This document shows positions 1 to 64,000 of a stretch of 64,000 bases of DNA, piece after piece. Location of the stretch: IMG/VR virus record IMGVR_UViG_3300025674_000021, positions 37,707 to 101,706 of that record. One strand, written 5' to 3'. The stretch's first letter is position 1. Every line of letters starts with the position of its first letter. Made by a program: the position numbers and the translations under genes. This stretch comes from a virus. The notes beneath the pieces are model-generated. The model worked only from the letters and a program-made list of their open reading frames with translations. It did no database searches and was not told the DNA's origin.

Positions 1-471
1 AAACTTGCATACAACCCATCTAAATCTCAAAGAGATCAACTGTATACCAACAGAATTAACCCAGTAATCTTCTCACCAGGTTCTGGAATGATTCTATTCG
101 GTGACAGAACTGGAATGGCGAAGGCATCTGCGTTTGATCGCATCAATGTACGTCGTCTGTTTATCTACCTCGAAGAGGCAATTTCAAGAGCAGCAAAAGA
201 TTCTCTGTTTGAGTTCAATGACGAACTTACAAGAACAAACTTCGTAAATACCGTTGAACCTTTCCTTCGTGATGTTCAGGCGAAGAGAGGTATTCAAGAT
301 TATGTCGTCGTTTGCGACGAGACAAACAACACTGCAGCAATCATTGATAATAATGAGTTTGTTGCTGACATTTACATTAAACCAGCAAGGTCTATCAACT
401 TTATTGGTCTGAACTTCATCGCCACTAAGACCGGCGTTGATTTTGAAGAGATCATCGGTAACTTTAATTAA
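1..471 (+). CDS. gp18: Tail sheath protein, C-terminal part (5' end outside window)
   Basis: Frame is open from base 1 (KLAYNPSKSQRDQLY..RINPV); FDRINVRRLF and IKPARSINFI motifs; directly upstream of tail tube gene. Confidence 0.95.
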   Translation, partial: KLAYNPSKSQRDQLYTNRINPVIFSPGSGMILFGDRTGMAKASAFDRINVRRLFIYLEEAISRAAKDSLFEFNDELTRTNFVNTVEPFLRDVQAKRGIQDYVVVCDETNNTAAIIDNNEFVADIYIKPARSINFIGLNFIATKTGVDFEEIIGNFN

Positions 472-485
472 TAGGTTTAACAACA

Positions 486-1076
486 ATGGCAACTAGAAAT
501 CAATTTAATCCACCCCCACTGAGAAAAATTACGGACTTTAAGTCCAAGTTGACGGGTGGCGGTGCAAGATCAAACCTTTTTGAAGTTGTTCTTTCTTTCC
601 CAGGAATTGCTCCTGCTGACACCACAACTCTGGACAAAGCAAGATTTATGGTGAAGGGAGCAAACCTCCCTGCATCTAACATTGCTCCTCTGGATGTTCC
701 TTTTAGAGGAAGAACCCTAAAGGTTGCTGGAGATAGATCATTCGAAAGCTGGACTATTACCGTCATCAACGATACTGATTTTACAATCAGATCTGCATTC
801 GAAAACTGGATGAATGCTATCAACAGAGTATCAAATTCTACTGGTGCTACTGATCCAACAACTTATACAGCAGATGCTTTCGTCTATCAACTTGATCGTA
901 ACGGCGGAACACTGAGAGCATATCATTTCTATGATATCTTCCCATCATCTGTTGGTGCTATCGCACTTGATTCAGGTAACAGCAACATCCAAGAATTCCC
1001 AGTTGAGTTCCAAATCCTCTGGTGGGAAGCAATCGTTGGTAACGCTCCTGAAGCAGGCGGCGAAAATATCGACTAA
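486..1076 (+). CDS. gp19: Tail tube protein
   Basis: GGARSNLFEV, VPFRGR.LKVAGDR.FE.WTITVIND motifs; synteny. Confidence 0.95.
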   Translation: MATRNQFNPPPLRKITDFKSKLTGGGARSNLFEVVLSFPGIAPADTTTLDKARFMVKGANLPASNIAPLDVPFRGRTLKVAGDRSFESWTITVINDTDFTIRSAFENWMNAINRVSNSTGATDPTTYTADAFVYQLDRNGGTLRAYHFYDIFPSSVGAIALDSGNSNIQEFPVEFQILWWEAIVGNAPEAGGENID

Positions 1077-1107
1077 ATAGATAAGATAAGATAGTTTACT
1101 TTATAAA

Positions 1108-2766
1108 ATGGCGAAACTTTTTGGTTTTTCGATTGATGATGGTCAAAATAAGAAGAAGGACTCTATCGCTTCCCCCGTTCCTCAGTCAAATGAGGACGGG
1201 GTTGATCACTATGTACAGTCAGGATTTTACGGTCAATACGTAGATATTGAAGGTGTATATAGAACAGAGTTTGACCTCATCAAGAGATACAGAGAAATGG
1301 CTCTGCATCCAGAATGTGATAACGTCATCGAAAGCATTGTAAATGAAGCAATTGTAAGTGACCTATACGATTCGCCAGTTGAAATTGAATTATCCAATTT
1401 AAATGCTAGCGATAGATTAAAACAGATTATTAGAGAAGAGTTTAAGTCGATCAAAGAGATGCTCGACTTCGACAGGAAATCTCATGAAATTTTTAGGAAC
1501 TGGTATGTTGATGGTAGATTATTCTACTTTAAGGTAATTGACCAGAAAAATCCTGCTGCAGGTATTCAAGATATTAGATATATTGATCCACTGAAGATCA
1601 AACATATCAGACAAGAGAAGAAGAGAGACGCAAATCAACTTCAACCAAATTTTAAAAACACTGGCGAGTCATTCGACTTCCCAGAGATTGAAGAGTATTT
1701 CGTATATACTCAGGCATCTTCTCATCATAACAGTGCATATGGTGCTCAAAAGAAGACACTTAAAATTGCAAAAGATTCAATTGCATACTGCACCTCTGGT
1801 TTAGTAGATAGAAATAAAGGAACGATTCTTTCATATCTTCACAAAGCAATTAAGTCACTTAATCAACTTCGTATGATTGAGGACTCTTTGGTAATTTACA
1901 GATTATCAAGAGCACCAGAACGTAGAATCTTCTACATTGATGTCGGTAACTTACCTAAAGTAAAAGCAGAGCAATACCTCAAAGAGGTCATGTCTCGCTA
2001 TAGGAATAAACTTGTTTACGATGCTAACACTGGAGAAATCCGTGATGATCGTAAGTATATGAGTATGTTGGAAGATTTCTGGCTTCCTAGAAGGGAAGGT
2101 GGAAGAGGAACTGAGATTTCAACTCTACCTGGTGGAGGAAACCTTGGTGAACTTTCTGACGTTGAATATTTCCAAAAGAAACTATACAGATCTCTTGGAG
2201 TTCCAGAAACAAGAGTCGCTGGTGGTGGAGATGGATTTAACCTAGGAAGATCATCAGAAATTCTTCGTGATGAGTTGATGTTCTCTAAATTTGTTGGTCG
2301 TCTGAGAAAAAGATTTGGTAATCTTTTCAATGACCTACTCAAAACTCAATTAATCCTCAAGAATATTGTATCTCCTGAAGATTGGGAGGTTATGAGTGAT
2401 CATATTCAATATGACTTCTTGTATGATAATCACTTTGCAGAGTTGAAGGAAGCAGAACTATTAACAAATAGAATGACGCTTGCTACAACTATGGAACCAT
2501 ATATTGGAAAGTATTACTCTACAGAATATATCCGTAAGAAAGTTCTTAGACAAACTGATAGCGAAATCATTGACATTGATGCTCAGATTGAAGATGAAAT
2601 TGAAAAAGGAATTCTTCCTGATCCTAATGCTCCGGTAGATGAGAATGGAAATCCTTTACCAACTGACGGATCAGTACAAGTTGGACAGAACGGAGAAGTT
2701 CCTATGGAACCTGTTGCAGACGAAAAAACAGTCGAAATACCTGAACCAAAGGGCGGTAAAATATAA
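1108..2766 (+). CDS. gp20: Portal protein
   Basis: IYRLSRAPERRIFYIDVGNLPK.KAEQYL and EDFWLPRREGGRGTEI motifs. Confidence 0.97.
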   Translation: MAKLFGFSIDDGQNKKKDSIASPVPQSNEDGVDHYVQSGFYGQYVDIEGVYRTEFDLIKRYREMALHPECDNVIESIVNEAIVSDLYDSPVEIELSNLNASDRLKQIIREEFKSIKEMLDFDRKSHEIFRNWYVDGRLFYFKVIDQKNPAAGIQDIRYIDPLKIKHIRQEKKRDANQLQPNFKNTGESFDFPEIEEYFVYTQASSHHNSAYGAQKKTLKIAKDSIAYCTSGLVDRNKGTILSYLHKAIKSLNQLRMIEDSLVIYRLSRAPERRIFYIDVGNLPKVKAEQYLKEVMSRYRNKLVYDANTGEIRDDRKYMSMLEDFWLPRREGGRGTEISTLPGGGNLGELSDVEYFQKKLYRSLGVPETRVAGGGDGFNLGRSSEILRDELMFSKFVGRLRKRFGNLFNDLLKTQLILKNIVSPEDWEVMSDHIQYDFLYDNHFAELKEAELLTNRMTLATTMEPYIGKYYSTEYIRKKVLRQTDSEIIDIDAQIEDEIEKGILPDPNAPVDENGNPLPTDGSVQVGQNGEVPMEPVADEKTVEIPEPKGGKI

Positions 2767-2769
2767 ATA
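2762..2769 (+). promoter_or_regulatory. T4-type late promoter (gp55)
   Basis: Exact TATAAATA upstream of head-core genes. Confidence 0.8.
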
Positions 2770-2800
2770 ACATTATATCAACATAATACCAATTTTTTTC

Positions 2801-2971
2801 ATGGAAGATATTATCGACTTGATTGCAACTGATGCTTCACCTTCTCAAGTTTCTGACAGTATTAAACAACAACTTTTTGCAAAATCTGTAGAAAGAATTA
2901 ATACAATGAGACCTGAAGTTGCTAGCAATATGTTTAGTGACGAAGATAGCGAAACAGGAACAGAAGAATGA
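2801..2971 (+). CDS. Small acidic protein (56 aa) at the position of T4 prohead core genes; below ORF-track cutoff
   Basis: MEDIIDLIATDASPSQVSDSIKQQLFAKSVERINTMRPEVASNMFSDEDSETGTEE; follows late promoter; ATGA overlap with next ORF. Confidence 0.75.
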   Translation: MEDIIDLIATDASPSQVSDSIKQQLFAKSVERINTMRPEVASNMFSDEDSETGTEE

Positions 2972-3225
2972 TCGTAAAACCATTAACAGCTGCTGTTGAC
3001 GTTAGTACGGCTCCAAGTAATTTGGATTCGGCAAGTGTTATCTCTGTAGTTAATACAAGCAATGCTGCGGTATCTATTACTTTAGCAGGATCTGTATCAA
3101 TCCCATTTTGGATTGGTGCAGGGGAAAGAATTAGTATTGAGAAAGAATACGCAGCGACTGTTGTATGTGACCCAGCTCAATCTGCAGGAACTGTTTACGC
3201 AAATAAAGTAGCATACACAAATTAA
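2968..3225 (+). CDS. Hypothetical protein (head module)
   Basis: 85-aa ORF tightly packed between neighbours. Confidence 0.75.
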   Translation: MIVKPLTAAVDVSTAPSNLDSASVISVVNTSNAAVSITLAGSVSIPFWIGAGERISIEKEYAATVVCDPAQSAGTVYANKVAYTN

Positions 3226-3229
3226 TCAA

Positions 3230-3880
3230 ATGAAACTCATAACAGAAGAAGTATCTAACGTAAAAATTATTACCGAAGGTAAAGGTAGCGGTAAAAAGAT
3301 GTACATTGAAGGTGTATTCCTTCAAGGCGACATCAAAAACCGTAACGGAAGAATGTATCCAATGGATACTCTTTCGAAAGAAGTAAATCGCTATTGCGAA
3401 ACTTTCGTTAATAAGGGTCGTGCTCTTGGTGAGTTGGGACATCCTGATGGACCAACTGTAAATCTTGACCGTGTGTCCCACAAGATTACTTCTTTGGTTA
3501 GAGAAGGTTCTAATTTTAAAGGTAAAGCACAACTTCTAAATACACCGATGGGCAAAATTGCTTCATCACTTATTGGTGAGGGAGTTATGCTTGGTGTTTC
3601 TTCCCGTGGTGTTGGTTCACTTAAGACCACTAGCGAAGGACACAAAATCGTTGGCGAAGATTTCATGCTAGCAACTGCTGCTGATATCGTTGCCGATCCT
3701 TCTGCACCTGATGCGTTTGTTCAGGGAATTATGGAAGGAAAGGAGTGGATTTGGGATGGAGGAATCCTTCGTGAACAACTCGCTGAGCGTACAGAAAGAA
3801 GAATTAATACTCTTGTTGCACAGAGAGCACTTGAAGAGCATAAGCTAAATCTATTCCAAGATTTCCTCTCAAATCTCTAA
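3230..3880 (+). CDS. gp21: Prohead core protease
   Basis: NRNGRMYP, ALGELGHP, GVSSRG.GSL, DIVADPSAPDAFV motifs. Confidence 0.96.
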   Translation: MKLITEEVSNVKIITEGKGSGKKMYIEGVFLQGDIKNRNGRMYPMDTLSKEVNRYCETFVNKGRALGELGHPDGPTVNLDRVSHKITSLVREGSNFKGKAQLLNTPMGKIASSLIGEGVMLGVSSRGVGSLKTTSEGHKIVGEDFMLATAADIVADPSAPDAFVQGIMEGKEWIWDGGILREQLAERTERRINTLVAQRALEEHKLNLFQDFLSNL

Positions 3881-3882
3881 AT

Positions 3883-3890
3883 TATAAATA
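3883..3890 (+). promoter_or_regulatory. T4-type late promoter
   Basis: TATAAATA upstream of gp22. Confidence 0.8.
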
Positions 3891-3923
3891 AATATAGATT
3901 ATACTTAAAAAAATCTAAAAACA

Positions 3924-5066
3924 ATGTCCGTTGGTAGCAATTTACAAGAAATGGAAAACGTAGTAACCAAAGGGGCAGCTGCTGCCGATCCAATGCCAAG
4001 TTCTGGTTCTAATGCATCTGGAGTCATGGCTCCTGGTCAAACCGGTAACTGGGAAGATCTCGGCGGTCCTACTCCTGAAAATTATCGTCCAGACGACGAG
4101 TCCGCAACACTTAAGACCCCAGGTTCAACATTGTCTCAAGTAAGAGACGTTGTTAATGCTAAGGCAAAACCTGCTGATCCTATGCCTAAGGGTATGAAGG
4201 AAGAGGAAGAGGTAGAAGGTGAAGTCGTGGCAGAAGAGGATGCAGTTAGTGAAGAAGAAACTACCACGGAAGTTGTAGCAGAAGAAGAAGAAGTCGAAAC
4301 TGAAACCGAAGAAGTAATTGAGTATGATGTCGAAGAAGACATCAATGCTCTGATTGCAGGCGAAGAACTCTCTGAGGAATTCGAAGAGAGAGCACGTACT
4401 ATCTTTGAAACTGCAATTAACGCTAAGGTTGCTGAGATCAAAGAAGAACTCGTAGCATCCTACGAAGCATCCCTCGTAGAGGAAGTTTCTTCAATTAAAA
4501 CCGAACTCACTGATCGTGTCGATGCATACCTTGAGTATGTTGCAGACGAGTGGATTTCTGAGAATTCAATCGCTGTAGAGCACGGTCTTAAGACCGAAAT
4601 GACTGAATCATTCCTCTCCGGAATGAAGTCACTTTTTGAAGAACATTATGTAACCGTTCCTGAAGATAAGTATGATGTAATCGAGAGTATGGTAGATAAA
4701 CTTGATGAAATGGAAGGAAAACTCAACGAGCAGATCGAACGTAATGTCGCTCTGAATCGTAGATTAGCAGAGTCAGTTGCTGATGTAATTTTTGCAGATG
4801 TCGCTGAGGGATTAGCAATTTCTCAGAAAGACAAACTCGCTTCTCTTGCTGAAAATGTTGAGTTTGATAGTGAAGAGAGCTATCGTGAGAAACTGGTAAC
4901 ACTGAGAGAATCATATTTCCCAGTTAATACCGGTGCTCAGAAAGAGGATTCTGAGAATCTGTCTGAAGAAGTAACTTTGACCGAAGAGACCGAAATGATC
5001 TCTGAGGGAGCAACAAACGCAATGGATGCTTATCTTCAGGTACTTCGCAGATCCGCGAACAAGTGA
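3924..5066 (+). CDS. gp22: Prohead core scaffold protein
   Basis: Very acidic coiled-coil; VDAYLEYVADEW motif; between gp21 and gp23. Confidence 0.93.
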   Translation: MSVGSNLQEMENVVTKGAAAADPMPSSGSNASGVMAPGQTGNWEDLGGPTPENYRPDDESATLKTPGSTLSQVRDVVNAKAKPADPMPKGMKEEEEVEGEVVAEEDAVSEEETTTEVVAEEEEVETETEEVIEYDVEEDINALIAGEELSEEFEERARTIFETAINAKVAEIKEELVASYEASLVEEVSSIKTELTDRVDAYLEYVADEWISENSIAVEHGLKTEMTESFLSGMKSLFEEHYVTVPEDKYDVIESMVDKLDEMEGKLNEQIERNVALNRRLAESVADVIFADVAEGLAISQKDKLASLAENVEFDSEESYREKLVTLRESYFPVNTGAQKEDSENLSEEVTLTEETEMISEGATNAMDAYLQVLRRSANK

Positions 5067-5120
5067 TTTTTAAATCATAAAGTCAAACTAACTTTTTTTA
5101 AACACTAGAGGTTAACTCAA

Positions 5121-6536
5121 ATGCAGATGTACAACACCGAATATCTGCAGGAGAAGTGGTCACCAATCCTCGATTACGAGGGTATGGATCCTATCAAAGA
5201 TTCACATCGTAGAGCGGTAACTGCTATCCTGCTGGAAAACCAAGAAAAAGAATTACGCGAGGAAAGAGCATTCCTTAGCGAGAATGGCCCAACCAACTCC
5301 GCAGGAACAGGCGGATTCTCTGGTTCAGGCGCAAACACAACAGGAACCCCTGTTGCAGGTTTCGATCCCGTACTGATCTCCCTGATCCGTCGTTCGATGC
5401 CTAACCTGGTCGCTTATGACCTCTGTGGCGTTCAGCCAATGAACGGTCCTACCGGACTGATCTTTGCAATGCGCTCCCGCTACAACAACCAGACCGGTGC
5501 AGAGACCTTCTACAACGAAGTCGATTCCGCATTCTCTGGTCAGGCAAAAGGACTCGCATACGAAGACGGCTTCACCGATGGTGCAGTTGGTCTGGGTACA
5601 ACCGCACAAGGCGGAAGCAACCCATCAATCCTTGATCCTTCTAACCAAGCAAATAACGCAGGTCCTGGTGCTAACCAGTACAACGCTGGCGGCGGCATGA
5701 CCACCGGCAAAGCAGAAGCACTCCGTGGCGACGACGCTGATGCTTTCAACGAGATGGCATTCTCGATTGAGAAACTGACCGCAACTGCTAAGTCAAGAGC
5801 ACTGAAAGCAGAATACTCCCTGGAACTGGCACAAGACCTCAGAGCAATCCACGGTCTGAATGCTGAAGCAGAACTCGCAAACATCCTCAGCACTGAGATT
5901 CTTGCTGAGATCAACCGCGAGATCATCCGTACCATCTACAAGGTCGCAGTTCCTGGCGCACAGGTCAACACCGCAACCCCTGGAACCTTCGACCTCGACG
6001 TTGACTCCAACGGCAGATGGTCTGTTGAGAAGTTCAAGGGTCTGATCTTCCAGATCGAAAGAGATGCTAACGCAATCGCGCAGCAAACTCGTAGAGGGAA
6101 GGGCAACATGATCCTCTGCTCCGCAGACGTTGCTTCCGCACTCACCATGGCAGGCGTTCTGGATTACACCCCTGCACTCAACGCTAACCTCCAGGTTGAC
6201 GACACCGGTAACACCTTCGCTGGTGTTCTGCAAGGTAAGTATCGTGTATACATCGATCCTTATTCTGCAAACGTTTCTGGTAACCAGTTCTATGTTGCTG
6301 GTTATAAGGGAACCAACCCTTATGACGCAGGTCTCTTCTACTGCCCATACGTTCCTCTCCAGATGGTTCGTGCAGTTGGCGAGAACACCTTCCAGCCTAA
6401 GATTGGCTTTAAGACCCGCTATGCGGTCGTCGCAAACCCATTCGCAAAAGGCGCTACCGAAGCATCTGCTCCAGACAACATCGCAACCAACTCCAACGTA
6501 TACTACAGAAGAGTCAAAGTCCAAAATCTTATGTGA
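5121..6536 (+). CDS. gp23: Major capsid protein
   Basis: GVQPMNGPTGLIFAMR, KSRALKAEYSLELAQDLRAIHGL, FQPKIGFKTRY motifs. Confidence 0.98.
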   Translation: MQMYNTEYLQEKWSPILDYEGMDPIKDSHRRAVTAILLENQEKELREERAFLSENGPTNSAGTGGFSGSGANTTGTPVAGFDPVLISLIRRSMPNLVAYDLCGVQPMNGPTGLIFAMRSRYNNQTGAETFYNEVDSAFSGQAKGLAYEDGFTDGAVGLGTTAQGGSNPSILDPSNQANNAGPGANQYNAGGGMTTGKAEALRGDDADAFNEMAFSIEKLTATAKSRALKAEYSLELAQDLRAIHGLNAEAELANILSTEILAEINREIIRTIYKVAVPGAQVNTATPGTFDLDVDSNGRWSVEKFKGLIFQIERDANAIAQQTRRGKGNMILCSADVASALTMAGVLDYTPALNANLQVDDTGNTFAGVLQGKYRVYIDPYSANVSGNQFYVAGYKGTNPYDAGLFYCPYVPLQMVRAVGENTFQPKIGFKTRYAVVANPFAKGATEASAPDNIATNSNVYYRRVKVQNLM

Positions 6537-6557
6537 TCACAGTCACATATTTCTCAG

Positions 6558-6583
6558 AGGGATCCTTCGGGATCCCTTTTTTT
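6558..6583 (+). terminator. Intrinsic terminator with cUUCGg tetraloop
   Basis: AGGGATCC-TTCG-GGATCCCT followed by a T-run, after gp23. Confidence 0.9.
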
Positions 6584-6607
6584 GTCTAAATAAATAAGAA
6601 AGCTCCA

Positions 6608-6808
6608 ATGGAAGAAAATGATTGGTCGGTTGATTGGACATTAGATGTTCATAAAGTCAGAGCACTTTATGATGTCATACACTATACCTGGGAAAATTGG
6701 CCAGGATATCCAGCAAGACCAAAAGAAGAACAGGAGTTTTTAATATCGACCAAATCTGAACTTTTTGCAATGTTAATGGATTACACTTTCAAGACGAAAA
6801 ATCAATGA
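6608..6808 (+). CDS. Hypothetical protein
   Basis: 66-aa ORF after TAAATA late-promoter-like site. Confidence 0.7.
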   Translation: MEENDWSVDWTLDVHKVRALYDVIHYTWENWPGYPARPKEEQEFLISTKSELFAMLMDYTFKTKNQ

Positions 6809-7590
6809 GAACGTTTAAAGAATTTCAATATATTTGCGAAAGATCCCTTTCTAAGTGTGAAAAAGACAGAAAAGAAGGTATTACCAAAGGCATGAAGAAG
6901 AATGCTTCTGACTTTAAAGATCGTTATGGTGGCAATTGGAAAGGAGTTATGTACGCTACTGCCACCAAGATGGCAAAGAAATCTAAGTGTAAGAAGGATG
7001 TTAAAGAATTTTGGAATCCATTAGCAAAACCAAAAGCAAAACCTGCTGTAAAGAAAAAAAATTCTACTGTTTTAGCATATAAAAACTATAAACCAGGAGT
7101 TCTTAACAAAGATACTGGAAAATTTACTCAACGTGATCATACACCAGATGAAGCAAAGAGATATGGTTGGAAACCAGTAAAGACAAGTTCTTATGGTCCC
7201 AGAGATACTACATCTCAGGCATATAATACTGGAAAAGATAAAGTTCAAAGAACTGCAGATGGAACTCCATTTACAGGGTCTACAAGAGGTGTAGCAGTTC
7301 CATATAAGTATAAAAAGAATGAAGTTCCTAAAGGTGTTTGGGCAGGAACACCATCAAGGAAATTTGGATCTGATGTGACATTTACAAATAAACCACTTGG
7401 AAATGCTCCAGGAAAAACTAAAACTGTTACCACTAAAGTAAGAGATACTGGAAACTTTGGTGCTGCTGGTGAAGTTAATAAAAGTACTAGTTTTGATTTG
7501 ATGAGGCAAACAGCAAGAGATTTATCTGGTAATCAAAAACTCACACCAACACAATGGGGAAAAAGAACCGTTTACGTGAGGTCTAACTAA
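6805..7590 (+). CDS. Basic putative head-internal protein with C-terminal RlpA-like double-psi beta-barrel
   Basis: N-terminus MRTFKEF..CE resembles T4 capsid-targeting sequence; C-terminus RTADGTPF..GVAV..FGSDVTF..VRDTG..FDLM..TARDL follows the RlpA/DPBB pattern. Confidence 0.6.
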   Translation: MRTFKEFQYICERSLSKCEKDRKEGITKGMKKNASDFKDRYGGNWKGVMYATATKMAKKSKCKKDVKEFWNPLAKPKAKPAVKKKNSTVLAYKNYKPGVLNKDTGKFTQRDHTPDEAKRYGWKPVKTSSYGPRDTTSQAYNTGKDKVQRTADGTPFTGSTRGVAVPYKYKKNEVPKGVWAGTPSRKFGSDVTFTNKPLGNAPGKTKTVTTKVRDTGNFGAAGEVNKSTSFDLMRQTARDLSGNQKLTPTQWGKRTVYVRSN

Positions 7591-8120
7591 TGGCAAATTG
7601 CAACTTTCCGAATCAGATAGATAATAGAAATTTTCTTTCTCCGATTGGGTTTAAATTTTCTTTATCAAAAGAACCAACGGTAGCATTCTTTGCTAATGCT
7701 GCCCAGATTCCAAACCTGAATCTCAAGGTAGAGACACAATCGACATATTTAAAGAACATCCCTGTACCCGGAGATGTTATGGAGTTTGGTGACTTCACAT
7801 TGAAGTTCATTGTCGATGAAGACATGGAAAACTACATGGCAGTACATAACTGGTTATATGGTCTAGGTTTTCCAGAATCAACCAAGCAGTATAAAGATCT
7901 AATCACAGATAAAAATGGTGTAGAAGACATCAAATACGAAAGAAGTGATGGAACTCTGTTTATTCTGAATAGTAACTATCAGACCTCCGCAAAGGTTAGA
8001 TTCACAGATATGTTCCCTTATTCACTCTCTTCTCTAGAGTTTGATGCCACTAACTCAGATCTAACATACTTTACAGCAACAGTATCTTTCAAGTATACTA
8101 TATACGATATCGAAGTTTAA
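7590..8120 (+). CDS. gp3: Tail tube terminator / tail completion protein
   Basis: NRNFLSPIGFKF and FIVDEDMENY..HNWL.GLG motifs; synteny. Confidence 0.9.
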   Translation: MANCNFPNQIDNRNFLSPIGFKFSLSKEPTVAFFANAAQIPNLNLKVETQSTYLKNIPVPGDVMEFGDFTLKFIVDEDMENYMAVHNWLYGLGFPESTKQYKDLITDKNGVEDIKYERSDGTLFILNSNYQTSAKVRFTDMFPYSLSSLEFDATNSDLTYFTATVSFKYTIYDIEV

Positions 8121-8123
8121 ATT

Positions 8124-8552
8124 ATGGACCTTGAAAAAATTCAATCTATGTGGGAAAGGGACTCTCAGATGGATCGGGATAACTTGCATGAAGAGTCATT
8201 GAGAATCCCTCAACTTCATTCAAAATATCATACTGTATACAATACGATTCAACTTCTCAAAGAAAATTCTAAAACAAAGTATAACAAGATTCGCCTAGAA
8301 CGCTATAACTACTACACAGGAAAGGCATCAGCAGAGGTCTACGCTGAAGAACCATTTCCGTATAAGATTCGTGAAAAGGACGCCATACAGAGGCATCTAG
8401 ACGCCGATGAGAGGTTGAATGAAGCAGAATTAAAGATTCGGTATTATGATGTTACTTTAAAGTACCTTGAAGACATTATTAAGTCAATTAATAATAGGAC
8501 TTATCAGATCAAAAACGCAATTGATTGGCATAATTTCCAGGCAGGTTTTTAA
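8124..8552 (+). CDS. uvsY: Recombination mediator UvsY
   Basis: IP.LHSKY, YYTGKA..EVY...PF, NRTYQIKNAIDW motifs. Confidence 0.92.
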   Translation: MDLEKIQSMWERDSQMDRDNLHEESLRIPQLHSKYHTVYNTIQLLKENSKTKYNKIRLERYNYYTGKASAEVYAEEPFPYKIREKDAIQRHLDADERLNEAELKIRYYDVTLKYLEDIIKSINNRTYQIKNAIDWHNFQAGF

Positions 8553-8576
8553 TAAATAAAAATAAACCTTCTGACG

Positions 8577-10265
8577 ATGATTACTTTTCAGCAGTTTGAT
8601 GAAAATGCTAGGGCAGCGTTAAAACTGCTGAAAGCGACTAATAGAATTGTTGGTGGGAAAAATGTTGGTTCTTTGGGAAGAGCAAGATATAAAGCTTTAT
8701 CAGTAGGACCAAGCAGAAGTATAGTTGGATTAGATCGTCAAAGAAGAAATGCATCTGATGCAGCAGCATTTAGAAAAGCAAACTTCCCTAGAACTCAAAC
8801 TGGAGGTACTAGACAAAGATTTAATACGACAGGTGAAAAGAATAAGTTTAGTAGAACTGTGGCAACTTCATACCCGTCACAATCTTCATATGCAAAAGAT
8901 ATGGTTCCTGCAAAACAATTGGAAAGTGGTGGAAGAATTCGTTCAACATCTGAACGTTCTCAATATCTGAAAAGATTGAAAAGACAAATGGGTGGGACAA
9001 GAACACGAAGAGGAGTTCATGCTGTTGATGTTCTCCCAAGAGGGGATTTCATGAAAAATGATCCAAAACAATTAATTACTAGAGGAAAAGAATATCATAA
9101 AGCAGTATCAGATATACCAAATGAAGTTAAAGGGTTTGGAGCAAAACGAGGAGATAAGATTGTAGGAACCGCATCGGAAGTTATGCCCGGTTCAACAAAT
9201 ATAGAGAGGGGAAAACAAAATCGCAGATCATTATATCGAAGAGTTCTTGGTGCAACAAAACAAGACCCTATTACAAGAAAACAAGTTGCTACTATTAAAG
9301 ATGAGTTTGAACATCTTGATGAAAATGCAAGAGCAGCATTAAAACTACTGAAATCTGCTAATAAAATTATTGGTGGTAGAAAAGTAGGCATAGTGCAGAA
9401 AGCATTGAAATCAAATCGTGCCGTATTGTCTAGGGCAGAAAGAGGTCAGAAATTTTCGCAGTCAGCAGATAAGATTACTTCTGACACACGTTCAATGAAT
9501 ATCACAAGATCAGCATCAAGAAAAGCAGGATTTAGTGGTGGTGCAAATATAAACAGAAAAGATTTTAAAACTTCAACAAAAGAATATACAACATATCCAG
9601 AAAAAGGTGGTTTAGATTATCATCCTCGACATAATACACAGGTTGATACAAATATCAGCACCGTTCCATCGGGTAGAGTTGCGGCAATTTCTGCAAATAC
9701 TACAGCAAAAAGACCAGTTCCAAAATCTGTTGGGCGTGGAAGACGAGTACCAAGAACAGAAAAATTAGTAGGGAAATTAAAAGAATATCGTCGTAGAGTT
9801 AGGAGGACTGGAGGAAATGAGAGAAATCCAGTTCATAAGATAGATTTTATTCAAAGAAGTGATGCAGATATATGGAAGAATGATTTGGACAAATATGCGT
9901 TCAAACGTGCTAGAAATTTTAGAAGAGCACAAGAAAATTTACCAAAAGATTTAAAAGCAGCAGGAGCAAAACCAAAAGATATTGTTCAAGGAATTCCCTC
10001 TGTTATGATGAGAGGAGAAACATCAAAAGGTGTTGGAAAACGTGCAGAACTTTATAAAAATCGTTATGGTCATCGCGTAACTGATTTAGATCCTACAAGA
10101 AGGACAACTGGTGTGATTGGCAGTGCTGGAGGAGAACTTCCACCAGGAAAGAAAATGAGAGGTAGAAAACCGCAGAGAAGAAGAACAAGAACAGGTCCTA
10201 CAGATCGATCTTCTGCACAGGCAATGATGGATAGAACCCAGAGAAACATTTTATCAGATCGATAA
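8577..10265 (+). CDS. Large, very basic hypothetical protein made of two tandem homologous domains
   Basis: DENARAALKLLK occurs twice, 240 aa apart; AATAAATA upstream; inserted between uvsY and uvsW. Confidence 0.8.
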   Translation: MITFQQFDENARAALKLLKATNRIVGGKNVGSLGRARYKALSVGPSRSIVGLDRQRRNASDAAAFRKANFPRTQTGGTRQRFNTTGEKNKFSRTVATSYPSQSSYAKDMVPAKQLESGGRIRSTSERSQYLKRLKRQMGGTRTRRGVHAVDVLPRGDFMKNDPKQLITRGKEYHKAVSDIPNEVKGFGAKRGDKIVGTASEVMPGSTNIERGKQNRRSLYRRVLGATKQDPITRKQVATIKDEFEHLDENARAALKLLKSANKIIGGRKVGIVQKALKSNRAVLSRAERGQKFSQSADKITSDTRSMNITRSASRKAGFSGGANINRKDFKTSTKEYTTYPEKGGLDYHPRHNTQVDTNISTVPSGRVAAISANTTAKRPVPKSVGRGRRVPRTEKLVGKLKEYRRRVRRTGGNERNPVHKIDFIQRSDADIWKNDLDKYAFKRARNFRRAQENLPKDLKAAGAKPKDIVQGIPSVMMRGETSKGVGKRAELYKNRYGHRVTDLDPTRRTTGVIGSAGGELPPGKKMRGRKPQRRRTRTGPTDRSSAQAMMDRTQRNILSDR

Positions 10266-10291
10266 ATATCTGTAGGTGAATCTTATGATTT

Positions 10292-11755
10292 ATGTCGAAT
10301 TTGATTATTGGTAAGAAGAACGAGGTATATCTTCAAATCAAGGCGGAACCTCACGTATATTACGAACTGGCAGACCAGTTTACGTTTGATGTTCCAGGCG
10401 CAAAATTCATGCCCCAGTTTCGTAACAGGCACTGGGACGGAAAAATTCGTCTATTTAACACGCAGACAGGTGAGATCTATGTCGGTTTGTTAGATAAAAT
10501 TATTAGTTTTTGTGAGAATCATGAGTACAGTTATGAATTTGTAAATAATAAGTTTTATGGTACTCCTTTTGAAACAAATGATTATATTTCAATGGAAGGA
10601 GTCAAAGATTACATGACTTCTATCAGCAGGTATGCCCCTCGGGATTACCAGGTCGAGGGGGTATACGACGCCCTAAAGCATAATAGAAGGTTGCTGATAT
10701 CTCCAACTGCTTCTGGAAAGTCACTGATGATATATTCTGTTGTGAGATATTACGTTGAGAAGCAACAAAATATTCTGATAGTCGTTCCGACGACTTCCCT
10801 AGTAGAACAGATGTATAAAGATTTTGCAGACTATGGTTGGGATGTAGGTTCATTTTGCCACAAAATTTATGCGGGTAAAGAAAGGGAAACAAGTTCCCAA
10901 GTGATTATCACTACCTGGCAATCAATCTACAAACTCCCCCGAAAATATTTTTCTAGATTTAATGTTGTGATTGGGGATGAGGCGCACCAGTTTAAATCTA
11001 AATCATTAATATCTATAATGTCAAAACTTTCCGATGCAAAATACAGATTTGGTTTTACAGGGACTCTTGATGGAACTCAAACTCATAAATGGGTACTGGA
11101 GGGCTTATTTGGCCCCAGTTACAAAATCATTAGGACGAAAGAACTAATGGCAAAAGGGCATGTTGCTAAACTTGATATCAACGTGCTTCTATTGAAACAC
11201 CCTGCTCATAAGTTTGAAAACTTTGAGGAAGAGGTTCAGTATATCATAAATCATGATAAACGCAATAATCTCATCAAAGAGTTGACACTAACTCTAAAAG
11301 GAAACACTCTTGTTCTTTTTGCAAGAGTAGAAGGTCATGGTCAACCACTTTACGAATTAATAAATAGTAGTACCACTGAAGATCGTAATGTCTTTTTCAT
11401 TCACGGTGGTGTAGACACTGAAGATAGAGAGAAAGTTAGAGAGATTACAGAGAAAGAAGATAATGCAATCATTGTTGCATCTTATGGAACTTTCTCAACA
11501 GGAATTAATATTAAAAATCTCCACAATGTTATTTTTGCTTCTCCTTCCAAATCGAGAATACGTAATCTACAATCGATCGGTAGAGTACTCAGAAAAGGGA
11601 ATAATAAAACAAAAGCGACTTTGTATGACATTGCTGACGACATATCCTACAAATCCAGGAAGAACTATACACTTAATCACCTGATTGAAAGAATTAAAGT
11701 TTATAACGAAGAGAATTTTAATTACGACATTGTAAACATTCCATTAAAGAACTAG
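10292..11755 (+). CDS. uvsW: UvsW SF2 helicase
   Basis: SPTASGKS Walker A, DEAH, QSIGRVLR motifs. Confidence 0.96.
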   Translation: MSNLIIGKKNEVYLQIKAEPHVYYELADQFTFDVPGAKFMPQFRNRHWDGKIRLFNTQTGEIYVGLLDKIISFCENHEYSYEFVNNKFYGTPFETNDYISMEGVKDYMTSISRYAPRDYQVEGVYDALKHNRRLLISPTASGKSLMIYSVVRYYVEKQQNILIVVPTTSLVEQMYKDFADYGWDVGSFCHKIYAGKERETSSQVIITTWQSIYKLPRKYFSRFNVVIGDEAHQFKSKSLISIMSKLSDAKYRFGFTGTLDGTQTHKWVLEGLFGPSYKIIRTKELMAKGHVAKLDINVLLLKHPAHKFENFEEEVQYIINHDKRNNLIKELTLTLKGNTLVLFARVEGHGQPLYELINSSTTEDRNVFFIHGGVDTEDREKVREITEKEDNAIIVASYGTFSTGINIKNLHNVIFASPSKSRIRNLQSIGRVLRKGNNKTKATLYDIADDISYKSRKNYTLNHLIERIKVYNEENFNYDIVNIPLKN

Positions 11756-11756
11756 T

Positions 11757-12191
11757 ATGGGCGAAGAATTCTACGCAGTTATAAAATTAGTTTCAGGAGA
11801 AGAAATCTTATCTCTGGTTATGGTTGATGACTCTGGTGATGAACCAATCATGGTATTGCAGAATCCAGTAGTCATGAAAACCTTCCATAACCATCAGGGA
11901 GTTCATATCAAAGTAAAACCCTGGATGGAAATGACGGAAGATGATTTCTACTTTATTACCTTAGATAAAATTATCACATGCACAGAAACCTCTAATGATA
12001 AACTTATCAATATATACAATCGTTTTCTTGAAGAGGATGATAATAGTGATATTGATGTCTACACTAAGTCAGGACAGGTAAAGCCTGATGAAAGAATGGG
12101 TTATATCTCTTCGGTAATGGAAGCAAGAAGGAAGTTAGAGAGTATCTATAGAGATCTTTCGGTAGAGGATAATAAAGATACTCAAAGCTAG
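11757..12191 (+). CDS. Conserved hypothetical protein (Sm-like fold likely)
   Basis: IKLVSGEEI...NPV..KPW pattern; position between uvsW and gp55. Confidence 0.7.
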   Translation: MGEEFYAVIKLVSGEEILSLVMVDDSGDEPIMVLQNPVVMKTFHNHQGVHIKVKPWMEMTEDDFYFITLDKIITCTETSNDKLINIYNRFLEEDDNSDIDVYTKSGQVKPDERMGYISSVMEARRKLESIYRDLSVEDNKDTQS

Positions 12192-12222
12192 CTAGATCTG
12201 TCTCTTCAACGTTAACAAACAT

Positions 12223-12251
12223 ATTCTACTGAGTTTCGGACACTTTGTCAA
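12223..12251 (-). promoter_or_regulatory. Antisense sigma70-type promoter overlapping the gp55 promoter
   Basis: Minus strand reads TTGACA-17 nt-TAGAAT. Confidence 0.55.
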
Positions 12252-12273
12252 GCCCCCTAAAGTATGCTATAAT
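12245..12273 (+). promoter_or_regulatory. Sigma70-type promoter for gp55 operon
   Basis: TTGTCA-17 nt-TATAAT with extended -10 TG. Confidence 0.75.
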
Positions 12274-12303
12274 GAACATATACTACGCGGTTAAGTAAAT
12301 GTC

Positions 12304-12780
12304 ATGCCTAAGAAGAAGACAGAACACTATGTAAACAACAAAGAGTTGCTACAAGCACTGATTGTTTACAGAGAACAACTGGAAGAGTCCAAGAAGAATG
12401 GACTTCCGAAACCGCGAGTTACTAATTACCTTGGTGAGTGCTTCTTTAAGATCGCTACTCGCCTTTCATACAAACCAAACTTTGTCAATTATATGTTCCG
12501 AGAAGACATGATCTCGGATGGTATTGAGAACTGTGTTGAGTATATTCATAATTTTGATCCAGCAAAGTCATCCAATCCATTTGCATACTTCACTCAAATT
12601 ATTCATTACGCTTTTTTGAGACGTATTCAGAAAGAGAAGAAGCAGTTAGAGATCAAAGCAAAGATCATTGAACGAACAGGTTTCGATGAAGTTATGATGG
12701 TAGATGATAACTCGCTTTCAGGTCATACTTCAGAATACAATTCTATTAAAGATCAAATCCAGTACAGGAATAATCGATGA
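12304..12780 (+). CDS. gp55: Late-transcription sigma factor
   Basis: HYVNNKE, NFVNYMFREDMISDG, NPFAYFTQI..AFLRRI motifs. Confidence 0.96.
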   Translation: MPKKKTEHYVNNKELLQALIVYREQLEESKKNGLPKPRVTNYLGECFFKIATRLSYKPNFVNYMFREDMISDGIENCVEYIHNFDPAKSSNPFAYFTQIIHYAFLRRIQKEKKQLEIKAKIIERTGFDEVMMVDDNSLSGHTSEYNSIKDQIQYRNNR

Positions 12781-13811
12781 AGGTTGCTATCATTACGGAT
12801 ACTCATTATGGTGCTAAGAAAGGATCTAAATCTCTTCACGATTACTTTGAACTCTTCTACGAAAATGTTTTCTTTCCATCTCTAGAAGAGCATGGAGTAA
12901 AAACTGTCATTCATATGGGTGATGCGTTTGATTCAAGGAAGGGAATTGACTTTCAAAGCTTAGAATGGTCAAAGAGGGTTGTCTTTGATCCCCTAAGCAA
13001 GTATGATGTCCATATGGTTATTGGTAACCATGATATCTACTACAAAGATACAAACTCAATCAACTCACCAGAGTTGCTTCTGAAAACTTACGAAAATATT
13101 AAGACCTATAAAGATCCTACAGAAGTTAACATTGGTGGGTTAAATATTTTACTAATTCCGTGGATTAATTCTGAAAATGAAGAAGTTACTTTCAAACTGG
13201 TTAAAGAGACAACTTGCAAGGTCGCGATGGGGCACCTTGAGTTCAGAGGATTTAAAGTTAATCGACAAATCGTCATGGAAGCAGGTATTTCATGCGAATT
13301 ATTTGAGAACTTCAGTCATGTTTTCTCCGGTCATTACCACACTAGATCAAGCAACGGATTGATTCATTACTTGGGAAATCCCTACGAAATGTTCTGGTCT
13401 GATGTAGATGATCCTAGAGGTTTCCATATCTTTGATACTGAGACCTTAGAACTGACTACTATCAACAATCCATATAAACTCTTCTACAACATCTATTACG
13501 AAGATACTCCGCATCAGATGTTTGATGCTTCTAAGTATAAAAATAAGATCGTAAAAGTTATTGTAAGAAAAAAATCAAGTCCTAAGGAATTTGAAAAGTT
13601 TGTAGATAAGTTATCGACTGCAGGAGTTGAAGATTTAAAAGTCATTGAAAACTTCAGTGTAGTTGAAAAAGAAGATTTTGAAGTTGAAGAATCTGAGAAC
13701 ACAATGTCTATTTTGAATAGATACATTGATGACTCTGACTTTGAACTTGATAAAGGCATTATCAAATCAATCTTTCAAGATATCTACAAAAAAGCGTGCG
13801 AGGTAGAGTAG
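12777..13811 (+). CDS. gp47: Recombination endonuclease subunit (Mre11/SbcD-like)
   Basis: DTHYG, GDAFD, GNHD, SGHYH phosphoesterase motifs. Confidence 0.95.
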   Translation: MKVAIITDTHYGAKKGSKSLHDYFELFYENVFFPSLEEHGVKTVIHMGDAFDSRKGIDFQSLEWSKRVVFDPLSKYDVHMVIGNHDIYYKDTNSINSPELLLKTYENIKTYKDPTEVNIGGLNILLIPWINSENEEVTFKLVKETTCKVAMGHLEFRGFKVNRQIVMEAGISCELFENFSHVFSGHYHTRSSNGLIHYLGNPYEMFWSDVDDPRGFHIFDTETLELTTINNPYKLFYNIYYEDTPHQMFDASKYKNKIVKVIVRKKSSPKEFEKFVDKLSTAGVEDLKVIENFSVVEKEDFEVEESENTMSILNRYIDDSDFELDKGIIKSIFQDIYKKACEVE

Positions 13812-13812
13812 T

Positions 13813-14079
13813 ATGTTTCTTCTAACCGTCAAAGATAATAAAGATGACGGTGCATATGCCGTTCAAGATAGGTATGGTCATAAAGTTCTCTTCCTCTTTC
13901 AAGAGGAAGATGATGCTACAAGATACTCACTTATGCTTGAAGACGAAGAAGGAACCTATATGGATGTAGTTGAAGTTGACGATGATTTGGCGATAAAGAC
14001 GTGTAAACTGCACAACTATAAGTATGCAGTGATTACTTCTAATGATATTGTAATTCCTCCTAAAAATGATAAACTTTAA
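13813..14079 (+). CDS. Conserved hypothetical protein
   Basis: 88-aa ORF between gp47 and gp46. Confidence 0.8.
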   Translation: MFLLTVKDNKDDGAYAVQDRYGHKVLFLFQEEDDATRYSLMLEDEEGTYMDVVEVDDDLAIKTCKLHNYKYAVITSNDIVIPPKNDKL

Positions 14080-15778
14080 GAAAATCCGTTATCGCAATTT
14101 CTTATCAACCGGAAATCAGTTTATTGAAATTAACTTCCAGCAAAATAGTACTAATCTGATTGTTGGAACTAATGGGTCTGGTAAGTCAACTATATTAGAT
14201 GCACTGACCTTTGTTCTGTTTAATAAACCATTCCGTAAGATCAACAAACCTCAACTTGTCAACAGTGTAAATGAGAAGGACTGTGTAGTTGAGATTGAAT
14301 TCGATGCAAACGGAAGACAATACTTAGTTCGCAGAGGTATCAAACCTAATGTGTTTGATATTGTCATGGATGGAAGCATCTTGCATAAAGAAGCAGATGA
14401 TAGATCTAATCAAAGAATTCTTGAACAAAATATTCTCAAGTTAAATTACAAATCATTTACGCAGATTGTAATCTTAGGTAGTAGTACGTTTGTTCCTTTC
14501 ATGCAACTTACTACTGCAAACAGACGTGAAGTTATTGAAGATCTTCTGGATATTAGAATATTTTCTTCTATGAGTTCTTTGATTAAGGAGAACCTTCGAT
14601 ACGAGAAAGATCAAATCAAATCTCTGGATCTTAAGAAGCAAACTCTGAAAGAAAAAGCAAAGATGCAGATCGAGTTCATTGAAGAACTTGAGAACCGTGG
14701 TAAGCAGCAGATAGAATCTAACAGTAAAAAAATTGATGATCTTGATGAGGAGATTGTTGTTGCAAACTTAGAGAATGAGAAGAAGCAAAAAGAGTTAGAA
14801 AGTAAAGTTAAAGAACAAGAAAAACTAACTGGGTTCTCTGATAAGTTAGTAAAACTTAACAATATGAAGGGAAAAATTTCTCAAAAAGTTTCAACGATTA
14901 CTGAAGAGTATAACTTCTTTAAGGAAAATACGGTTTGCCCTACCTGTACTCAGGATATTGAAGAATCATTTAGAGTAAATAGAATTAGTGATGCTCAAAA
15001 TAAGGCAAAAGAACTTAAAGATGGTTATGTTGAACTTGAGAAAACAATTAAGTCAGAACAAGAGAGAGAGCGTCAATTCAATGCCCTATCCAAGGAGATT
15101 ACTAAATTAACGCATGGCATTTCTCAAAACAATACTCGGATTCAGTCCAACAGACGCCAAGTCCGAGATCTGGAATCGGAAATTCAAACAATTACCGACA
15201 ACCTTGCAAACAGAAATACTGAACATGAGAAGTTAGAAGAGTTTAAGAAAAATCTCCAGCAGACAATTGAAGATCTCTCAGAAAGAAAACAAGAAGTCGT
15301 TTATTACGATTTTGCCTATTCCTTACTTAAGGACGATGGCGTAAAAACAAAAATCATCAAGAAATATCTCCCTCTGATTAATCAACAGGTTAATCGATAT
15401 CTACAAATGATGGAGTTCTTCATCAACTTTAAACTTGACGAAGAATTTAATGAGTCAATCGAATCTCCTATTCATGAATCATTTTCTTATAGTTCATTCA
15501 GTGAAGGTGAAAAAATGAGAATCGATTTATCTTTGCTCTTCACTTGGAGAGAAGTTGCGAAGGTAAAAAATTCTGTCAATACCAACCTGTTGATTATGGA
15601 TGAGGTGTTCGACTCTTCGCTTGATGGATTCGGTACAGAAGAGTTCCTTAAAATTATTAGATATATAATAAAGGATGCAAATATTTTTGTTATATCTCAC
15701 AAAGTGGGATTAGAGGAAAAATTTGAGTCCGTAATCAAATTCCAAAAACAAAAAGGATTTTCGCAGAAACTAAAATGA
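14066..15778 (+). CDS. gp46: Recombination ATPase subunit (Rad50/SbcC-like)
   Basis: GTNGSGKS, CPTC zinc hook, FSEGEK signature, LLIMDEVFD. Confidence 0.96.
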   Translation: MINFKKIRYRNFLSTGNQFIEINFQQNSTNLIVGTNGSGKSTILDALTFVLFNKPFRKINKPQLVNSVNEKDCVVEIEFDANGRQYLVRRGIKPNVFDIVMDGSILHKEADDRSNQRILEQNILKLNYKSFTQIVILGSSTFVPFMQLTTANRREVIEDLLDIRIFSSMSSLIKENLRYEKDQIKSLDLKKQTLKEKAKMQIEFIEELENRGKQQIESNSKKIDDLDEEIVVANLENEKKQKELESKVKEQEKLTGFSDKLVKLNNMKGKISQKVSTITEEYNFFKENTVCPTCTQDIEESFRVNRISDAQNKAKELKDGYVELEKTIKSEQERERQFNALSKEITKLTHGISQNNTRIQSNRRQVRDLESEIQTITDNLANRNTEHEKLEEFKKNLQQTIEDLSERKQEVVYYDFAYSLLKDDGVKTKIIKKYLPLINQQVNRYLQMMEFFINFKLDEEFNESIESPIHESFSYSSFSEGEKMRIDLSLLFTWREVAKVKNSVNTNLLIMDEVFDSSLDGFGTEEFLKIIRYIIKDANIFVISHKVGLEEKFESVIKFQKQKGFSQKLK

Positions 15779-15909
15779 GCATGATTAAAATTTTCGGTCT
15801 CGCGGTAGTATTCGGACTACTAGGTGCGGGATTCCAGCATGGCAACATGCACCTTTACAATAGTATGGTTCCACATGTCCATGAGAATGGAGTGATTCAT
15901 TCTCACTGA
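15775..15909 (+). CDS. Small His-rich peptide with N-terminal hydrophobic segment (44 aa)
   Basis: MSMIKIFGLAVVFGLLGAGFQHGNMHLYNSMVPHVHENGVIHSH; ATGA overlap with gp46 stop. Confidence 0.6.
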   Translation: MSMIKIFGLAVVFGLLGAGFQHGNMHLYNSMVPHVHENGVIHSH

Positions 15910-15945
15910 TGGTTCTAGATAACGCCCCAATAAGGAGCGTTTTTT

Positions 15946-15953
15946 TATAAATA
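15946..15953 (+). promoter_or_regulatory. T4-type late promoter
   Basis: TATAAATA immediately after a hairpin and T-run. Confidence 0.8.
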
Positions 15954-15980
15954 TTTGAAAATAGTGTTCAAATAAAACCA

Positions 15981-17753
15981 ATGTATAATAAGACCGAACG
16001 TGAGTTACTTGAGTTATACAAATCTGTTTACAACGAAGATACAGAGATAAAGGGTCTTCTGATTGAACTTTGTGAGAATTTTGAGTATGGTAATAGTTTA
16101 GAAGAGAGAGCAGAATTTGTTGGAGGTGTAATCAAAGATGAGTGCATCTTTGAATTCTTAGATCTGGTTTCAGATGTATTTGAGATTGAGATCAAAGAAA
16201 CCTTAACTGAAGGAATTGACCTGACAGAAAGAGCTGCATTAGTCAGAGGTCTTGTTAATGCACTTAGCAGAGGTGCTAGGAATAAAGCACTCAAGACAGC
16301 AGGAACTGCTGCAATGGGTAAGAGTGGTAACGTAATTAAAGGTGGTGCAGCATCTTCTAGCGTTAGAGCAGCAAGATCTGCAAGAGGTGCTACTACAGCA
16401 GCAACTAGAGCACCTGGTGGACCAGCAGCAGCGGCAAATGTTAAGAAAGCTGCTGATATTAGTGGAGCAACAAAACGACTTCCTGCTAAAGGTGGAAGTG
16501 GCGCAAATAGTGTTAATGCTATTGCTCAGCGTAATACTACAAAGACCAGGCAGGCAGTTAACCAAATGCAGACCTTCCTTGGTGGTCTTAAGAAGACCAT
16601 GAGGCAAAGTGCTGCTGCAGACAAGCTTGCTAAGGCAAAAGTAGGATCTACTGGTACTGGCGTTAAGGCAGCACTTCCTGGTGCAGCACCAAAAGCAGCA
16701 CTTCCTGGTGCAAAGGGAACTGTTACACCTTTGAAGACAACTGCACAAGTAGGTGGTCCTATTGGTCAAAGAACTATCAAGAAACCAGGTGCTGGACTTC
16801 CAAGACAGGCACCAAAACCTGAATGGGGCAAAGGTGGATCAGGTAATTCTGGAATTCCAAAACCACCAAGACAACCAGGTGGTGCAATGACTAAGAGACC
16901 ATCTAGCAGTATTGCAACTCCTGGTGTTCAGAAGGTCAAAGTCAAGGACATGGGTCCAACTGGAAGATCTGCTACTGACAAGGGAGGAAGAACTCTCAAA
17001 GGTGATGGTGTAATTGATGTAACTGCGAAGACAGTTTCTTCTAGAAAAACTACTGCACAACGTCTTAAGGATCTAGCAAGAGCTGTTAAAAATAATAAAG
17101 GTAAGGTTGCAGCTGGTGCTGCTATTGCTGGTGGAGCAGCACTTGGTTTAGCTACCGGAGATGGTAAGAAAACTGCTTCGGGAGATACCGCTCCTACTAC
17201 TCCATCTACAGCACCTGCATCTAAGGGTAAAACTGAAACTGGACTGGCGAATATTCCTCCTGCTGAGGGTCCAGTGAACAATCCAAATTATGGAAAACCT
17301 GGTTCCAAGGATAAGGCACCTGCACCTAAGGCACCTACTGGCGGAGGATCTAAAGCACCTACTGGCGGAGGATCTAAAGCACCTACTGGCGGAGGATCTA
17401 AAGCACCTACTGGCGGTGGTTCCAAGGCACCTGAAACCAAGAAGCCTGAATCTAAGGGAACTCCAAAGATGTCAAAAATGCAGCGGGATGCTGCAGAACT
17501 TCGTCAAATGAGAAAGAGATCTCAGGAGCGTATTATCGCTCAAGGTGGTACACCAGCAACTCCTCTTGTAAAAGATGATGTAGATGTATTTGAAATCATC
17601 AAGGGTTACCTGATCGATGAAGGTTATGCTGGTAGTGAAGAGGCAGCACTCATCATCATGACTAACATGAGTGGAGCATGGCAAGAGAAAATCATTGAGT
17701 CCTCCTGTGGAGGTGGTCACTCCAAGAAAAAGAAAAAGAAGAAGGGATATTGA
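15981..17753 (+). CDS. Modular low-complexity late protein (acidic N-terminus, basic Gly/Ala/Pro core, conserved acidic C-module)
   Basis: 590-aa ORF under late promoter; shares modules with ORFs at 48075 and 50095. Confidence 0.8.
   Translation: MYNKTERELLELYKSVYNEDTEIKGLLIELCENFEYGNSLEERAEFVGGVIKDECIFEFLDLVSDVFEIEIKETLTEGIDLTERAALVRGLVNALSRGARNKALKTAGTAAMGKSGNVIKGGAASSSVRAARSARGATTAATRAPGGPAAAANVKKAADISGATKRLPAKGGSGANSVNAIAQRNTTKTRQAVNQMQTFLGGLKKTMRQSAAADKLAKAKVGSTGTGVKAALPGAAPKAALPGAKGTVTPLKTTAQVGGPIGQRTIKKPGAGLPRQAPKPEWGKGGSGNSGIPKPPRQPGGAMTKRPSSSIATPGVQKVKVKDMGPTGRSATDKGGRTLKGDGVIDVTAKTVSSRKTTAQRLKDLARAVKNNKGKVAAGAAIAGGAALGLATGDGKKTASGDTAPTTPSTAPASKGKTETGLANIPPAEGPVNNPNYGKPGSKDKAPAPKAPTGGGSKAPTGGGSKAPTGGGSKAPTGGGSKAPETKKPESKGTPKMSKMQRDAAELRQMRKRSQERIIAQGGTPATPLVKDDVDVFEIIKGYLIDEGYAGSEEAALIIMTNMSGAWQEKIIESSCGGGHSKKKKKKKGY
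17328..17432 (+). repeat. In-frame 24-bp tandem repeat, about 4.3 copies (KAPTGGGS)
   Basis: AAAGCACCTACTGGCGGAGGATCT unit repeated. Confidence 0.95.
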
Positions 17754-17808
17754 TCCAGTTCTGAAACTGTCCACTAGCAGGTCTTAGGACCTGCTTTTTT
17801 TGTATGAT
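17754..17808 (+). promoter_or_regulatory. Composite element: AAACTGTCCAC motif, terminator hairpin, -10 box
   Basis: TCCAGTTCTGAAACTGTCCAC, AGCAGGTC-TTAG-GACCTGCT plus T-run, then TATGAT. Confidence 0.6.
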
Positions 17809-17833
17809 GACTACATCAAACAAGAGACCCACC

Positions 17834-19966
17834 ATGACCGTCAACCAAGAAATCAAGTCCGGACTCGCCAAACTGCTTGCGATGGAGAACATCGTGGTTG
17901 AGCACCGCAATGTCGAAACTGCGTCGTTCGATGTTCAGAACCGCATCTTAGTTCTTCCTATGTGGAAGTACGCATCTGAGGACGTGTATGACATGCTGGT
18001 TGGTCATGAAGTCGGTCATGCTCTGCACACTCCAGATCGGAACTGGATCGCTGAGCGTAAGATCCCTCCTCAGTTTGTGAACATTGTTGAAGATGTTCGG
18101 ATTGAGAAAAAGATCAAAGAGCGTTATGTAGGAATTGTTAAGAACTTTAATCGTGCATACAAAGAACTGCATGATCAGGACTTCTTCCAGATTAAGGATG
18201 ATGATCTTGACGATATGAATCTTGCCGACAGAGTAAATCTGCACTTCAAGATCGGTATGCACGAAACAATTTCTTTTTCTGAAGAAGAATTGAATGTTGT
18301 TAGAAGAATCGATTCCTGTAATAGTTTTGATGATGTTCTTGATGCTGCTGAAGAGCTCTACTTGTATTGCAAGCAGAAGATTCAGAATAATGATCAGGTC
18401 AATTCGAATCCTAATCAATCTTCTAATGAACCACCTGGTGCAGGTGACATGATGGAAGTTGAGAATCAAACTCAAGATTCTAAGGATGACGATTCTGAAG
18501 AAGGTAATGCAGATCAGAAAGATCTTAATCAACAACCTGATCCTTCTTCTCATGAATCAGACGAAGAATCTCAGCCAGATCAGGAACCAGAAGCAAAGAC
18601 AATGAATGCTTTTGAAGAGTCCATGGAACAGTTGGTGGACAAGATTGGTTCTGAGAACGTTTATCTTGAGTTTCCTGATATCAATGTTGATGATGTGATT
18701 ATTGATAATCAATTGATTCATGATAACTGTAAAGATATGTGGGAAGATATTGAGCACGAAGAACGTTGGTCTTCCCGATTCGAGCACATTGATAATGCAT
18801 ATCAAGAATTCAAGTCAAGTGCAAAGCGTGAAGTCAGTTACTTGATCAAAGAATTTGAATGCCGCAAATCTGCAGATGCTTATGCTCGCGCTAGCATTTC
18901 CCGCACAGGTGTTCTGGATTGCTCCAAACTTCATACTTACAAGTACAATGAAGACCTTTTTAAGAAAGTAACTACATTCTCTGATGGAAAGAATCATGGT
19001 CTTGTATTCGTTCTTGACTGGTCTGGTTCTATGGGAAGGGTTCTGCTTGATACAGTAAAGCAACTTTTCAACTTGATTTGGTTCTGTAAGAGAGAATCTA
19101 TTCCTTTTGAGGTTTATGCATTCACCTGCGAATTTCCTAAAGGAGATGAACTCTTTGATGAATATGGTTGTTCCTCAAAATCTTATGAAGAGCGTGGTGG
19201 TCTTATTGAGATTCCTCAGTGGTTCTCTCTGATGAACATCCTCACTCACACTGTGAACTCAAAGGTTCTTGATGATCAGATGAAAAACATCTGGAGGATT
19301 GCCTATAGTTTCTCTACCTGGTATGACATTCCTACTCCAGTTGGAATGTCATTGTCGGGAACTCCTTTGAATGAGACAATGATTTCTCTTGATAAGATCA
19401 TTCCTGCATTCAGAAAGCGGACAAAGGTTCAGAAAGTTCAATGTATTGTTCTTACTGACGGTGAAGCACAGTCACTTAAGTATCATGTAGATCTTTATGA
19501 CTACCGTACTCATAAGCGTTATCTGGGTCGTCGTGGAGTAAAGACCAACTGCATGATTCGTAATCGCAAGAACGGCAAAACTTATTCCCTCAATGTTGAT
19601 TGGAATGAGCAGGTTGATGTGTTCCTGAGGTATCTCCGCGACAATCATCCTGATGTCAACTTCATTGGATTCCGTCTTCTTGAATCACGCGATGCTGGTA
19701 ACTTCATTAGGAATTATTGTGGATACTATGGAGATCTTCATGATTCCACGATGTCATCCTGGAGGAAGAGTAAGTCCTTTACCATCACTACATCGGGGTA
19801 TCACAAATACTTTGGAATTTCTACCAGTGCAGTGTCTGATGATTCTAAGTTTACGGTTCCTGATGATGCGACAAAAGCACAAATTAAAACTGCTTTCATG
19901 AAAAATTTGGACAGTAAAAAGACAAACAAAAAGATTCTTCGTGAGTTTGTTGAGTTGATTGCATGA
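17834..19966 (+). CDS. CobT-like protein: HExxH metallopeptidase-like N-domain plus C-terminal VWA domain
   Basis: HEVGH motif, acidic linker, DWSGSM MIDAS, GTPL and LTDG; start taken at MTVNQEIK. Confidence 0.85.
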   Translation: MTVNQEIKSGLAKLLAMENIVVEHRNVETASFDVQNRILVLPMWKYASEDVYDMLVGHEVGHALHTPDRNWIAERKIPPQFVNIVEDVRIEKKIKERYVGIVKNFNRAYKELHDQDFFQIKDDDLDDMNLADRVNLHFKIGMHETISFSEEELNVVRRIDSCNSFDDVLDAAEELYLYCKQKIQNNDQVNSNPNQSSNEPPGAGDMMEVENQTQDSKDDDSEEGNADQKDLNQQPDPSSHESDEESQPDQEPEAKTMNAFEESMEQLVDKIGSENVYLEFPDINVDDVIIDNQLIHDNCKDMWEDIEHEERWSSRFEHIDNAYQEFKSSAKREVSYLIKEFECRKSADAYARASISRTGVLDCSKLHTYKYNEDLFKKVTTFSDGKNHGLVFVLDWSGSMGRVLLDTVKQLFNLIWFCKRESIPFEVYAFTCEFPKGDELFDEYGCSSKSYEERGGLIEIPQWFSLMNILTHTVNSKVLDDQMKNIWRIAYSFSTWYDIPTPVGMSLSGTPLNETMISLDKIIPAFRKRTKVQKVQCIVLTDGEAQSLKYHVDLYDYRTHKRYLGRRGVKTNCMIRNRKNGKTYSLNVDWNEQVDVFLRYLRDNHPDVNFIGFRLLESRDAGNFIRNYCGYYGDLHDSTMSSWRKSKSFTITTSGYHKYFGISTSAVSDDSKFTVPDDATKAQIKTAFMKNLDSKKTNKKILREFVELIA

Positions 19967-19971
19967 AGCAC

Positions 19972-19996
19972 AGGGAGGTTTAGACCTCCCTTTTTT
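19972..19996 (+). terminator. Intrinsic terminator
   Basis: AGGGAGGT-TTAG-ACCTCCCT plus T-run. Confidence 0.85.
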
Positions 19997-20027
19997 AATA
20001 AATACTTTCAAAACGCAAAAAATTACG

Positions 20028-20264
20028 ATGAGCAGATTCGGAGATTTAGTAGCGGGAAAGAAGGAAGCACCCGCACCTGCACCCGCACCGGTTGCTGAAC
20101 CAGCACCAGAAACCGCCCCAGAGGCAGCAGAAGAAACAATTCCTGCAGTGATTGAGGAGATGCCTTCTCCAGAAGTTCCTGCCCCTTTAAACAATCCTGT
20201 CTTTGAGATTCCATCTGCTCCAGTTCCCCGATCGACTAGAAGAAGAAACCGTCTCCGCAAATGA
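20028..20264 (+). CDS. Small Pro/Ala/Glu-rich late protein (78 aa)
   Basis: MSRFGDLVAGKKEAPAPAP...RRRNRLRK; preceded by AATAAATA. Confidence 0.7.
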   Translation: MSRFGDLVAGKKEAPAPAPAPVAEPAPETAPEAAEETIPAVIEEMPSPEVPAPLNNPVFEIPSAPVPRSTRRRNRLRK

Positions 20265-20321
20265 GACAGATTGAAAACTGGCACACGGGGGCATCGACAG
20301 ATGCCTCTTTTTTTGTATACT
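20265..20321 (+). promoter_or_regulatory. Composite element: AAACTGGCAC motif, hairpin, -10 box
   Basis: GACAGATTGAAAACTGGCAC, GGGGCATC-GACA-GATGCCTC plus T-run, then TATACT. Confidence 0.6.
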
Positions 20322-20346
20322 TGAATCAGTTCAAACCCAATCGATC

Positions 20347-21453
20347 ATGGCACTCTCTGCCGACAACATCATCGCCACCCTCAAGGACCTTTACGGTTCA
20401 AACGTCACCTCTGGTGACATCCGAGGGTTTTGTGCATCTCGCGATCTTAACTATCAGACCGTGACTAACAAGATTGCACACTGCAAAACTGGTCGTGGGC
20501 AGTGGAATCTTACCGTTCGGGAAAAAATTGAGCAAACCTATCAATCTTCTCCTGCGGTTATTCCCGCTCAGGAACAAAACCTTATCCCCGAAAAAGATGA
20601 TACCTTCGTCAAGTTTGGTAATTTTAGTGACGTTAAAAAAATTATTCAGTCCCATCTCTTCTATCCAATCTTCATTACAGGACTCTCTGGAAACGGCAAA
20701 ACGTTCTCGGTTGAGCAAGCGTGTGCTCAACTGGGTCGGGAGATGATCCGTGTCAATATCACTATTGAAACGGATGAGGATGACCTCATTGGTGGATTCC
20801 GTCTTGTTAACGGTGAGACCGTTTGGCACAATGGTCCGGTCATCGAAGCCCTGGAGCGCGGTGCGATTCTACTGCTTGACGAGATTGACCTGGCTTCCAA
20901 CAAAATTCTTTGCCTTCAATCAATCCTCGAAGGAAAGGGTGTCTTCCTGAAGAAGATCGGCAAGTTCATCAAACCTTCGTTTGGTTTCAACGTTGTTGCT
21001 ACTGCAAACACCAAGGGCAAAGGTTCTGATGACGGTCGTTTCATCGGCACCAACGTTCTCAACGAAGCATTCCTTGAGCGTTTCCCCGTGACTTTCGAGC
21101 AGGACTATCCTTCTGTTGCTATTGAGCAGCGTATCCTTGAAGGTATTTCTCTGGATCTGGGTGTAGAAGACCGTGACTTCTGCAAGCGTCTTTGTGATTG
21201 GGCAAACTTGTCCCGTATCGCATTCAAGAAGCAGACCCTTGATGAAGTCATCAGCACTCGTCGTCTTGTCCACATCATTCAGGCATACTCCATCTTTGGT
21301 AATAAAGAAAAAGCAATCCAGATGGGTGTGAATCGTTTTGATGACGAGACCAAAGCACAGTTCATCGATCTCTACGACAAACTTGATGCTAATTTCGACA
21401 TCAATGTTGCCCGTGGTGAAGAGACGGTCATTGACGAAAATGCCGTAGTTTGA
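20347..21453 (+). CDS. cobS: CobS-like MoxR-family AAA+ ATPase
   Basis: GLSGNGKT, LLLDEID, ATANTKGKG, NEAFLERF; typical cyanophage cobS-like gene (a role in cobalamin synthesis is not implied). Confidence 0.88.
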   Translation: MALSADNIIATLKDLYGSNVTSGDIRGFCASRDLNYQTVTNKIAHCKTGRGQWNLTVREKIEQTYQSSPAVIPAQEQNLIPEKDDTFVKFGNFSDVKKIIQSHLFYPIFITGLSGNGKTFSVEQACAQLGREMIRVNITIETDEDDLIGGFRLVNGETVWHNGPVIEALERGAILLLDEIDLASNKILCLQSILEGKGVFLKKIGKFIKPSFGFNVVATANTKGKGSDDGRFIGTNVLNEAFLERFPVTFEQDYPSVAIEQRILEGISLDLGVEDRDFCKRLCDWANLSRIAFKKQTLDEVISTRRLVHIIQAYSIFGNKEKAIQMGVNRFDDETKAQFIDLYDKLDANFDINVARGEETVIDENAVV

Positions 21454-21459
21454 TAGAAT
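21431..21459 (+). promoter_or_regulatory. Sigma70-type promoter
   Basis: TTGACG-17 nt-TAGAAT. Confidence 0.7.
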
Positions 21460-21482
21460 GAGTTGTACCAATTTAAATTGTT

Positions 21483-21908
21483 ATGGATAACGATTTTCAA
21501 TTTTTGGACGGCAACGAATCACCCGATGTGATTCAATTTCCCAATCAATCTGAGAGTATTTTTGAAATGTACATGGGCGAAGGTACTGGTAACATTGACT
21601 TGATCACTGAATCCAAAGGTACTCCCTGGAAGTACAATGAAGAGGAAATTCTAAAAGAACTCCTTGAGTACATCCGGGGTACTTACAGTCAGCATTATTC
21701 TGCTGGCGATGATAAGATTCAAACTTTGGATCTTATCGAAGCTTGTGGTGACGGTGAAGCATTCTGTCGTAGTAACATCCTGAAGTACGCTTCTCGCTAT
21801 GATAAGAAAGGCACTGCCCGCCGCGATATTATGAAGATCTTGCACTATGCAGTTCTTCTTCTAAACTTTAATGATAAAAACGCCAAACGCGAAACCTATC
21901 CTCATTGA
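21483..21908 (+). CDS. DUF3310-like (T7 gp1.7 nucleotide-kinase-like) protein
   Basis: HY....IQTLDLI....FC..NILKY.SRY.KKG...DI.K..HY pattern. Confidence 0.7.
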   Translation: MDNDFQFLDGNESPDVIQFPNQSESIFEMYMGEGTGNIDLITESKGTPWKYNEEEILKELLEYIRGTYSQHYSAGDDKIQTLDLIEACGDGEAFCRSNILKYASRYDKKGTARRDIMKILHYAVLLLNFNDKNAKRETYPH

Positions 21909-21909
21909 T

Positions 21910-22584
21910 ATGAAATTGAAAGAACGCACAATGAAACTGTCTGAAAAAACCCTCACCATCCTTAAAAATTTTGCAGGAATCAACAATTCGATTCTTGTGA
22001 AGGAGGGAAATCAACTCCGTACTATTTCTGTTGCAAGGAATATCCTTGCCGAAGCGGAGATCAGTGAAGAGTTTTCCCGTGAGTTCGCCATTTATGATCT
22101 GAATCAATTTCTGAATGGTCTGGGTCTTCACCAGGATCCAGACATTGATTTCAGTGATCCTTCTTATCTTATGATTCGTGAAGGTAGGCGTAGGGTAAAG
22201 TATTTTTATGCAGACCCTCAGGTCATCATGGCACCTCCTGATAAGAAACTGGAACTGCCTACTAAAGATGTCTGCTTCCAACTTCAGCAAGTGACTCTTG
22301 AGAAACTTCTGAAAGCAGCAGCAGTTTATCAACTTCCAGATCTCTCTGCTATTGGTGAGAACGGAGTTATCAAACTTGTCGTTCGCGATAAGAAGAATGA
22401 TACTTCGAATGAGTTTGGTGAGGTTGTTGGTGAAACCGATGATGAGTTCACTTATAACTTCAAAGTTGAGAACATCAAAATCATTCCTGGTTCTTATGAA
22501 GTTGTGATTTCATCTAAACTTCTTTCTGAGTTCAGTAACAGTCAGCACAACCTCAAGTATTTCATTGCTCTGGAACCGAACTGA
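21910..22584 (+). CDS. gp45: DNA polymerase sliding clamp
   Basis: MKLS..TL.ILKNF..IN.SI and FAIYDLNQFL motifs; start may be 21910 or 21931. Confidence 0.95.
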   Translation: MKLKERTMKLSEKTLTILKNFAGINNSILVKEGNQLRTISVARNILAEAEISEEFSREFAIYDLNQFLNGLGLHQDPDIDFSDPSYLMIREGRRRVKYFYADPQVIMAPPDKKLELPTKDVCFQLQQVTLEKLLKAAAVYQLPDLSAIGENGVIKLVVRDKKNDTSNEFGEVVGETDDEFTYNFKVENIKIIPGSYEVVISSKLLSEFSNSQHNLKYFIALEPN

Positions 22585-23021
22585 TGACGTTCATACCAGA
22601 AGATGAGTACCAGAAGATTCTTAAGTCCATGCCCATCTTCTGCATGGATTTTTTGTTCCGCTGTAACGATGAATATCTCCTGATCAAAAGAACAGAACAA
22701 CCTCTAAAGGGTGTTTATTGGGTCATAGGGGGTAGGATGCAATTCCGTGAAACAATTAGAAATTTTGCTAGACGAGTTCAGATGAGGGAGATTGGTAGGT
22801 ATTATGCAGGATTCAAATTAATTGGATTCTCAAACTACTTTTTTCCTGAAGTTAAAGGTGCAAGAGCAACACATACTCCTACACTTCTATTGAGTGTTGA
22901 AGTTCCAGAAAAGTTTGTACCCAAAATAGATAGCACTCATTGTGACTATATGTGGTCGAAAGAACTTCCAAGAGAGCTTTTGAGGCAGACAAACTTTATT
23001 GATAATTATGGACCTCGTTAA
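22584..23021 (+). CDS. Nudix hydrolase, GDP-mannose mannosyl hydrolase-like
   Basis: F.PE..Y..I....PI.C.D, LL.KR...P.KG.YW..GGR and a variant Nudix box, with TH motif. Confidence 0.7.
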   Translation: MTFIPEDEYQKILKSMPIFCMDFLFRCNDEYLLIKRTEQPLKGVYWVIGGRMQFRETIRNFARRVQMREIGRYYAGFKLIGFSNYFFPEVKGARATHTPTLLLSVEVPEKFVPKIDSTHCDYMWSKELPRELLRQTNFIDNYGPR

Positions 23022-23024
23022 GCA

Positions 23025-23348
23025 ATGGAACCTGATCCCTATATTCAATTTTTGGAGAATTGGATACCAGGAATAGGTGAAGATACTAAACTTCACGATC
23101 AACTTCATATACATTTTGATCTTGGATTCAGTATCAATGATGAAGCTAAACTTCTTGGTTTTCAATTAGGACATCACCCTGCTGGAAATTTTTTCCATGT
23201 TGTGGTATTTTGTATAATGAGCATTACGATTTATCCAAAAGATTATCGTAATGGTTTGAAAGATCTGCAAGATTTTTATAAAGCATATTTGCTTGGAAAA
23301 TACTGGCAATCTGTATCCTATTGGTTTATTCCTAAAACAATATTATGA
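23025..23348 (+). CDS. Hypothetical protein
   Basis: 107-aa ORF abutting both neighbours. Confidence 0.7.
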   Translation: MEPDPYIQFLENWIPGIGEDTKLHDQLHIHFDLGFSINDEAKLLGFQLGHHPAGNFFHVVVFCIMSITIYPKDYRNGLKDLQDFYKAYLLGKYWQSVSYWFIPKTIL

Positions 23349-24286
23349 GTGATTTCATTTGGGTTGAGAAGTATCGTCCTAAGACGATTGAAGAATGTAT
23401 TCTCCCTGAAGCAACTAAAAAGACCTTTCAATCTTTCCTAGATAAAGGTGAGATCCCAAACATGCTACTGGCGGGACCTCCCGGAATCGGAAAAACTACA
23501 GTAGCAAAAGCACTGTGTAACGAATTGGGGGTAGATGTTTATGTCATCAACGGATCCGACGAAGGAAGATTCCTTGATACCGTCCGAAATAATGCGAAGA
23601 ACTTTGCTTCGACCGTCTCGCTTACTTCGGATGCTAAACACAAAGTCATCATCATTGATGAGGCAGATAACACATCCAACGATGTACAACTCCTCCTACG
23701 GGCGTTTATTGAGGAGTTTGCTGGAAACTGTAGATTCATCTTCACCTGCAACTATAAAAACAAAATCCTTGAACCACTGCACTCCAGAACCACAGTGGTT
23801 GAATTCGGAATCAAAGGAAAGGAGAGACAGGCAATTGCAGCAGAATTCTTCAAGCGACTCCAATACATCTTGGGTGTTGAGGGCGTACAATACGACTCCA
23901 AAGTACTTGTTGAACTCATCAACAAACACTTCCCGGACTGGAGACGGGTTCTCAATGAATGTCAAAGGTATTCGGTCAGTGGTAAAATCGATGCAGGCAT
24001 TCTTTCAACGTTCTCTGACGTAGCAGTAAATGATCTTATTAAAAACCTTAAGGAGAAAAACTTTCCTCAAGTACGTAAATGGGTCGTATCTAATTTGGAC
24101 AATGATATTACTGTACTTACTAGGCGTATTTACGATGCTTGTTATGTTTCCCTTGAAAACGCTAGCGTTCCTGCTGCTGTGCTTACTATTGCTAAGTATC
24201 AGTACCAATCTGCCTTCGTTGCTGATCAAGAAATAAATATGCTTGCATGTCTAACTGAACTCATGGTGGAGTGCAAGTTTAAATGA
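23345..24286 (+). CDS. gp44: Clamp loader large subunit
   Basis: WVEKYRP, GPPGIGKT, IIIDEAD, PLHSR motifs. Confidence 0.96.
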   Translation: MSDFIWVEKYRPKTIEECILPEATKKTFQSFLDKGEIPNMLLAGPPGIGKTTVAKALCNELGVDVYVINGSDEGRFLDTVRNNAKNFASTVSLTSDAKHKVIIIDEADNTSNDVQLLLRAFIEEFAGNCRFIFTCNYKNKILEPLHSRTTVVEFGIKGKERQAIAAEFFKRLQYILGVEGVQYDSKVLVELINKHFPDWRRVLNECQRYSVSGKIDAGILSTFSDVAVNDLIKNLKEKNFPQVRKWVVSNLDNDITVLTRRIYDACYVSLENASVPAAVLTIAKYQYQSAFVADQEINMLACLTELMVECKFK

Positions 24287-24645
24287 AAACTTGTTCAAAG
24301 TGTTTAGTTAATAAACCATTATCTGATTATCGTATTGAGTCTTCAAGAAATTGGAGAGTTCCAATTGAACAAAGACGAAAATATTATCGGGAAGAATGTA
24401 AAGAATGTGAAAAAAAACTTAGTAAACAACTAAGAGAGGCAAAAAAATTAGCAACTCCAAAACCAACAAAATGTGAGTGTTGTTCAAAAGAAACTGATGA
24501 ACTAGTTGTTGATCATGATCATCAAACGGGAAAATTTCGTGGATGGTTATGTAAAACTTGTAATATTGGAATAGGAAAACTTGGTGACAATCTTACTGGT
24601 GTAAAAAATGCTTACAATTATCTTATAGAGTGTGAATTCAAATGA
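24283..24645 (+). CDS. Endonuclease VII-like (beta-beta-alpha-metal) putative homing endonuclease
   Basis: CxxC pairs; VVDHDHQTGKFRGWLCKTCNIGIG. Confidence 0.85.
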   Translation: MKTCSKCLVNKPLSDYRIESSRNWRVPIEQRRKYYREECKECEKKLSKQLREAKKLATPKPTKCECCSKETDELVVDHDHQTGKFRGWLCKTCNIGIGKLGDNLTGVKNAYNYLIECEFK

Positions 24646-24842
24646 AAACAAAACTAAGAGTACAAGTTAAGTCCAGGTTCTATTACATCTTTTGGGGTGC
24701 TGCGACCATTGCAGTTGTCTTTGGTCAGTTGTATGTTGGTACAGGATATCGTCTTGTTCATGAAGACATGAGAGAACTACTTCAGAAAGTTGATGGAGTT
24801 CTTCTTCATAAACAAGAATCTCCGTACCGAGGTGTGCTTTGA
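24642..24842 (+). CDS. Small membrane protein
   Basis: Single hydrophobic helix FYYIFWGAATIAVVFGQLYVG. Confidence 0.7.
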   Translation: MKTKLRVQVKSRFYYIFWGAATIAVVFGQLYVGTGYRLVHEDMRELLQKVDGVLLHKQESPYRGVL

Positions 24843-25069
24843 GTTTACTTAAAATTGATTACAAATCTCTTGCTGAACCAAGAGTAAAAACTACTCCAGA
24901 AAATGTAGCAGAAGCAAATGAAGCATTGTTCAACTGCACAATGACTTTACCTGCTGCCGCAAAACATTGTGGAATGACCCATAAGGAAATGAAATTAACC
25001 TTCTGGGAATATTTGAAATATCATCCGATTACTTATCATGTTGAAACTGAAAAAAGTCCTGGAGATTGA
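24839..25069 (+). CDS. Hypothetical protein (possible helix-turn-helix)
   Basis: MTLPAAAKHCGMT..EMK resembles an HTH; overlaps neighbours. Confidence 0.6.
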   Translation: MSLLKIDYKSLAEPRVKTTPENVAEANEALFNCTMTLPAAAKHCGMTHKEMKLTFWEYLKYHPITYHVETEKSPGD

Positions 25070-25571
25070 TAATCTCTCTCGTCTATTTTCTACTTTGAAA
25101 ACTCCTAACGATCCTACAAGCTACTTTCGTCTAGGAGTTGCAATTGAAAAGTCCTTAGAATATTTCAGTAACGGACATCTGCAAAGAGTTAATCTTACTG
25201 GTAAAGATCTTCTAGGTTCTGATAAAAAATACTACGAATGTAAAAAAGTTACATTCAAGAATAAGGGTGGAATGTCTGTCAGAGATGTAATTGTCAAAAA
25301 TGGTAGAGGAAACTCAGATCAAGAATTTAAACCTGCTGACTACTACATTTTTGTCGAACCTCTAAAAAGAAAAGCATGTTGCGTCCCTGGCAAGATGCTC
25401 TACAATATTAGACAGACCAAGACAGATGTGAAAGCGCACTGCAACCCTGAAGCAAAACATTTTTTCATGTTTGAAAATGATCTTAAGGGCAAAGAACTTC
25501 CATTCAGTTATAGGGACTTCTTTGAAGAAGATGACAAGCATCTGTATGATTACATTAAAAGCTTCTCTTAA
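25038..25571 (+). CDS. Hypothetical protein, possible PD-(D/E)xK nuclease
   Basis: E...GKDLLGSDKKYYECKK and ADYYIFV; directly upstream of adenine methyltransferase. Confidence 0.45.
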   Translation: MLKLKKVLEIDNLSRLFSTLKTPNDPTSYFRLGVAIEKSLEYFSNGHLQRVNLTGKDLLGSDKKYYECKKVTFKNKGGMSVRDVIVKNGRGNSDQEFKPADYYIFVEPLKRKACCVPGKMLYNIRQTKTDVKAHCNPEAKHFFMFENDLKGKELPFSYRDFFEEDDKHLYDYIKSFS

Positions 25572-25573
25572 TT

Positions 25574-26404
25574 ATGAAATCTTTGAAAACTCCTCTTCGT
25601 TATCCTGGCGGTAAGTCCCGCGCATGTACACGTATGGCACCATACTTTCCCGATCTTCGGGAGTATGATGAATTTCGTGAACCATTTCTTGGTGGTGGTA
25701 GTGTTGCTATCTACATGACTAAGAAGTATCCCCATCTTAAGATCTGGGTCAATGATCTTTATGAACCTCTTTATAACTTCTGGGTTCAACTTCGTGATCG
25801 TGGTGCAGACATGAAGTATAAACTCCAAGAACTTAAGTCAAGGTATCCAGATCAAGGATCTGCCAGAGGACTTTTCTTGGAGTCAAAGGACTATCTCAAT
25901 AAAGAAGATGGCGATCCTTTCTGGAAGGCAGTTAGTTTCTATGTTGTTAATAAGTGTAGTTTCTCTGGTCTGAGTGAAAGTTCTTCATTCTCAAAGCAGG
26001 CATCTGATAGTAATTTTTCGATGCGTGGTATTGAAAAACTCCCAGAGTATTCAATGATTATCAAAGATTGGCACATTACCAATGTTCATTACGATAATCT
26101 TCTTGATGAAAATTCTGAGCGTAGAGCATTCCTTTACTTAGATCCTCCATACGATATCAAAGATAATCTGTATGGGAAGAAAGGTAATATGCATAAAGGA
26201 TTTGATCACGATACTTTTGCATTGGATTGTGATGGATGCTCTTTGGATTCTATGATCAGTTACAACTCTGATCAATTGGTCAAAAATAGATTCACTCGAT
26301 GGAAAGCAGCAGAGTTTGATCTTACATACACCATGAGATCAGTTGGAGAATATATGCGTGATCAAAAAGAACGCAAGGAACTTGTTCTCATGAACTATGA
26401 CTAA
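25574..26404 (+). CDS. dam: DNA adenine methyltransferase (Dam/D12 class)
   Basis: RYPGGKS, EPFLGGGS, DPPY motifs. Confidence 0.9.
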   Translation: MKSLKTPLRYPGGKSRACTRMAPYFPDLREYDEFREPFLGGGSVAIYMTKKYPHLKIWVNDLYEPLYNFWVQLRDRGADMKYKLQELKSRYPDQGSARGLFLESKDYLNKEDGDPFWKAVSFYVVNKCSFSGLSESSSFSKQASDSNFSMRGIEKLPEYSMIIKDWHITNVHYDNLLDENSERRAFLYLDPPYDIKDNLYGKKGNMHKGFDHDTFALDCDGCSLDSMISYNSDQLVKNRFTRWKAAEFDLTYTMRSVGEYMRDQKERKELVLMNYD

Positions 26405-26424
26405 GGAAAACAAGTTGTTTGACT

Positions 26425-26586
26425 ATGAGACGATTCTGGCGATTATGGTCTAAGGCACTTGGTCAGAAAGAAGGACGTACAGATAGAGAAGCAAATGCAG
26501 TTTCTCTAATACGAACATTCATGTTCCTTAGTTATTTTGTCACAAACTGTTTTATTATTTCTGGAGTGATTAGACATTGGAACTGA
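26425..26586 (+). CDS. Small membrane protein (53 aa), below ORF-track cutoff
   Basis: MRRFWRLWSKALGQKEGRTDREANAVSLIRTFMFLSYFVTNCFIISGVIRHWN fills the dam-gp62 gap. Confidence 0.7.
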   Translation: MRRFWRLWSKALGQKEGRTDREANAVSLIRTFMFLSYFVTNCFIISGVIRHWN

Positions 26587-26957
26587 AAGATTGGTTGAAT
26601 TCTATTAATCAAACAAAGAAACATTTGATTGATGAAGACCCTTCTGTAGAGAAGGAATATCCTCCTTATATCATCAATAGATGTTTCTCTGGGCATATTG
26701 ATACGATCATGTATGCCAACGAAATAAATCAGTATCACTTTTTAGATAAAAAGTTGCAATATGATTTTCTTATAAATATTGTGAGGAAAAAGAAGAGATT
26801 TTCTCCCTGGATCCGACAAGATAAGATCAAAGATCTTGATTATGTCAAACGATACTATGGTTATAGTAATGAGAAGGCAAAACAAGCTTTGAAAATTCTT
26901 ACAGAAGAACAACTTAATTTTATTAAATCGAAATTTGATACTGGAGGAAGAAGATGA
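26577..26957 (+). CDS. gp62: Clamp loader small subunit
   Basis: ELKDWLNSIN, YPPYIINRC.S, YYGYS.EKA..AL motifs; TTG start. Confidence 0.92.
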   Translation: MELKDWLNSINQTKKHLIDEDPSVEKEYPPYIINRCFSGHIDTIMYANEINQYHFLDKKLQYDFLINIVRKKKRFSPWIRQDKIKDLDYVKRYYGYSNEKAKQALKILTEEQLNFIKSKFDTGGRR

Positions 26958-27403
26958 GTGTCGTTCAAGAACCAGAGGTTAAATGGTCCCCTGAACAGAT
27001 GGTAGAAGTGGTTCTAAATGAACCTGATGATTTTTTGAAAGTTCGTGAAACATTGACTCGTATTGGTGTTGCATCTAGGAAAGAAAAGAAAATCTATCAG
27101 TCCTGTCATATTTTGCATAAGCAGGGTAGATATTACTTAGTTCATTTTAAAGAACTGTTTGCGTTGGACGGAAAGTACGCAAACCTTACAGTTAATGACG
27201 TTCAACGTCGTAATCGTATTGCCCAATTACTTGCAGATTGGGGTCTTATTGGTATCGTCAATGTTGAGAAGATTGTCGATATTGCACCACTAAATCAAAT
27301 CAAAGTCCTGGCATACAAGGATAAGTCGGACTGGATTCTAGAAACCAAGTACAATATTGGTTCTAAGAAGAAGAAGGTAGAGACCGAAGAAACTGAAGCA
27401 TGA
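26954..27403 (+). CDS. regA: Translational repressor RegA
   Basis: PDDFLKVRETLTRIG and YQSCHILHKQGRYY.VHFKELF. Confidence 0.97.
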   Translation: MSVVQEPEVKWSPEQMVEVVLNEPDDFLKVRETLTRIGVASRKEKKIYQSCHILHKQGRYYLVHFKELFALDGKYANLTVNDVQRRNRIAQLLADWGLIGIVNVEKIVDIAPLNQIKVLAYKDKSDWILETKYNIGSKKKKVETEETEA

Positions 27404-27406
27404 GTT

Positions 27407-27443
27407 AAGAGGGGTTGCCGCTCCTCTTTTTTTGTGATAAAAT
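27407..27443 (+). promoter_or_regulatory. Terminator hairpin with overlapping sigma70 promoter
   Basis: AAGAGGGG..CTCCTCTT plus T-run; TTGCCG-17 nt-TAAAAT. Confidence 0.6.
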
Positions 27444-27463
27444 TGGATTGTTAGCATGATATC

Positions 27464-27928
27464 ATGGCACGCGATCTAACGAATATCCCACCAGGTCAGA
27501 CACGTTGCAGTGTTTGTGATGTGATGAAGGAGAACACTGAGTTCACGTTCTATAAGAATCGTCACACTGACAACGGTTATCGTTTGATGACCAACACAAA
27601 TTGTGTTTCTTGTCAAAAAGAAAAGAGTAAAGAAAGAAACGCAATTCGAAAAAAATTTAAAAATATTAAACCTCCCTTTTTCGGTGAGGTATGTGATTGC
27701 TGCAAAAAACCAGTGTATCGAAACTGGCAATTGGATCACTGCCATGAAACTGGAGAGTTTCGTGGATGGTTGTGTAAGCAGTGTAACACAGGTCTAGGTA
27801 ACCTTGGAGACAACCTAGAGTCCCTTACCCTTGCTGTAGAATACCTGGAGAGAGCTAAGAAGAATGAAAATCCCGGTCAACTCAATAATCTGTCAAGACA
27901 ACGTATCCTTCTTGAAAACGCTTCCTGA
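27464..27928 (+). CDS. Second Endonuclease VII-like nuclease
   Basis: CSVC..CVSC..CDCC; LDHCHETGEFRGWLCKQCNTGLG. Confidence 0.85.
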   Translation: MARDLTNIPPGQTRCSVCDVMKENTEFTFYKNRHTDNGYRLMTNTNCVSCQKEKSKERNAIRKKFKNIKPPFFGEVCDCCKKPVYRNWQLDHCHETGEFRGWLCKQCNTGLGNLGDNLESLTLAVEYLERAKKNENPGQLNNLSRQRILLENAS

Positions 27929-28706
27929 TGAATGCGTTGATATGGTGGTCACATCCCCTCCATACGACAATCTGAGGGACTACAACGGGTATGACCTGGA
28001 TCTCCATGGTCTTGGGGTAGAACTCCTCAGAGTCCTCAAAGACGGCGGTATATGCATCATGGTGATCCAGGATGCTACTAAGGATGGAGCGAAGACCCTA
28101 ACGTCTTTCAGGACTATCGTTGACTGGTGTGACAACATCGGATTCCGTCTCTTCGAATGCAACATCTACAACAGGCAAGGAACTGAAGGTGCCTGGTGGA
28201 AGAAGAGGTTTAGGGTTGATCATGAGTATATGCCAATCTTTATAAAAGGCAAAAGACCTCAATACTTTGATAAAGAGAACATAAAGATTCCTTCCAAACA
28301 TGCTAATAAAGTAATGACTGGTGCAAACATCAGAACAAAAAATGGAAGAACTGGTTCTAGAAAAGTAAAGATTAATCCTACCAAATGTCCTGGAACTGTT
28401 ATGACATTTGGAAATACTTGTGGTGGTGAAAGTAAATTAAAAAGTCAACACCCTGCAGTATTCCCAAATATGCTTGCATATGACATGATTGAATGCTTTT
28501 GTCCTCCTGAAGGTCTTGTGCTTGATCCTTTTAATGGAAGTGGGACAACTACTCTTGCAGCAAAATCTCTAGGTAGAAATTACATTGGCATTGATGTCTC
28601 TGAGGACTATAATAAGATTGCGATTCAAAGATTAGAGGTTGAAACTATCTACCGTAAAGTTCCTGTAGTGGAATCCGAATATGATATTTTTAACATCGGA
28701 ACCTAA
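27864..28706 (+). CDS. DNA amino-methyltransferase, beta class (N4-cytosine or N6-adenine)
   Basis: TSPPY catalytic motif precedes HPAVFP and DPFNGSGTT SAM-binding motif. Confidence 0.9.
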   Translation: MKIPVNSIICQDNVSFLKTLPDECVDMVVTSPPYDNLRDYNGYDLDLHGLGVELLRVLKDGGICIMVIQDATKDGAKTLTSFRTIVDWCDNIGFRLFECNIYNRQGTEGAWWKKRFRVDHEYMPIFIKGKRPQYFDKENIKIPSKHANKVMTGANIRTKNGRTGSRKVKINPTKCPGTVMTFGNTCGGESKLKSQHPAVFPNMLAYDMIECFCPPEGLVLDPFNGSGTTTLAAKSLGRNYIGIDVSEDYNKIAIQRLEVETIYRKVPVVESEYDIFNIGT

Positions 28707-28766
28707 ATAAATGTGGTTGCCTTCGGGGACCATACAATCAAAACTCGCTTTTAAAGGAGAATCACA

Positions 28767-29201
28767 ATGCCTGATATCATGAAGTATAACGCAGCCAACA
28801 TTAATCAACTGTTGGAGCGTATTCATAAGAATAGTATTGGAATGGAAGATTACTTTGATAGGATCTTTGCTCTACATGAGACCAGTTCAAACTATCCACC
28901 ATACAATCTGATTGCAGTAGATCATGTCACATCTCAACTGGAGATCGCACTAGCAGGATTTAAAACAAAAGAAGTAAATGTCTACACACAAGATGGTAAA
29001 CTCTTTATCGAAGGTCAGAAAGAAGATAAGGAGGAAAAAATCGACTACATGTTCAAGGGTTTGGCTCAACGGAGTTTTACACGTTCCTGGACACTTAGCG
29101 AAGACACGGAAGTTGGATCAGTTTTATTTGAAAATGGGCTTCTGACGATTACGTTAAAGAAAATTGTCCCAGAAGCACATAAGAGAAAAGATTATCTTTG
29201 A
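28767..29201 (+). CDS. hsp20: Small heat-shock protein
   Basis: NYPPYN, EIALAGF, KGLAQRSF.RSW.L, NGLL.I motifs. Confidence 0.95.
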   Translation: MPDIMKYNAANINQLLERIHKNSIGMEDYFDRIFALHETSSNYPPYNLIAVDHVTSQLEIALAGFKTKEVNVYTQDGKLFIEGQKEDKEEKIDYMFKGLAQRSFTRSWTLSEDTEVGSVLFENGLLTITLKKIVPEAHKRKDYL

Positions 29202-29204
29202 TCT

Positions 29205-29804
29205 ATGAAAAACCTTTCAGATTATGTAAAAGTTTACGATAATGTGCTTCCAAAAAGCATGTGTGAATACATCATTCGAAGATTTGAATTGAGTGATAAG
29301 AAAGAAGAAGGGATTCCTGGAACTCCAGATGGACCTGTAGATAATGGTTGGAAGAAAGATATGGAAATTGCCATATCATCTCAACCAGAATTTAGAGAAA
29401 TTGATAACTTAATATATGAAAAACTTTCTCCATATTGTGATAGATATATTTCAGAAATGAATAGTATGTTCTGTGAAGAACCAATGCTTGGGGGAACGTA
29501 TTCAGATACTGGTTATTTGATTAAAAGATATGACGTTAATGATGGATGGTTTCACTGGCATCATGATAGTTGTGTAGAAGATTATGGACGTTCATATCGA
29601 TTTGCTGGAATCATCTTTTACTTGAATGATGTATATGAGGGTGGTAAAACTGAGTTTTCTTTTGGCACTACTATTGCTCCAGTAACTGGACGACTTGCTA
29701 TATTTCCAGCATCTTGGCAGTTTATGCATAGAGGAGCAGTTCCTTTAAGCAATGTGAAATATATAATCACAAGTTTTTTGCATATGCCTAGTGCTAGTTA
29801 TTAA
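29205..29804 (+). CDS. 2OG-Fe(II) oxygenase
   Basis: WHHD...YLNDV.EGG.T.F...IFP....H.G....KY pattern. Confidence 0.88.
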   Translation: MKNLSDYVKVYDNVLPKSMCEYIIRRFELSDKKEEGIPGTPDGPVDNGWKKDMEIAISSQPEFREIDNLIYEKLSPYCDRYISEMNSMFCEEPMLGGTYSDTGYLIKRYDVNDGWFHWHHDSCVEDYGRSYRFAGIIFYLNDVYEGGKTEFSFGTTIAPVTGRLAIFPASWQFMHRGAVPLSNVKYIITSFLHMPSASY

Positions 29805-29915
29805 ATGAAAACATTATATTCAGATCCTAACTGATTTTCGCTATGGTTGATACAGAAGTGTATCATAGTGATACAGTATAATATAGATAGTTATGTACAA
29901 TTAGGAGGACGACTC

Positions 29916-29999
29916 ATGAACTTAACAGCCGCCACTCTTTTTATTGGGACTACAATGACTCTTTTTAGTAGTTGGACCCTTGGCAGCATACTACCCTAA
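29916..29999 (+). CDS. 27-aa hydrophobic peptide
   Basis: Strong AGGAGG RBS; MNLTAATLFIGTTMTLFSSWTLGSILP; TATAAT at 29877. Confidence 0.55.
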   Translation: MNLTAATLFIGTTMTLFSSWTLGSILP

Positions 30000-30062
30000 T
30001 GGTCCACCCAAAGCAGAAATCTTTTTAACAACTCCATAAATAAAACTGAATATCGTCGTCGC

Positions 30063-30115
30063 TGAGGGGCAACTGGCAAAATCCAGTTGACGCCCCTCAT
30101 TTTTCTTGGTATAAT
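30063..30115 (+). promoter_or_regulatory. Long terminator-like hairpin with embedded sigma70 promoter for the gp43 operon
   Basis: TGAGGGGCAACTGG..CCAGTT-GAC-GCCCCTCA; TTGACG-17 nt-TATAAT. Confidence 0.7.
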
Positions 30116-30136
30116 TTTGAGAGGCACTGAGGCACC

Positions 30137-30478
30137 ATGGCAATTAAAATACTGTTGCTCAAGTCAGGAGAGAACCTGATCGCAGATGTTAAAGATAGAT
30201 TGGTCGATGGGCAGTTTCGCGCATATCGATTAAAAGATCCCCGTATCATTATTGAAACTGATTCGGAAGTAGAGTTTTTAACTGAAGAACCGGAAGAGCA
30301 AACAGAGAAGTCAACTATTGATATCTCTCTTACTCCTTGGTGTTTGCTCAGTGATGATCAAGAGATAGATATAAATCCAGATTGGGTTGTTTACATGGCG
30401 AATCCAATTTCTGATATTCTAGACCTATACGTTAATCCACAAAATGAAAGAGATCAAGTGCATTTTACTGGGAGTTGA
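30137..30478 (+). CDS. Conserved hypothetical protein (Sm-like fold possible)
   Basis: IK.LLLKSGE.LIADV and L.PW motifs. Confidence 0.75.
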   Translation: MAIKILLLKSGENLIADVKDRLVDGQFRAYRLKDPRIIIETDSEVEFLTEEPEEQTEKSTIDISLTPWCLLSDDQEIDINPDWVVYMANPISDILDLYVNPQNERDQVHFTGS

Positions 30479-30698
30479 TACAGTCCTCGTAACCGAAGTT
30501 GAAGCGATTGAACCTGATAACCCAGGAGAACCTGAGTGTGAACTCACCAAACCCTATGAGATTGATGAGGAGGGTGAACTCACTCCATGGCCAAGAGGTT
30601 CTGAAGGAAATGTTATGAGAGTTCACTCTTACAACATTTTGACTATGGTAGATGCAAAGGCAGACATTGTTGCCAAGTACAAAGAGCTTACATCCTGA
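30444..30698 (+). CDS. Conserved hypothetical protein
   Basis: 84-aa ORF abutting the gp43 start. Confidence 0.75.
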   Translation: MKEIKCILLGVDTVLVTEVEAIEPDNPGEPECELTKPYEIDEEGELTPWPRGSEGNVMRVHSYNILTMVDAKADIVAKYKELTS

Positions 30699-31984
30699 TG
30701 CGATTTTACACAAACGTTCAAATGGTCGGGGATCACTTCTTGGTCCGTGGTTATGAAAATGGAAAGCATTTCATGACTCGGGAGAAGTTTTACCCAACTC
30801 TCTTCGTGCCTTCTAAAAAGAAGACAAAATATAAAACATTAGAAGGTGATCACGTTGAAGCAGTTCAACCAGGAACAGTTCGTGACTGTAGGGAGTTCAT
30901 AAAAAAGTACGAGGGTGTGCAGAACTTTAAGATCTATGGTAACACCCAGTACATCTATCAGTACATTTCTGAGATGTACCCTGAAGAAATCATCAAGTTT
31001 GATACTAGTAGAATCAAAATTACTACTATTGATATTGAGGTTGCATCTGAGAATGGATTCCCAGATGTAGAATCTGCTGCAGAAGAAGTTCTTTTGATTA
31101 CAATTCAAGATTACACGAATAAGCAGATTCGTACATGGGGTCAAGGACCTTTTAAGAATACTCAGGAGAATGTAATTTATACTGAGTGTGATTCTGAGTT
31201 TGATCTTCTCACTAAATTTATCAACTGGTGGATGATGGAAGAAAATATCCCTGAGGTTGTTACAGGATGGAACAACGAATTGTACGATATGCCGTATCTG
31301 GTTCGTCGTATGGATCGAGTTCTTGGAGAAAAACTTATGAAAAGAATTTCTCCTTGGGGTCTTGTGACTGAGAGAGAAGTTTTTATCTCTGGTCGTAAGA
31401 ATATTGCATATGATATCGGTGGTATTACTCAACTTGACTATCTAAATCTCTACAAGAAATTTACATACAAGGCACAAGAATCCTATCGTCTGGATTACAT
31501 TGCTAGCGTAGAACTTGGACAGAAGAAACTTGATCACTCTGAGTTTGATACTTTCAAGGACTTCTATACAAATGGATGGCAGAAGTTTGTAGAATACAAC
31601 ATCATTGACGTGGAACTTGTTGACCGTTTGGAAGACAAGATGAAACTAATTGACCTTGCAATCACTCTTGCATATGACGCGAAGGCAAACTATGCCGATG
31701 TATCATCTCAGGTTAGGATGTGGGATACAATCATATATAACTATTTGAAGAAACAAAACATTGTTATTCCTCCGAAAGAAAAGTCGGAAAAAGACAAAAA
31801 GTATGAAGGTGCATACGTTAAGGAACCTACCCCAGGATCTTATGATTGGGTTGTAAGTTTTGACCTCAACTCTCTGTATCCACACATCATCATGCAGTAT
31901 GCAATCAGTCCAGAAACTCTAGTGGACATGAATAATTTAAATGCCAGAATTATGGAGTTAGAAGATGCTCTCCAAACCTATTAA
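30698..31984 (+). CDS. gp43: Family B DNA polymerase, N-terminal fragment (exonuclease plus motif A)
   Basis: DIEV ExoI, GWN..YD ExoII, YNI.DV ExoIII, SFDLNSLYP motif A; terminates shortly after ISPETL. Confidence 0.93.
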   Translation: MRFYTNVQMVGDHFLVRGYENGKHFMTREKFYPTLFVPSKKKTKYKTLEGDHVEAVQPGTVRDCREFIKKYEGVQNFKIYGNTQYIYQYISEMYPEEIIKFDTSRIKITTIDIEVASENGFPDVESAAEEVLLITIQDYTNKQIRTWGQGPFKNTQENVIYTECDSEFDLLTKFINWWMMEENIPEVVTGWNNELYDMPYLVRRMDRVLGEKLMKRISPWGLVTEREVFISGRKNIAYDIGGITQLDYLNLYKKFTYKAQESYRLDYIASVELGQKKLDHSEFDTFKDFYTNGWQKFVEYNIIDVELVDRLEDKMKLIDLAITLAYDAKANYADVSSQVRMWDTIIYNYLKKQNIVIPPKEKSEKDKKYEGAYVKEPTPGSYDWVVSFDLNSLYPHIIMQYAISPETLVDMNNLNARIMELEDALQTY

Positions 31985-32540
31985 AATTAAAAATGTAGTA
32001 CCACAACATCTCTTTGATTCTCTTCAAGATGAATTTGATCATAGTGGATGGTCTCTGGGAAATAAATCGTATAATCAAAAATGGCAAAGAGATGGTTTTA
32101 CCCTGGCAGATTTGCCAGCAAATAGACCTATAATATTTAATATCGCTAGTTACATTAAATTAAAGATTCAAAGATACATAAAGCATGATTTGGCATTTAT
32201 TAGAGCTCATGTGAATGGGTATGTCTATGGTCAAACTGGAGGTTTTCACCAAGATTTTGTTGAGCATAGAACTTATACTTTTATAATGTTTACTCATGAA
32301 AACTGGAACATGCAGTGGGGAGGAGAGTTTGTATGCTATGATGAATCTGCACAGGATTACAAGTTCTTCCCAGCATTGCCTAATACAGGAGTTCTGATAC
32401 CTTCTGATTGGGATCATTACGGAGCTGCTCCAAATGAATATGCTAATTGTATGAGATCAACCATTGGATTCAGTTTTTGTGACCCAAGTATAAAAGAGTA
32501 CATGTCTGAAGTGTGTGCTCAAGTAAAATACTTCACCTGA
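31965..32540 (+). CDS. 2OG-Fe(II) oxygenase inserted in the split gp43
   Basis: FHQD...W...WGGE....H.G.AP....R pattern. Confidence 0.85.
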   Translation: MLSKPIKIKNVVPQHLFDSLQDEFDHSGWSLGNKSYNQKWQRDGFTLADLPANRPIIFNIASYIKLKIQRYIKHDLAFIRAHVNGYVYGQTGGFHQDFVEHRTYTFIMFTHENWNMQWGGEFVCYDESAQDYKFFPALPNTGVLIPSDWDHYGAAPNEYANCMRSTIGFSFCDPSIKEYMSEVCAQVKYFT

Positions 32541-32542
32541 TT

Positions 32543-33895
32543 ATGTGGAAAGACGTTAAAAAAATGTCCAACGAAGAAATTCAATCTGAGTTGGAAAACC
32601 TAAAAAAAGTCAGGGAAATTTCTGCAAATGTCAATGTAGAAAAAATTCTTAATGAGGACATAGATCTTAGTCCTTTGAAAGAAGTCAATCTAACTATTGC
32701 TGCAAACGGAGCACTGTATCACAGGGTCCAGGGGTTTCTTCCACAGATTATGGAGAACCTATACGATGAACGAAAGGCATACAAGAAGAAAATGCTTGCC
32801 GCCGAAAGTCAGTATGAAAAGACGCCCACAAAGAAATTAGAGAAGGATATTTCTAAGTTCAATAACATTCAGATGGCACGAAAGATTCAATTGAACTCTG
32901 CTTATGGTGCTATCGGAAATCAGTATTTTAGGTACTTTAAGTTAGCAAACGCTGAAGCAATCACCCTTTCTGGGCAAGTTGCTGCTCAGTGGATTGAAAA
33001 TAGGATGAACAAGTACCTAAATAAACTGCTAGACACAGGAGATGCAGATTATGTCATTGCATCTGACACCGATTCAATCTATATTAATCTTGGACCTCTT
33101 GTTGATAAACTTTTTGGTCCTAAAAATGGTGACACGGCAAAAGTTGTTAATGTACTGGACAAAATCTGTGCGGAGCAGCTGGAACCGTTCATTGATAAGA
33201 ACTACCAGAGGTTGGCGGAGTATGTATCGGCGCATAAGCAGAAAATGCAAATGAAGCGAGAGTGTATCGCTGAACGTGGAATTTGGACTGCTAAGAAAAG
33301 ATACATTCTGAGTGTCTGGAATAGTGAAGGTGTTAGTTATCTGGAAAGTGGATATAAGTTGAAGATCAAAGGCATTGAGGCAATCAAATCTTCAACTCCT
33401 GCTCCGTGTAGAAAAATGCTTAAAGATTCCTTTCACATTTTGCTGAAGGGGACTGAAAGTGATGCGATTGAATTTATTGAGAAGTGCAGATCTGAATTCA
33501 AACAATTGAGTCCAGAAGAAGTTGCCTTCCCAAGATCAGTTTCTGATGTTAGAAAATATTACTCTTCGTCAGATATCTACACTAAAGGAACCCCCATTCA
33601 TGTGAGGGGAGCACTACTGTTTAATCACTATATCAAAGAGAATAAACTGGATAGAAAGTATTCTCTGATTCAGAATGGAGAGAAGATCAAGTATGTGTAC
33701 CTCAAAAAACCGAATATCATCAGGGAGAACGTGTTCTCCTTCATTCAGGATTTTCCTAGAGAATTGGGTCTTGACAAGTACGTTGACTATGACCTACAAT
33801 TTGAAAAGAGCTTTCTTGAACCTCTTAAGACCATCCTGAACTGTATTGGATGGTCACACGAAAAAACTGCTAACCTCGATTCATTTTTTACCTAA
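32543..33895 (+). CDS. gp43: Family B DNA polymerase, C-terminal fragment (motifs B and C, thumb)
   Basis: KIQLNSAYG motif B, SDTDS motif C, KKRY, C-terminal LDSFF clamp-binding motif; ATG at 32543. Confidence 0.93.
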   Translation: MWKDVKKMSNEEIQSELENLKKVREISANVNVEKILNEDIDLSPLKEVNLTIAANGALYHRVQGFLPQIMENLYDERKAYKKKMLAAESQYEKTPTKKLEKDISKFNNIQMARKIQLNSAYGAIGNQYFRYFKLANAEAITLSGQVAAQWIENRMNKYLNKLLDTGDADYVIASDTDSIYINLGPLVDKLFGPKNGDTAKVVNVLDKICAEQLEPFIDKNYQRLAEYVSAHKQKMQMKRECIAERGIWTAKKRYILSVWNSEGVSYLESGYKLKIKGIEAIKSSTPAPCRKMLKDSFHILLKGTESDAIEFIEKCRSEFKQLSPEEVAFPRSVSDVRKYYSSSDIYTKGTPIHVRGALLFNHYIKENKLDRKYSLIQNGEKIKYVYLKKPNIIRENVFSFIQDFPRELGLDKYVDYDLQFEKSFLEPLKTILNCIGWSHEKTANLDSFFT

Positions 33896-34066
33896 ATGGA
33901 ACTTCCTATCAACGACAAAGAACTTACCACAATTATTAGTGCATTGCGCCTTGGGGGAGATGCCGCTCTTTATCAAAAAATGAAATTGGTGCAGGAAATT
34001 AGAGATCAGAATCCCAATGGACCATACAAGAAAATTCTAAGGGAGAAGTATGGCATGGTCGCCTAA
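33896..34066 (+). CDS. Small hypothetical protein (56 aa)
   Basis: MELPINDKELTTIISALRLGGDAALYQKMKLV...; starts right after gp43 stop. Confidence 0.7.
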   Translation: MELPINDKELTTIISALRLGGDAALYQKMKLVQEIRDQNPNGPYKKILREKYGMVA

Positions 34067-34217
34067 AATCGGTTATTGGACTCCTAATGATTTGTCAGAT
34101 AGTGAGTTACAATATTTGATGGATATATTGGAAAAGAATGATGAAGAATCAAAACTTTACAGTAAGTTTTGGTGTTGGAAAATGAACTACAGGAACAAAG
34201 ATCATGGACTTTCTTAA
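34050..34217 (+). CDS. Small hypothetical protein (55 aa)
   Basis: MAWSPKIGYWTPNDLSDSELQYLMDILEKND...; fills the gap to uvsX with short overlaps. Confidence 0.55.
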   Translation: MAWSPKIGYWTPNDLSDSELQYLMDILEKNDEESKLYSKFWCWKMNYRNKDHGLS

Positions 34218-35211
34218 AGACATTGTAAAAGAAATTGGTGGTGAGTATACACAACTAGCAGCGGATATCGATGAGCAAGAAGAATTTGTTGATACCGGTT
34301 CGTACATTTTTAACGGACTCGTTTCAGGTAGTATATTTGGTGGCGTATCTAGGAATAAGATTACTGCCATTGCTGGGGAGTCTTCTACTGGAAAAACTTT
34401 TTTCGCGCTTGCAGTTGTCAAGAACTTCTTGGATACCAATCCTGATGGTTACTGCATATATTTTGACACTGAAGCCGCTGTTAACAAATCTCTTCTTACA
34501 GATAGGGGTGTTGACCTAAATAGGACTATAGTAGTTAATGTCGTAACTGTAGAGGAGTTTCGTACTAAGGCACTTAAGGCGGTAGATATCTATCTGAAGA
34601 AATCTGAAGAAGAGCGCAAACCTTGTATGTTTGTGCTAGATTCTTTGGGTATGCTTTCCACTAATAAGGAGATTGAAGATGCTCTGAACGATAAGCAAGT
34701 TCGGGACATGACTAAATCACAACTTATTAAAGGAGCATTCAGGATGTTGACCCTCAAACTGGGTCAAGCAGATATCCCTATGATCGTTACAAACCATACT
34801 TATGATGTCATTGGTGCTTACGTTCCAATGAAAAAAATGGGTGGTGGTAGCGGACTTGAGTATGCCTCCAGTACAATTATTCATCTCTCCAAGAAAAAGG
34901 AGAAAGATGGAACTGAAATCGTTGGTAACATTATTAAGGCAAAAACTGCTAAGTCACGCCTTAGTAAGGAGAACAAAGAAGTTGAGATTCGCCTTTATTA
35001 CGATGAGCGCGGTCTTGATAGGTATTATGGTCTTCTTGAGTTGGGAGAAACCGGTGGACTCTGGAAGAATGTCGCCGGACGTTATGAAATATCTGGTAAG
35101 AAGATCTATGCAAAACAGATTCTAAAAGAACCTGAGGTATATTTCACTGAAGATATCATGAACAAGTTAGATGAAATTGCCAAAGAAACATTTAGTTATG
35201 GACACTCTTAA
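34204..35211 (+). CDS. uvsX: RecA-like recombinase UvsX
   Basis: AGESSTGKT, YFDTE, LDSLG, NHTY, MGGG.G motifs. Confidence 0.95.
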   Translation: MDFLKDIVKEIGGEYTQLAADIDEQEEFVDTGSYIFNGLVSGSIFGGVSRNKITAIAGESSTGKTFFALAVVKNFLDTNPDGYCIYFDTEAAVNKSLLTDRGVDLNRTIVVNVVTVEEFRTKALKAVDIYLKKSEEERKPCMFVLDSLGMLSTNKEIEDALNDKQVRDMTKSQLIKGAFRMLTLKLGQADIPMIVTNHTYDVIGAYVPMKKMGGGSGLEYASSTIIHLSKKKEKDGTEIVGNIIKAKTAKSRLSKENKEVEIRLYYDERGLDRYYGLLELGETGGLWKNVAGRYEISGKKIYAKQILKEPEVYFTEDIMNKLDEIAKETFSYGHS

Positions 35212-35755
35212 TGATTTTATCAGGGTGCATGAAAATGCATTAGATTCTGATACATGTGATTTTTTGGTTCGGTTATTTATCCAAAAGAAAAGCAAAACAG
35301 AAAGAGTTGAGTGTGATGGTAAACCTAACTTCACTCAAATGAATCTCACCCAGAACAGAGATATGTCACCTCAGATTAATGAGGTGCATACTAATTTGAT
35401 TAGGGATGTATTCAAGTATCGTGACGAGTATTATCATTATACGTACAAAGAAATCTTTCCAGAGCAACATGCCTTTGAACAGTTTAGAATCAAAGGATAT
35501 GAACCTGGAGGTGTAGATAGATTCGATGCTCATGTAGATGTAAAGGATTATGAGTCATCACGTAGATTTCTTGCGTTCATGTGGTACTTGAATGATGTTG
35601 AATCTGGTGGCAGAACAATTTTCAATGATATGGAGATCACACCAAAGAAGGGATCTCTGCTAGTATTTCCTCCTCTTTGGATGTTTCCTCATATAGGTGA
35701 GCCACCAAAAAGTAACCCGAAATATGTTCTCACTACGTACTTACACTATCAATGA
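35198..35755 (+). CDS. 2OG-Fe(II) oxygenase
   Basis: HVD...YLNDV..GG.T.F..FPP.W.FPH.G..P.S..KY. Confidence 0.88.
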   Translation: MDTLNDFIRVHENALDSDTCDFLVRLFIQKKSKTERVECDGKPNFTQMNLTQNRDMSPQINEVHTNLIRDVFKYRDEYYHYTYKEIFPEQHAFEQFRIKGYEPGGVDRFDAHVDVKDYESSRRFLAFMWYLNDVESGGRTIFNDMEITPKKGSLLVFPPLWMFPHIGEPPKSNPKYVLTTYLHYQ

Positions 35756-37131
35756 TGGAAAAGATTGAACTGACTATTCTTCGTAACCTTATCTTTGATG
35801 AGGAGTTTTCGAGGAAAGTCATTCCCTTTATTAATGAAGATTACTTTGAGATTCGATCTGAGAGGGTTATCTTTGAGGAGATCACCAAGTTTATTGTAAA
35901 GTATGGATCATCTGTCACTACAGAATCTCTCATGATTGAGGTTGATTCTCGTAGCGACATCAATGATTCTGAAGTTAATGAAATTCGTGGACTGATTAAT
36001 AATTTTGAGCAAACTCCAGTAGATTCTCAATGGTTGCTTGATACTACTGAGAAGTGGTGTCGTGATCGTGCAATTTATCTTGCACTGATGGAATCTATTC
36101 AGATCGCTGATGGGCAAGATGATAAGAAAGGTCGGGATGCCATTCCTAATATTCTTTCGAATGCTCTAGCAGTATCTTTCGATAATAATATTGGTCATGA
36201 TTATCTTGCTGACTATGAGGAACGATTTGAGTTCTATCATAGAAGGCAGGAGAAGATTAGATTTGATATCGATTACTTTAATAAGATTACTAAAGGTGGT
36301 CTTCCTCGTAAGACATTGAATGTGGCACTTGCTGGAACTGGTGTTGGTAAGTCATTGTTCATGTGTCACATGGCATCTGCTTCTTTGCTTCAGAACTTGA
36401 ATGTTCTCTATATCACTATGGAGATGTCTGAAGAAAAGATTGCAGAACGTATTGATGCCAACCTTCTAGATGTTCCTATTCAAGACATTACAGAACTTCC
36501 AAAGTCAACATTTGAAAATAAAATCTCTACGCTTGAGAAGAAAACGAGAGGTACTCTTATAATTAAAGAGTATCCTACTGCAAGCGCACACAGTGGACAC
36601 TTTAAGGCACTTCTTAATGAACTTGCACTTAAGAAGTCATTTAGACCTGATATTATTTTCATTGATTACCTTAATATATGCGCTTCCTCCCGCTATAAGT
36701 CAGGCGTTTCTGTCAATTCATATAGCTATATCAAGGCAATTGCAGAAGAGCTTAGAGGACTGGCTGTTGAAGCAAACGTCCCTATCGTTTCTGCCACGCA
36801 GACCACTCGTTCTGGTTATAGTAGCTCTGACGTTGACATTACTGACACTAGCGAATCCTTTGGTCTCCCTGCTACTGCTGATCTTATGTTTGCCCTTATT
36901 TCTACAGATGAGCTTGAAAACATGGGACAGATTATGGTGAAGCAATTAAAGAATCGATACAACGATCCGACTATGAACAAGAGGTTCGTTGTTGGTATTG
37001 ATCGCGCCAAGATGCGACTTTATGATTGTGAGCAATCTGCACAAGAAGACATCATTGACAATGGGCAAGATGAACAGTATAATAACGAAGAAGCAAAAGC
37101 AAAAAAATCATTTGAGGGATTTAAATTCTAA
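35752..37131 (+). CDS. gp41: Replicative DnaB-like helicase
   Basis: AGTGVGKS, EMSE, IDYL, SATQT.R, SESFGLP, QLKNRY. Confidence 0.96.
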   Translation: MMEKIELTILRNLIFDEEFSRKVIPFINEDYFEIRSERVIFEEITKFIVKYGSSVTTESLMIEVDSRSDINDSEVNEIRGLINNFEQTPVDSQWLLDTTEKWCRDRAIYLALMESIQIADGQDDKKGRDAIPNILSNALAVSFDNNIGHDYLADYEERFEFYHRRQEKIRFDIDYFNKITKGGLPRKTLNVALAGTGVGKSLFMCHMASASLLQNLNVLYITMEMSEEKIAERIDANLLDVPIQDITELPKSTFENKISTLEKKTRGTLIIKEYPTASAHSGHFKALLNELALKKSFRPDIIFIDYLNICASSRYKSGVSVNSYSYIKAIAEELRGLAVEANVPIVSATQTTRSGYSSSDVDITDTSESFGLPATADLMFALISTDELENMGQIMVKQLKNRYNDPTMNKRFVVGIDRAKMRLYDCEQSAQEDIIDNGQDEQYNNEEAKAKKSFEGFKF

Positions 37132-37538
37132 TGGGTAACGTTGACACTAAAAAGTACGTGGAGTTTGTCGATGCCGTCACGTCAAATGAAAGTAAAAACT
37201 ATTACGATTTCGCACAAAGGATTGCGATCCTCCAAGATCAAGGTTTTCCTACCGAGCGTCTTCTTACTGCATCTGTAGGAATGTCTGCAGAAGCAGGTGA
37301 GTTTACTGAGATTATCAAAAAGATTATTTTTCAAGGCAAGCCTGTCAATGAAGAAAACCTGTTCCACCTGAAGCGTGAACTGGGTGACATCATGTGGTAT
37401 GTTGCTCAAGCATGTATTGGTCTTGATATTTCTCTTGATGAAATTTTGGAAATGAATGTTGAAAAACTAGTTGCACGTTATCCTGGTGGCAATTTTGATG
37501 TCCACTATTCCGAGAACCGTAAGGAGGGAGACCTTTGA
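37131..37538 (+). CDS. mazG: MazG-like nucleoside triphosphate pyrophosphohydrolase
   Basis: EAGEF.EIIKK...ELGDIMWY..KL..RY motifs. Confidence 0.92.
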   Translation: MGNVDTKKYVEFVDAVTSNESKNYYDFAQRIAILQDQGFPTERLLTASVGMSAEAGEFTEIIKKIIFQGKPVNEENLFHLKRELGDIMWYVAQACIGLDISLDEILEMNVEKLVARYPGGNFDVHYSENRKEGDL

Positions 37539-37705
37539 TTAATATTCAATTAGAATTACGTCAAGCAGCGGCAGTGCGTGATGCATTGTACCGCTCCACT
37601 GCTCAAGATAGTTACGAGTTCCCTTCTCAGAGAACTATTGAGATTAGAGAAGCAATTGTTATCCTAGACAAACAGATTGAGGAATCTATCAATGAAGGAT
37701 CGTGA
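37535..37705 (+). CDS. Small hypothetical protein (56 aa, TTG start)
   Basis: Open frame ..ELRQAAAVRDALYRSTAQDSYEFPSQRTIEIREAIV.. overlapping the mazG stop. Confidence 0.6.
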   Translation: MINIQLELRQAAAVRDALYRSTAQDSYEFPSQRTIEIREAIVILDKQIEESINEGS

Positions 37706-38009
37706 AATTACAGTCGAAGATTATGAGAAGTATGGTAGTCAGTTCTTTGACAAATACTTCTATGTTGCAAAACAACTAGGTGAAGGAGCAAAGGCAGAAG
37801 ACATCCTAAAAATCATGGAGTCCCTTGGTGGGGTCGTCATGAAAAAACGAATGGAAGAAGAAGGTAAGATTGGTCCTTTTGGTTTCATCCGTGATCAAAT
37901 TGAAGTTAATGCAGACGGAGCACAAGTTATAGGAAATGCATTACAAGTCCCTCCAGGAACTGTTGCAATGCAAGATGAAAACGGTAAGTGGGCTGCTTAT
38001 GAACTCTAA
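37692..38009 (+). CDS. Hypothetical protein
   Basis: ORF with ATG start MKDREITVEDY. Confidence 0.7.
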   Translation: MKDREITVEDYEKYGSQFFDKYFYVAKQLGEGAKAEDILKIMESLGGVVMKKRMEEEGKIGPFGFIRDQIEVNADGAQVIGNALQVPPGTVAMQDENGKWAAYEL

Positions 38010-38031
38010 ATATTAAAATAACTTCAAGAAT

Positions 38032-38271
38032 ATGATCGAAACAAGTCATCCCGAAATTGCAGAAATCGATTGGATCGATGATGCATTCTACATGGAACAA
38101 ACAAAATTTCTTTGGAAGAGTGTTCTAAAAAACGGAAAAGATTTTTTGTTTGGGATGAATAGAGAAGATGTACTTCAGATAACAAGATGGCATCTAAAAT
38201 GTGAGCAAGAAGGCACACTTCATCTCTATACTAGAGTTGTAGGTAATGCCGTTGTTGACGGAAAACTCTGA
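38032..38271 (+). CDS. Conserved hypothetical protein
   Basis: 79-aa ORF after TAAATA. Confidence 0.7.
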   Translation: MIETSHPEIAEIDWIDDAFYMEQTKFLWKSVLKNGKDFLFGMNREDVLQITRWHLKCEQEGTLHLYTRVVGNAVVDGKL

Positions 38272-38286
38272 GGGGTTTTCCCCTTT

Positions 38287-38369
38287 GCCCAGTTGGCGGA
38301 ATTGGTAGACGCGACAGGTTTAGGTCCTGTTATCCATGTGATGTGTAGGTTCGAGTCCTATACTGGGTA
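38287..38369 (+). tRNA. tRNA-Leu(TAG)
   Basis: GCCCAGT/ACTGGGT acceptor, ACAGG-TTTAGGT-CCTGT anticodon arm, long variable arm, GGTTCGAGTCC T-arm. Confidence 0.9.
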
Positions 38370-38425
38370 TTATTATAAATATTAGAATAAAGGTTACTGG
38401 TAAATTGTAATACCATATTTTAGGC

Positions 38426-39664
38426 ATGAGATCATTTCTAGAGTTCGTATCAGAAGCAACTTCTGCTTCAGTTCAAGCAAAGCGTCTTGCACTGAAAGGA
38501 GATGGTCATGGTTCATATTACAATAGAGCTACTGGTGAGTTTGAAGCAAAAACTGAGAATGGAGAACTTAAGTTCTATAATAAGAGACAAGTTCGTGGAA
38601 AAGATCCAGCACAAACAGAGTTTGAAAAGAGAATTCCTTTAGGTTCATATCAGAGAGAAGAGGCAGAAGTTCCTCAAGAAATGCCACAAGAGGAACCAAT
38701 GTCTATGGCACCTCCAGTTCCTAAGAAGAAAGGAACTCTGAATATTGTATTTGGAAGATTCAACCCTCCAACCGCAGGACACCTCTTAGCAATGGATGTT
38801 GCTGCTTCTGCAATGATGGAAGATCCAACATCAGAATACACAATTGTTCCTTCTAGACAGCAGGATAAGAATAAAAATCCTCTTGATCCTGATACAAAGA
38901 TTCACTTTATGAGGAGGATGTTTCCTCAGCATAGTGAGAGAATTGTAAATGATAATAATTTAGAAACTATTTTTGATGTACTCAAAAGAGCACACAATGA
39001 TGGTTACAGCAGTGTAAGAATTATTTCAGGATCTAACAGAGTTAACGAGTTTGAAAAACTTGCTAATAATTACAATGGACAACTCTATGAGTTTGAAGCT
39101 ATAGAAGTTGTTCCTTCTGGAGAGATTGATCCAGATGGTAAGGGTATGGAATCTATCTCTGCATCAAGATTACGACTCGCAGCAGCAGAAGGAGATTTCC
39201 TTACATTCAGAGAAGGTCTTGGACCTGGTATCAAAAAGAGAGATGTTATCGATCTCTTCTATGCAACCCGTATGGGAATGGGTGTTGAGGAGATGGAAGA
39301 AGAATATAATACCTGGGAGATTGCTCCTAAGTTTGATCAGAAAACCTTAAGAGAAAACTATATTAGTAAAAAGATATTTAAGGTAGGTGACTTAGTAGAA
39401 AACTTGAATACAGGACTGAGTGGTAAGATCATTCGTAGAGGAACTAACTACTTGATTTGTGTTACAGAAGACGACATTATGTTCAAATCTTGGATTAGAG
39501 ATGTTCAAGAATCATATACTGAAAAGCATAATGATTCATTGACCAGAGAACCTGGCAAACCAAATACACTGGTTGGAACTTCTGGATACCTTAAGTATGC
39601 AATGAAAATGTCCCCTGGATGCTTAGTGGACAAAAAAATACTAAATAACAGTAGGAAAAAGTAA
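38426..39664 (+). CDS. Cytidylyltransferase-family (HxGH) nucleotidyltransferase, late-expressed
   Basis: FGRFNPPTAGH, KNPL, ISAS.LR motifs; TATAAATA at 38374; N-terminus MRSFLEFVSE. Confidence 0.85.
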   Translation: MRSFLEFVSEATSASVQAKRLALKGDGHGSYYNRATGEFEAKTENGELKFYNKRQVRGKDPAQTEFEKRIPLGSYQREEAEVPQEMPQEEPMSMAPPVPKKKGTLNIVFGRFNPPTAGHLLAMDVAASAMMEDPTSEYTIVPSRQQDKNKNPLDPDTKIHFMRRMFPQHSERIVNDNNLETIFDVLKRAHNDGYSSVRIISGSNRVNEFEKLANNYNGQLYEFEAIEVVPSGEIDPDGKGMESISASRLRLAAAEGDFLTFREGLGPGIKKRDVIDLFYATRMGMGVEEMEEEYNTWEIAPKFDQKTLRENYISKKIFKVGDLVENLNTGLSGKIIRRGTNYLICVTEDDIMFKSWIRDVQESYTEKHNDSLTREPGKPNTLVGTSGYLKYAMKMSPGCLVDKKILNNSRKK

Positions 39665-39680
39665 ATTTTAATTTGTACTC

Positions 39681-40808
39681 ATGAAAAAGCATATTGCTGA
39701 GGATCTTCCTGCAAGAAAGCATCCACAAGCTGCTATGTCTGCAGGTTCGGGAAATAGAGAAGGTGATAAGGGTCCTAATGACTCTATGGGAAATGAGCAG
39801 AAGAAAATTTCCCAGGCAGTTTATGATATTAGATATCGTGCAAGAAGAGAAGACATTCCTCTTCGCCAAGCATATAGCGAGTATATCGGCAATAGTGGCA
39901 TGAGTGAAATGGCGAAGAAAGTCGTCAGAGAAAAGTTATTTGGTAAAGAAGGTGGTGGTGAAAGTGCAGCACCTACTGAGAAGAAAGAAGATTATAATAT
40001 TACAGATACTGCAACCAGTGCAGTTGCGTCTGCAATGTATAAGGTATTCGTAGAAGGAACCAAGGATGATATCCTGGATGAGGCATACCTTGAAGAGTTG
40101 AAGAGCAAAGCAGCAATGAAAACTGCCGAGAAGGCAAAGTATAAGGTAGAAGTTCACGACAAGAGAACTGATAAGAGATATCACAGATATGCAGATCGTG
40201 AGAAGATTGCTCAGTTGAGAGCAAAAGGTCTGGGTGTTGAGATGACCGAGTATGGAACTCCATACGAAGGTGAGAGAGAAAAGGGTGAGCAAACTGCTGC
40301 TGCCCTTAGCAAAGGTAAGGCAAACGGCAAGAGAGATAACAATTTTGCCAATAATGCACCTCCTTATGACAAGGCAACCAAGGCAGATAGAATTGCTGGT
40401 GCTAAGGGAAAGGATCAGATGGGCGGTAAGAATGTCAAAGAGTCATTATCCGTAACCAGCAGAGAACCTAACTCCAATAAGCTTGATGTTATGAAGGGTG
40501 TTAACAATATTAAGATAAATCCTGAGATTGAAATGCCTAACAAGCATAATAGAAGATTGATGTCTAACTCTCACCAAGTTGAAGGGGAAGTCATCATTGA
40601 GAATTCTTATGACAAGTTCCTTATGAAAGTAAAGGGACCTAAGGTAACTACCGAAAAAGCATGTGGTAAATGTGGTAAAACTCCATGCTGCTGTGAAGGT
40701 AAATCGGAAGATATGCGTGATAGATATGCAAAAAGAGAAGTAATGAAGAACAAGATTCGTTCTATGGGAATTAAGAATCCTATCATTATGTCAACTGAAG
40801 AGGGTTGA
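39681..40808 (+). CDS. Hypothetical late (probable virion) protein
   Basis: 375-aa ORF; QAVYDIRYRARRE motif; SHQVEGEVIIE spacer-type motif. Confidence 0.75.
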   Translation: MKKHIAEDLPARKHPQAAMSAGSGNREGDKGPNDSMGNEQKKISQAVYDIRYRARREDIPLRQAYSEYIGNSGMSEMAKKVVREKLFGKEGGGESAAPTEKKEDYNITDTATSAVASAMYKVFVEGTKDDILDEAYLEELKSKAAMKTAEKAKYKVEVHDKRTDKRYHRYADREKIAQLRAKGLGVEMTEYGTPYEGEREKGEQTAAALSKGKANGKRDNNFANNAPPYDKATKADRIAGAKGKDQMGGKNVKESLSVTSREPNSNKLDVMKGVNNIKINPEIEMPNKHNRRLMSNSHQVEGEVIIENSYDKFLMKVKGPKVTTEKACGKCGKTPCCCEGKSEDMRDRYAKREVMKNKIRSMGIKNPIIMSTEEG

Positions 40809-40842
40809 TTACTATATACATTAGTCCTCTATTCGTAAGATC

Positions 40843-41040
40843 ATGTTAGCATCATGGTTACTCCCAATCGCACAAAAGATTATTGTTGATGCGGTTGCCA
40901 AAATTCCTGATAATGAAGAACTGGGTGAGAAGCTAATCGAAATCTGTATTGTTATTCTTGAAAAAGCAGTTAGATTGACCAAAACAGATATGGACGACAG
41001 GCTTCTTTCTAAAGTAAAAGAAGCAGTGGTAGCACGCTGA
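40843..41040 (+). CDS. Small hypothetical protein
   Basis: 65-aa amphipathic ORF ending TKTDMDD.L...V. Confidence 0.7.
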   Translation: MLASWLLPIAQKIIVDAVAKIPDNEELGEKLIEICIVILEKAVRLTKTDMDDRLLSKVKEAVVAR

Positions 41041-41109
41041 TCAAAAGGGTACGTTAAAGTGCCCTTTTTTTATAAATATCAATATAAAGAAATTATAGGG
41101 AAAGGTAAA

Positions 41110-41631
41110 ATGTCTCTTTGGGGCACAGCAGATGCTGTTAGTTTAACTGGTTCGGGTACTGTAACCGTAGATCTTTCCGGTAAAACCGTTACCGGTAATG
41201 GTGCTACGTTCACTAACGTTGCTGAAGGCGATGTCATCTCTATCGGTGTTGGTAACACTTATGGTGAGGCAGTAGTTGCAGGAGTCACTTCCGAAACATT
41301 ACTCACAATCAAATCAACAGATCATCTTCTCGATTCTGTGGATGGAGTTGCTGGTCTTGCATATGCAGTATCACAGAAACCTTCATACACTCTTCATGAT
41401 ACCCATTATGGATCTGATCGTATCTTCGGTGTAGACAACACTGAGGTAACCGTTGCTAGAACTACTAAGTACGATGTAGCACACGGTGGTTGGGTTGGAA
41501 TCACAACCTACAACGATGGTGAAGGTAATCTAAGAGTTAAGACAGAAGTTCTGGTTGCAATGGGCAAAGATGCCGATGGCAACGGTGGTATCGATGGTGA
41601 TGCTGAGAATACTGTATTCCCTAATACCTGA
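41110..41631 (+). CDS. Probable virion structural protein
   Basis: Start MSLWG after TATAAATA at 41071; beta-rich; HGGWVG..Y....G.LRVK.EVLVAM. Confidence 0.7.
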   Translation: MSLWGTADAVSLTGSGTVTVDLSGKTVTGNGATFTNVAEGDVISIGVGNTYGEAVVAGVTSETLLTIKSTDHLLDSVDGVAGLAYAVSQKPSYTLHDTHYGSDRIFGVDNTEVTVARTTKYDVAHGGWVGITTYNDGEGNLRVKTEVLVAMGKDADGNGGIDGDAENTVFPNT

Positions 41632-41657
41632 TAAATAACCAAAGTGATTCGTGAGAT

Positions 41658-42029
41658 ATGAGATTTGATGAGTTGAATGAAGATAATTACTTATTATTTG
41701 CAATAAAGTTTTATGATAATCCTCAGGCAGTGACCAGAGAGGATTTTGAATCTGACTTGAAAAGGATAAGGTATATTAAAAGGTTACTTAGGAAGTACAT
41801 TAATACTGGTGAGTTGAAGATTCATCTAATCCTGAATCATCTTACTATATTGTTTAATGTATTTGACGATGCTGCAGTTCCTCTATTGTTTTATAACTTA
41901 GATAAGGAACTTTGGCCATCAATTAAAAGTTTTCTGTTGTTTTTAAATAGGTTCCCAGAGTACCCAAAAACACAGATGCATGAAGTTGATGAAGACAAGA
42001 ACTGTTTAATCCAACTAAGCGAAATCTGA
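41658..42029 (+). CDS. Conserved hypothetical protein of T4-like phages
   Basis: YDNP....EDF..DL.R..YIKRL and LILNH...L.NVF. Confidence 0.8.
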   Translation: MRFDELNEDNYLLFAIKFYDNPQAVTREDFESDLKRIRYIKRLLRKYINTGELKIHLILNHLTILFNVFDDAAVPLLFYNLDKELWPSIKSFLLFLNRFPEYPKTQMHEVDEDKNCLIQLSEI

Positions 42030-42235
42030 TGGACAGAGTAGATAAATTAATTGATGCCGTCAGACAGATTAGGGAAGAAGCAGCGGCAATGGGAGCAGCA
42101 CCTACAAATAGTGCTAGTACTGCCGGTTTGGGGTATAATCCTGAAACAGAGGGTCCTCCGATAAGAAAGAAAAAGAAATATATTTACGGCGGCAAAAATT
42201 CTAGAAAATGGTGGTTACAGTTTCTAAGAAGGTAA
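42029..42235 (+). CDS. Small hypothetical protein
   Basis: 68-aa ORF, ..IREE..APTNS.. with basic tail. Confidence 0.7.
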   Translation: MDRVDKLIDAVRQIREEAAAMGAAPTNSASTAGLGYNPETEGPPIRKKKKYIYGGKNSRKWWLQFLRR

Positions 42236-42631
42236 ATGTTCAATCCTAAAGTTGCAGTATTAGAATCAAAACTCGACATCTATGAAGAATTGTCGAGGGA
42301 GATGCTTGCAAAATTAGAATCTGCTGTTGATAAGATAACTGAAGGTAATAATAAAATTGCAATGGTTCTAACAAAGCATGAAAGTAGGTTAGATGAATCT
42401 GACCGTGCTGATCAGGCAATATTAGAACTTGTGAAGAGAGTAGAAACTAACTTACAAGAATTAGAAAAGAAGGTAGAAGATAATCAAAAAATGCTGTGGG
42501 GAGTCACTTGGACAGCAGCAGCACTAATCGGTATTCTTCAGATTCTACCAATATTAGGACTTCAGTTGACCCCAGCACCCGCGAATGCTATGATGGAACC
42601 AGTAGCTTCCGCCGTGGATGGATCTCGTTGA
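42236..42631 (+). CDS. Coiled-coil protein with C-terminal transmembrane helix
   Basis: Heptad-rich N-region followed by LWGVTWTAAALIGILQILPIL. Confidence 0.7.
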   Translation: MFNPKVAVLESKLDIYEELSREMLAKLESAVDKITEGNNKIAMVLTKHESRLDESDRADQAILELVKRVETNLQELEKKVEDNQKMLWGVTWTAAALIGILQILPILGLQLTPAPANAMMEPVASAVDGSR

Positions 42632-43589
42632 TTCTAAGTTTGTAAGTTTAGTATCCTCTTCGCTACTTAAGTTCAAGCAGGTCAAACCAGACCTGTTTAA
42701 TTTTAGGTGCCCTATTTGCGGCGACTCTAAGAAGAACAAGAATAAGGCAAGGGCATACTTTTATGCCATGAAGAATAATACTAATTTCAAGTGCCACAAC
42801 TGTGGTGCTAGTATGTCGCTGAATAATTTTCTAAAAAAGATTAATCCAGTTCTCCATAAACAATATACCATGGAGAAGTTTAAGGAAGGGCACACTGGTA
42901 GAGGGTTCGTTGTAGGAGAACCCGTATTCACTTTTAAGAAACCGGTATTTAAAAAGAAGTTTGATTTGCCTACAGCATCTTCAAATGATTTTGCTTCAGA
43001 ATATTTGAGACGAAGACAAATTGATCCGGATAAATTTTATTATGCTGACAAATTTAAAGAGTGGACAAATACTCAAAAACAAACATTTGAATCCACATAT
43101 AGGGATGAACCGCGTATTATTATACCAATGTACGATGCGGATAAGAATTTGATTGGATTTCAGGGCAGAGCGTTAGGTTCTTCTAACGCTAAATATATCA
43201 CCGTTATGCTTGATGATGATGCGCCAAAAGTTTACGGAATGGACAAAGTTGATTTTTCGGAATCCATTTACGTTGTTGAAGGACCCTTCGATTCCACGTT
43301 CGTCCAAAATTCTATTGCTATGTGTGGGTCCGACGTTGATCTTGGGACGCTTGGCAGGGGCAATTATATTTACGTTTATGATAACGAACCTCGCAATAGA
43401 GAAATCGTCAACAGAATCAAAGGTGCAATCGATAGAGGTGACACCGTAGTCATTTGGCCAACCAACGTCGATCAGAAAGACATCAACGACATGGTTCTTG
43501 CTGGACATGACGTTAAGACCATGCTAAAATTAAATACCTTCTCCGGTCTGGAAGCAAAAGTTAAGTTCAACAATTGGAAAAAAATATGA
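42618..43589 (+). CDS. gp61: DNA primase
   Basis: CPICGDS..CHNC zinc finger, GFQGR, EGPFD TOPRIM, DNE, KDIND. Confidence 0.96.
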   Translation: MDLVDSKFVSLVSSSLLKFKQVKPDLFNFRCPICGDSKKNKNKARAYFYAMKNNTNFKCHNCGASMSLNNFLKKINPVLHKQYTMEKFKEGHTGRGFVVGEPVFTFKKPVFKKKFDLPTASSNDFASEYLRRRQIDPDKFYYADKFKEWTNTQKQTFESTYRDEPRIIIPMYDADKNLIGFQGRALGSSNAKYITVMLDDDAPKVYGMDKVDFSESIYVVEGPFDSTFVQNSIAMCGSDVDLGTLGRGNYIYVYDNEPRNREIVNRIKGAIDRGDTVVIWPTNVDQKDINDMVLAGHDVKTMLKLNTFSGLEAKVKFNNWKKI

Positions 43590-45892
43590 GCAACGGGATC
43601 AAAGTAATTAAGAGAAACGAATCCACTGAGAAACTGGATCTTAATAAACTCCATGTAATGGTAGAACATGCTTGTAAAGATCTTGCAGGAGTTTCGGCAT
43701 CTCAAGTGGAGATGAAATCTGGGATTCAGTTTTATGATGGAATCACTACGTCAGAAATTCAAGAAATTCTGATTCGTTCTGCATCAGACCTTATCGATCT
43801 GGATCATCCCAACTACCAGTTCGTAGCAGCACGTCTGCTGCTGTTTGCGCTGCGTAAGCAACTCTTCGGTAGGATGCATGAGTTCCCGACTCTCAGAGAG
43901 CACGTAGGGCGTGCTGTAGAGCGTGGAGTATATGATCCTGTAATCCTGGACCTGTATACCGATGAAGAGTTCACGAAACTGGAAGGGTTCCTTGATCATG
44001 GTCGTGACTATTTGTTTACATATGCCGGGTTGCGTCAAGTTGTAGATAAATATCTTGTACAGGATAGAAGTTCTGGTGAACTGTACGAAACTCCTCAGTT
44101 TATGTACTTGCTGATTTCAGCAACTATCTTCTCAAAGTATCCTAAAGAGACACGGTTAGATTATGTCAAACGATACTACGACGCAATCAGCAAGCACAAA
44201 ATCAACATTCCCACACCTATCATGGCGGGAGTGCGAACTCCACTTCGACAATATGCTAGCTGTGTTCTTGTTGATGTTGATGACACCCTCGATTCTATCT
44301 TTAGCTCTGATATGGCTATTGGCAGATACGTTGCACAAAGGGCGGGCATCGGTATCAACGCAGGTCGCATCAGGGGCATCAACAGTAAGATCCGAGGCGG
44401 AGAAGTTCAGCATACAGGCGTTATCCCTTTCCTCAAAAAGTTTGAAGCAACTGTCAGATGCTGCACTCAGAATGGCATCCGAGGTGGATCAGCGACTGTC
44501 CACTTCCCAATCTGGCACCAAGAAATCCAAGACATCCTGGTCCTGAAGAATAACAAAGGAACAGAAGATAATCGTGTCAGAAAACTGGACTACTCAATCC
44601 AAATCAGCAAACTGTTCTACGAACGATTCATCACGAACGGACACATCACACTGTTCTCGCCTCACGATGTTCCAGGTTTGTATGATGCTTTTGGTACTCC
44701 TGGATTTGATGATCTATACAGAGCTTACGAGGGTGACCCAGATGTGCCTCAAAAGGCAATTCCTGCCCAGGAGCTTCTTCTGGATCTTCTGAAGGAACGT
44801 GCAGAAACTGGTCGTTTGTACATCATGAACATCGACCACTGCAACTCTCACTCATCCTTTACTGATAAAGTTGAAATGAGTAACCTCTGTCAAGAGATTA
44901 CTCTACCTACAAAACCACTACAACATATTGATGATGAGCAGGGGGAGATTGCGCTTTGCATTCTTAGTGCTATTAATATTGGCAAGACCAGAGATAAGGA
45001 AGATCTGCAAGATCTTTGCGACCTTGCTGTTCGTGGTCTTGATGAACTTATTGATTTCCAAGAATATCCCGTCAGAGCAGCAGAAATTGCAACAAGAGCA
45101 CGCAGGTCACTTGGAATCGGTTACATTGGACTTGCCCATTACCTAGCAAAGAATGGAGTCAAGTATGATAGTGAAGGTGCTGTACGTTTGGTCCATGACC
45201 TAACAGAAGCGTTCCAATATTATTTAATTAAAGCAACTGTAAATCTTGCTAAAGAGAAGGGTGCTTGTGAGTATAGCAGCCGAACAAAATACGGCAGTGG
45301 AATTCTTCCAATCGATACATACAAGAAGGACGTAGACGAAATTATCCCTAATGAGCTTCACTATGATTGGGAGGGTCTTAGAGCAGAAGTTCTCGAACAT
45401 GGAGTCCGGAACAGCACGTTGTCCGCACAAATGCCTTCAGAGAGCAGTTCCGTTGTGTCAAATGCCACAAACGGAATTGAGCCACCTAGAGGACACTTGT
45501 CCGTTAAGAAGTCCAAGAAAGGACCTCTTAAGCAGATTGTTCCGCAGTATACTACCCTGAAGAACAATTACACATTGCTTTGGGATATGACTTCTAACAG
45601 AGGTTATATCAACATTGTTTCTGTTATGCAGAAATTCTTTGATCAGGCAATTTCAGGTAACTGGAATTACAACCCTGAACATTATCCAAACAATGAAGTG
45701 CCTACGTCTGTGATGGCACAAGATCTTCTAACTACATACAAGTATGGTTGGAAGACCTCTTATTATCAGAACACTTACGACAACAAAAACGACGAAGTTG
45801 AGGACTCTGCAGATAAAGATGCTGCAGAAGCACTCATGGATCAACTATTAGAACTTTCAGAGGAGGAAGATTGTGAGTCTTGTAAGATTTAA
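43586..45892 (+). CDS. nrdA: Class Ia ribonucleotide reductase alpha subunit
   Basis: ATP cone, PTPIMAG, SNLCQEI, C-terminal CESCKI. Confidence 0.97.
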   Translation: MSNGIKVIKRNESTEKLDLNKLHVMVEHACKDLAGVSASQVEMKSGIQFYDGITTSEIQEILIRSASDLIDLDHPNYQFVAARLLLFALRKQLFGRMHEFPTLREHVGRAVERGVYDPVILDLYTDEEFTKLEGFLDHGRDYLFTYAGLRQVVDKYLVQDRSSGELYETPQFMYLLISATIFSKYPKETRLDYVKRYYDAISKHKINIPTPIMAGVRTPLRQYASCVLVDVDDTLDSIFSSDMAIGRYVAQRAGIGINAGRIRGINSKIRGGEVQHTGVIPFLKKFEATVRCCTQNGIRGGSATVHFPIWHQEIQDILVLKNNKGTEDNRVRKLDYSIQISKLFYERFITNGHITLFSPHDVPGLYDAFGTPGFDDLYRAYEGDPDVPQKAIPAQELLLDLLKERAETGRLYIMNIDHCNSHSSFTDKVEMSNLCQEITLPTKPLQHIDDEQGEIALCILSAINIGKTRDKEDLQDLCDLAVRGLDELIDFQEYPVRAAEIATRARRSLGIGYIGLAHYLAKNGVKYDSEGAVRLVHDLTEAFQYYLIKATVNLAKEKGACEYSSRTKYGSGILPIDTYKKDVDEIIPNELHYDWEGLRAEVLEHGVRNSTLSAQMPSESSSVVSNATNGIEPPRGHLSVKKSKKGPLKQIVPQYTTLKNNYTLLWDMTSNRGYINIVSVMQKFFDQAISGNWNYNPEHYPNNEVPTSVMAQDLLTTYKYGWKTSYYQNTYDNKNDEVEDSADKDAAEALMDQLLELSEEEDCESCKI

Positions 45893-47057
45893 AACTAACA
45901 ACGACGATCGCCGTTCAGTCACTGAGATGACTGTTTTCAATTCAGAGGAGGTAGACACTAAAAAACAACCAATGTTCTTTGGCAAACCTCTTGGAATTCA
46001 AAGATATGATTCTTACAAGTATCCAATTTTTGATAAACTAACATCACAGCAACTAGGTTATTTTTGGAGACCTGAAGAGGTCTCCCTCCAGAAAGATCGT
46101 GCCGACTATCAGACGTTACGCCCAGAGCAAAAACACATTTTTACCAGCAATCTTAAATACCAGATCATGCTGGATTCTGTACAAGGGCGCGGTCCTGGGA
46201 TGGCTTTTATCCCTTACTGTTCATTACCTGAATTAGAGGCGTGTATGGAGGTCTGGGGGTTCATGGAAATGATCCACAGTCGTTCTTATACACATATTAT
46301 CAAGAATGTGTACGCAGACCCTTCGGATGTGTTTGATCACATCCTCAATGATGATCGCATCGTTGAACGTGCTATGAGCGTCACAGAAGCATACAATGAC
46401 TTCATTAATGCTGCCCATCAGTATGATAACTCAAATGATTGGAAACACGCATTAGAAGGAATATCCTATGCACAGGACTCAAGATATGAACTTAAGCGCA
46501 AACTATTCAGAGCAGTTGCAAACGTTAATATTCTTGAAGGTATTCGCTTTTACGTATCATTCGCTTGCAGTTTTGCATTTGGCGAACTCAAACTTATGGA
46601 AGGAAGTGCAAAGATCATCTCCTTAATTGCAAGAGACGAGAATCAGCATCTTGCTATCACTCAGAATATTATGAAGAAATGGAGAGAGGGTGATGATCCA
46701 GAGATGCAAAAGATCTTCAAAGAAGAAGAGCAATGGTTGATTAGCACATTTGAAAACTGTGTTAATCAAGAAAAACTTTGGGCAGAATATCTGTTCAAAG
46801 ATGGATCTATGATTGGTTTAAATGATAAACTGCTTCAGCAGTATGTAGAATGGATTGCCAATCGTAGGATGAAGGCAATCGGACTTAAACAAATCTATGA
46901 CATTCCTGCAAAGAACAATCCACTCCCTTGGACAGAGCATTGGATCTCTTCTAAAGGTCTTCAAGTGGCACCCCAAGAAACAGAAGTCGAATCCTACATC
47001 GTTGGAGGAATCAAACAAGACGTTACCGAAGATACTTTTGCAGGGTTCTCCCTGTAA
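45873..47057 (+). CDS. nrdB: Class Ia ribonucleotide reductase beta subunit
   Basis: FWRPEE, LDSVQGRG, EMIHSRSY, EGIRFY.SF, RDENQH di-iron ligands. Confidence 0.97.
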   Translation: MSLVRFKTNNDDRRSVTEMTVFNSEEVDTKKQPMFFGKPLGIQRYDSYKYPIFDKLTSQQLGYFWRPEEVSLQKDRADYQTLRPEQKHIFTSNLKYQIMLDSVQGRGPGMAFIPYCSLPELEACMEVWGFMEMIHSRSYTHIIKNVYADPSDVFDHILNDDRIVERAMSVTEAYNDFINAAHQYDNSNDWKHALEGISYAQDSRYELKRKLFRAVANVNILEGIRFYVSFACSFAFGELKLMEGSAKIISLIARDENQHLAITQNIMKKWREGDDPEMQKIFKEEEQWLISTFENCVNQEKLWAEYLFKDGSMIGLNDKLLQQYVEWIANRRMKAIGLKQIYDIPAKNNPLPWTEHWISSKGLQVAPQETEVESYIVGGIKQDVTEDTFAGFSL

Positions 47058-47187
47058 AAGAAATTGTAAATGTAACTGTTTAAAAACTGAAGATGTTTTA
47101 GAATCCTACCGAGAGGCAGCACTATCAGATGCCTACATGTTCGGTGACTATGATGGATACGAAGCATATAAGCAAGAGGGTCAATGA
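46897..47187 (+). CDS. Possible small ORF overlapping the nrdB 3' end (true start uncertain)
   Basis: Non-overlapping part (CKRNCKCNCLKTEDVLESYREAALSDAYMFGDYDGY) fills the gap to the terminator. Confidence 0.35.
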   Translation: MTFLQRTIHSLGQSIGSLLKVFKWHPKKQKSNPTSLEESNKTLPKILLQGSPCKRNCKCNCLKTEDVLESYREAALSDAYMFGDYDGYEAYKQEGQ

Positions 47188-47207
47188 CCCTCTTTTTTTT
47201 ATAAATA
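47174..47207 (+). terminator. Terminator fused to a late promoter
   Basis: AAGAGGGTCA-A-TGACCCTCTT plus T-run, then TATAAATA (47200-47207). Confidence 0.8.
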
Positions 47208-47228
47208 CTTGAAAAAGTAATTGTAGAA

Positions 47229-48032
47229 ATGAAGACGTATAAGCAGTTTATATTCGATTCTTATGATGCTCTGAAAGATCTTGAGAATCTTCAAGAGGTA
47301 GTTCCTCTATTGATTCCTGCTGCCATTGGTGCTGCTAAATTAGGTGGCGCAGCACTTACTGCATATTCTGCTTATAGTGCAGCAAAGAATTTAAAGAAAG
47401 GGAAGTATGGTGATGCTGCATTGGATGCGCTGGGCGTTATTCCTGGTGGAGGTTTAGCATTTAAGGGAGCAAGAGCACTTGGTGCAGGTAAAAATCTTGC
47501 AAGAGGTGCTTCTGCAGCAACCAGTGTTGCAAGATGGTCTTCGCCTGCAAGAAATAGACCTATTGAAAAGGGTGCCGAAATGGCAATGAATGCAGTGCTT
47601 GGAACTGGTGCTACACAGGCAAAGAATTCATCTACACCCACTAATTCTAATACTTCTGCTACACCCGCTAATTCTAATACTTCTGCTGCCAATTCTAATA
47701 CTTCTGCTGCCAATTCTAATACTTCTCAATCAAATCAATCAACTGAAAAGAAAAAAGAATTTGATCCCAAAAAATTACCTGGTGCTGGACTTGCAATCAG
47801 AACTGATTTAAGTTCTCCTACCATGATAACTAAATCTCAAGCAGAAGCAGAGCAAGGTATTGAAAACGATAAACCTGCATCTACGAATGTAGATACTTCT
47901 GCTACACAAGCAGATGCACAGGCAAAAGAAAGACAAAAAGCAGAAGCGAAAAAGAAAGCAGAACAAGCATTGAAGAAAAAGAATCAAGAACTCAATGATA
48001 AATTGAGACCTGACTTCGCTATGGCAGGTTAA
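47229..48032 (+). CDS. Putative head-internal protein with capsid-targeting-like N-terminus and hydrophobic Gly/Ala hairpin
   Basis: MKTYKQFI...ENLQE followed by VVPLLIPAAIGAAKLGGAAL; late promoter. Confidence 0.7.
   Translation: MKTYKQFIFDSYDALKDLENLQEVVPLLIPAAIGAAKLGGAALTAYSAYSAAKNLKKGKYGDAALDALGVIPGGGLAFKGARALGAGKNLARGASAATSVARWSSPARNRPIEKGAEMAMNAVLGTGATQAKNSSTPTNSNTSATPANSNTSAANSNTSAANSNTSQSNQSTEKKKEFDPKKLPGAGLAIRTDLSSPTMITKSQAEAEQGIENDKPASTNVDTSATQADAQAKERQKAEAKKKAEQALKKKNQELNDKLRPDFAMAG
47643..47726 (+). repeat. In-frame tandem repeat, 4 copies (NSNTS[A])
   Basis: AATTCTAATACTTCT(GCT) repeated at 21-27 nt spacing. Confidence 0.9.
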
Positions 48033-48074
48033 TTTTATAAATAAAAATATCAAGAAATTATAACAATAAAACCC

Positions 48075-50009
48075 ATGGGACGCCTTACTGGATCTGACGC
48101 TAAAAAACTGTATGAACTTTATGATTCAATCTATGAGAAGAAAAAAGATTGCGTCGATAAAGATAAGAAAGGAATGCACAACTGTGCTAAGAAGGTCTGC
48201 CATGAAGAGTATGGTGAAGGAGAAACCATCTTCAGTCAGCACGCTGCACCTGATGAGAATGGATTCGTATCTCACTACAACGTCCAGTTCGAGCACGGCA
48301 TTGTAGAGAATGTATCCGTAGAGGATCTGGAAGTCCTTACCATGGTTGAGCACTCAGAGCACGTAGAGCACGACGGAGAAGTCGTTGCTGAAGATGCTGA
48401 AGAAGTTGAAGAGGGTGCTGCAAATATTCTTAGAGCAGGTCTGGCTGCTGGCACAGCACTTGCTGGTGGTGTGCTTGCTAAAAAAGCATCTGACGTTGCT
48501 GGAAAAATTAAAGAGAAGCAGCAGAAAAAATCTGATATGATCAAGAAAACTCTTGGTAACTCTCACGAACTTGAGGGAGAGAATCTCCAAGAATATGATG
48601 TGCAAGGTGCAGTAAAGGGAGCACTTGATAAGGGTGCTAAGTTTATGAAAACAAATCCTGTCGGCAAGGCAGTTGGTGCTGTTCTAAAACCTGTAGGAAA
48701 GGGAGCAGGAACTGTCACTAAGGCACAGCAAGATGCAAAGATCAAGATGAATAATAAAGAAGAAATGACTAGAATTACTGGTTTTGATGTCGCTAATTTA
48801 ATGGAAGCTTATTCCGCAGTTTATGCTCCTCAAGAACTTACTGAAGAGCAGGTGTGGGAAGAAGTTGAAGTTTGGGTAAATTCACTTATCGAAGAAGGTT
48901 ATGACCTCAGTGAGTATACTTGGGAAGATATGTATGAAGCATACATTGAGGAACAGGGAGGAAGACTGCCTGGGCCAGCAAGAAGAGCGGCTCAACAAGC
49001 AGCAAGAGAAGCACAAAACGTCAAAAGAGCACAAGCACCAACTCTTCCTACCAAACCTACTAGAGGTGGTTCTTTTAGATACCAACCAGTTGCAGCAGAC
49101 AAGGGTAGAGGAGGAGATGCTGCATATAGAGCAGGTGGTGGAGATGCAGCAGCAAAAAGTGGTCTAACCAGACAACAGATTCAGCAAAAGGGAATGACAG
49201 CAACGAGAGCAGCATCAGTAACTTCAACTGGAGTTTCTGGACTTTCTGCTGCTGATCGAGCTGCATATTCTGCTGGTGGTGGAAATGCCAAGGCCATGCA
49301 AGGAATGGGACAGAGTACCGCTCAAGTGATCGCACAAGGTAAAGCAAATCTTGCTAGAATGGATCAGGGCAAACCAGCACCTGCTGGAGCAAGACCAACT
49401 TCTGGTCCATCATCAACTAATCCAAAATCTGGATTATCTGCATTTCCTGCCGCTAGACCTGCTGCTGCTGCTGCTCCTGCCGCTAGACCTGCTACTCCTG
49501 CTGCTACTCCTGCTGCCGCTAGACCTGCTTCCACAACTTCCACACCAACGCCTCAAAAAAACTTTAACCCTTTGATGCAAAAAACTTTTGGTTATCAAAC
49601 TGGACAACAACCAACTAAACCAAGTGGTCCAAAAGAACCAAATGTAACTGTAATGAAAAGTGGAAGACTTGCAACGGCACTTTCTGGACCCATGAAAAGG
49701 GTTAAAGAAGAATATGATGATTATGATGTTGTATTATATCATTTACTTGATGAAGGTTATGCTGAGACCGAAGAAGCAGCACTTGCAATCATGGCAAACA
49801 TGACCGAAGAGTGGAGAAATGAGATTGTTGAGCAATCTTCTACTCGATCCATGGCACATCAAGTTACTGATGCTCTCCCTTGGAACCGTAATACGAAGTA
49901 CACCACCCAAGGCAAACTCCGTAAACCTGGCGAAAATGTTCATGGTCAACAAACTGGTAGAAAACCTGCACCGACAAGTTCCATGACTTCTGACGGTAAA
50001 CCTAGGTAG
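48075..50009 (+). CDS. Large modular late polyprotein-like protein
   Basis: TATAAATA at 48036; alternating acidic and basic blocks; duplicated R(L/I)TGxD..LxExY..(I/V)Y module; DEGYAETEEAAL.IM.NM module. Confidence 0.8.
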   Translation: MGRLTGSDAKKLYELYDSIYEKKKDCVDKDKKGMHNCAKKVCHEEYGEGETIFSQHAAPDENGFVSHYNVQFEHGIVENVSVEDLEVLTMVEHSEHVEHDGEVVAEDAEEVEEGAANILRAGLAAGTALAGGVLAKKASDVAGKIKEKQQKKSDMIKKTLGNSHELEGENLQEYDVQGAVKGALDKGAKFMKTNPVGKAVGAVLKPVGKGAGTVTKAQQDAKIKMNNKEEMTRITGFDVANLMEAYSAVYAPQELTEEQVWEEVEVWVNSLIEEGYDLSEYTWEDMYEAYIEEQGGRLPGPARRAAQQAAREAQNVKRAQAPTLPTKPTRGGSFRYQPVAADKGRGGDAAYRAGGGDAAAKSGLTRQQIQQKGMTATRAASVTSTGVSGLSAADRAAYSAGGGNAKAMQGMGQSTAQVIAQGKANLARMDQGKPAPAGARPTSGPSSTNPKSGLSAFPAARPAAAAAPAARPATPAATPAAARPASTTSTPTPQKNFNPLMQKTFGYQTGQQPTKPSGPKEPNVTVMKSGRLATALSGPMKRVKEEYDDYDVVLYHLLDEGYAETEEAALAIMANMTEEWRNEIVEQSSTRSMAHQVTDALPWNRNTKYTTQGKLRKPGENVHGQQTGRKPAPTSSMTSDGKPR

Positions 50010-50071
50010 TCCACTTTTCAAACTGTCCACTGGGAGGTCTTCGGACCTCCTTTTTTTATGGAATATAAATA
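50009..50071 (+). promoter_or_regulatory. AAACTGTCCAC motif, cUUCGg terminator, then late promoter
   Basis: GTCCACTTTTCAAACTGTCCAC; GGAGGTC-TTCG-GACCTCC plus T-run; TATAAATA at 50064. Confidence 0.7.
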
Positions 50072-50094
50072 TTTGATATGTTAGAAGTATAAAA

Positions 50095-51327
50095 ATGTCG
50101 TACCTTAGTTTTGATGAGATTTCTGATAGATATAATCAACTAGCACAAGTAGATCTTACAGAAGAAGATCTTGCTATTGCTGAAGGAATTTATTTAAATA
50201 TTGTCAACACTCTGGTAGAAAAGAGTCATACTGCTACCGGTATTCTTAAATTTCTTGAAACTCAAGTTAATGATGAAAATATTCTTGAGTTTTTTACTGA
50301 AGAACCTATTGAAATTTCAGAAGAGTGGGGAGATAACTTAGCAAAATGGGAAAAAGATCTTCTCTTGTTTAATGTTGAGGGACATAAACTTGAATTAATG
50401 GAGAGTGCTCTTAAAGGAATTGCAAAAACTTTACTTAGGTCACTTAAGAGAAGTCCTCTATCAAGTGCTAAGAGAGTAAGGGCAGCGCATAGATCTAGAA
50501 GATTGGGTAAACCACAACCAATGGGAAAGGCATCTTCTGATGCAGCACTTTCGGGTGGAAAAACTGGTGCTTATAGAAGTACTGGTTCTGGAACTAAAAC
50601 ATCTATCAAAAGCACTGCTGACGATAAAGGTGTACCAACTACAGGAACTGCATTGAAACAAACTCCTGGAGCAGCAGCGGCGTCACAGAATAGATCACAA
50701 AGAGCAGATTACAGAGTCAAGAAGAAAGCAGATCAGGCAAGAGTTGCAGCAGATAAAGCAGCAGGTAAGGATCCTTTCAGAATTAAAAAGAGAGATGTTG
50801 CAGCAGTTGGAGCAGGTGTAGCACTTGCTGCTGCTGGTGCTAATTCCCTTAAAAATAAAGGAAGTTCTTCAAGCACAACTCCATCCCCATCCCCATCCCC
50901 ATCTTCTAAAGAACCACCTAAACCTACTGCTCCTAAGGGTCCTAGTCAGGAAGATATTGAGAAGGAAAAGAGAGATGAAAGATTCAAAAAAGTACGTGCG
51001 TACTGTTATCAGAATCCTAGAAAATGTAGATCCATGGCTGACGGGGATTATGATAAAGAATCTATGAGAAAAGAACTGAACTTTGATAAACCTAAAAAAT
51101 CCACCACCAAAGAGTGGATGGAAAACTATCCAGAACTCGCTCAAACCATTAACGAACAAAAAGAGGTAACCGAAATGAACAATCAAACTCATGACGCTTA
51201 TGATATTATCTTAGATTACTTACTTGAGAATGGTCATGCAGAGACCATGGACGAAGCAAATTATGTAATGCTCGAAATGGATGAAGAACATCTTCAAAAG
51301 ATTGTTCAACTTTCATCAGAGTCCTGA
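50095..51327 (+). CDS. Modular late protein (same architecture as 15981..17753)
   Basis: Acidic N-terminus, basic core, Gly/Ala helix, PS linker, C-terminal DAYDIILDYLLENGHAET module. Confidence 0.8.
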   Translation: MSYLSFDEISDRYNQLAQVDLTEEDLAIAEGIYLNIVNTLVEKSHTATGILKFLETQVNDENILEFFTEEPIEISEEWGDNLAKWEKDLLLFNVEGHKLELMESALKGIAKTLLRSLKRSPLSSAKRVRAAHRSRRLGKPQPMGKASSDAALSGGKTGAYRSTGSGTKTSIKSTADDKGVPTTGTALKQTPGAAAASQNRSQRADYRVKKKADQARVAADKAAGKDPFRIKKRDVAAVGAGVALAAAGANSLKNKGSSSSTTPSPSPSPSSKEPPKPTAPKGPSQEDIEKEKRDERFKKVRAYCYQNPRKCRSMADGDYDKESMRKELNFDKPKKSTTKEWMENYPELAQTINEQKEVTEMNNQTHDAYDIILDYLLENGHAETMDEANYVMLEMDEEHLQKIVQLSSES

Positions 51328-51353
51328 ATATAGCACAACTAACAATTAATTAC

Positions 51354-51390
51354 AAGGGGTCTTGACAGACCTCTTTTTTTTCTCTAGAAT
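51354..51390 (+). promoter_or_regulatory. Terminator hairpin with embedded sigma70 promoter
   Basis: GGGGTCT-TGAC-AGACCTC plus T-run; TTGACA-17 nt-TAGAAT. Confidence 0.75.
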
Positions 51391-51426
51391 AGGTTTGTTC
51401 CAGTTAAAGACAAGATATAGCTAGCT

Positions 51427-51609
51427 ATGACACAGGAATGGAAGGAAGAGTTTATTGATATAAAAGGTAAACTACTAACAAAAGAACAAGTAAAGTTATT
51501 AGAGAAAGGACCACATAACCTTTCTAGTAGTTGGATGCTTGCTGCTATGTATCATGAATGGAAAAGAATTAAAGGTATAAAAGAAAATAAGAAGAATAAG
51601 AATAAATAA
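51427..51609 (+). CDS. Small hypothetical protein
   Basis: 60-aa ORF downstream of the promoter. Confidence 0.65.
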   Translation: MTQEWKEEFIDIKGKLLTKEQVKLLEKGPHNLSSSWMLAAMYHEWKRIKGIKENKKNKNK

Positions 51610-51631
51610 GATTTAGTTATACTGAATCTAA

Positions 51632-52087
51632 ATGAGTTATGAAAATCCTTGGATGTACATGGAACGAGTGTTTGATAGCTCTCATGTTGGGGATAACTTT
51701 GGTTTTGTTTATAAAATTACCAATCTCCTCAACGGTAGATCATACATTGGAAGAAAGTATTTTTGGTCGTTCCGAACTCCTCCAGGAAAGAAACGCAAGG
51801 TCAAGCAGGAGAGTGATTGGAAGCGGTATTACGGATCATGTCCAGAACTGAAAGAAGATATTAAAGAATCGGGAAACAAGACATTTTTTAAAAGAGAGAT
51901 ATTAAGCCTACATACTACAAAGGGATTCTGTAATTATGAGGAGACGAGGCAGTTGTTCTTAAACAATGTCTTATCTGAGTCACTTGACAGCGGCATCCCT
52001 GCATACTATAATTCAAACATTCTAGGGCGCTACATGCGTAAGGACTATGAGAAAGGACCTGATGGAGACGCTTCAACTAACACATGA
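51632..52087 (+). CDS. GIY-YIG endonuclease (Endo II / DenA-like)
   Basis: GFVYKITN..NGRSYIGRK, ESDWK.YYGS, YYN.NI motifs. Confidence 0.85.
   Translation: MSYENPWMYMERVFDSSHVGDNFGFVYKITNLLNGRSYIGRKYFWSFRTPPGKKRKVKQESDWKRYYGSCPELKEDIKESGNKTFFKREILSLHTTKGFCNYEETRQLFLNNVLSESLDSGIPAYYNSNILGRYMRKDYEKGPDGDASTNT
51984..52012 (+). promoter_or_regulatory. Intragenic consensus sigma70 promoter
   Basis: TTGACA-17 nt-TATAAT. Confidence 0.75.
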
Positions 52088-52253
52088 ATGGGCAGTTGAT
52101 CGACTACATCGCCTTTGTGAGTATGATCTTGATAAAGATCTGGTAGAATCCCTAGAAGATGCCTATTCTATCAAGTGCGAATTTGCTGAATGGCTTGATC
52201 CAGATGCTGGAGAGTGTGAAATCTATTCTTTACCGCAGTTCACTGATGATTAA
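52047..52253 (+). CDS. Small acidic hypothetical protein
   Basis: THEWAVDRL...EFAEWLDP pattern. Confidence 0.7.
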   Translation: MRKDLMETLQLTHEWAVDRLHRLCEYDLDKDLVESLEDAYSIKCEFAEWLDPDAGECEIYSLPQFTDD

Positions 52254-52839
52254 AACTCTGATGATGGTTCCTCTGTTGATCTCGATTCCGGGATCAACAT
52301 TTTTTGGAACTTACAATAAAATGGAATCAATAATGGAATCAATAGAAGTTCCCATTCCAGTGATAGAGTTCAAGGAACCTACATGGAAACTTCCTGACGG
52401 AACTTTTGCAGAACAGTATGTCCTTGAACAACTACAAGAAAAAACAAAGATTACTGATCGTAATGCTTTGGCAACGATTCTGGGAAACATTAAGTCAGAA
52501 TCTAACTTCCATGCCAATATTTGTGAGGGAGGTGCTAGAATTCCTTACGATAGTTGCCATAGCGGTGGTTACGGACTTATTCAGTGGACCTCTGAGGGTC
52601 GTTATATGGGGTTAGGAAAGTTTGCCTCTAAATATGGTTGCGACCCGTCAACGCTCCAGTGTCAAACACGGTACATGATTAATGAGAACATCTTTCAAAA
52701 TGTATTGAAAGAGTTTGAAGGTAGTGGGAGAACTGTTTCTCAGTATATGGTTCCAGCTTATTATTGGTTAGGTTGGGGAATCAAGGGATACAGAGAACAG
52801 TATGCATATGAATACGTTAAAAAATTGGTACTATCATGA
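52246..52839 (+). CDS. Lysozyme-like protein (phage tail lysozyme family) with N-terminal hydrophobic segment
   Basis: ATILGNIKSESNF...GYGLIQWT motif; ATG at 52246. Confidence 0.75.
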   Translation: MIKTLMMVPLLISIPGSTFFGTYNKMESIMESIEVPIPVIEFKEPTWKLPDGTFAEQYVLEQLQEKTKITDRNALATILGNIKSESNFHANICEGGARIPYDSCHSGGYGLIQWTSEGRYMGLGKFASKYGCDPSTLQCQTRYMINENIFQNVLKEFEGSGRTVSQYMVPAYYWLGWGIKGYREQYAYEYVKKLVLS

Positions 52840-53525
52840 ACTTGTACATTAAATCATTCCTTCTCGGATTCTTTAGTTGGGCAATCGTTTCTTCGGTAAT
52901 GGAAGCGAAGTCAGATCAAGGTAAGATAACCAAAGGTTATTTTACTATGGACGCCATGGGTTGCATGTTACTTAGAGAGTGTACCGATGGAGTCGATAAA
53001 GTCGAAAGTATCGCAACTATTGCTGATGAGTATCCCGATAGTGATTATACTTACGTTGCTGACGAGTTCAACACAATGCTTGTTGCTCTTGAGCAAGTCG
53101 GAGTTGGGGTGTTTATAGCGGATGCCAAATACTTTCCCGTTGGACACAGAGGTGTTTACCACACTGTTTCTAATAACTTCTTCCTTAGTCGCACTCATAT
53201 GGGTAAGCCACATGTACTCATGAGTGTTATGCGTCACGAAGGATGGCACGCTGCACAAGATTGTATGGCAGGAACTATCGATAATAGTTTGATTGCTATC
53301 ATCAAACCTGAAGATGAAGTTCCTATCATTTGGCGTGTAATGGCAGAAAGAACTTATGATAAAGCATCAGTTCCTTGGGAAGCAGAAGCAACCTGGGCAG
53401 GAAAAACTGAAGGAATGACTATGAAAGCACTTCAGGCATGTGCTGCCGGAGAGATGTGGAAAGTGTATAAACCGACACCATTAACGGAGAAATATCTAAA
53501 AGAAGAAGGTTTTATGCCTAAATAG
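52836..53525 (+). CDS. Putative exported zinc metallopeptidase-like protein
   Basis: Signal-like N-terminus; RHEGWH (HExxH) plus downstream E.EA. Confidence 0.6.
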   Translation: MNLYIKSFLLGFFSWAIVSSVMEAKSDQGKITKGYFTMDAMGCMLLRECTDGVDKVESIATIADEYPDSDYTYVADEFNTMLVALEQVGVGVFIADAKYFPVGHRGVYHTVSNNFFLSRTHMGKPHVLMSVMRHEGWHAAQDCMAGTIDNSLIAIIKPEDEVPIIWRVMAERTYDKASVPWEAEATWAGKTEGMTMKALQACAAGEMWKVYKPTPLTEKYLKEEGFMPK

Positions 53526-53633
53526 ATAATATCCGATTTAATTTCGGTCGCCAGCCAAGAAAAATTCTGTGATCATCATTACAAATTGACCTCTTTGCAA
53601 AAAGATTTTTCGTTGGATACTTAAACAAATCGT

Positions 53634-53840
53634 ATGTCACCTTTAACTAGAGATGTTCTCGTCAAGAGCATCGTTTCCTTTGAAATGGCTAATGCTCAAG
53701 TTGATTATGAAAAAATTGATTATTCAAAATACTTGAAGAGCACTTACCATAAATGGGAGCATGAATCAAGTGTAACCCTCTGTCAGAAATACAATCAAAT
53801 ACACTCAACAGCAATAGATGTTGACTGTTTGAATCCATAA
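53634..53840 (+). CDS. Small hypothetical protein
   Basis: 68-aa ORF. Confidence 0.65.
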   Translation: MSPLTRDVLVKSIVSFEMANAQVDYEKIDYSKYLKSTYHKWEHESSVTLCQKYNQIHSTAIDVDCLNP

Positions 53841-53864
53841 ATACTTCTGCCTTACTCCCTACAA

Positions 53865-54197
53865 ATGCCTGATACAAAACCAGCATCTGTAGAAGAAAAG
53901 CATGATGACCATGACGATGGTCCTGATCGGAGTGAAATCCTTGGTAATCTAGTGAAAGTTGCAGTTTTAATATGGTCTGCTTCTCTTCTAACTTTTAGTT
54001 ACGTTCGTTTACCTAATGGGCAAAAAATCTTGGATTTCGATCCAACTTTTATAGCCTCTGTGTTTTCTGGATCTTTAGCTGCATTCGGACTTTCTCCTGC
54101 TAAGTCAGGTGCAAATGGTAATGGTAATGGTAAAAAAGCTCTCCTAGCAAAGAGAGACGAACAACCACCAGTAGTATCTGCAGTCGAACCAAAGTAA
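53865..54197 (+). CDS. Two-TM membrane protein
   Basis: VKVAVLIWSASLLTFSY and DPTFIASVFSGSLAAFGL helices. Confidence 0.75.
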   Translation: MPDTKPASVEEKHDDHDDGPDRSEILGNLVKVAVLIWSASLLTFSYVRLPNGQKILDFDPTFIASVFSGSLAAFGLSPAKSGANGNGNGKKALLAKRDEQPPVVSAVEPK

Positions 54198-54210
54198 TAG
54201 GTAAAGACCC

Positions 54211-54813
54211 ATGAGATTCGTAAAGAAAAATCTGGAAGAAGTAGATCATGTAGTAGATACAAAACCGAATAAGTCACCTTTTAAGTGGGCGCTACTGACA
54301 GTGGGAACACTGTTCGGTGTCGCTCACATTGGTGTTTTAGGGCACCTGATGGATCGGACACAACTCCCTAAAATAGATTTACCTTTGAATGACTACAGTT
54401 CTTATGTCATTCGTGCAGGAAAAGAAGGATATACAATAGAATATAAAGCAAATGACCCTAAGGTCATGAGACACAGTAGAGAGATTAGAAAGAAGAATGG
54501 ATTCTTTGGTGCCGGTGGAGAATCACAGATAGACACTTACGAAGAGTACACCATGGACGGGGGAAGACATCTCCAGGGTGGTGACGTGGGAAAGTTAAGT
54601 GCAGACCAATTAGAGTGCATCAAGGCGGCAGGTGGCGGAGAGTCATCAGGAAAGATGGTCGGTGCTAGTGTTGGTGCTGGTTTAGGTGGTGTAGTTGCCA
54701 ATATTCCATATGTCGGATGGGTATTGTCTGGTTGGTTGATGATGCTTGGACAAGATAAGGGTGGAGAAGTTGGTGCAGAACTTGCGACTGCAATGATTGC
54801 TGAGTGTGAATAG
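54211..54813 (+). CDS. Membrane-anchored protein with C-terminal glycine zipper
   Basis: N-terminal TM helix; GASVGAGLGG..IPYVGW..G...GGEVG. Confidence 0.75.
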   Translation: MRFVKKNLEEVDHVVDTKPNKSPFKWALLTVGTLFGVAHIGVLGHLMDRTQLPKIDLPLNDYSSYVIRAGKEGYTIEYKANDPKVMRHSREIRKKNGFFGAGGESQIDTYEEYTMDGGRHLQGGDVGKLSADQLECIKAAGGGESSGKMVGASVGAGLGGVVANIPYVGWVLSGWLMMLGQDKGGEVGAELATAMIAECE

Positions 54814-54860
54814 GGATAGCAACCCCTTAAAAAGTTCTGTTTAACCTAACGGAGAAACAG

Positions 54861-55040
54861 ATGGCAAACTCACCAACCGATAAGAGTGAAGGATTTATTA
54901 AATCTGGAATGACTTTAATCACTCAAGTATCTTCTGATAAATACTTAAAAAAACATTCTGAGTCAGTTCAGGAACCTCATCCCGAATCTGTACATTATGA
55001 TCATGAGGAGAGTATCGATAATGGCATGGGTCAAGGTTAA
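54861..55040 (+). CDS. Small hypothetical protein (59 aa)
   Basis: GGAG RBS; MANSPTDKSEGFIKSGMTLITQVSSDKYL... Confidence 0.6.
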   Translation: MANSPTDKSEGFIKSGMTLITQVSSDKYLKKHSESVQEPHPESVHYDHEESIDNGMGQG

Positions 55041-55115
55041 TATTAGTAATTCAAGACAATTGTTTGTAACACTATAAGAACTGTAACTACATAATACAGA
55101 TGATCTATTTAAAAA

Positions 55116-55709
55116 GTGAAACGATTAAATACTTTTCTTTTAGAGATCACTATTACAATCATTGACTACCTTTACAGGGGTAGATTTTTTCAAAGATTCT
55201 GGGTGCTTGAGGAGATTGCTCGGGCACCCTATTTTGCGTTTTTAAGTGTGCTTCATTTACGTGAGTCCTTAGGATTGCGCGGACAATGGCACATTTACTT
55301 GATGAAGGAACACTTCGAACAGAGCGTAAATGAAACAGAGCATTTGGAATATATGGAAAGTAGGGGTGGTAATCGTTATTGGATTGATCGCTTTGTCGCC
55401 AGACACCTTGTACTTGTCTACTATTGGATCAACGTGGTTTATTATTGGTTGGCTCCTCGCGCTGCATACCATTTGTCATATGAAATAGAAATGCACGCTG
55501 CCGAGACATATGCCCATTATCTTCAATATGAAGATTGGAATGATAAAGACATTTGGCGTATAATGAATGATGAGATTCAGCATTTTCAAGAACTTGCTGA
55601 AGCGATGAGGATCTTAGATCCCGATCATTTGACTGTAAGAGAAAAAGATCGTAAACCATTTCCACCAGACATCAGCGATTTGGTGGGAGTTGAGGAGGTT
55701 AAATCATGA
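55116..55709 (+). CDS. ptox: Plastoquinol terminal oxidase (PTOX)
   Basis: RFWVLEEIARAPYFAFLSVLHL.ESLG, NETEH, E.HA..TY, DEIQH di-iron motifs. Confidence 0.92.
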   Translation: MKRLNTFLLEITITIIDYLYRGRFFQRFWVLEEIARAPYFAFLSVLHLRESLGLRGQWHIYLMKEHFEQSVNETEHLEYMESRGGNRYWIDRFVARHLVLVYYWINVVYYWLAPRAAYHLSYEIEMHAAETYAHYLQYEDWNDKDIWRIMNDEIQHFQELAEAMRILDPDHLTVREKDRKPFPPDISDLVGVEEVKS

Positions 55710-55794
55710 TTTTGTTTCCGTTTGCTGTTGCAATGTTGCTTGTTTTTGGTATGGAACTAACATGGCCAGTAAGGTATAGAGGTAAAGGATTCAA

Positions 55795-55983
55795 ATGACC
55801 AATCCCGTATCAAAAGAAGAAGTGGAGGTAATGATTGCAGATGCAATACGTCGTCACAATCGCAATGCTTCGATTATTAGTATGTGTGTTGGTTGGGTTG
55901 TTCTTGCACTTTTTGCTGAGGGTCTGCTTCGACTTATTGGAGTGATACCACCGATATTCCCATGGTTGAATATCACATTATAG
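55795..55983 (+). CDS. Small membrane protein
   Basis: AIRRHNRNASIISMCVGWVVLALFAEGLL. Confidence 0.7.
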   Translation: MTNPVSKEEVEVMIADAIRRHNRNASIISMCVGWVVLALFAEGLLRLIGVIPPIFPWLNITL

Positions 55984-56162
55984 AGTGGGTCGGAGTAATA
56001 ACCCTATTTCTTTTTGGTATAACTATGTTGTGTCAAGGACACTTCATATACCATCAAAAGCACGGTTATTCTAGGAAGGATCATGAGTCCCAAGAAAGAA
56101 GAGATGAAGTCCGACGACAAGTCGAAGAAATCATCAGAAGAAAGGATAAAAGAGATCAGTAG
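55962..56162 (+). CDS. Small membrane protein
   Basis: One TM helix plus charged tail. Confidence 0.6.
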   Translation: MVEYHIIEWVGVITLFLFGITMLCQGHFIYHQKHGYSRKDHESQERRDEVRRQVEEIIRRKDKRDQ

Positions 56163-56346
56163 GATGATTCATCCACACGATGATGAACCAAATCCTACTG
56201 CACACATGGGGAACTATAATTTTCCTCAGATGCTCTTTGCTTTCTGTATAGGATTTTGTACTATGTTTGTCTTGTTTGTAGACGAACTAAATGATTTTAA
56301 GGGATGTCCACTCCCAGAGTATTTTCGAAAAGAGGTTAAAGGATGA
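56083..56346 (+). CDS. Small membrane protein
   Basis: One TM helix; ends FKGCPLPEYF; ATGA overlap with gnd. Confidence 0.65.
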   Translation: MSPKKEEMKSDDKSKKSSEERIKEISRMIHPHDDEPNPTAHMGNYNFPQMLFAFCIGFCTMFVLFVDELNDFKGCPLPEYFRKEVKG

Positions 56347-57362
56347 AAGTAGGAATGATTGGTCTTGGGCGAATGGGAGAGGGTATGTCCCGTCGTCTTA
56401 TTGCAGCAGGACATGAAGTACATGGATTTAGAAACAATGTTAAAAAAGCTGAAGCACAATATGAAGAGGGTTATATCAGTGGATATACCACTTCTATTCA
56501 AAGCCTTGTTCAAGTAGTCAGTGGTAAAGGTCCTGGCGTTTATATGATGGTTGTTCCAGCAGAAACCGTAGAGGATACACTCAATGAGCTACTACAATTT
56601 TGTATGGAAGGCGATATTATTATTGATCATGGCAATTCCAATTTTAAGGACTCTAGACGGAGGGCAGAAAGGTTGTCTAAGATGGGCATCCAATATATTG
56701 ACTGCGGCACTAGTGGTGGTGTTTACGGTCTGGAGCGTGGATATTGTCTTATGGTTGGTGGTGCAGATACTGCAGTATCCGTCTGCAATCCAATCTTTGA
56801 CGCACTCGCACCAGGCATCAGTGGAGCTCCAAGGACCGATGACGGAACTTGGGAGACACCTGCTGAGCGTGGTTGGTTGAGGTGTGGTGGACCTGGTGCA
56901 GGTCATTTCGTGAAAATGGTTCACAACGGAGTCGAATATGGCATCATGCAAGCATACGCCGAAGGATTTAATATCCTGCATGAAGCTAATGCTGGGTCAG
57001 CTTACATTAAAGAGGGTGACGCTGAAGTCGCTCCAATGGATTGTCCAGCAGATTATTGCTATGATATTGATGTTGCTGAAGTGGCTGAGTTATGGCGTCG
57101 TGGTAGCGTGGTTGGTTCTTGGTTACTCGATCTTACCGCTATTGTATTACGCCGCGATAGAGAGCTTAGCAAGTTCGATGGAGGAGTATCAGACAGTGGT
57201 GAAGGTCGTTGGACTGTTCACAGTGCTGTGGATCTCGGTGTTCCAGCCCCTGTTATTACTACTGCTCTCTTCTCAAGATTTGAGTCCAGACGACTGGGAA
57301 GATTTGCAAACAAAGTCCTGAATGGTATGAGAGCAATGTTTGGAGGTCACGATGTTCGGTGA
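56343..57362 (+). CDS. gnd: 6-phosphogluconate dehydrogenase (short form)
   Basis: GMIGLGRMG, DCGTSGG, GAGHFVKMVHNGVEYG, DSGEGRW. Confidence 0.96.
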   Translation: MKVGMIGLGRMGEGMSRRLIAAGHEVHGFRNNVKKAEAQYEEGYISGYTTSIQSLVQVVSGKGPGVYMMVVPAETVEDTLNELLQFCMEGDIIIDHGNSNFKDSRRRAERLSKMGIQYIDCGTSGGVYGLERGYCLMVGGADTAVSVCNPIFDALAPGISGAPRTDDGTWETPAERGWLRCGGPGAGHFVKMVHNGVEYGIMQAYAEGFNILHEANAGSAYIKEGDAEVAPMDCPADYCYDIDVAEVAELWRRGSVVGSWLLDLTAIVLRRDRELSKFDGGVSDSGEGRWTVHSAVDLGVPAPVITTALFSRFESRRLGRFANKVLNGMRAMFGGHDVR

Positions 57363-57480
57363 ATTTCTCAAATGGATTGCAATACCGTTTGTACTATCCA
57401 CGATATATTTCGGGGTACGAAAAGGTGAAAATGACTACTACGACTCGGACGACTATGATGGCAACGGAACAGCACATTGA
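57352..57480 (+). CDS. ndhP: NdhP-like small subunit of cyanobacterial NDH-1 (42 aa), below ORF-track cutoff
   Basis: MFGEFLKWIAIPFVLSTIYFGVRKGENDYYDSDDYDGNGTAH: one TM helix plus the YD.D.Y.GNG.AH tail characteristic of NdhP; GGAGG RBS. Confidence 0.8.
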   Translation: MFGEFLKWIAIPFVLSTIYFGVRKGENDYYDSDDYDGNGTAH

Positions 57481-58816
57481 AGATAAAGTAGATACTAGTG
57501 GCATTGTTATATTTGGTGCCACTGGTGATCTCTGTAAGAAAAAATTAATTCCTGCACTGTATCAGTTGTGGAAAAAAGATCTTCTTCCAAATAATTTTTT
57601 AATTACAGGTTGTGCTAGACGAGCACCAACCGCTACACAATGGAAAGAATCTCTTGGAGAATATCCAGAAGAGTTTTTACGTCAGTTAGATTACATCTCT
57701 GCAGATCTCGACAATGTTGAATCTCTACGTCACCTTCCTGATTATCTTCACGATAACACTTACTTCTTATCTGTTCCTCCAGAGAGGTATGCTAACGCGA
57801 TTAGCAATCTTAAAGAGGCAGGTAAACTTGATGACCCCGACCATTCCCGCGTGGTTATCGAGAAACCCTTTGGCTACGATTATAAATCTGCTGATCGTCT
57901 ATCAGCTGTGGTTGCTAGACATCTACGCGAGAAACAAGTATATCGCATTGACCATTATCTTGGCAAAGATACTGTTAATAATATACTTGCTACTCGGTTT
58001 AGTAATATTATTCTTGAACCACTTTGGAATCGTAACTATGTAGAAGAGATTCAGATCTTTGCTTCTGAAACTATTGGGTGTGAAGGACGTGCTCAATACT
58101 ATGAGACTGCAGGTGCAGTTCGTGACATGCTTCAGAATCACATCCTTCAGGTTCTTTCTTTGATTGCTATGGAAGCTCCTTGCAAAATGGATGCTAAGGA
58201 GGTTCGTCGTGAGAAAACAAAAGTTCTTGCTGCTACTCGTTTAGGGGAGGATATGATCCTTGGACAATACGAAAAATACCGCGATGAAGAGGGCGTTGAT
58301 CCTAACAGTCGCACTCCTACCTTCGTTGCTGGTACTCTATATGTCGATAACTGGCGTTGGCAGGATGTTCCTTTTCGCATTCTAACCGGTAAACAAATGC
58401 CATTTGGATGTGTTGAGGTAGTAATCAAACTCAAATCACCACCAATTAAATTGTATGAGGGTAAAGTTAATGATCGTATCGTTATGCGTCTACAACCTAA
58501 TCCTCATTTGGATATTAGTATGGGCATTAAATCTCCTGGACTTGAAGATAATGTTGAGGTAGCAACATTAACTCATGCATATCCACAAGATAGAGCAATT
58601 GATGGATATGAAAAACTCTTGTACGATGCTATTAGTGGAGATCAATCACATTTTGTTCACGTCGATGAGGTAATGGAATCTTGGAGGATCGTCGATGACC
58701 TTCTTTGTACTGGTGATTCTTGTCCAATTCGTACTGTCCCTTATATCTACTTGCCGGGTACGTGGGGACCGGTTCACAAAATAGATCGTATCACTAAATG
58801 GGACTACCCATGTTAA
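57455..58816 (+). CDS. zwf: Glucose-6-phosphate dehydrogenase
   Basis: GATGDL, EKPFG, RIDHYLGK, RDMLQNH; start placed at ATG 57455/57458. Confidence 0.96.
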   Translation: MMATEQHIEDKVDTSGIVIFGATGDLCKKKLIPALYQLWKKDLLPNNFLITGCARRAPTATQWKESLGEYPEEFLRQLDYISADLDNVESLRHLPDYLHDNTYFLSVPPERYANAISNLKEAGKLDDPDHSRVVIEKPFGYDYKSADRLSAVVARHLREKQVYRIDHYLGKDTVNNILATRFSNIILEPLWNRNYVEEIQIFASETIGCEGRAQYYETAGAVRDMLQNHILQVLSLIAMEAPCKMDAKEVRREKTKVLAATRLGEDMILGQYEKYRDEEGVDPNSRTPTFVAGTLYVDNWRWQDVPFRILTGKQMPFGCVEVVIKLKSPPIKLYEGKVNDRIVMRLQPNPHLDISMGIKSPGLEDNVEVATLTHAYPQDRAIDGYEKLLYDAISGDQSHFVHVDEVMESWRIVDDLLCTGDSCPIRTVPYIYLPGTWGPVHKIDRITKWDYPC

Positions 58817-58852
58817 AGAATTCTATTTCTAAATAGAGAAAGAATTGCTGAT

Positions 58853-59077
58853 ATGGAAGTGAACTTAGTTCTAAAACCATTGAGTGATACTAATGATCCA
58901 ACCTGGAGCATTATTATTAGTTTAGTGATCCTTTTATTGGGTGTTGGGTATATTGTTTACATGATACTTAACATTGCATATAAGGAGATGGATGAAAATG
59001 TCCAAGAGATTGAAATCCAAAAAGAAGGGCAAACAGTCGAAGCAATTCAGCGGGAATGCGATTGCAAAGAGAGCTAA
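58853..59077 (+). CDS. Small membrane protein
   Basis: DPTWSIIISLVILLLGVGYIVYMIL helix. Confidence 0.7.
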   Translation: MEVNLVLKPLSDTNDPTWSIIISLVILLLGVGYIVYMILNIAYKEMDENVQEIEIQKEGQTVEAIQRECDCKES

Positions 59078-59096
59078 AAACGGGGGTAAGAAGTGA
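58998..59096 (+). CDS. Small very basic peptide (32 aa)
   Basis: MSKRLKSKKKGKQSKQFSGNAIAKRAKNGGKK; AAGGAG upstream; stop overlaps next start. Confidence 0.45.
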   Translation: MSKRLKSKKKGKQSKQFSGNAIAKRAKNGGKK

Positions 59097-59557
59097 TGGC
59101 AGCAATGACTCCACCTAGCAGAAAGTCCTGTTACAATTTTAGAGTAGTGGAGGTAAATCGTGTCCTTGATGGAGATACGCTGGATGTCACTATAGACTTG
59201 GGATTTGATCTTTATAAGAAAGAGAGAGTTAGAATTGCAGGAGTAGATACTCCTGAGAAGAGAACAAGAGACCTAGATGAAAAAGCACTAGGTATTGACG
59301 CCACCAACTGGATGAAGGAAAAACTAGAGGGTGCTATTCATGGAGACGACGATCTCATCATTAGAACTGAACTGGTTGGTGGTATGGGTAAGTACGGTCG
59401 CCTTCTTGGTTGGTTATATATTGGAGATGCAGAAGTATCATTGAACGAACAAATGATTACCGAAGGTTATGCTTTCCCTTATGATGGGGGCACAAAGGTT
59501 AAGGATTTTGAGCAGTTAAGAGAAATTCGTAGAGCACATGGAACTTTAGTGGAATAA
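59093..59557 (+). CDS. Thermonuclease (SNase)-family nuclease
   Basis: RVLDGDT, RIAGVDTPE, GKYGRLLG, LNEQMI.EGYA motifs. Confidence 0.9.
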   Translation: MMAAMTPPSRKSCYNFRVVEVNRVLDGDTLDVTIDLGFDLYKKERVRIAGVDTPEKRTRDLDEKALGIDATNWMKEKLEGAIHGDDDLIIRTELVGGMGKYGRLLGWLYIGDAEVSLNEQMITEGYAFPYDGGTKVKDFEQLREIRRAHGTLVE

Positions 59558-59597
59558 TTTGTCCACATATATAAGTTATGAGTTTAATTTAATAACC

Positions 59598-59921
59598 ATG
59601 AAAGTTTTATTTGCTCTTTTTGCCTCACTATTTTTGGCACTTCCTGCATGGGCTGTTGACGTTCAAATGGGTTACGATGGCAATCTTGCATTTGAACCTA
59701 GCGAAGTCACTATTTCTGCTGGGGAGTCAGTTCATTTTATTAATAATATGCTTCCTCCTCATAATGTCGTTGTAGAAGACCATCCAGAACTCTCTCATGA
59801 AGAACTTGCCATGATGCCTGGTGAAGATTTTGAAGTTGCTTTCCCTGAGGCAGGTGATTATACATACTGGTGTGCTCCTCACAAGGGTGCAGGTATGATT
59901 GGTACAGTACACGTACAGTAA
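59598..59921 (+). CDS. petE: Plastocyanin
   Basis: Signal peptide ending AWA; PPHNVV and YWC.PHKGAGM copper ligands. Confidence 0.95.
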   Translation: MKVLFALFASLFLALPAWAVDVQMGYDGNLAFEPSEVTISAGESVHFINNMLPPHNVVVEDHPELSHEELAMMPGEDFEVAFPEAGDYTYWCAPHKGAGMIGTVHVQ

Positions 59922-60187
59922 TGAATTCTAGAGAATCAGATTACATTAATACTGGACAGGTTATACAACAACCGCACTGTAATGGATATGTTAGAATGGG
60001 TCCTATTGAAGGATGTTTAGGTGATTTTAGTACGTTACATTTAATTTTAATTTTAGGAACTTCTGGATTAATAATTGCTATTTGGAAGTCCCCATCTATT
60101 ATTAAAGAAATGAAATGGTATAAGTTTAGACAGAAATATTATGATTTTTGTTCTGTAATGGAAAAGAAATTTTATAGGAAAAAGTAA
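59921..60187 (+). CDS. Small membrane protein
   Basis: ATG overlapping petE stop; one TM helix. Confidence 0.55.
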   Translation: MNSRESDYINTGQVIQQPHCNGYVRMGPIEGCLGDFSTLHLILILGTSGLIIAIWKSPSIIKEMKWYKFRQKYYDFCSVMEKKFYRKK

Positions 60188-60456
60188 TGCAAAAACTAAT
60201 TAACGTTATTGCACTGCTATCAGGACTGACTTCACTGGCAGTCCTTGGTGGTGGTTATTATCTTTATGCTAATAAAGATGCAATGATTGAAGATATTCGT
60301 AAGCAAGCAACTGAGCAAGTCACTAAAGCAATGACTGAAGCTCTTCCTGGAATCATTGATTCTTTGATGCCAGAAATCCCTGAAGTACCTACTGCTACAG
60401 GTGGAGTTGTTAGGGAATCAACACCTAAAGTTACTGGTGGAGTAGTTCCTTTCTGA
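60187..60456 (+). CDS. Membrane-anchored hypothetical protein
   Basis: MQKLINVIALLS...GGGYYLY followed by Pro-rich tail. Confidence 0.75.
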   Translation: MQKLINVIALLSGLTSLAVLGGGYYLYANKDAMIEDIRKQATEQVTKAMTEALPGIIDSLMPEIPEVPTATGGVVRESTPKVTGGVVPF

Positions 60457-60500
60457 GAATTTGATTAGAGATGTTAAATAAAAAAAATGCTTTTAGAGTT

Positions 60501-60629
60501 ATGTTTACTGCAAGAAAAGTAAAACGAGTAAATCAATACAAATCAGGAGGAAGGGATGCTGCAGATACCTTCTTCCTTTATGTTGCTTTTCATTCTGCTT
60601 GGAACGCTATCGTTAAATTTTTTGATTGA
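60501..60629 (+). CDS. Small hypothetical protein (42 aa)
   Basis: ..DTFFLYVAFHSAWNAIVKFFD; stop overlaps next ATG. Confidence 0.55.
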   Translation: MFTARKVKRVNQYKSGGRDAADTFFLYVAFHSAWNAIVKFFD

Positions 60630-61435
60630 TGGAAATTGGACATATTAAAGTTGATAAAATTAATATCGACAATATAGGAGTTAGTAATATAAATCCTGTA
60701 GTAAATGTCCCAAGTACATTGGCATTACCAAAAGCACCGCCAGTAACATTATACATTGGCATTCCTATTGTAGATATGCCTGGATGTGTGGAGGCACACC
60801 AGACCAATAATCCAAAAAATAATATAATTAAACAAGATGATGAAAGTGGTACTATAGTTTTATGTGATGGACATCTTCCATCCTTTAATCCTATTAACTA
60901 CAATTCAAATGATTTGCCACCTCCACAAATTAAAAGTGTTCCTCCTGTAAAACCTAAAGCACCAGAAGTTCCTAAAGTACCAGATACTTCTGAGGCAGTT
61001 AAAAATATACCCAAACCACAAATACAGTGTCCTACTGAAGATCAAAGGCAGAATGAACCTGTAGGATTTATATTTGATTTTGGTAGACAGAAAGTAATTG
61101 GATATCAACTCCAAGGTAATGAATGTGTCAGATTGACTGAAGGAGTTGCTATACCTGAACAAGTTATCAATGCTTTGCCAGCAACAGGACAAGTAGTAAC
61201 TACTGCTACTATTGCTGTTGTTGCAACTACATCTGCTCTGGTAGCAAAACCTTTGGTGGATCTTTTACTTAAGGTAATTAGACCGCTCACAAAAAAAATC
61301 GTAAAAAAAATTGCCTCTGTTAGAGGCAAGGTAATTATAATGTCTGTAGAAGAAAGACGAATAAAACAAAGAGAACGTAATCATGCTATCTATGCTCTAC
61401 GTCAGACATTCAAGGTTGGGAAGAAGAAGAAATAG
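60629..61435 (+). CDS. Pro-rich membrane protein with paired cysteines
   Basis: PIVDMPGCVEAH..CD...PSF.PI.Y, C-terminal TTATIAVVATTSAL.AKPL helix and basic tail. Confidence 0.75.
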   Translation: MEIGHIKVDKINIDNIGVSNINPVVNVPSTLALPKAPPVTLYIGIPIVDMPGCVEAHQTNNPKNNIIKQDDESGTIVLCDGHLPSFNPINYNSNDLPPPQIKSVPPVKPKAPEVPKVPDTSEAVKNIPKPQIQCPTEDQRQNEPVGFIFDFGRQKVIGYQLQGNECVRLTEGVAIPEQVINALPATGQVVTTATIAVVATTSALVAKPLVDLLLKVIRPLTKKIVKKIASVRGKVIIMSVEERRIKQRERNHAIYALRQTFKVGKKKK

Positions 61436-62267
61436 GACCACCTAAATCTTGAGCATTGGTTGATGTTGGACCTGGAATATAATGCCTATGCTCTTTAATG
61501 TGAGTTACATTTTGAACAACCACGTCTGCACACGTTCTATAATAAGGACTCTTGGGATGAAAAGATATTCCCTCCTTTATTAATTGTCCGCAATTTTTTA
61601 ATCTAGCTAGTTCAAAATCTAATCTTTTATTGGCAATTAATTGTTGTTGTAATTGAATTTGTGTTGCTGCTGCCTCTTTACATTGCTGCTGTAGTTTTGG
61701 ATCTAATGGTCTAGACCAAGTGGCAGAAAATCCTATACTTAAATTGTAGTTATCTTTTTGTCCTGTTCTTACAGGAACAGTGTAGAGAACAGAACCAGGA
61801 TTGTCAGGTGCTCCATCCTCATCCATGTCCCTCATGTCATAGACAGGATCATAGTAGTAATCTTCATAGGGTCTGGTAGCAGAAGCACTACCAGTTACAT
61901 AAGGTGTGATGTTTAGAGTGGGTCCTTGGCACTGTATACCATTGCCGTATGTATTAGTGATGTAAGGTCCTTGGAGGACTTGGATTGCTTGGTTCGTGAC
62001 TGAGCCAGAGGAATTAGCAACAGGAGCAGCAGTAGCACTAACACCCCCGACTTCAGCGAGTGCTTGAGTTGGGAATAACGATCCAAGAAGAAGTGCTCCT
62101 ATTACTGACTGAAAATTGAGGTTGTATCTGTGATGCTTGTGACTTCTGTTGTTCTTTGAATTATTGTTTGATTGCTTAAACCAGGACCCGAATAGGTTTC
62201 TGTGAACTGAAACGCTCCTCCTGGTGTCGTCTGTGTAAAGTTTGGTCTGCTGTTGATTCCTGTCCAT
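61410..62267 (-). CDS. Exported hypothetical protein (true start uncertain)
   Basis: Signal-like LLLGSLFPTQALA then ANSSGSVTNQAIQVLQGPY; cysteine pairs. Confidence 0.7.
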   Translation of the reverse strand: MDRNQQQTKLYTDDTRRSVSVHRNLFGSWFKQSNNNSKNNRSHKHHRYNLNFQSVIGALLLGSLFPTQALAEVGGVSATAAPVANSSGSVTNQAIQVLQGPYITNTYGNGIQCQGPTLNITPYVTGSASATRPYEDYYYDPVYDMRDMDEDGAPDNPGSVLYTVPVRTGQKDNYNLSIGFSATWSRPLDPKLQQQCKEAAATQIQLQQQLIANKRLDFELARLKNCGQLIKEGISFHPKSPYYRTCADVVVQNVTHIKEHRHYIPGPTSTNAQDLGGPISSSSQP

Positions 62268-62518
62268 GATGATGTCACGCCGTCTATAGTTACAGTATTA
62301 GCACCTGTGCCTGGTTGCAGTGAACCTGATGCTGTAATTCCACTCCCTGTTACTGAATACTGATATCCAGTGTTATAGTCCATTGAATTAATGGTCTCTG
62401 TAATTTTTTGTATGGTCTCTGTGTGGCTTGTCATCGACCCCTGTGTGAAGTTAGGGACCACTGGGACCGCCATAGCAGGAGACCCCAGTAGTAATGCCAC
62501 GAAAAATAATCTCTTCAT
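62102..62518 (-). CDS. Exported beta-rich hypothetical protein
   Basis: Signal peptide MKRLFFVALLLGSPAMA; VPVVPNFTQGSMTS. Confidence 0.8.
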   Translation of the reverse strand: MKRLFFVALLLGSPAMAVPVVPNFTQGSMTSHTETIQKITETINSMDYNTGYQYSVTGSGITASGSLQPGTGANTVTIDGVTSSWTGINSRPNFTQTTPGGAFQFTETYSGPGLSNQTIIQRTTEVTSITDTTSIFSQ

Positions 62519-62530
62519 GGTTATATAGTA

Positions 62531-62983
62531 TTAGTCGATAACGGTGATCTCAGAAACGAATTGTCCTGTTGCAGATGTACCAGCTCCACCTGCTGTTAGT
62601 GACATAGCATGTGAACTATCAATAGTACCTGCTAGTGAACCAGCAGATCCAGCGGTGTAAGAAGTAATGTTTGAGAAGTTTGGTGTATCTCCTGTAGTTA
62701 CTGCTGCTGTTGGGATAGCATCTTTTACAGTCATCGACTCACTAAATGACCAATTCTCTCCTGCTGTGTGAACATCATATGTTCCAGCAGTTCCGAGGGT
62801 GCCCATGGTGGTAACACTAATGTTAGAACCAGAAGCAGAATAGCTATCGCCAATTCTAACAGCAGTAGAACGAGCAGCGTCAACAGTTAGTTGAACACTA
62901 GAAGCATGTTTAGTAACAATTCCGCCAGCGTTAGCAGCAGCAGCGGTCATCAATACCATACTGAAAGCGATTAGTGATTTCAT
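62531..62983 (-). CDS. Exported Ser/Thr/Gly-rich beta protein
   Basis: Signal peptide MKSLIAFSMVLMTAAAANA; ends AGGAGTSATGQFVSEITV. Confidence 0.8.
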   Translation of the reverse strand: MKSLIAFSMVLMTAAAANAGGIVTKHASSVQLTVDAARSTAVRIGDSYSASGSNISVTTMGTLGTAGTYDVHTAGENWSFSESMTVKDAIPTAAVTTGDTPNFSNITSYTAGSAGSLAGTIDSSHAMSLTAGGAGTSATGQFVSEITVID

Positions 62984-63108
62984 TTAAGGTGTCAATGTTC
63001 GTGTATGCTTGTATTTAGAAAAAAAAGCATTGGAAATATGTGTTAAAATGTGTATAAGCGGACTTATATAAATAAATCCGAATTGCATTTACGTTACAAT
63101 TTTCTATC

Positions 63109-63357
63109 ATGAACGAACAACAATTTCATCTGACGAATCTGCTAAAGCAAAGAGATTCCATTGGTAAAGAAATTAATGATTTGCAGGAAGGAATCACAAA
63201 GAGAAGAGAAGTATTTTTTAAAGTTCAAGGTGCTATCGATTACTTGACTCAGATTGGAGTCACCGTACCTGAAGAGACCGAGACCACAGAAGCAGCAGCA
63301 CCAGAAGCAGCAGCAGAAGAAACCGCACCAGCAGAAGAAGCAGCAGTCGCAGGTTGA
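63109..63357 (+). CDS. Small coiled-coil protein with acidic tail
   Basis: TATAAATA at 63067; KVQGAIDYL motif. Confidence 0.75.
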   Translation: MNEQQFHLTNLLKQRDSIGKEINDLQEGITKRREVFFKVQGAIDYLTQIGVTVPEETETTEAAAPEAAAEETAPAEEAAVAG

Positions 63358-63382
63358 CAGACCAGCACTGAGACGTTATAAT
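63354..63382 (+). promoter_or_regulatory. Consensus sigma70 promoter for the tRNA cluster
   Basis: TTGACA-17 nt-TATAAT. Confidence 0.85.
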
Positions 63383-63387
63383 AAAAA

Positions 63388-63495
63388 GGTCAGGGAGGCA
63401 AAACAGTAAGAGGGATCGACAAACAGATCTCCGCCTCCTTTGACTGCGGTGGTCCCCTTAGATGGGTTCAGGACTAGCGGCGACAGGAACCCATC
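63388..63495 (+). ncRNA. Structured leader RNA (long hairpin plus pseudoknot)
   Basis: GGTCAGGGAGGC/GCCTCCTTTGACT stem; crossing TGGTCC/GGACTA and GATGGGTTC/GAACCCATC stems. Confidence 0.5.
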
Positions 63496-63500
63496 GCCAT

Positions 63501-63577
63501 GTCTCAGTAGCTCAGTGGAACAGAGCAACCGCCTTCTAAGCGGTCGGTCGTTGGTTCGAATCCAACCTGAGACGCCA
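63501..63577 (+). tRNA. tRNA-Arg(TCT)
   Basis: GTCTCAG/CTGAGAC acceptor, ACCGC-CTTCTAA-GCGGT, encoded CCA. Confidence 0.95.
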
Positions 63578-63650
63578 GGGGAATTAGCTCAGCCGGTAGA
63601 GCACCTGCTTTGCAAGCAGGCTGTCAGCGGTTCGAGTCCGCTATTCTCCA
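63578..63650 (+). tRNA. tRNA-Ala(TGC)
   Basis: GGGGAAT/ATTCTCC acceptor with G3:U70, CCTGC-TTTGCAA-GCAGG. Confidence 0.95.
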
Positions 63651-63653
63651 CTC

Positions 63654-63727
63654 GCTACTTTAGCTCAGCTGGATAGAGTATCTGACTTCTAATCAGTTTG
63701 TCGGGGGTTCGAGTCCCTCCTTGCCTG
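63654..63727 (+). pseudogene. Chimeric pseudo-tRNA (TCT in anticodon position, unpaired acceptor stem)
   Basis: D-arm and T-arm present, but 5' GCTACTT cannot pair with 3' CTTGCCT. Confidence 0.7.
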
Positions 63728-63728
63728 T

Positions 63729-63810
63729 TGGAGTTTATCTCCATATATAAAAGTGATAGAGGGTAAGTCCCTGTTATATCCTTATGAGGTATATCACACT
63801 TACTCCATCA
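63729..63810 (+). ncRNA. Structured inter-tRNA spacer RNA
   Basis: TGGAG/CTCCA hairpin and a long interrupted stem TGATAGAGGGTAAGT/ACTTACTCCATCA. Confidence 0.4.
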
Positions 63811-63811
63811 T

Positions 63812-63883
63812 TCCCCTGTGGCGCAGCGGTAGCGCGAGAAACTGTTAATTTCCAGGTCACAAGTTCGAATCTTGTCGGGGGAG
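63812..63883 (+). tRNA. tRNA-Asn(GTT)
   Basis: TCCCCTG/CGGGGGA acceptor, CTGTTAA loop, GTTCGAATC T-arm. Confidence 0.92.
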
Positions 63884-63886
63884 TCT

Positions 63887-63960
63887 GCCACTTTAGCTCA
63901 GCTGGATAGAGCAGGTAATTTGTAATTATCAGGTCACCCGTTCAAGTCGGGTAAGTGGCT
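63887..63960 (+). tRNA. tRNA-Thr(TGT)
   Basis: GCCACTT/AAGTGGC acceptor, GGTAA-TTTGTAA-TTATC. Confidence 0.92.
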
Positions 63961-63988
63961 TGACAAGGTTACGATCTTGTCTTATACT
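63960..63988 (+). promoter_or_regulatory. Sigma70 promoter
   Basis: TTGACA-17 nt-TATACT with an internal GACAAG/CTTGTC inverted repeat. Confidence 0.75.
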
Positions 63989-64000
63989 TCCTTTGTCCGT

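What the first reader, a model, noticed from the sequence alone, without database searches (positions are those of the whole stretch)
6805..51327. Dispersed family of late cassettes encoding modular, gp21-cleavable head-internal 'cargo' polyproteins
Seen: eight otherwise unassigned ORFs (6805, 8577, 15981, 38426, 39681, 47229, 48075, 50095) are scattered among core genes, each with a TAAATA/TATAAATA site upstream (for 6805 via the preceding small ORF), often next to a terminator. They reuse a small parts list. (a) N-termini MRTFKEF..CE, MITFQQFDE, MRSFLEFVSE, MKTYKQFI. (b) Module LxExYxx(V/I)Y at the 15981 and 48075 N-termini and again inside 48075. (c) A ~40-aa acidic module D(V/A/D)(F/Y)(D/E)(I/V)(I/V)..(Y/H)L(I/L)(D/E).G(Y/H)A.(S/T).E.A..(I/V)M..M near 17574, 49710 and 51190. 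(d) Spacer SH(E/Q)(L/V)EGE.(L/I).E in 48075 and 39681. Charge flips abruptly from acidic to basic or Gly/Ala-hydrophobic right after (L/I/V/F)xE: DLTE|RAAL, ELME|SALK, NLQE|VVPL, NLQE|YDVQ, HLDE|NARA, EIVE|QSST. Established: T4 internal proteins carry the CTS MKTYQEFIAE, and gp21 cuts after Glu in (I/L)xE; gp23 here has the matching FLSE|NG. Inference: this is a mix-and-match system in which acidic modules route variable basic cargo peptides into the prohead, gp21 releases them, and they are injected with the DNA.
Basis: partly seen in the sequence, partly recalled or inferred. Interest (0 to 1): 0.8.

Follow-up and report, generated by a model that had tools for sequence, protein, structure and literature searches.

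The report
Head-targeted late proteins of a cyanophage
A T4-like virus of cyanobacteria carries late genes that start with the same short address tag T4 uses to load proteins into its head, plus a large uncharacterised family of acidic-capped, basic proteins that probably go the same way, though no direct evidence places that family in virions.

Summary
All eight ORFs, the motifs and the charge flips are in the sequence.

The eight are not one family:
- Class A (6805, 8577, 38426, 47229) starts with M-x-[TSN]-[FY]-x-x-F. This occurs at 4 of 118 N-termini (0.10 expected, P 4e-6) and resembles T4's capsid targeting sequence MKTYQEFIAE.
- Class B (15981, 48075, 50095) has an N-terminal LxE(A)YxxVY helix and 'EGY' modules around basic disordered cores.
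- 39681 is the cytidylyltransferase's downstream partner.

Evidence for packaging of class A:
- In 58 orthologues of 38426, positions 4, 7, 8 and 10 stay fixed. These are T4's targeting and processing positions.
- In phage S-CREM2, all five ORFs with the tag are in the published virion proteome (P 6e-4).
- The cytidylyltransferase was found in S-SM1, S-SZBM1 and S-CREM2 virions.

Evidence on class B:
- The EGY module matches 3,666 protein clusters with no Pfam family and no assigned function.
- It occurs essentially only on T4-like cyanophage contigs.
- 47 of 53 genes have ATAAATA 26-42 nt upstream.
- No virion data exist for this class.

Corrections: 38426 is an enzyme, 6805 carries a double-psi beta-barrel, and 39681 has no promoter of its own.

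Other first-stage notes on this genome made similar points.

Verdict: partly supported; a new variant of the T4 internal-protein system.

The parts
3230..3880 (+). gp21 prohead protease (context)
   Evidence: Syntenic with the S-SRM01 head maturation protease. N-terminus is MKLITE|E.
3924..5066 (+). gp22 scaffold (context). TATAAATA at 3883.
   Evidence: Acidic. It has 15 [LI]xE sites against 7.5 expected from composition, P 0.004.
5121..6536 (+). gp23 major capsid protein. Predicted maturation site FLSE|NG at residue 54.
   Evidence: 82.5% nucleotide identity to S-SRM01 gp23. Sequence.
6556..6597 (+). Terminator hairpin (6556-6579), then an AATAAATA late-promoter-like site
6608..6808 (+). 66-aa ORF overlapping the start of 6805; probably co-transcribed with it
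6805..7590 (+). Class A. CTS MRTFKEFQYICE, a long helix, then a double-psi beta-barrel domain (residues 88-260). Absent from the matching position in S-SRM01.
8551..8558 (+). AATAAATA, 25 nt before 8577
8577..10265 (+). Class A. CTS-like MITFQQFDE, then two homologous, very basic units. Each unit starts NARAALKLLK right after x-D-E; the internal junction is HLDE|N at residue 249.
15946..15953 (+). TATAAATA late promoter of 15981
15981..17753 (+). Class B. Module b at the N-terminus and an acidic cap (1-83) ending DLTE. Then a basic disordered core with a Gly/Ala hydrophobic stretch (374-394), module c (535-573) and a poly-Lys tail.
17776..17795 (+). Terminator after 15981
38374..38381 (+). TATAAATA late promoter of 38426-39681
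38426..39664 (+). Class A. CTS MRSFLEFVSE|A, a conserved 45-aa leader, a cytidylyltransferase/NMNAT-like domain and a small C-terminal domain.
39681..40808 (+). Conserved downstream partner of the cytidylyltransferase. Carries module d (SHQVEGEVIIE). No CTS and no promoter of its own.
47174..47207 (+). Terminator (47174-47194), then TATAAATA (47200-47207)
47229..48032 (+). Class A. CTS MKTYKQFIFD (Asp at position 10). The next site is NLQE|V at residue 23. Then a Gly/Ala hydrophobic stretch and low-complexity sequence.
48036..48043 (+). TATAAATA late promoter of 48075
48075..50009 (+). Class B, composite. Module b plus a Cys-rich domain found next to cytidylyltransferases elsewhere; a hydrophobic stretch plus module d, shared with contig gene 30719-32554. 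From residue 231 it is a full copy of an S-SRM01 gp269-type protein (module b, c2, basic core, module c).
50032..50071 (+). Terminator (50032-50051), then TATAAATA (50064-50071)
50095..51327 (+). Class B. Acidic cap (1-103) ending ELME, a basic core with a Gly/Ala stretch (234-253), and module c at the C-terminus.
51354..51375 (+). Terminator after 50095

Best explanation
The window comes from a T4-like cyanomyovirus. Its closest isolate is the freshwater Synechococcus phage S-SRM01. The eight ORFs are late genes, and I read them as proteins built into the prohead core. They fall into two classes.

Class A (6805, 8577, 38426, 47229) carries a T4-type capsid targeting sequence.
- Inferred from T4: the aromatic residues at positions 4 and 7 dock the protein on the gp22 scaffolding core.
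- Inferred: gp21 then cuts after the Glu of the first [ILV]-x-E. That is position 10 in 38426, 12 in 6805, and 23 in 47229. In 8577 the sites are position 9, where the motif is the atypical F-D-E, and the internal L-D-E junction at 249.
- Inferred: the mature protein stays in the head with the DNA and leaves with it at infection.
- The cargo is a cytidylyltransferase/NMNAT-like enzyme, a double-psi beta-barrel domain, a duplicated arginine/lysine-rich protein, and a Gly/Ala-hydrophobic protein.

Class B (15981, 48075, 50095) belongs to a large uncharacterised family (PHROG 3708 and relatives).
- Shown: the N-terminal LxE(A)YxxVY helix and the 'EGY' helix-loop-helix modules are acidic and rich in [LI]xE. 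They bracket basic disordered cores.
- Inferred by analogy with T4 Alt, which is trimmed at both ends, and with gp22: the acidic caps hold the protein in the core, mask the basic stretch, and are then cut away. A DNA-binding basic protein is left in the head.

39681 is co-transcribed with 38426 and probably travels with it.

Shown overall: late promoters, motifs, conservation, module sharing, and virion presence of homologues of class A. Inferred: docking, cleavage, retention and injection. For class B, even the location in the head is inferred.
For: CTS.
- It sits at 4 of 118 N-termini against 0.10 expected, P 4e-6.
- T4's tag MKTYQEFIAE is attested. T4 genetics place targeting at residues 4 and 7, and processing at 8 and 10. 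Asp at 10 blocks cutting but not targeting (PMC9026906).
- In 58 metagenomic orthologues of 38426 the start reads MK.F.QF[IVL].EATSA. Exactly positions 4, 7, 8 and 10 are fixed. P-SSM2 has MKSFSQFLTE.
- Many homologues of 6805 start MK[TS][FY]..FC.[DE]AN[IL]QE.

Virion proteomes.
- In S-CREM2, the five ORFs that start M-[KQ]-x-[FL]-x-x-F-[LF]-x-E are all among the 52 of 221 ORFs found in virions. They are SAM hydrolase, ORF13, the kinase, ORF136 and the cytidylyltransferase. Hypergeometric P 6e-4.
- The cytidylyltransferase was detected in S-SM1 virions with 25 peptide counts.
- It was also detected in S-SZBM1, together with its neighbour _139, an acidic-then-basic Ala/Gly/Lys-rich protein.

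Late expression.
- TATAAATA is enriched, strand-specific and correctly spaced.
- Of 53 unique module-c genes from IMG/VR, 47 have ATAAATA 26-42 nt upstream.

Host range of the family. 79 of 80 such loci carry T4-like cyanophage neighbours. All 9 isolate records with a match are Synechococcus phages; those whose records I opened are Kyanoviridae.

Cleavage plausibility.
- [LI]xE is enriched beyond composition in the acidic caps: 8 against 3.9, and 11 against 3.9. gp22 shows the same, 15 against 7.5.
- Where the trailing I-x-E is present, about half of the aligned module-c copies end in I-[VL]-E, followed by Gly/Ala/Lys/Arg-rich sequence.
- T4 Alt is cut at ITE-6 and LTE-619 (PMC5694885).
- The two halves of 8577 are homologous (score 190 against 44 +/- 8 for shuffles). 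Both begin NARAALKLLK right after x-D-E.
Against: - No cleavage or packaging data exist for this phage.
- No module-b/c protein appears in any virion proteome I could read. S-SCSM2R ORF205 is not named among its 23 virion proteins. S-CRM01 g291/g292 carry no virion note, and the S-CRM01 paper was not available.
- Class B proteins never carry the CTS (0 of 53). Their link to the head therefore rests on analogy and on modules shared with virion proteins.
- [LI]xE is a weak motif. Its absence from the basic cores is what their composition predicts.
- Three of the four CTS copies depart from T4 at the processing positions.
- The S-CREM2 test used a motif refined after looking at that proteome. The virion preparations may also carry abundant late proteins as contaminants.
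- The beta-barrel of 6805 also resembles a cyanophage baseplate component (8kea).
Confidence: 0.6

Rival explanations
1. Class B proteins (15981, 48075, 50095) are inside the head but carry no effector cargo. They are accessory scaffold or DNA-condensing counter-ion proteins. The acidic helices are gp22-like core elements. The basic cores neutralise DNA charge, which may be useful in low-salt fresh water.
For: - The cores are low-complexity Lys/Arg/Ala/Gly/Pro sequence with no folded domain.
- The linkers of the family vary freely while the caps are conserved.
- [LI]xE is enriched as in gp22.
- The isolates that carry the module are mostly freshwater or estuarine.
Against: - No habitat statistics were computed.
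- S-SCSM2R is marine.
- Several members also carry folded or hydrophobic segments.
- This rival differs from the main reading only in what the retained part does.
Confidence: 0.25
2. Class B proteins are late cytoplasmic disordered proteins that never enter the virion. They might be assembly chaperones, condensate formers, or factors acting on the host nucleoid or envelope late in infection.
For: - No virion proteome lists a module-b/c protein.
- They lack the CTS.
- The fold of modules b + c2 is a plain three-helix unit with no match in the PDB.
Against: - Tryptic proteomics would miss Lys/Arg-rich cores and trimmed caps.
- They share modules with virion-detected proteins. Contig gene 30719-32554 links 48075 to S-CREM2 ORF137/160.
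- S-SZBM1_139, with the same acidic-then-basic build, is in virions.
- They are restricted to phages with a gp21-type protease.
Confidence: 0.2
3. 6805 is a tail or baseplate-associated cell-wall-binding or cell-wall-cutting protein, not a head-internal protein.
For: Its C-terminal domain is a double-psi beta-barrel. Matches include the RlpA-like PA4485, a cyanophage A-1(L) baseplate protein, a diffocin baseplate protein, expansins and MltA.
Against: - Many of its homologues start with a CTS-type N-terminus, as do virion-packaged enzymes in S-CREM2.
- It lies directly after gp23.
Confidence: 0.15
4. The shared 'modules' are chance or compositional resemblances among unrelated hypothetical proteins, and there is no system.
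For: - Module d is only 11 residues long.
- Some pairwise similarities among the low-complexity cores are weak and were scored without composition correction.
Against: - CTS enrichment has P 4e-6.
- The module-c profile finds 1,782 clusters at E <= 1e-10, most with 2-4 copies.
- Module b lies near the N-terminus in nearly all family members.
Confidence: 0.03

Closest known systems
T4 internal proteins IPI, IPII, IPIII and their capsid targeting sequence (Mullaney and Black 1996; reviewed in PMC9026906 and PMC3012670)
   Same: - An N-terminal tag of about 10 residues with aromatic residues at 4 and 7, a hydrophobic residue at 8 and Glu at 10.
- Unrelated cargo behind a shared tag.
- Late genes scattered outside the head gene cluster.
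- A gp21/gp22/gp23 prohead system in the same genome.
   Different: - The cargo here is larger and includes a nucleotidyltransferase and a beta-barrel domain.
- Three of the four tags place the Glu site a few residues further on.
- The hosts are cyanobacteria.
- No anti-restriction role is indicated.
- Packaging is inferred from homologues in other phages.
T4 Alt (packaged ADP-ribosyltransferase)
   Same: An enzyme packaged in the head and trimmed by gp21 at both ends, at ITE-6 and LTE-619. This matches the two-capped build of 15981 and 50095 and the DLTE site.
   Different: No sequence similarity.
Cyanophage virion-associated cytidylyltransferase / NMNAT-like protein (T4-GC190; Sullivan et al. 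2010, PMC3037559; PMC9602691; PMC9146016; PMC10665884)
   Same: 38426 is an orthologue (phrog_395 E 7e-89, PF01467). The protein is a cyanophage core gene found repeatedly in virions.
   Different: The papers I could read do not say how the enzyme gets into the virion. The CTS reading supplies a mechanism.
PHROG 3708 / 27516 / 22522 / 9737 (unknown function)
   Same: 15981, 48075 and 50095 carry the modules that define these groups.
   Different: No function is recorded. The late promoters, the fixed N-terminal position of module b and the restriction to T4-like cyanophages are worked out here.
Ejection or inner-body proteins of giant phages (phiKZ, SPN3US), processed by a gp21-like protease
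   Same: Many head-internal proteins with propeptides removed after Glu in a short motif (PMC5694885).
   Different: Different motif (S/A-x-E), different phage group, and no sequence relation.

Membership tests
T4-type CTS-bearing internal head proteins | N-terminal tag with aromatic or hydrophobic residues at positions 4 and 7 (targeting) | tested here: met
   F/Y at 4 and F at 7 in 6805, 8577, 38426 and 47229. Both positions are invariant in orthologues.
T4-type CTS-bearing internal head proteins | Hydrophobic residue at 8 and Glu at 10, giving a gp21 site (I/L-x-E) | tested here: inconclusive
   Met by 38426 (V8, E10). 6805 has ICE at 10-12. 8577 has FDE at 7-9. 47229 has I8 and D10, with LQE at 21-23.
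T4-type CTS-bearing internal head proteins | The genome encodes the gp21 protease, gp22 scaffold and gp23 with a matching maturation site | tested here: met
   Window 3230-6536. gp23 has FLSE|NG at residue 54.
T4-type CTS-bearing internal head proteins | Late transcription | tested here: met
   By promoter motif only: TATAAATA or AATAAATA lies 18-52 nt upstream. No expression data.
T4-type CTS-bearing internal head proteins | Physically inside the capsid, tag removed, ejected with the DNA | not testable with these tools
   Indirect only: homologues and tag-bearing proteins are in the virion proteomes of S-CREM2, S-SM1 and S-SZBM1.
Cytidylyltransferase-like (PF01467) | Profile match above Pfam's curated cut-off | tested here: met
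   38426: 32 bits against a cut-off of 21, residues 108-215. phrog_395 E 7e-89.
RlpA-like / barwin-like double-psi beta-barrel | Double-psi beta-barrel fold | tested here: met
   6805 model has pLDDT 77.6. Foldseek to 4avr gives E 2e-5 and TM 0.75 on the target, followed by kiwellin, expansin and MltA. No Pfam hit. Catalytic residues were not examined.
PHROG 3708-type module b/c proteins | N-terminal LxE(A)YxxVY helix plus one or more L-[LIV]-[DE]-E-G-[YH] helix-loop-helix modules | tested here: met
   15981, 48075 and 50095. 50095 has a weaker N-terminal helix.
PeSL-type promoter/stem-loop shuffling cassettes of T4-like phages (PMC4122927) | A conserved composite promoter plus stem-loop flanking mobile genes | not tested
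   Terminator-then-late-promoter units flank 15981, 47229-48075 and 50095. Their sequences were not compared with one another or with PeSLs.

The most novel reading that the evidence does not exclude
Modules b and c form a second, unrecognised prohead-loading and propeptide system. It is specific to T4-like cyanophages and comprises thousands of gene clusters. It packs large amounts of basic, disordered, histone-like protein, sometimes with membrane-active Gly/Ala segments, into the head. gp21 trims off the acidic caps.
Probability: 0.35. Interest if true: 0.75.

Novelty: new variant of a known kind. Interest (0 to 1): 0.62.

Why it matters
Virion proteomes of T4-like cyanophages keep finding 'non-structural' enzymes: cytidylyltransferase/NMNAT, a kinase, a SAM hydrolase and a nuclease. 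None of the papers I could read explains how these proteins get in.

A conserved T4-type address tag would supply the mechanism. It would also:
- allow the injected protein set of any cyanomyovirus, including uncultured ones, to be predicted from sequence;
- offer a handle for loading foreign proteins into cyanophage heads.

The b/c-module family is large, has no assigned function, and is driven by late promoters almost everywhere. Placing it in the head would assign a role to a sizeable block of aquatic viral 'dark matter'. It would also raise the question of what cyanophages deliver into the cell alongside their DNA.

Tried and rejected
- Near-identity search of the 47-51.5 kb region in the phage collection: no match.
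- Pfam at E <= 5 on the unassigned ORFs and acidic caps: only sub-threshold noise.
- ESM Atlas on 50095: unnamed viral clusters only.
- Foldseek on the module b + c2 model: no match.
- Search with the leader of 38426: returned only orthologous cytidylyltransferases, so it gave no view of other cargo.
- Virion evidence for module-c proteins:
  - S-CRM01 g291/g292 carry no virion note.
  - S-SCSM2R ORF205 is not mentioned in its paper.
  - The S-SCSM1 supplement holds no virion list.
  - The S-CRM01 paper (PMC4185292) is not held.
Context came from the search for related loci instead.
- Depletion of [LI]xE in the basic cores: not significant, and explained by composition.
- 39681 against S-SZBM1_139: no sequence similarity at E < 0.05, only the same position in the gene order.
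- The idea that all eight ORFs are one homologous family: rejected.


Full report
**What the window is.** It is the last 64 kb of a 101.7-kb contig from a T4-like cyanomyovirus.
- gp23 is 82.5% identical in DNA to that of the freshwater Synechococcus phage S-SRM01.
- The gene order gp20, gp21, gp22, gp23, gp3, uvsY, uvsW, gp55, gp47, gp46 matches that phage.
- Relative to S-SRM01, 6805 and 8577 are extra genes.
- 38426 and 39681 correspond to S-SRM01 gp258 and gp259. The three genes after nrdB (47229, 48075, 50095) sit where gp269-271 do.

**The observation.**
- The N-terminal pattern M-x-[TSN]-[FY]-x-x-F begins exactly four of the 118 genes called on the contig, and no other real ORF. From its internal frequency, 0.10 such N-termini are expected, P 4e-6.
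They switch back to acidic at module c.
- The two halves of 8577 are homologous along their whole length (local score 190; shuffles 44 +/- 8). Each begins NARAALKLLK immediately after x-D-E.

**Late transcription.**
- TATAAATA occurs ten times, always on the coding strand. 3.3 are expected on both strands, and no shuffle reaches ten.
- Nine of the ten lie 29-52 nt before a start codon. Five of those serve 15981, 38426, 47229, 48075 and 50095. The others serve the gp67-like gene, gp22, a structural gene at 41110, and the ORF at 63109.
- 8577 and the small ORF ahead of 6805 have AATAAATA. This fits the NATAAATA consensus reported for S-PM2 (PMC2984593).
- 39681 has no site of its own and starts 17 nt after 38426.
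- Strong hairpin-plus-T terminators lie at 6556, 17776, 47174, 50032 and 51354. So 15981, the 47229-48075 pair and 50095 are self-contained late units inside replication-gene territory.

**The N-terminal tag.**
- T4's capsid targeting sequence is MKTYQEFIAE.
- T4 genetics place targeting at residues 4 and 7, and processing at 8 and 10. Asp at position 10 blocks cutting but not packaging (PMC9026906).
- Of the 58 metagenomic orthologues of 38426 that were retrieved, nearly all start MK.F.QF[IVL].EATSA. Positions 3, 5 and 9 vary, while 4, 7, 8 and 10 do not.
- The marine Prochlorococcus phage P-SSM2 has MKSFSQFLTE. S-SRM01 has MKNFHQFITE.
- Many homologues of 6805 start MK[TS][FY]..FC.[DE]AN[IL]QE. 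That is Asp at position 10, with an I-Q-E site five residues on. 47229 has the same layout (D10, then LQE-23).

**Published virion proteomes.**
- I took the S-CREM2 proteome table (PMC10665884) and the genome.
- The strict pattern finds two S-CREM2 ORFs, 136 and 154. Both are in the virion list.
- The N-termini of the 'non-structural' virion proteins then showed the same tag on the SAM hydrolase (MKDFDSFLEE), ORF13 (MKDLHSFLTE) and the kinase (VKRFDAFLTE).
- With the pattern M-[KQ]-x-[FL]-x-x-F-[LF]-x-E, five ORFs qualify genome-wide. All five are among the 52 of 221 ORFs detected. Hypergeometric P is 6e-4.
- The looser pattern was chosen after looking at the data, so this P value is optimistic.
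- The cytidylyltransferase is a cyanophage core gene. It was detected in S-SM1 virions with 25 peptide counts.
- It was also detected in S-SZBM1, together with its neighbour _139. PMC9602691 remarks on how often such enzymes turn up in virions.
- No paper in the held library links a capsid targeting sequence to cyanophages.

**The cargo of class A.**
- 38426 is a cytidylyltransferase/NMNAT-like enzyme.
- 6805, modelled with 40 homologues (pLDDT 77.6), has a long helix followed by a double-psi beta-barrel. The best match is the RlpA-like PA4485 (E 2e-5, TM 0.75). Next come a cyanophage A-1(L) baseplate protein, kiwellin, expansins and MltA. This confirms, at the level of fold, a lead from another first-stage note.
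- 8577 is a duplicated Arg/Lys-rich protein (pI 11.3).
- 47229 has a Gly/Ala-rich hydrophobic stretch right after its predicted site.
- So 'variable basic peptides' describes only part of the cargo.

**Class B.**
- A profile of module c, built from the four window copies, finds 3,666 cluster representatives at E <= 1e-3 and 1,782 at E <= 1e-10. Most have two to four copies.
- These proteins have no Pfam family. They fall in PHROGs 3708, 27516, 22522 and 9737, all of unknown function.
- Their build is constant: module b within the first 20 residues, often a c2 variant (WVNSL[LI]EEGYDLSEYTWE), a variable basic linker, then c1 copies.
- About half of the aligned module-c copies show the trailing I-x-E. 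These copies end W[RK].SI[VL]E, and the sequence then turns Gly/Ala/Lys/Arg-rich.
- A model of modules b + c2 gives three helices (pLDDT 70) with no match in the PDB.
- In IMG/VR, 296 loci encode the module. Of 53 unique genes with a complete 5' end, 47 have ATAAATA 26-42 nt upstream and 41 have TATAAATA. None starts with the CTS.
- 79 of 80 loci carry T4-like cyanophage genes. The neighbours are mostly nrdA/nrdB and the ORF at 51632. A second slot lies near gp46.
- All nine matching isolate records are Synechococcus phages: S-SRM01, S-CRM01, B3/B23, DSL-LC02/03 and S-SCSM2R.

**Links between the classes.**
- 48075 shares residues 107-253 with contig gene 30719-32554 (E 2e-10).
- Other parts of that gene match S-CREM2 ORF160, and via S-SRM01 gp206 also ORF137. 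Both are virion-detected.
- The N-terminal Cys-rich domain of 48075 lies next to, or fused with, cytidylyltransferases in other cyanophages.
- S-SZBM1_139 is found in virions. It has an acidic half followed by a basic Ala/Gly/Lys-rich half, like 15981 and 50095.
- These links are suggestive, not proof.

**Cleavage.**
- gp23 has FLSE|NG where T4 (from memory) has FLTE|AE. gp21 starts MKLITE|E.
- [LI]xE is enriched beyond composition in the acidic caps: 15981, 8 against 3.9, P 0.011; 48075 residues 1-293, 11 against 3.9, P 0.001. gp22 shows the same, 15 against 7.5, P 0.004.
- The lack of sites in the basic cores is expected from their composition.
- T4 Alt is trimmed at ITE-6 and LTE-619 (PMC5694885). 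This is a precedent for two removable ends.

**Verdict.**
- Class A is probably a set of packaged head proteins (about 0.75).
- Class B is a large, late, cyanophage-specific family whose place in the head is plausible but untested (about 0.45).
- The single 'parts list' is better described as two targeting devices that do not mix, plus shared internal pieces.

Noticed in passing
Contig G000:C1 30719-32554 (5,152-6,987 bases before the window start): A 611-aa basic protein between gp16 and gp17. It shares a hydrophobic stretch plus an EGENxQE piece with 48075. Other pieces match S-CREM2 ORF160, which is virion-detected. The orthologue is S-SRM01 gp206.
   Followed up: partly
Window 38468-38590 (residues 15-55 of 38426); L004 (S-CREM2 ORF12, ORF14): A second conserved leader piece follows the tag: A(K/E)RLGL..GDGHG.W....TGEF.AKT. 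It recurs behind the N-termini of the S-CREM2 virion nuclease (ORF12) and, more loosely by eye, of the kinase (ORF14). The ORF12 tag-like LRFASFMAE sits 17 residues in, so the annotated start may be too far upstream.
   Followed up: partly
Homologues of 6805 (P0226-P0262 group); L011 33252-35375 (S-SZBM1_194): About a third of the 6805 homologues carry the N-terminus MPAVSKSQQRLFG instead of the tag. Two longer homologues are annotated PF11450. S-SZBM1_194 starts MPAKSVKQQRFFGMV. It holds a c2 module and an internal FITYREFIAE, almost T4's tag.
   Followed up: no
Window 55116-55709: If read from its GTG start, this ORF begins VKRLNTFLLE, which is tag-like. The sequence that follows is hydrophobic and odd. 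The ATG start at 55302 may be the real one.
   Followed up: no
Window 20028-20264: A 78-aa Pro/Ala/Glu-rich ORF with a basic tail and ATAAATA 30 nt upstream. It may be another small late protein.
   Followed up: no
Window 40843-41631: A conserved small ORF, 55% identical to S-SZBM1_137. It is followed by a TATAAATA-driven 173-aa gene weakly similar to the virion structural protein S-SZBM1_136. With 38426 and 39681 this forms a conserved late cluster inside the replication genes.
   Followed up: partly
Window 15981-17753, 47229-48032, 48075-50009, 50095-51327: Each has one Gly/Ala-rich hydrophobic stretch of about 20 residues, of glycine-zipper type (for example GKVAAGAAIAGGAALGLATGD). Only 6 of the 150 top family members have one, so it is not a family trait.
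   Followed up: partly

Follow-up and report, generated by a model that had tools for sequence, protein, structure and literature searches.

The locus described here raises the question of how a DNA polymerase encoded in two pieces could come together as one enzyme, and of why a gene for an oxygenase should lie in the break between them. The reading that we favor, with a probability of roughly 0.7, is that gene 43 of a marine T4-like cyanomyovirus, which encodes the replicative DNA polymerase, has been split by a homing cassette whose endonuclease gene was later replaced by an oxygenase gene, and that the product would be a two-chain enzyme with a helix hairpin. Coordinates refer to the window, the whole stretch of 64,000 nt that was analyzed, which belongs to a viral record of 101.7 kb.

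Anatomy of a polymerase gene in two parts

The locus consists of three intact ORFs, gp43A, a gene for a 2OG-Fe(II) oxygenase and gp43B, arranged with an overlap of 20 nt followed by a gap of 2 nt, and the ORF coordinates confirm this layout as it was given in the original prediction. The features that the following sections refer to are:

29205-29804 and 35171-35755: two further oxygenase homologues, flanking the gene cluster
30698..31984, + strand: gp43A, 428 aa; N-terminal domain, 3'-5' exonuclease domain and first part of the palm, including motif A
31031-31042: Exo I (DIEV), on gp43A
31268-31297: Exo II, on gp43A
31595-31621: Exo III, on gp43A
31862-31882: motif A (DLNSLYP), on gp43A
31928..31981, + strand: predicted C-terminal tail helix of gp43A, MNNLNARIMELEDALQTY, 18 aa; left arm of the cassette
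31965..32540, + strand: cargo ORF, 2OG-Fe(II) oxygenase superfamily, 191 aa; its first 20 nt overlap the gp43A tail
31982-31984: stop codon of gp43A
32543..33895, + strand: gp43B, 450 aa; rest of the palm, fingers and thumb
32543..32623, + strand: N-terminal head of gp43B, MWKDVKKMSNEEIQSELENLKKVREIS, 27 aa; the right arm of the cassette begins here
32624..32750, + strand: remainder of the right arm; gp43 segment VxVDKILN...ANGAxY in a diverged copy, transferred with the cargo
32882-32908: motif B (KIQLNSAYG), on gp43B, fingers
33062-33076: motif C (SDTDS), on gp43B
33293-33304: KKRY, on gp43B

Taken across the two chains, the domains and motifs are those of a family B DNA polymerase of the T4 gp43 type. 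In Pfam, PF03104 is matched by gp43A alone, and PF00136 is shared out, with its first ~93 positions on gp43A and position 105 onwards on gp43B. None of the exonuclease and polymerase motifs is damaged; they are divided between the chains, with the Exo motifs and motif A on gp43A and motifs B and C on gp43B, so that the two catalytic Asp motifs (A and C) do lie on separate chains, as had been predicted. When set against the intact gp43 of S-SRM01, S-T4 and Sf-CH8, gp43A shows homology as far as ISPETLVD (to 31927) and then continues into a tail that has no counterpart in intact gp43, and gp43B returns to polymerase sequence at ANVNVEKILN, past its 27-aa head. gp43A is 80–87% identical to the N-terminal 410 aa of gp43 from cyanomyoviruses with an intact gene; against the nearest intact relative the window's gp43A is 86% identical and its gp43B about 70%. 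Where the window has two collinear ORFs, just one, of ~833 aa, is found in about 60 of the 80 nearest relatives. The sequence thus supports a polymerase encoded as two chains.

We take the ATG at 32543 as the correct start of gp43B because MWKDV opens gp43B in 53/53 distinct related cassettes. The list of ORFs also holds an alternative gp43B start, a GTG at 32513. The ATG stands 2 nt past the cargo stop (TGAttATG) and a GGAG lies 8 nt upstream of the oxygenase ATG; from the overlap and this stop-start junction the three ORFs appear to be translationally coupled. They are probably carried on one transcript. No terminator was found on the + strand, and promoter-like sites are no commoner than chance.

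That the locus is a dead, fragmented polymerase or an artefact of assembly, the latter a concern voiced earlier, seems scarcely credible. It is true that the record is only 53% complete, so that a second polymerase gene could lie outside it. However, gp43B has a single match in the record, i.e., one gp43 locus, the catalytic motifs are all intact, the break is common to 101 contigs with diverse backbones, and the same three ORFs occur in many independent assemblies as micro-variants of unchanged length. Clusters at 90% identity, drawn from JGI, ENA and Logan assemblies, contain full-length variants of each ORF, 6 for gp43A, 9 for the oxygenase and 14 for gp43B, whose lengths are uniformly 428, 191 and 450 aa, respectively, and long contigs of 101,706, 155,776, 53,170 and 205,836 bp each carry members of all three clusters. 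These population variants of constant length rule out misassembly.

The halves might also be rejoined by RNA splicing, protein splicing or ribosomal bypassing, which we regard as very improbable. Such a process would be in keeping with the single reading frame that gp43A and gp43B share, and phage polymerase genes do carry group I introns and inteins (an intein domain is found in P0109 and P0110, and Petrov et al. are said to have described an intron in 43B of phage 25 in 2010). However, Rfam gives no match at E ≤ 1 over 30000-35000 and so detects no ribozyme core of a group I or group II intron there, and Pfam finds no intein domain in the ORFs of the locus, both in line with the lack of intron and intein signatures noticed at the outset. 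RNA folding of 31940-32010 gives z = 0.2. The 18-aa tail and the 27-aa head are both predicted to be plain helices and not intein halves. Moreover, the gap is an intact coding ORF of 576 nt, whereas known bypass gaps measure only tens of nucleotides (PMC2677866), and the MWKDV start of gp43B and the stop of gp43A are kept in all cassettes, with gaps from 47 to 1092 nt in any frame.

A recurrent cassette and its cargo

The break is far from unique to the window. A degenerate DNA pattern for the tail, scanned over IMG/VR, matches 101 contigs, all of which encode gp43A with the break after ISPETL and with conserved tail and head helices, and every locus among them that reaches far enough shows gp43B or a cargo gene. 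A search with gp43A that does not depend on the tail gives 37 cluster representatives of 400–429 aa (the window's included), and 37/37 end in ISPETL plus a tail of the form xxDELNxRIAELExML. The usual cargo is an HNH or GIY-YIG-like homing endonuclease gene. An intact gene of one of these kinds lies at exactly this site in at least 60 loci with the gap read through, and its start is present in 12 further loci whose contigs end inside the gap. The two kinds of nuclease share a helix-turn-helix module. The slot may contain an HNH endonuclease (PF01844, 4e-9), a GIY-YIG-like endonuclease (below the Pfam cut-off), HNH together with a Dam methyltransferase (PF05869, 2e-30), HNH together with a 54-aa Zn-ribbon ORF, a 71-aa HNH remnant, or an empty gap of 47–220 nt. 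An oxygenase is found only in the window and in locus L037, i.e., in 2 of roughly 85 readable slots.

The survey of relatives, which had been proposed as a check, thus finds the same break with differing inserted genes across IMG/VR contigs. The suggestion that the break is a slot for passenger genes holds insofar as different phages carry different genes there, but not insofar as the slot evolved for passengers, as the evidence is that of a homing-endonuclease cassette. As a separate candidate, a break invented specifically for the oxygenase is ruled out by the homing endonucleases at the same site.

The cassette begins with the tail helix, includes the cargo and reaches ~66 residues into gp43B. 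Five split loci (L006, L019, L037, L076 and L099) are 95–98% identical in protein sequence to an intact gp43 outside 40–80 junction residues, and in these split/intact pairs the nucleotide identity collapses ~57 nt before the gp43A stop and recovers 195–220 nt into gp43B. Because the backbones are otherwise so nearly identical to intact genes, it is clear that the cassette moves as a unit. The new terminal tails fall inside the transferred block, and the original prediction, which spoke of added tails, must be revised in this respect: this phage did not add them itself, and they travel with the cassette into near-identical backbones. In a tree of the N-terminal 408 columns the split loci are scattered among intact ones. 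For the window itself we found no near-identical intact backbone, and its right boundary, which we would place near GFLPxxME, is therefore inferred from analogy to the other loci.

These observations suggest how the gene may have come to be divided. A mobile cassette interrupts the polymerase in the palm, shortly past motif A and near RB69 residue 430; it commonly comprises, in order, an amphipathic helix ending gp43A, a stop, a free-standing HNH or GIY-YIG-like gene, a start, and a last part that opens gp43B with a second amphipathic helix and ~40 residues of diverged polymerase sequence. Other cyanophages with an intact polymerase gene receive a copy of the whole cassette. Homing driven by the endonuclease would be the likely mechanism, in which the intact allele is cut and recombinational repair proceeds from the cassette-bearing one.

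The cargo of the window departs from this pattern. Its ORF scores 29.6 bits with PF13640, whose cut-off is 27, and matches phrog_274 at 1.7e-17, and it keeps the HxD (32247-32255, HQD), the distal His (WDHYG, 32409-32423) and the RxS (32454-32477, RSTIGFSF), all of which are conserved in L037 too. With the double-stranded beta-helix domain, the HxD...H iron triad and the basic residue for 2OG binding present, the ORF can be assigned by sequence to the 2OG-Fe(II) oxygenase superfamily, and its PHROG label, “DNA endonuclease V”, probably reflects an annotation error that was carried over. No endonuclease is found in the cassette of the window, where the oxygenase ORF fills the gap wholly, and none related was found in the 101.7-kb record (53% complete). 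Since an endonuclease is present in so many homologous cassettes, the window would be a derivative that lost it. In the window and one other lineage the nuclease gene has been replaced by a 2OG-Fe(II) oxygenase gene, a kind of gene that occupies many gaps in the genomes of cyanophages. The window and L037 cassettes have common arm signatures (DMxNLNxRIxELEDAL and SELENLKKVREIS) and group together at SH-aLRT 96, and their backbones fall in different starred clades, with L037 sister to S-T4; judged by these signatures, the oxygenase cassette has one origin. The oxygenase is a rare secondary replacement.

It was suggested earlier that the oxygenase might be linked functionally to the polymerase; it could, for instance, hydroxylate the enzyme or DNA bases in the course of replication, and the break would then exist for co-expression. 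The tight coupling of the three ORFs would fit such a link, as would the constant length of the oxygenase (191 aa in 9/9 population variants) and the retention of the catalytic HxD...H...RxS in two lineages with no more than 53% identity between their oxygenases. Nevertheless, in about 80 other loci the same slot is either empty or occupied by nucleases, a methylase or a small Zn-ribbon ORF, the oxygenase is confined to its two slots, and homologous oxygenases (27–39% identity) occur at other, unrelated positions in cyanomyovirus genomes, and two more flank this very cluster. As the cargo is interchangeable, a specific link is unlikely, and we judge it to be quite improbable; the oxygenase would be a passenger.

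Terminal helices and assembly of the two chains

If the polymerase remains in two chains, of about 50 kDa each, these would have to reassemble, presumably via the native palm interface. The two terminal helices are strongly conserved. Over 53 distinct cassettes the tail motif L-N-x-R-I-x-E-L-E is conserved (with R14, I15, E17, L18 and E19 invariant), head residues M1, W2, K3, D4, M8, E12, I13, E16, L17 and L20 are invariant, and the hydrophobic faces of both helices do not vary whereas the solvent-side positions do. An AlphaFold2 model of the window read-through predicts a tail helix at 411-429 (pLDDT 87–92) and head helices at 608-621 and 625-644 (pLDDT 90–95), and it resembles RB69 gp43 chains with a target-normalized TM of 0.78–0.83, its input alignment including intact genes. 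Isolated helices can also reach high pLDDT. In the input alignments most tail and head rows are misplaced, and both of our models (the second is described below) have an overall pLDDT of 73–76.

Natural unsplit genes carry both helices in one chain (L077, L064, L011, L042, P0092 and the cultured phage S-CAM7), where they are linked by a short loop of about 3–8 residues; the helices are therefore forced side by side. L077, which matches RB69 gp43 at 2.8e-127 (phmmer), is modeled by AlphaFold2 with helices at 409-422 and 426-441 around a 3-residue loop (pLDDT 76–82). At the break, the two short cassette-borne helices most likely form an antiparallel hairpin and so probably clip the halves together. 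An active two-chain enzyme with its helices in contact is what we infer from this. The original idea of helical tails zipped as a coiled coil is borne out as regards conserved, amphipathic predicted helices, and the structure prediction proposed as its check returns an RB69-like fold with helices at both ends; the pairing of tail with tail is probable.

The helices might instead be unpaired, as neutral leftovers of a donor hairpin or docked on the polymerase or another replisome protein, with the native palm interface alone holding the chains together. We think this unlikely, although several observations are compatible with it. The tails of Aeh1 NrdA are dispensable for binding of the two fragments to each other (PMC3045599), Pfu polymerase split at the finger tip works without tails, T4-like gp43 splits at the finger tip also give active enzyme, and pLDDT by itself says nothing on contact. 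Mutual information between tail and head gave no antiparallel pattern, which follows from the fact that the core positions are invariant. On the other hand, both helices keep their hydrophobic faces invariant while the solvent side varies, the loop of the unsplit forms places the helices next to each other, and both helices are present in every complete split seen at this site (site 1).

Relation to known split genes

The closest parallel is Aeh1 nrdA-a/mobE/nrdA-b, in which an essential gene of nucleotide metabolism or replication is likewise split by a free-standing HNH gene (Friedrich 2007, as cited in PMC3045599), with new C- and N-terminal tails that arrive with the insertion and with splicing at neither the RNA nor the protein level. 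The split NrdA requires the tails that stem from the mobE insertion, and such tails were proposed to be a general antidote when genes become fragmented (Crona et al., 2011; PMC3045599). The host gene is a family B polymerase here and a ribonucleotide reductase there; the tails are predicted amphipathic helices here and an oppositely charged pair there; and here they also occur as a continuous hairpin in unsplit genes. The Aeh1 case is one phage, whereas the present cassette lies in about 100 contigs with many backbones, and in the window the endonuclease has given way to an oxygenase gene. Tail function in Aeh1 was demonstrated by experiment, and our tails are known from sequence and prediction.

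Two cistrons for gp43 are also known as 43A/43B in phages 44RR, 25, 31, 65 and 133 (Petrov 2006, 2010, as reported in PMC2988022 and PMC3061061), where, according to the same reports, either a GIY-YIG (seg-like) endonuclease gene or a short spacer that is not translated lies in the gap; in the case of Aeromonas phage 25 the two products purify together and have activity (PMC2988022). These phages are split at the finger tip, but here the break comes ~60–70 residues sooner, in the palm immediately behind motif A and inside a lineage-specific helix-loop-helix insertion. It follows ISPETL (RB69 425-430), the fingers begin at about residue 469, and both fingers helices of our model (680-708 and 712-739) are on gp43B. 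Since cyanomyoviruses have the finger-tip type (site 2) as well, in P0002, L042 and L109, the two break sites are distinct. A finger-tip split of Pfu DNA polymerase retains wild-type activity (Hansen et al., 2011; PMC3061061), so the family B fold tolerates a break. It resembles our locus in being made from two coupled cistrons, with stop and start overlapping there, but it is artificial, at another site, and has neither added helices nor a cargo gene.

Marine cyanophage replication genes broken with an endonuclease gene in the gap were described by Dassa et al. (2009; PMC2677866). As in the cassettes described here, their contigs have a hairpin upstream of the endonuclease gene, the endonuclease has been lost at some loci, and the cassette provides control elements of the downstream half. 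Unlike theirs, our locus has no intein halves; rejoining, if aided at all, would be non-covalent, and the product stays two chains.

The principle was therefore already described with Aeh1 NrdA (Crona 2011), and gp43 genes split at the finger tip were known too; what is new is the break site, the natural hairpin and the swap of cargo. With somewhat less than even confidence we propose that the cassette is a “split-and-zip” module, in which hairpin halves let the enzyme survive an otherwise intolerable break and the gap becomes a landing pad for exchangeable cargo. If so, it would be a non-covalent counterpart of a split intein, and the gap in an indispensable gene would be heritable, receiving a nuclease, methylase or oxygenase in turn, with the cargo retained in part because translation of gp43B is coupled to it. 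How the fragments of an enzyme split by a mobile element meet has been asked in the T4 literature (PMC2988022) and answered by experiment only for Aeh1 NrdA. The present system is a second, much larger natural data set of about 100 cassettes, which includes natural fused controls, empty slots and two nuclease families with one DNA-binding module. It would also offer enzyme engineering a naturally tolerated split point of a family B polymerase between the two catalytic aspartate motifs, and it illustrates for cyanophage genome evolution that auxiliary genes such as 2OG oxygenases can lodge inside core genes. The gp43 marker amplicon used in surveys of cyanophage diversity presumably spans this break site, and split alleles may therefore be under-counted in such surveys. 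For experiments, cultured S-T4 carries an intact gene 97% identical to the split L037 backbone, and cultured S-CAM7 carries the fused hairpin.

Layout of the split polymerase locus

The source record, a 101.7-kb IMG/VR virus (53% complete), belongs to a T4-like cyanomyovirus whose nearest deposited genomes are S-SRM01, S-T4 and Sf-CH8, all Kyanoviridae. The DNA polymerase gp43 (PolB) of this phage is encoded in two parts, gp43A and gp43B, with a cargo gene between them, in three close-packed ORFs that are flanked by hsp20 with two small ORFs and by uvsX/gp41:

30698-31984, + strand, gp43A, ORF of 428 aa
31965-32540, + strand, 2OG-Fe(II) oxygenase, ORF of 191 aa (PF13640, 29.6 bits vs. a cut-off of 27)
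32543-33895, + strand, gp43B, ORF of 450 aa

By Pfam, gp43A has the exonuclease domain together with the initial ~93 polymerase-domain positions and gp43B has the remainder, with motif A carried by the former and motifs B and C by the latter. Compared with intact gp43 from three relatives, gp43A aligns without a break as far as ISPETLVD and then has 18 added residues, while gp43B starts with 27 added residues and rejoins at ANVNVEKILN. The original prediction had described the split, its layout, the oxygenase ORF and the added tails, and every detail is borne out by the ORFs, Pfam, alignment and Rfam. Its statement that intein and intron signatures are absent also holds: an intron is rejected with no Rfam match at E ≤ 1 around the split gene, and an intein in the window is rejected with no Pfam intein domain and only short added ends. 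Ribosomal bypassing is rejected as well, as the window gap is an intact 576-nt ORF and related gaps span 47–1092 nt. Elsewhere, two cyanomyovirus gp43 fragments (P0109 and P0110; 688 aa, JGI) have a precomputed intein match (PF14890), and cyanomyovirus gp43 is therefore also an intein target.

The split arrangement is real and maintained. Clusters at 90% identity contain 6 full-length variants of gp43A, 9 of the oxygenase and 14 of gp43B (the window's own included), every one of exactly 428, 191 or 450 aa. These variants derive from assemblies of JGI, ENA and Logan, and the three clusters are found together on several long contigs. No promoters or terminators above chance were found between the window's ORFs. 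The gp43B of the window is only ~70% identical to its nearest intact relative (L110), compared with 86% for gp43A, unlike other split loci, where both polymerase halves follow the backbone equally; faster evolution and a second recombination are possibilities for this lower identity.

In an alignment to RB69 gp43, ISPETL corresponds to residues 425–430; the catalytic D411 precedes it by 14 residues, and the fingers start only at about 469. The published natural T4-like gp43 splits (phages 133, 44RR, 31, 25 and 65) all lie at the finger tip (PMC3061061), whereas the window break is earlier, in the palm before the fingers. The archaeal Mth polymerase is split further into the palm and the RM378 polymerase between its N-terminal and palm domains (PMC3061061), so the cyanophage palm break (site 1) is distinct from the published ones. 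A second recurrent cyanomyovirus break (site 2) does lie at the finger tip, in L042:676-4049, in four further loci (L058, L109, L140 and L179) and in proteins P0002, P0004, P0012 and P0014. There gp43A' has 481–516 aa and ends KKKLEEIExEMRRRGII, gp43B' starts MNLSKLSDSQLKELREK, and the space between them is either empty or occupied by a GIY-YIG-like ORF (L042:2255-2959). L042 and L058 combine a split site 2 with a fused site-1 hairpin.

Recurrence and mobility of the cassette

A gp43A homology search restricted to proteins of similar length gave 37 cluster representatives of 400–429 aa, the window's own included, all 37 of which end in ISPETL plus a conserved tail, xxDELNxRIAELExML. Scanning IMG/VR with a degenerate DNA pattern for PETL-x8-RIxELE returned 101 stretches, all coding for gp43A with the tail, and all sufficiently long loci among them also contain gp43B or a cargo gene. 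The survey of relatives that had been proposed for the window thus finds the same breakpoint with differing inserted genes.

Table. Contents of the slot, taken as the space from the gp43A stop to the conserved MWKDV start of gp43B (content; gap; loci; evidence).
HNH endonuclease, ~188 aa, N-terminal helix-turn-helix; about 602–620 nt; 34; PF01844, 4e-9
GIY-YIG-like endonuclease, 174–181 aa; about 562–574 nt; 14; Pfam below cut-off
HNH + 54-aa Zn-ribbon ORF; 761–780 nt; 8; ORF reading
HNH + Dam methyltransferase; about 1090 nt; 4; PF05869, 2e-30
71-aa HNH remnant; 159 nt; 7; PF01844, 5.6e-6
Empty; 47–220 nt; 8; no ORF
No intact ORF, probably a decayed nuclease gene; 572 nt; 2
2OG-Fe(II) oxygenase; 543–576 nt; window and L037; 53% identical to each other

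Sixteen loci end before gp43B; in the 12 of these that extend far enough downstream, an HNH or GIY-YIG-like ORF starts. The Dam-type N6-adenine methyltransferase (PF05869, 2e-30) lies behind the HNH gene at L048:1401-1856 (+), with the same arrangement in L034, L056, L063 and L049 and a short Dam remnant in L071.

When five split loci are compared with their nearest intact gp43, protein identity is 95–98% over the whole gene except at the junction, where it drops to 35–52% over 40–80 residues. Nucleotide identity is lost ~57 nt upstream of the gp43A stop, right after SPETL, and regained 195–220 nt into gp43B, near GFLPELME. The L006/L182 and L076/L121 insertions are recent, since the flanking DNA of these pairs is about 95–100% identical. 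A FastTree phylogeny built on the N-terminal 408 columns (154 rows) intersperses split with intact loci, the label “standard intact” requiring 22 changes. Among the 80 relatives closest to the window by gp43A, about 60 keep the gene whole at 833 aa and just two have this cassette. Because the collapse in identity spans the tails and the cassette sits on scattered backbones, the tails belong to the mobile block and are not local additions. The proposal of a slot for passenger genes stands in part: the cargo does turn over among loci, but the slot is the product, and part, of a homing-endonuclease cassette.

The C-terminal helix-turn-helix of the GIY-YIG-like form is homologous to the N-terminus of the HNH form (compared in L012:1320-1847 (-), module LYIIENKTRKQIAEHYNCS..., and L006:2011-2577 (-), module LYIIENKSRKECAEFFGCS...), which suggests, from sequence, that recombination joined one DNA-binding module to two different nuclease domains that share a target. 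Immediately 3' of the gp43A stop, HNH cassettes have a hairpin with a 9-bp stem and a loop that contains TATAAATA, a sequence resembling a T4 late promoter; the hairpin lies at L006:2572-2628 (-), with an MFE of −15 kcal/mol and z = −4.7, and in the corresponding position of most HNH cassettes. In GIY-YIG-like cassettes TATAAATA is present but the 9-bp stem is not, and the window's oxygenase cassette has neither the post-stop hairpin nor TATAAATA. No full-length match to the HNH protein was found among 50,697 records of cultured phages, and no HNH relative in the window's own record. Dassa et al. (2009; PMC2677866) described “fractured genes” of cyanophage type in which endonucleases go together with split inteins, a hairpin lies upstream, and derivatives lacking the endonuclease also occur.

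Tail and head helices

Heptad-like hydrophobic spacing was first seen in the window's tails; across 53 distinct cassettes the hydrophobic positions (tail L11, I15, L18 and M21/L22; head W2, V5, M8, I13, L17, L20, V23 and L26) are invariant or conservatively hydrophobic while neighboring positions vary, and both ends are predicted to be helical. Unsplit genes with both helices linked by a short loop occur in L077 (RIAELESNGKNDEELEALKQVRELS), L064, L011, L042, P0092 and S-CAM7, the last being the only deposited phage matched in a search with the hairpin region, in fused form. In Synechococcus phage S-CAM7 (NC_031927; L186:1301-3904) a single 867-aa polymerase CDS carries a diverged, unsplit helix-loop-helix.

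AlphaFold2 predicts for L077 helices at 409–422 and 426–441 joined by a three-residue loop (pLDDT 76–82). The window read-through was folded with stops as Gly, leaving the out-of-frame oxygenase region as a 186-residue junk linker; the model gives pLDDT values of 87–92 for the tail helix, 90–95 for the head helices and about 22 for the linker, and superposes on RB69 gp43 with a TM of 0.78–0.83. Both folds had little alignment depth at the helices because the tail and head columns were misaligned: MAFFT put the tails and heads of split rows in the wrong columns, and with the intact rows dropped, gp43B rows were aligned onto gp43A. An antiparallel register did not emerge from covariation between tail and head (MI with APC, 52 distinct pairs), a result that is uninformative because the core positions are invariant. 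A putative hairpin “zipper” between the predicted helices is plausible, and a functional two-chain polymerase is very likely. The original interpretation is partly supported: the two-chain enzyme is retained, and the slot is reassigned to the endonuclease cassette.

The principle has a precedent in the split NrdA of phage Aeh1, where tails arising with mobE insertion are essential and were proposed as a general antidote to fragmentation (Crona et al., 2011; PMC3045599). In contrast to NrdA, the site here is in PolB and the tails are helical rather than charged. A literature search found no published description of this cyanophage polymerase split; what is new is the PolB break site, the helical tails, the natural unsplit hairpin forms and the large cassette population, and, specific to the window, an oxygenase gene in place of the nuclease.

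Origin of the oxygenase version

Two arm signatures (tail DMxNLNxRIxELEDAL, head SELENLKKVREIS) are common to the window and L037 and absent from other cassettes, and the cassette tree groups the two (SH-aLRT 96), both on long branches. Their backbones fall in different well-supported clades, that of L037 being sister to the cultured phage S-T4 (97% protein identity). Oxygenase homologues (27–39% identity) occur at unrelated positions in other cyanomyoviruses. The simplest reading of these sequences is that the nuclease gene would have been replaced once by a common cyanophage filler gene, the oxygenase, and that the resulting cassette would then have recombined into a second backbone. For the transfer of such a nuclease-free version, general recombination and a nuclease from a co-infecting phage are both possible. 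The oxygenase itself is most likely a passenger.

Within the window, a 6.5-kb stretch of the replication module contains three 2OG-Fe(II) oxygenase genes (29205-29804, 31965-32540 and 35171-35755); the outer two, which flank the polymerase cluster, match phrog_61, and the one inside gp43 matches phrog_274, whose label “DNA endonuclease V” is probably a misnomer. Between regA and hsp20 (window 27864-28706), a 280-aa ORF can be read, by its SPPY and DPFNGSGTT motifs, as a DNA methyltransferase.
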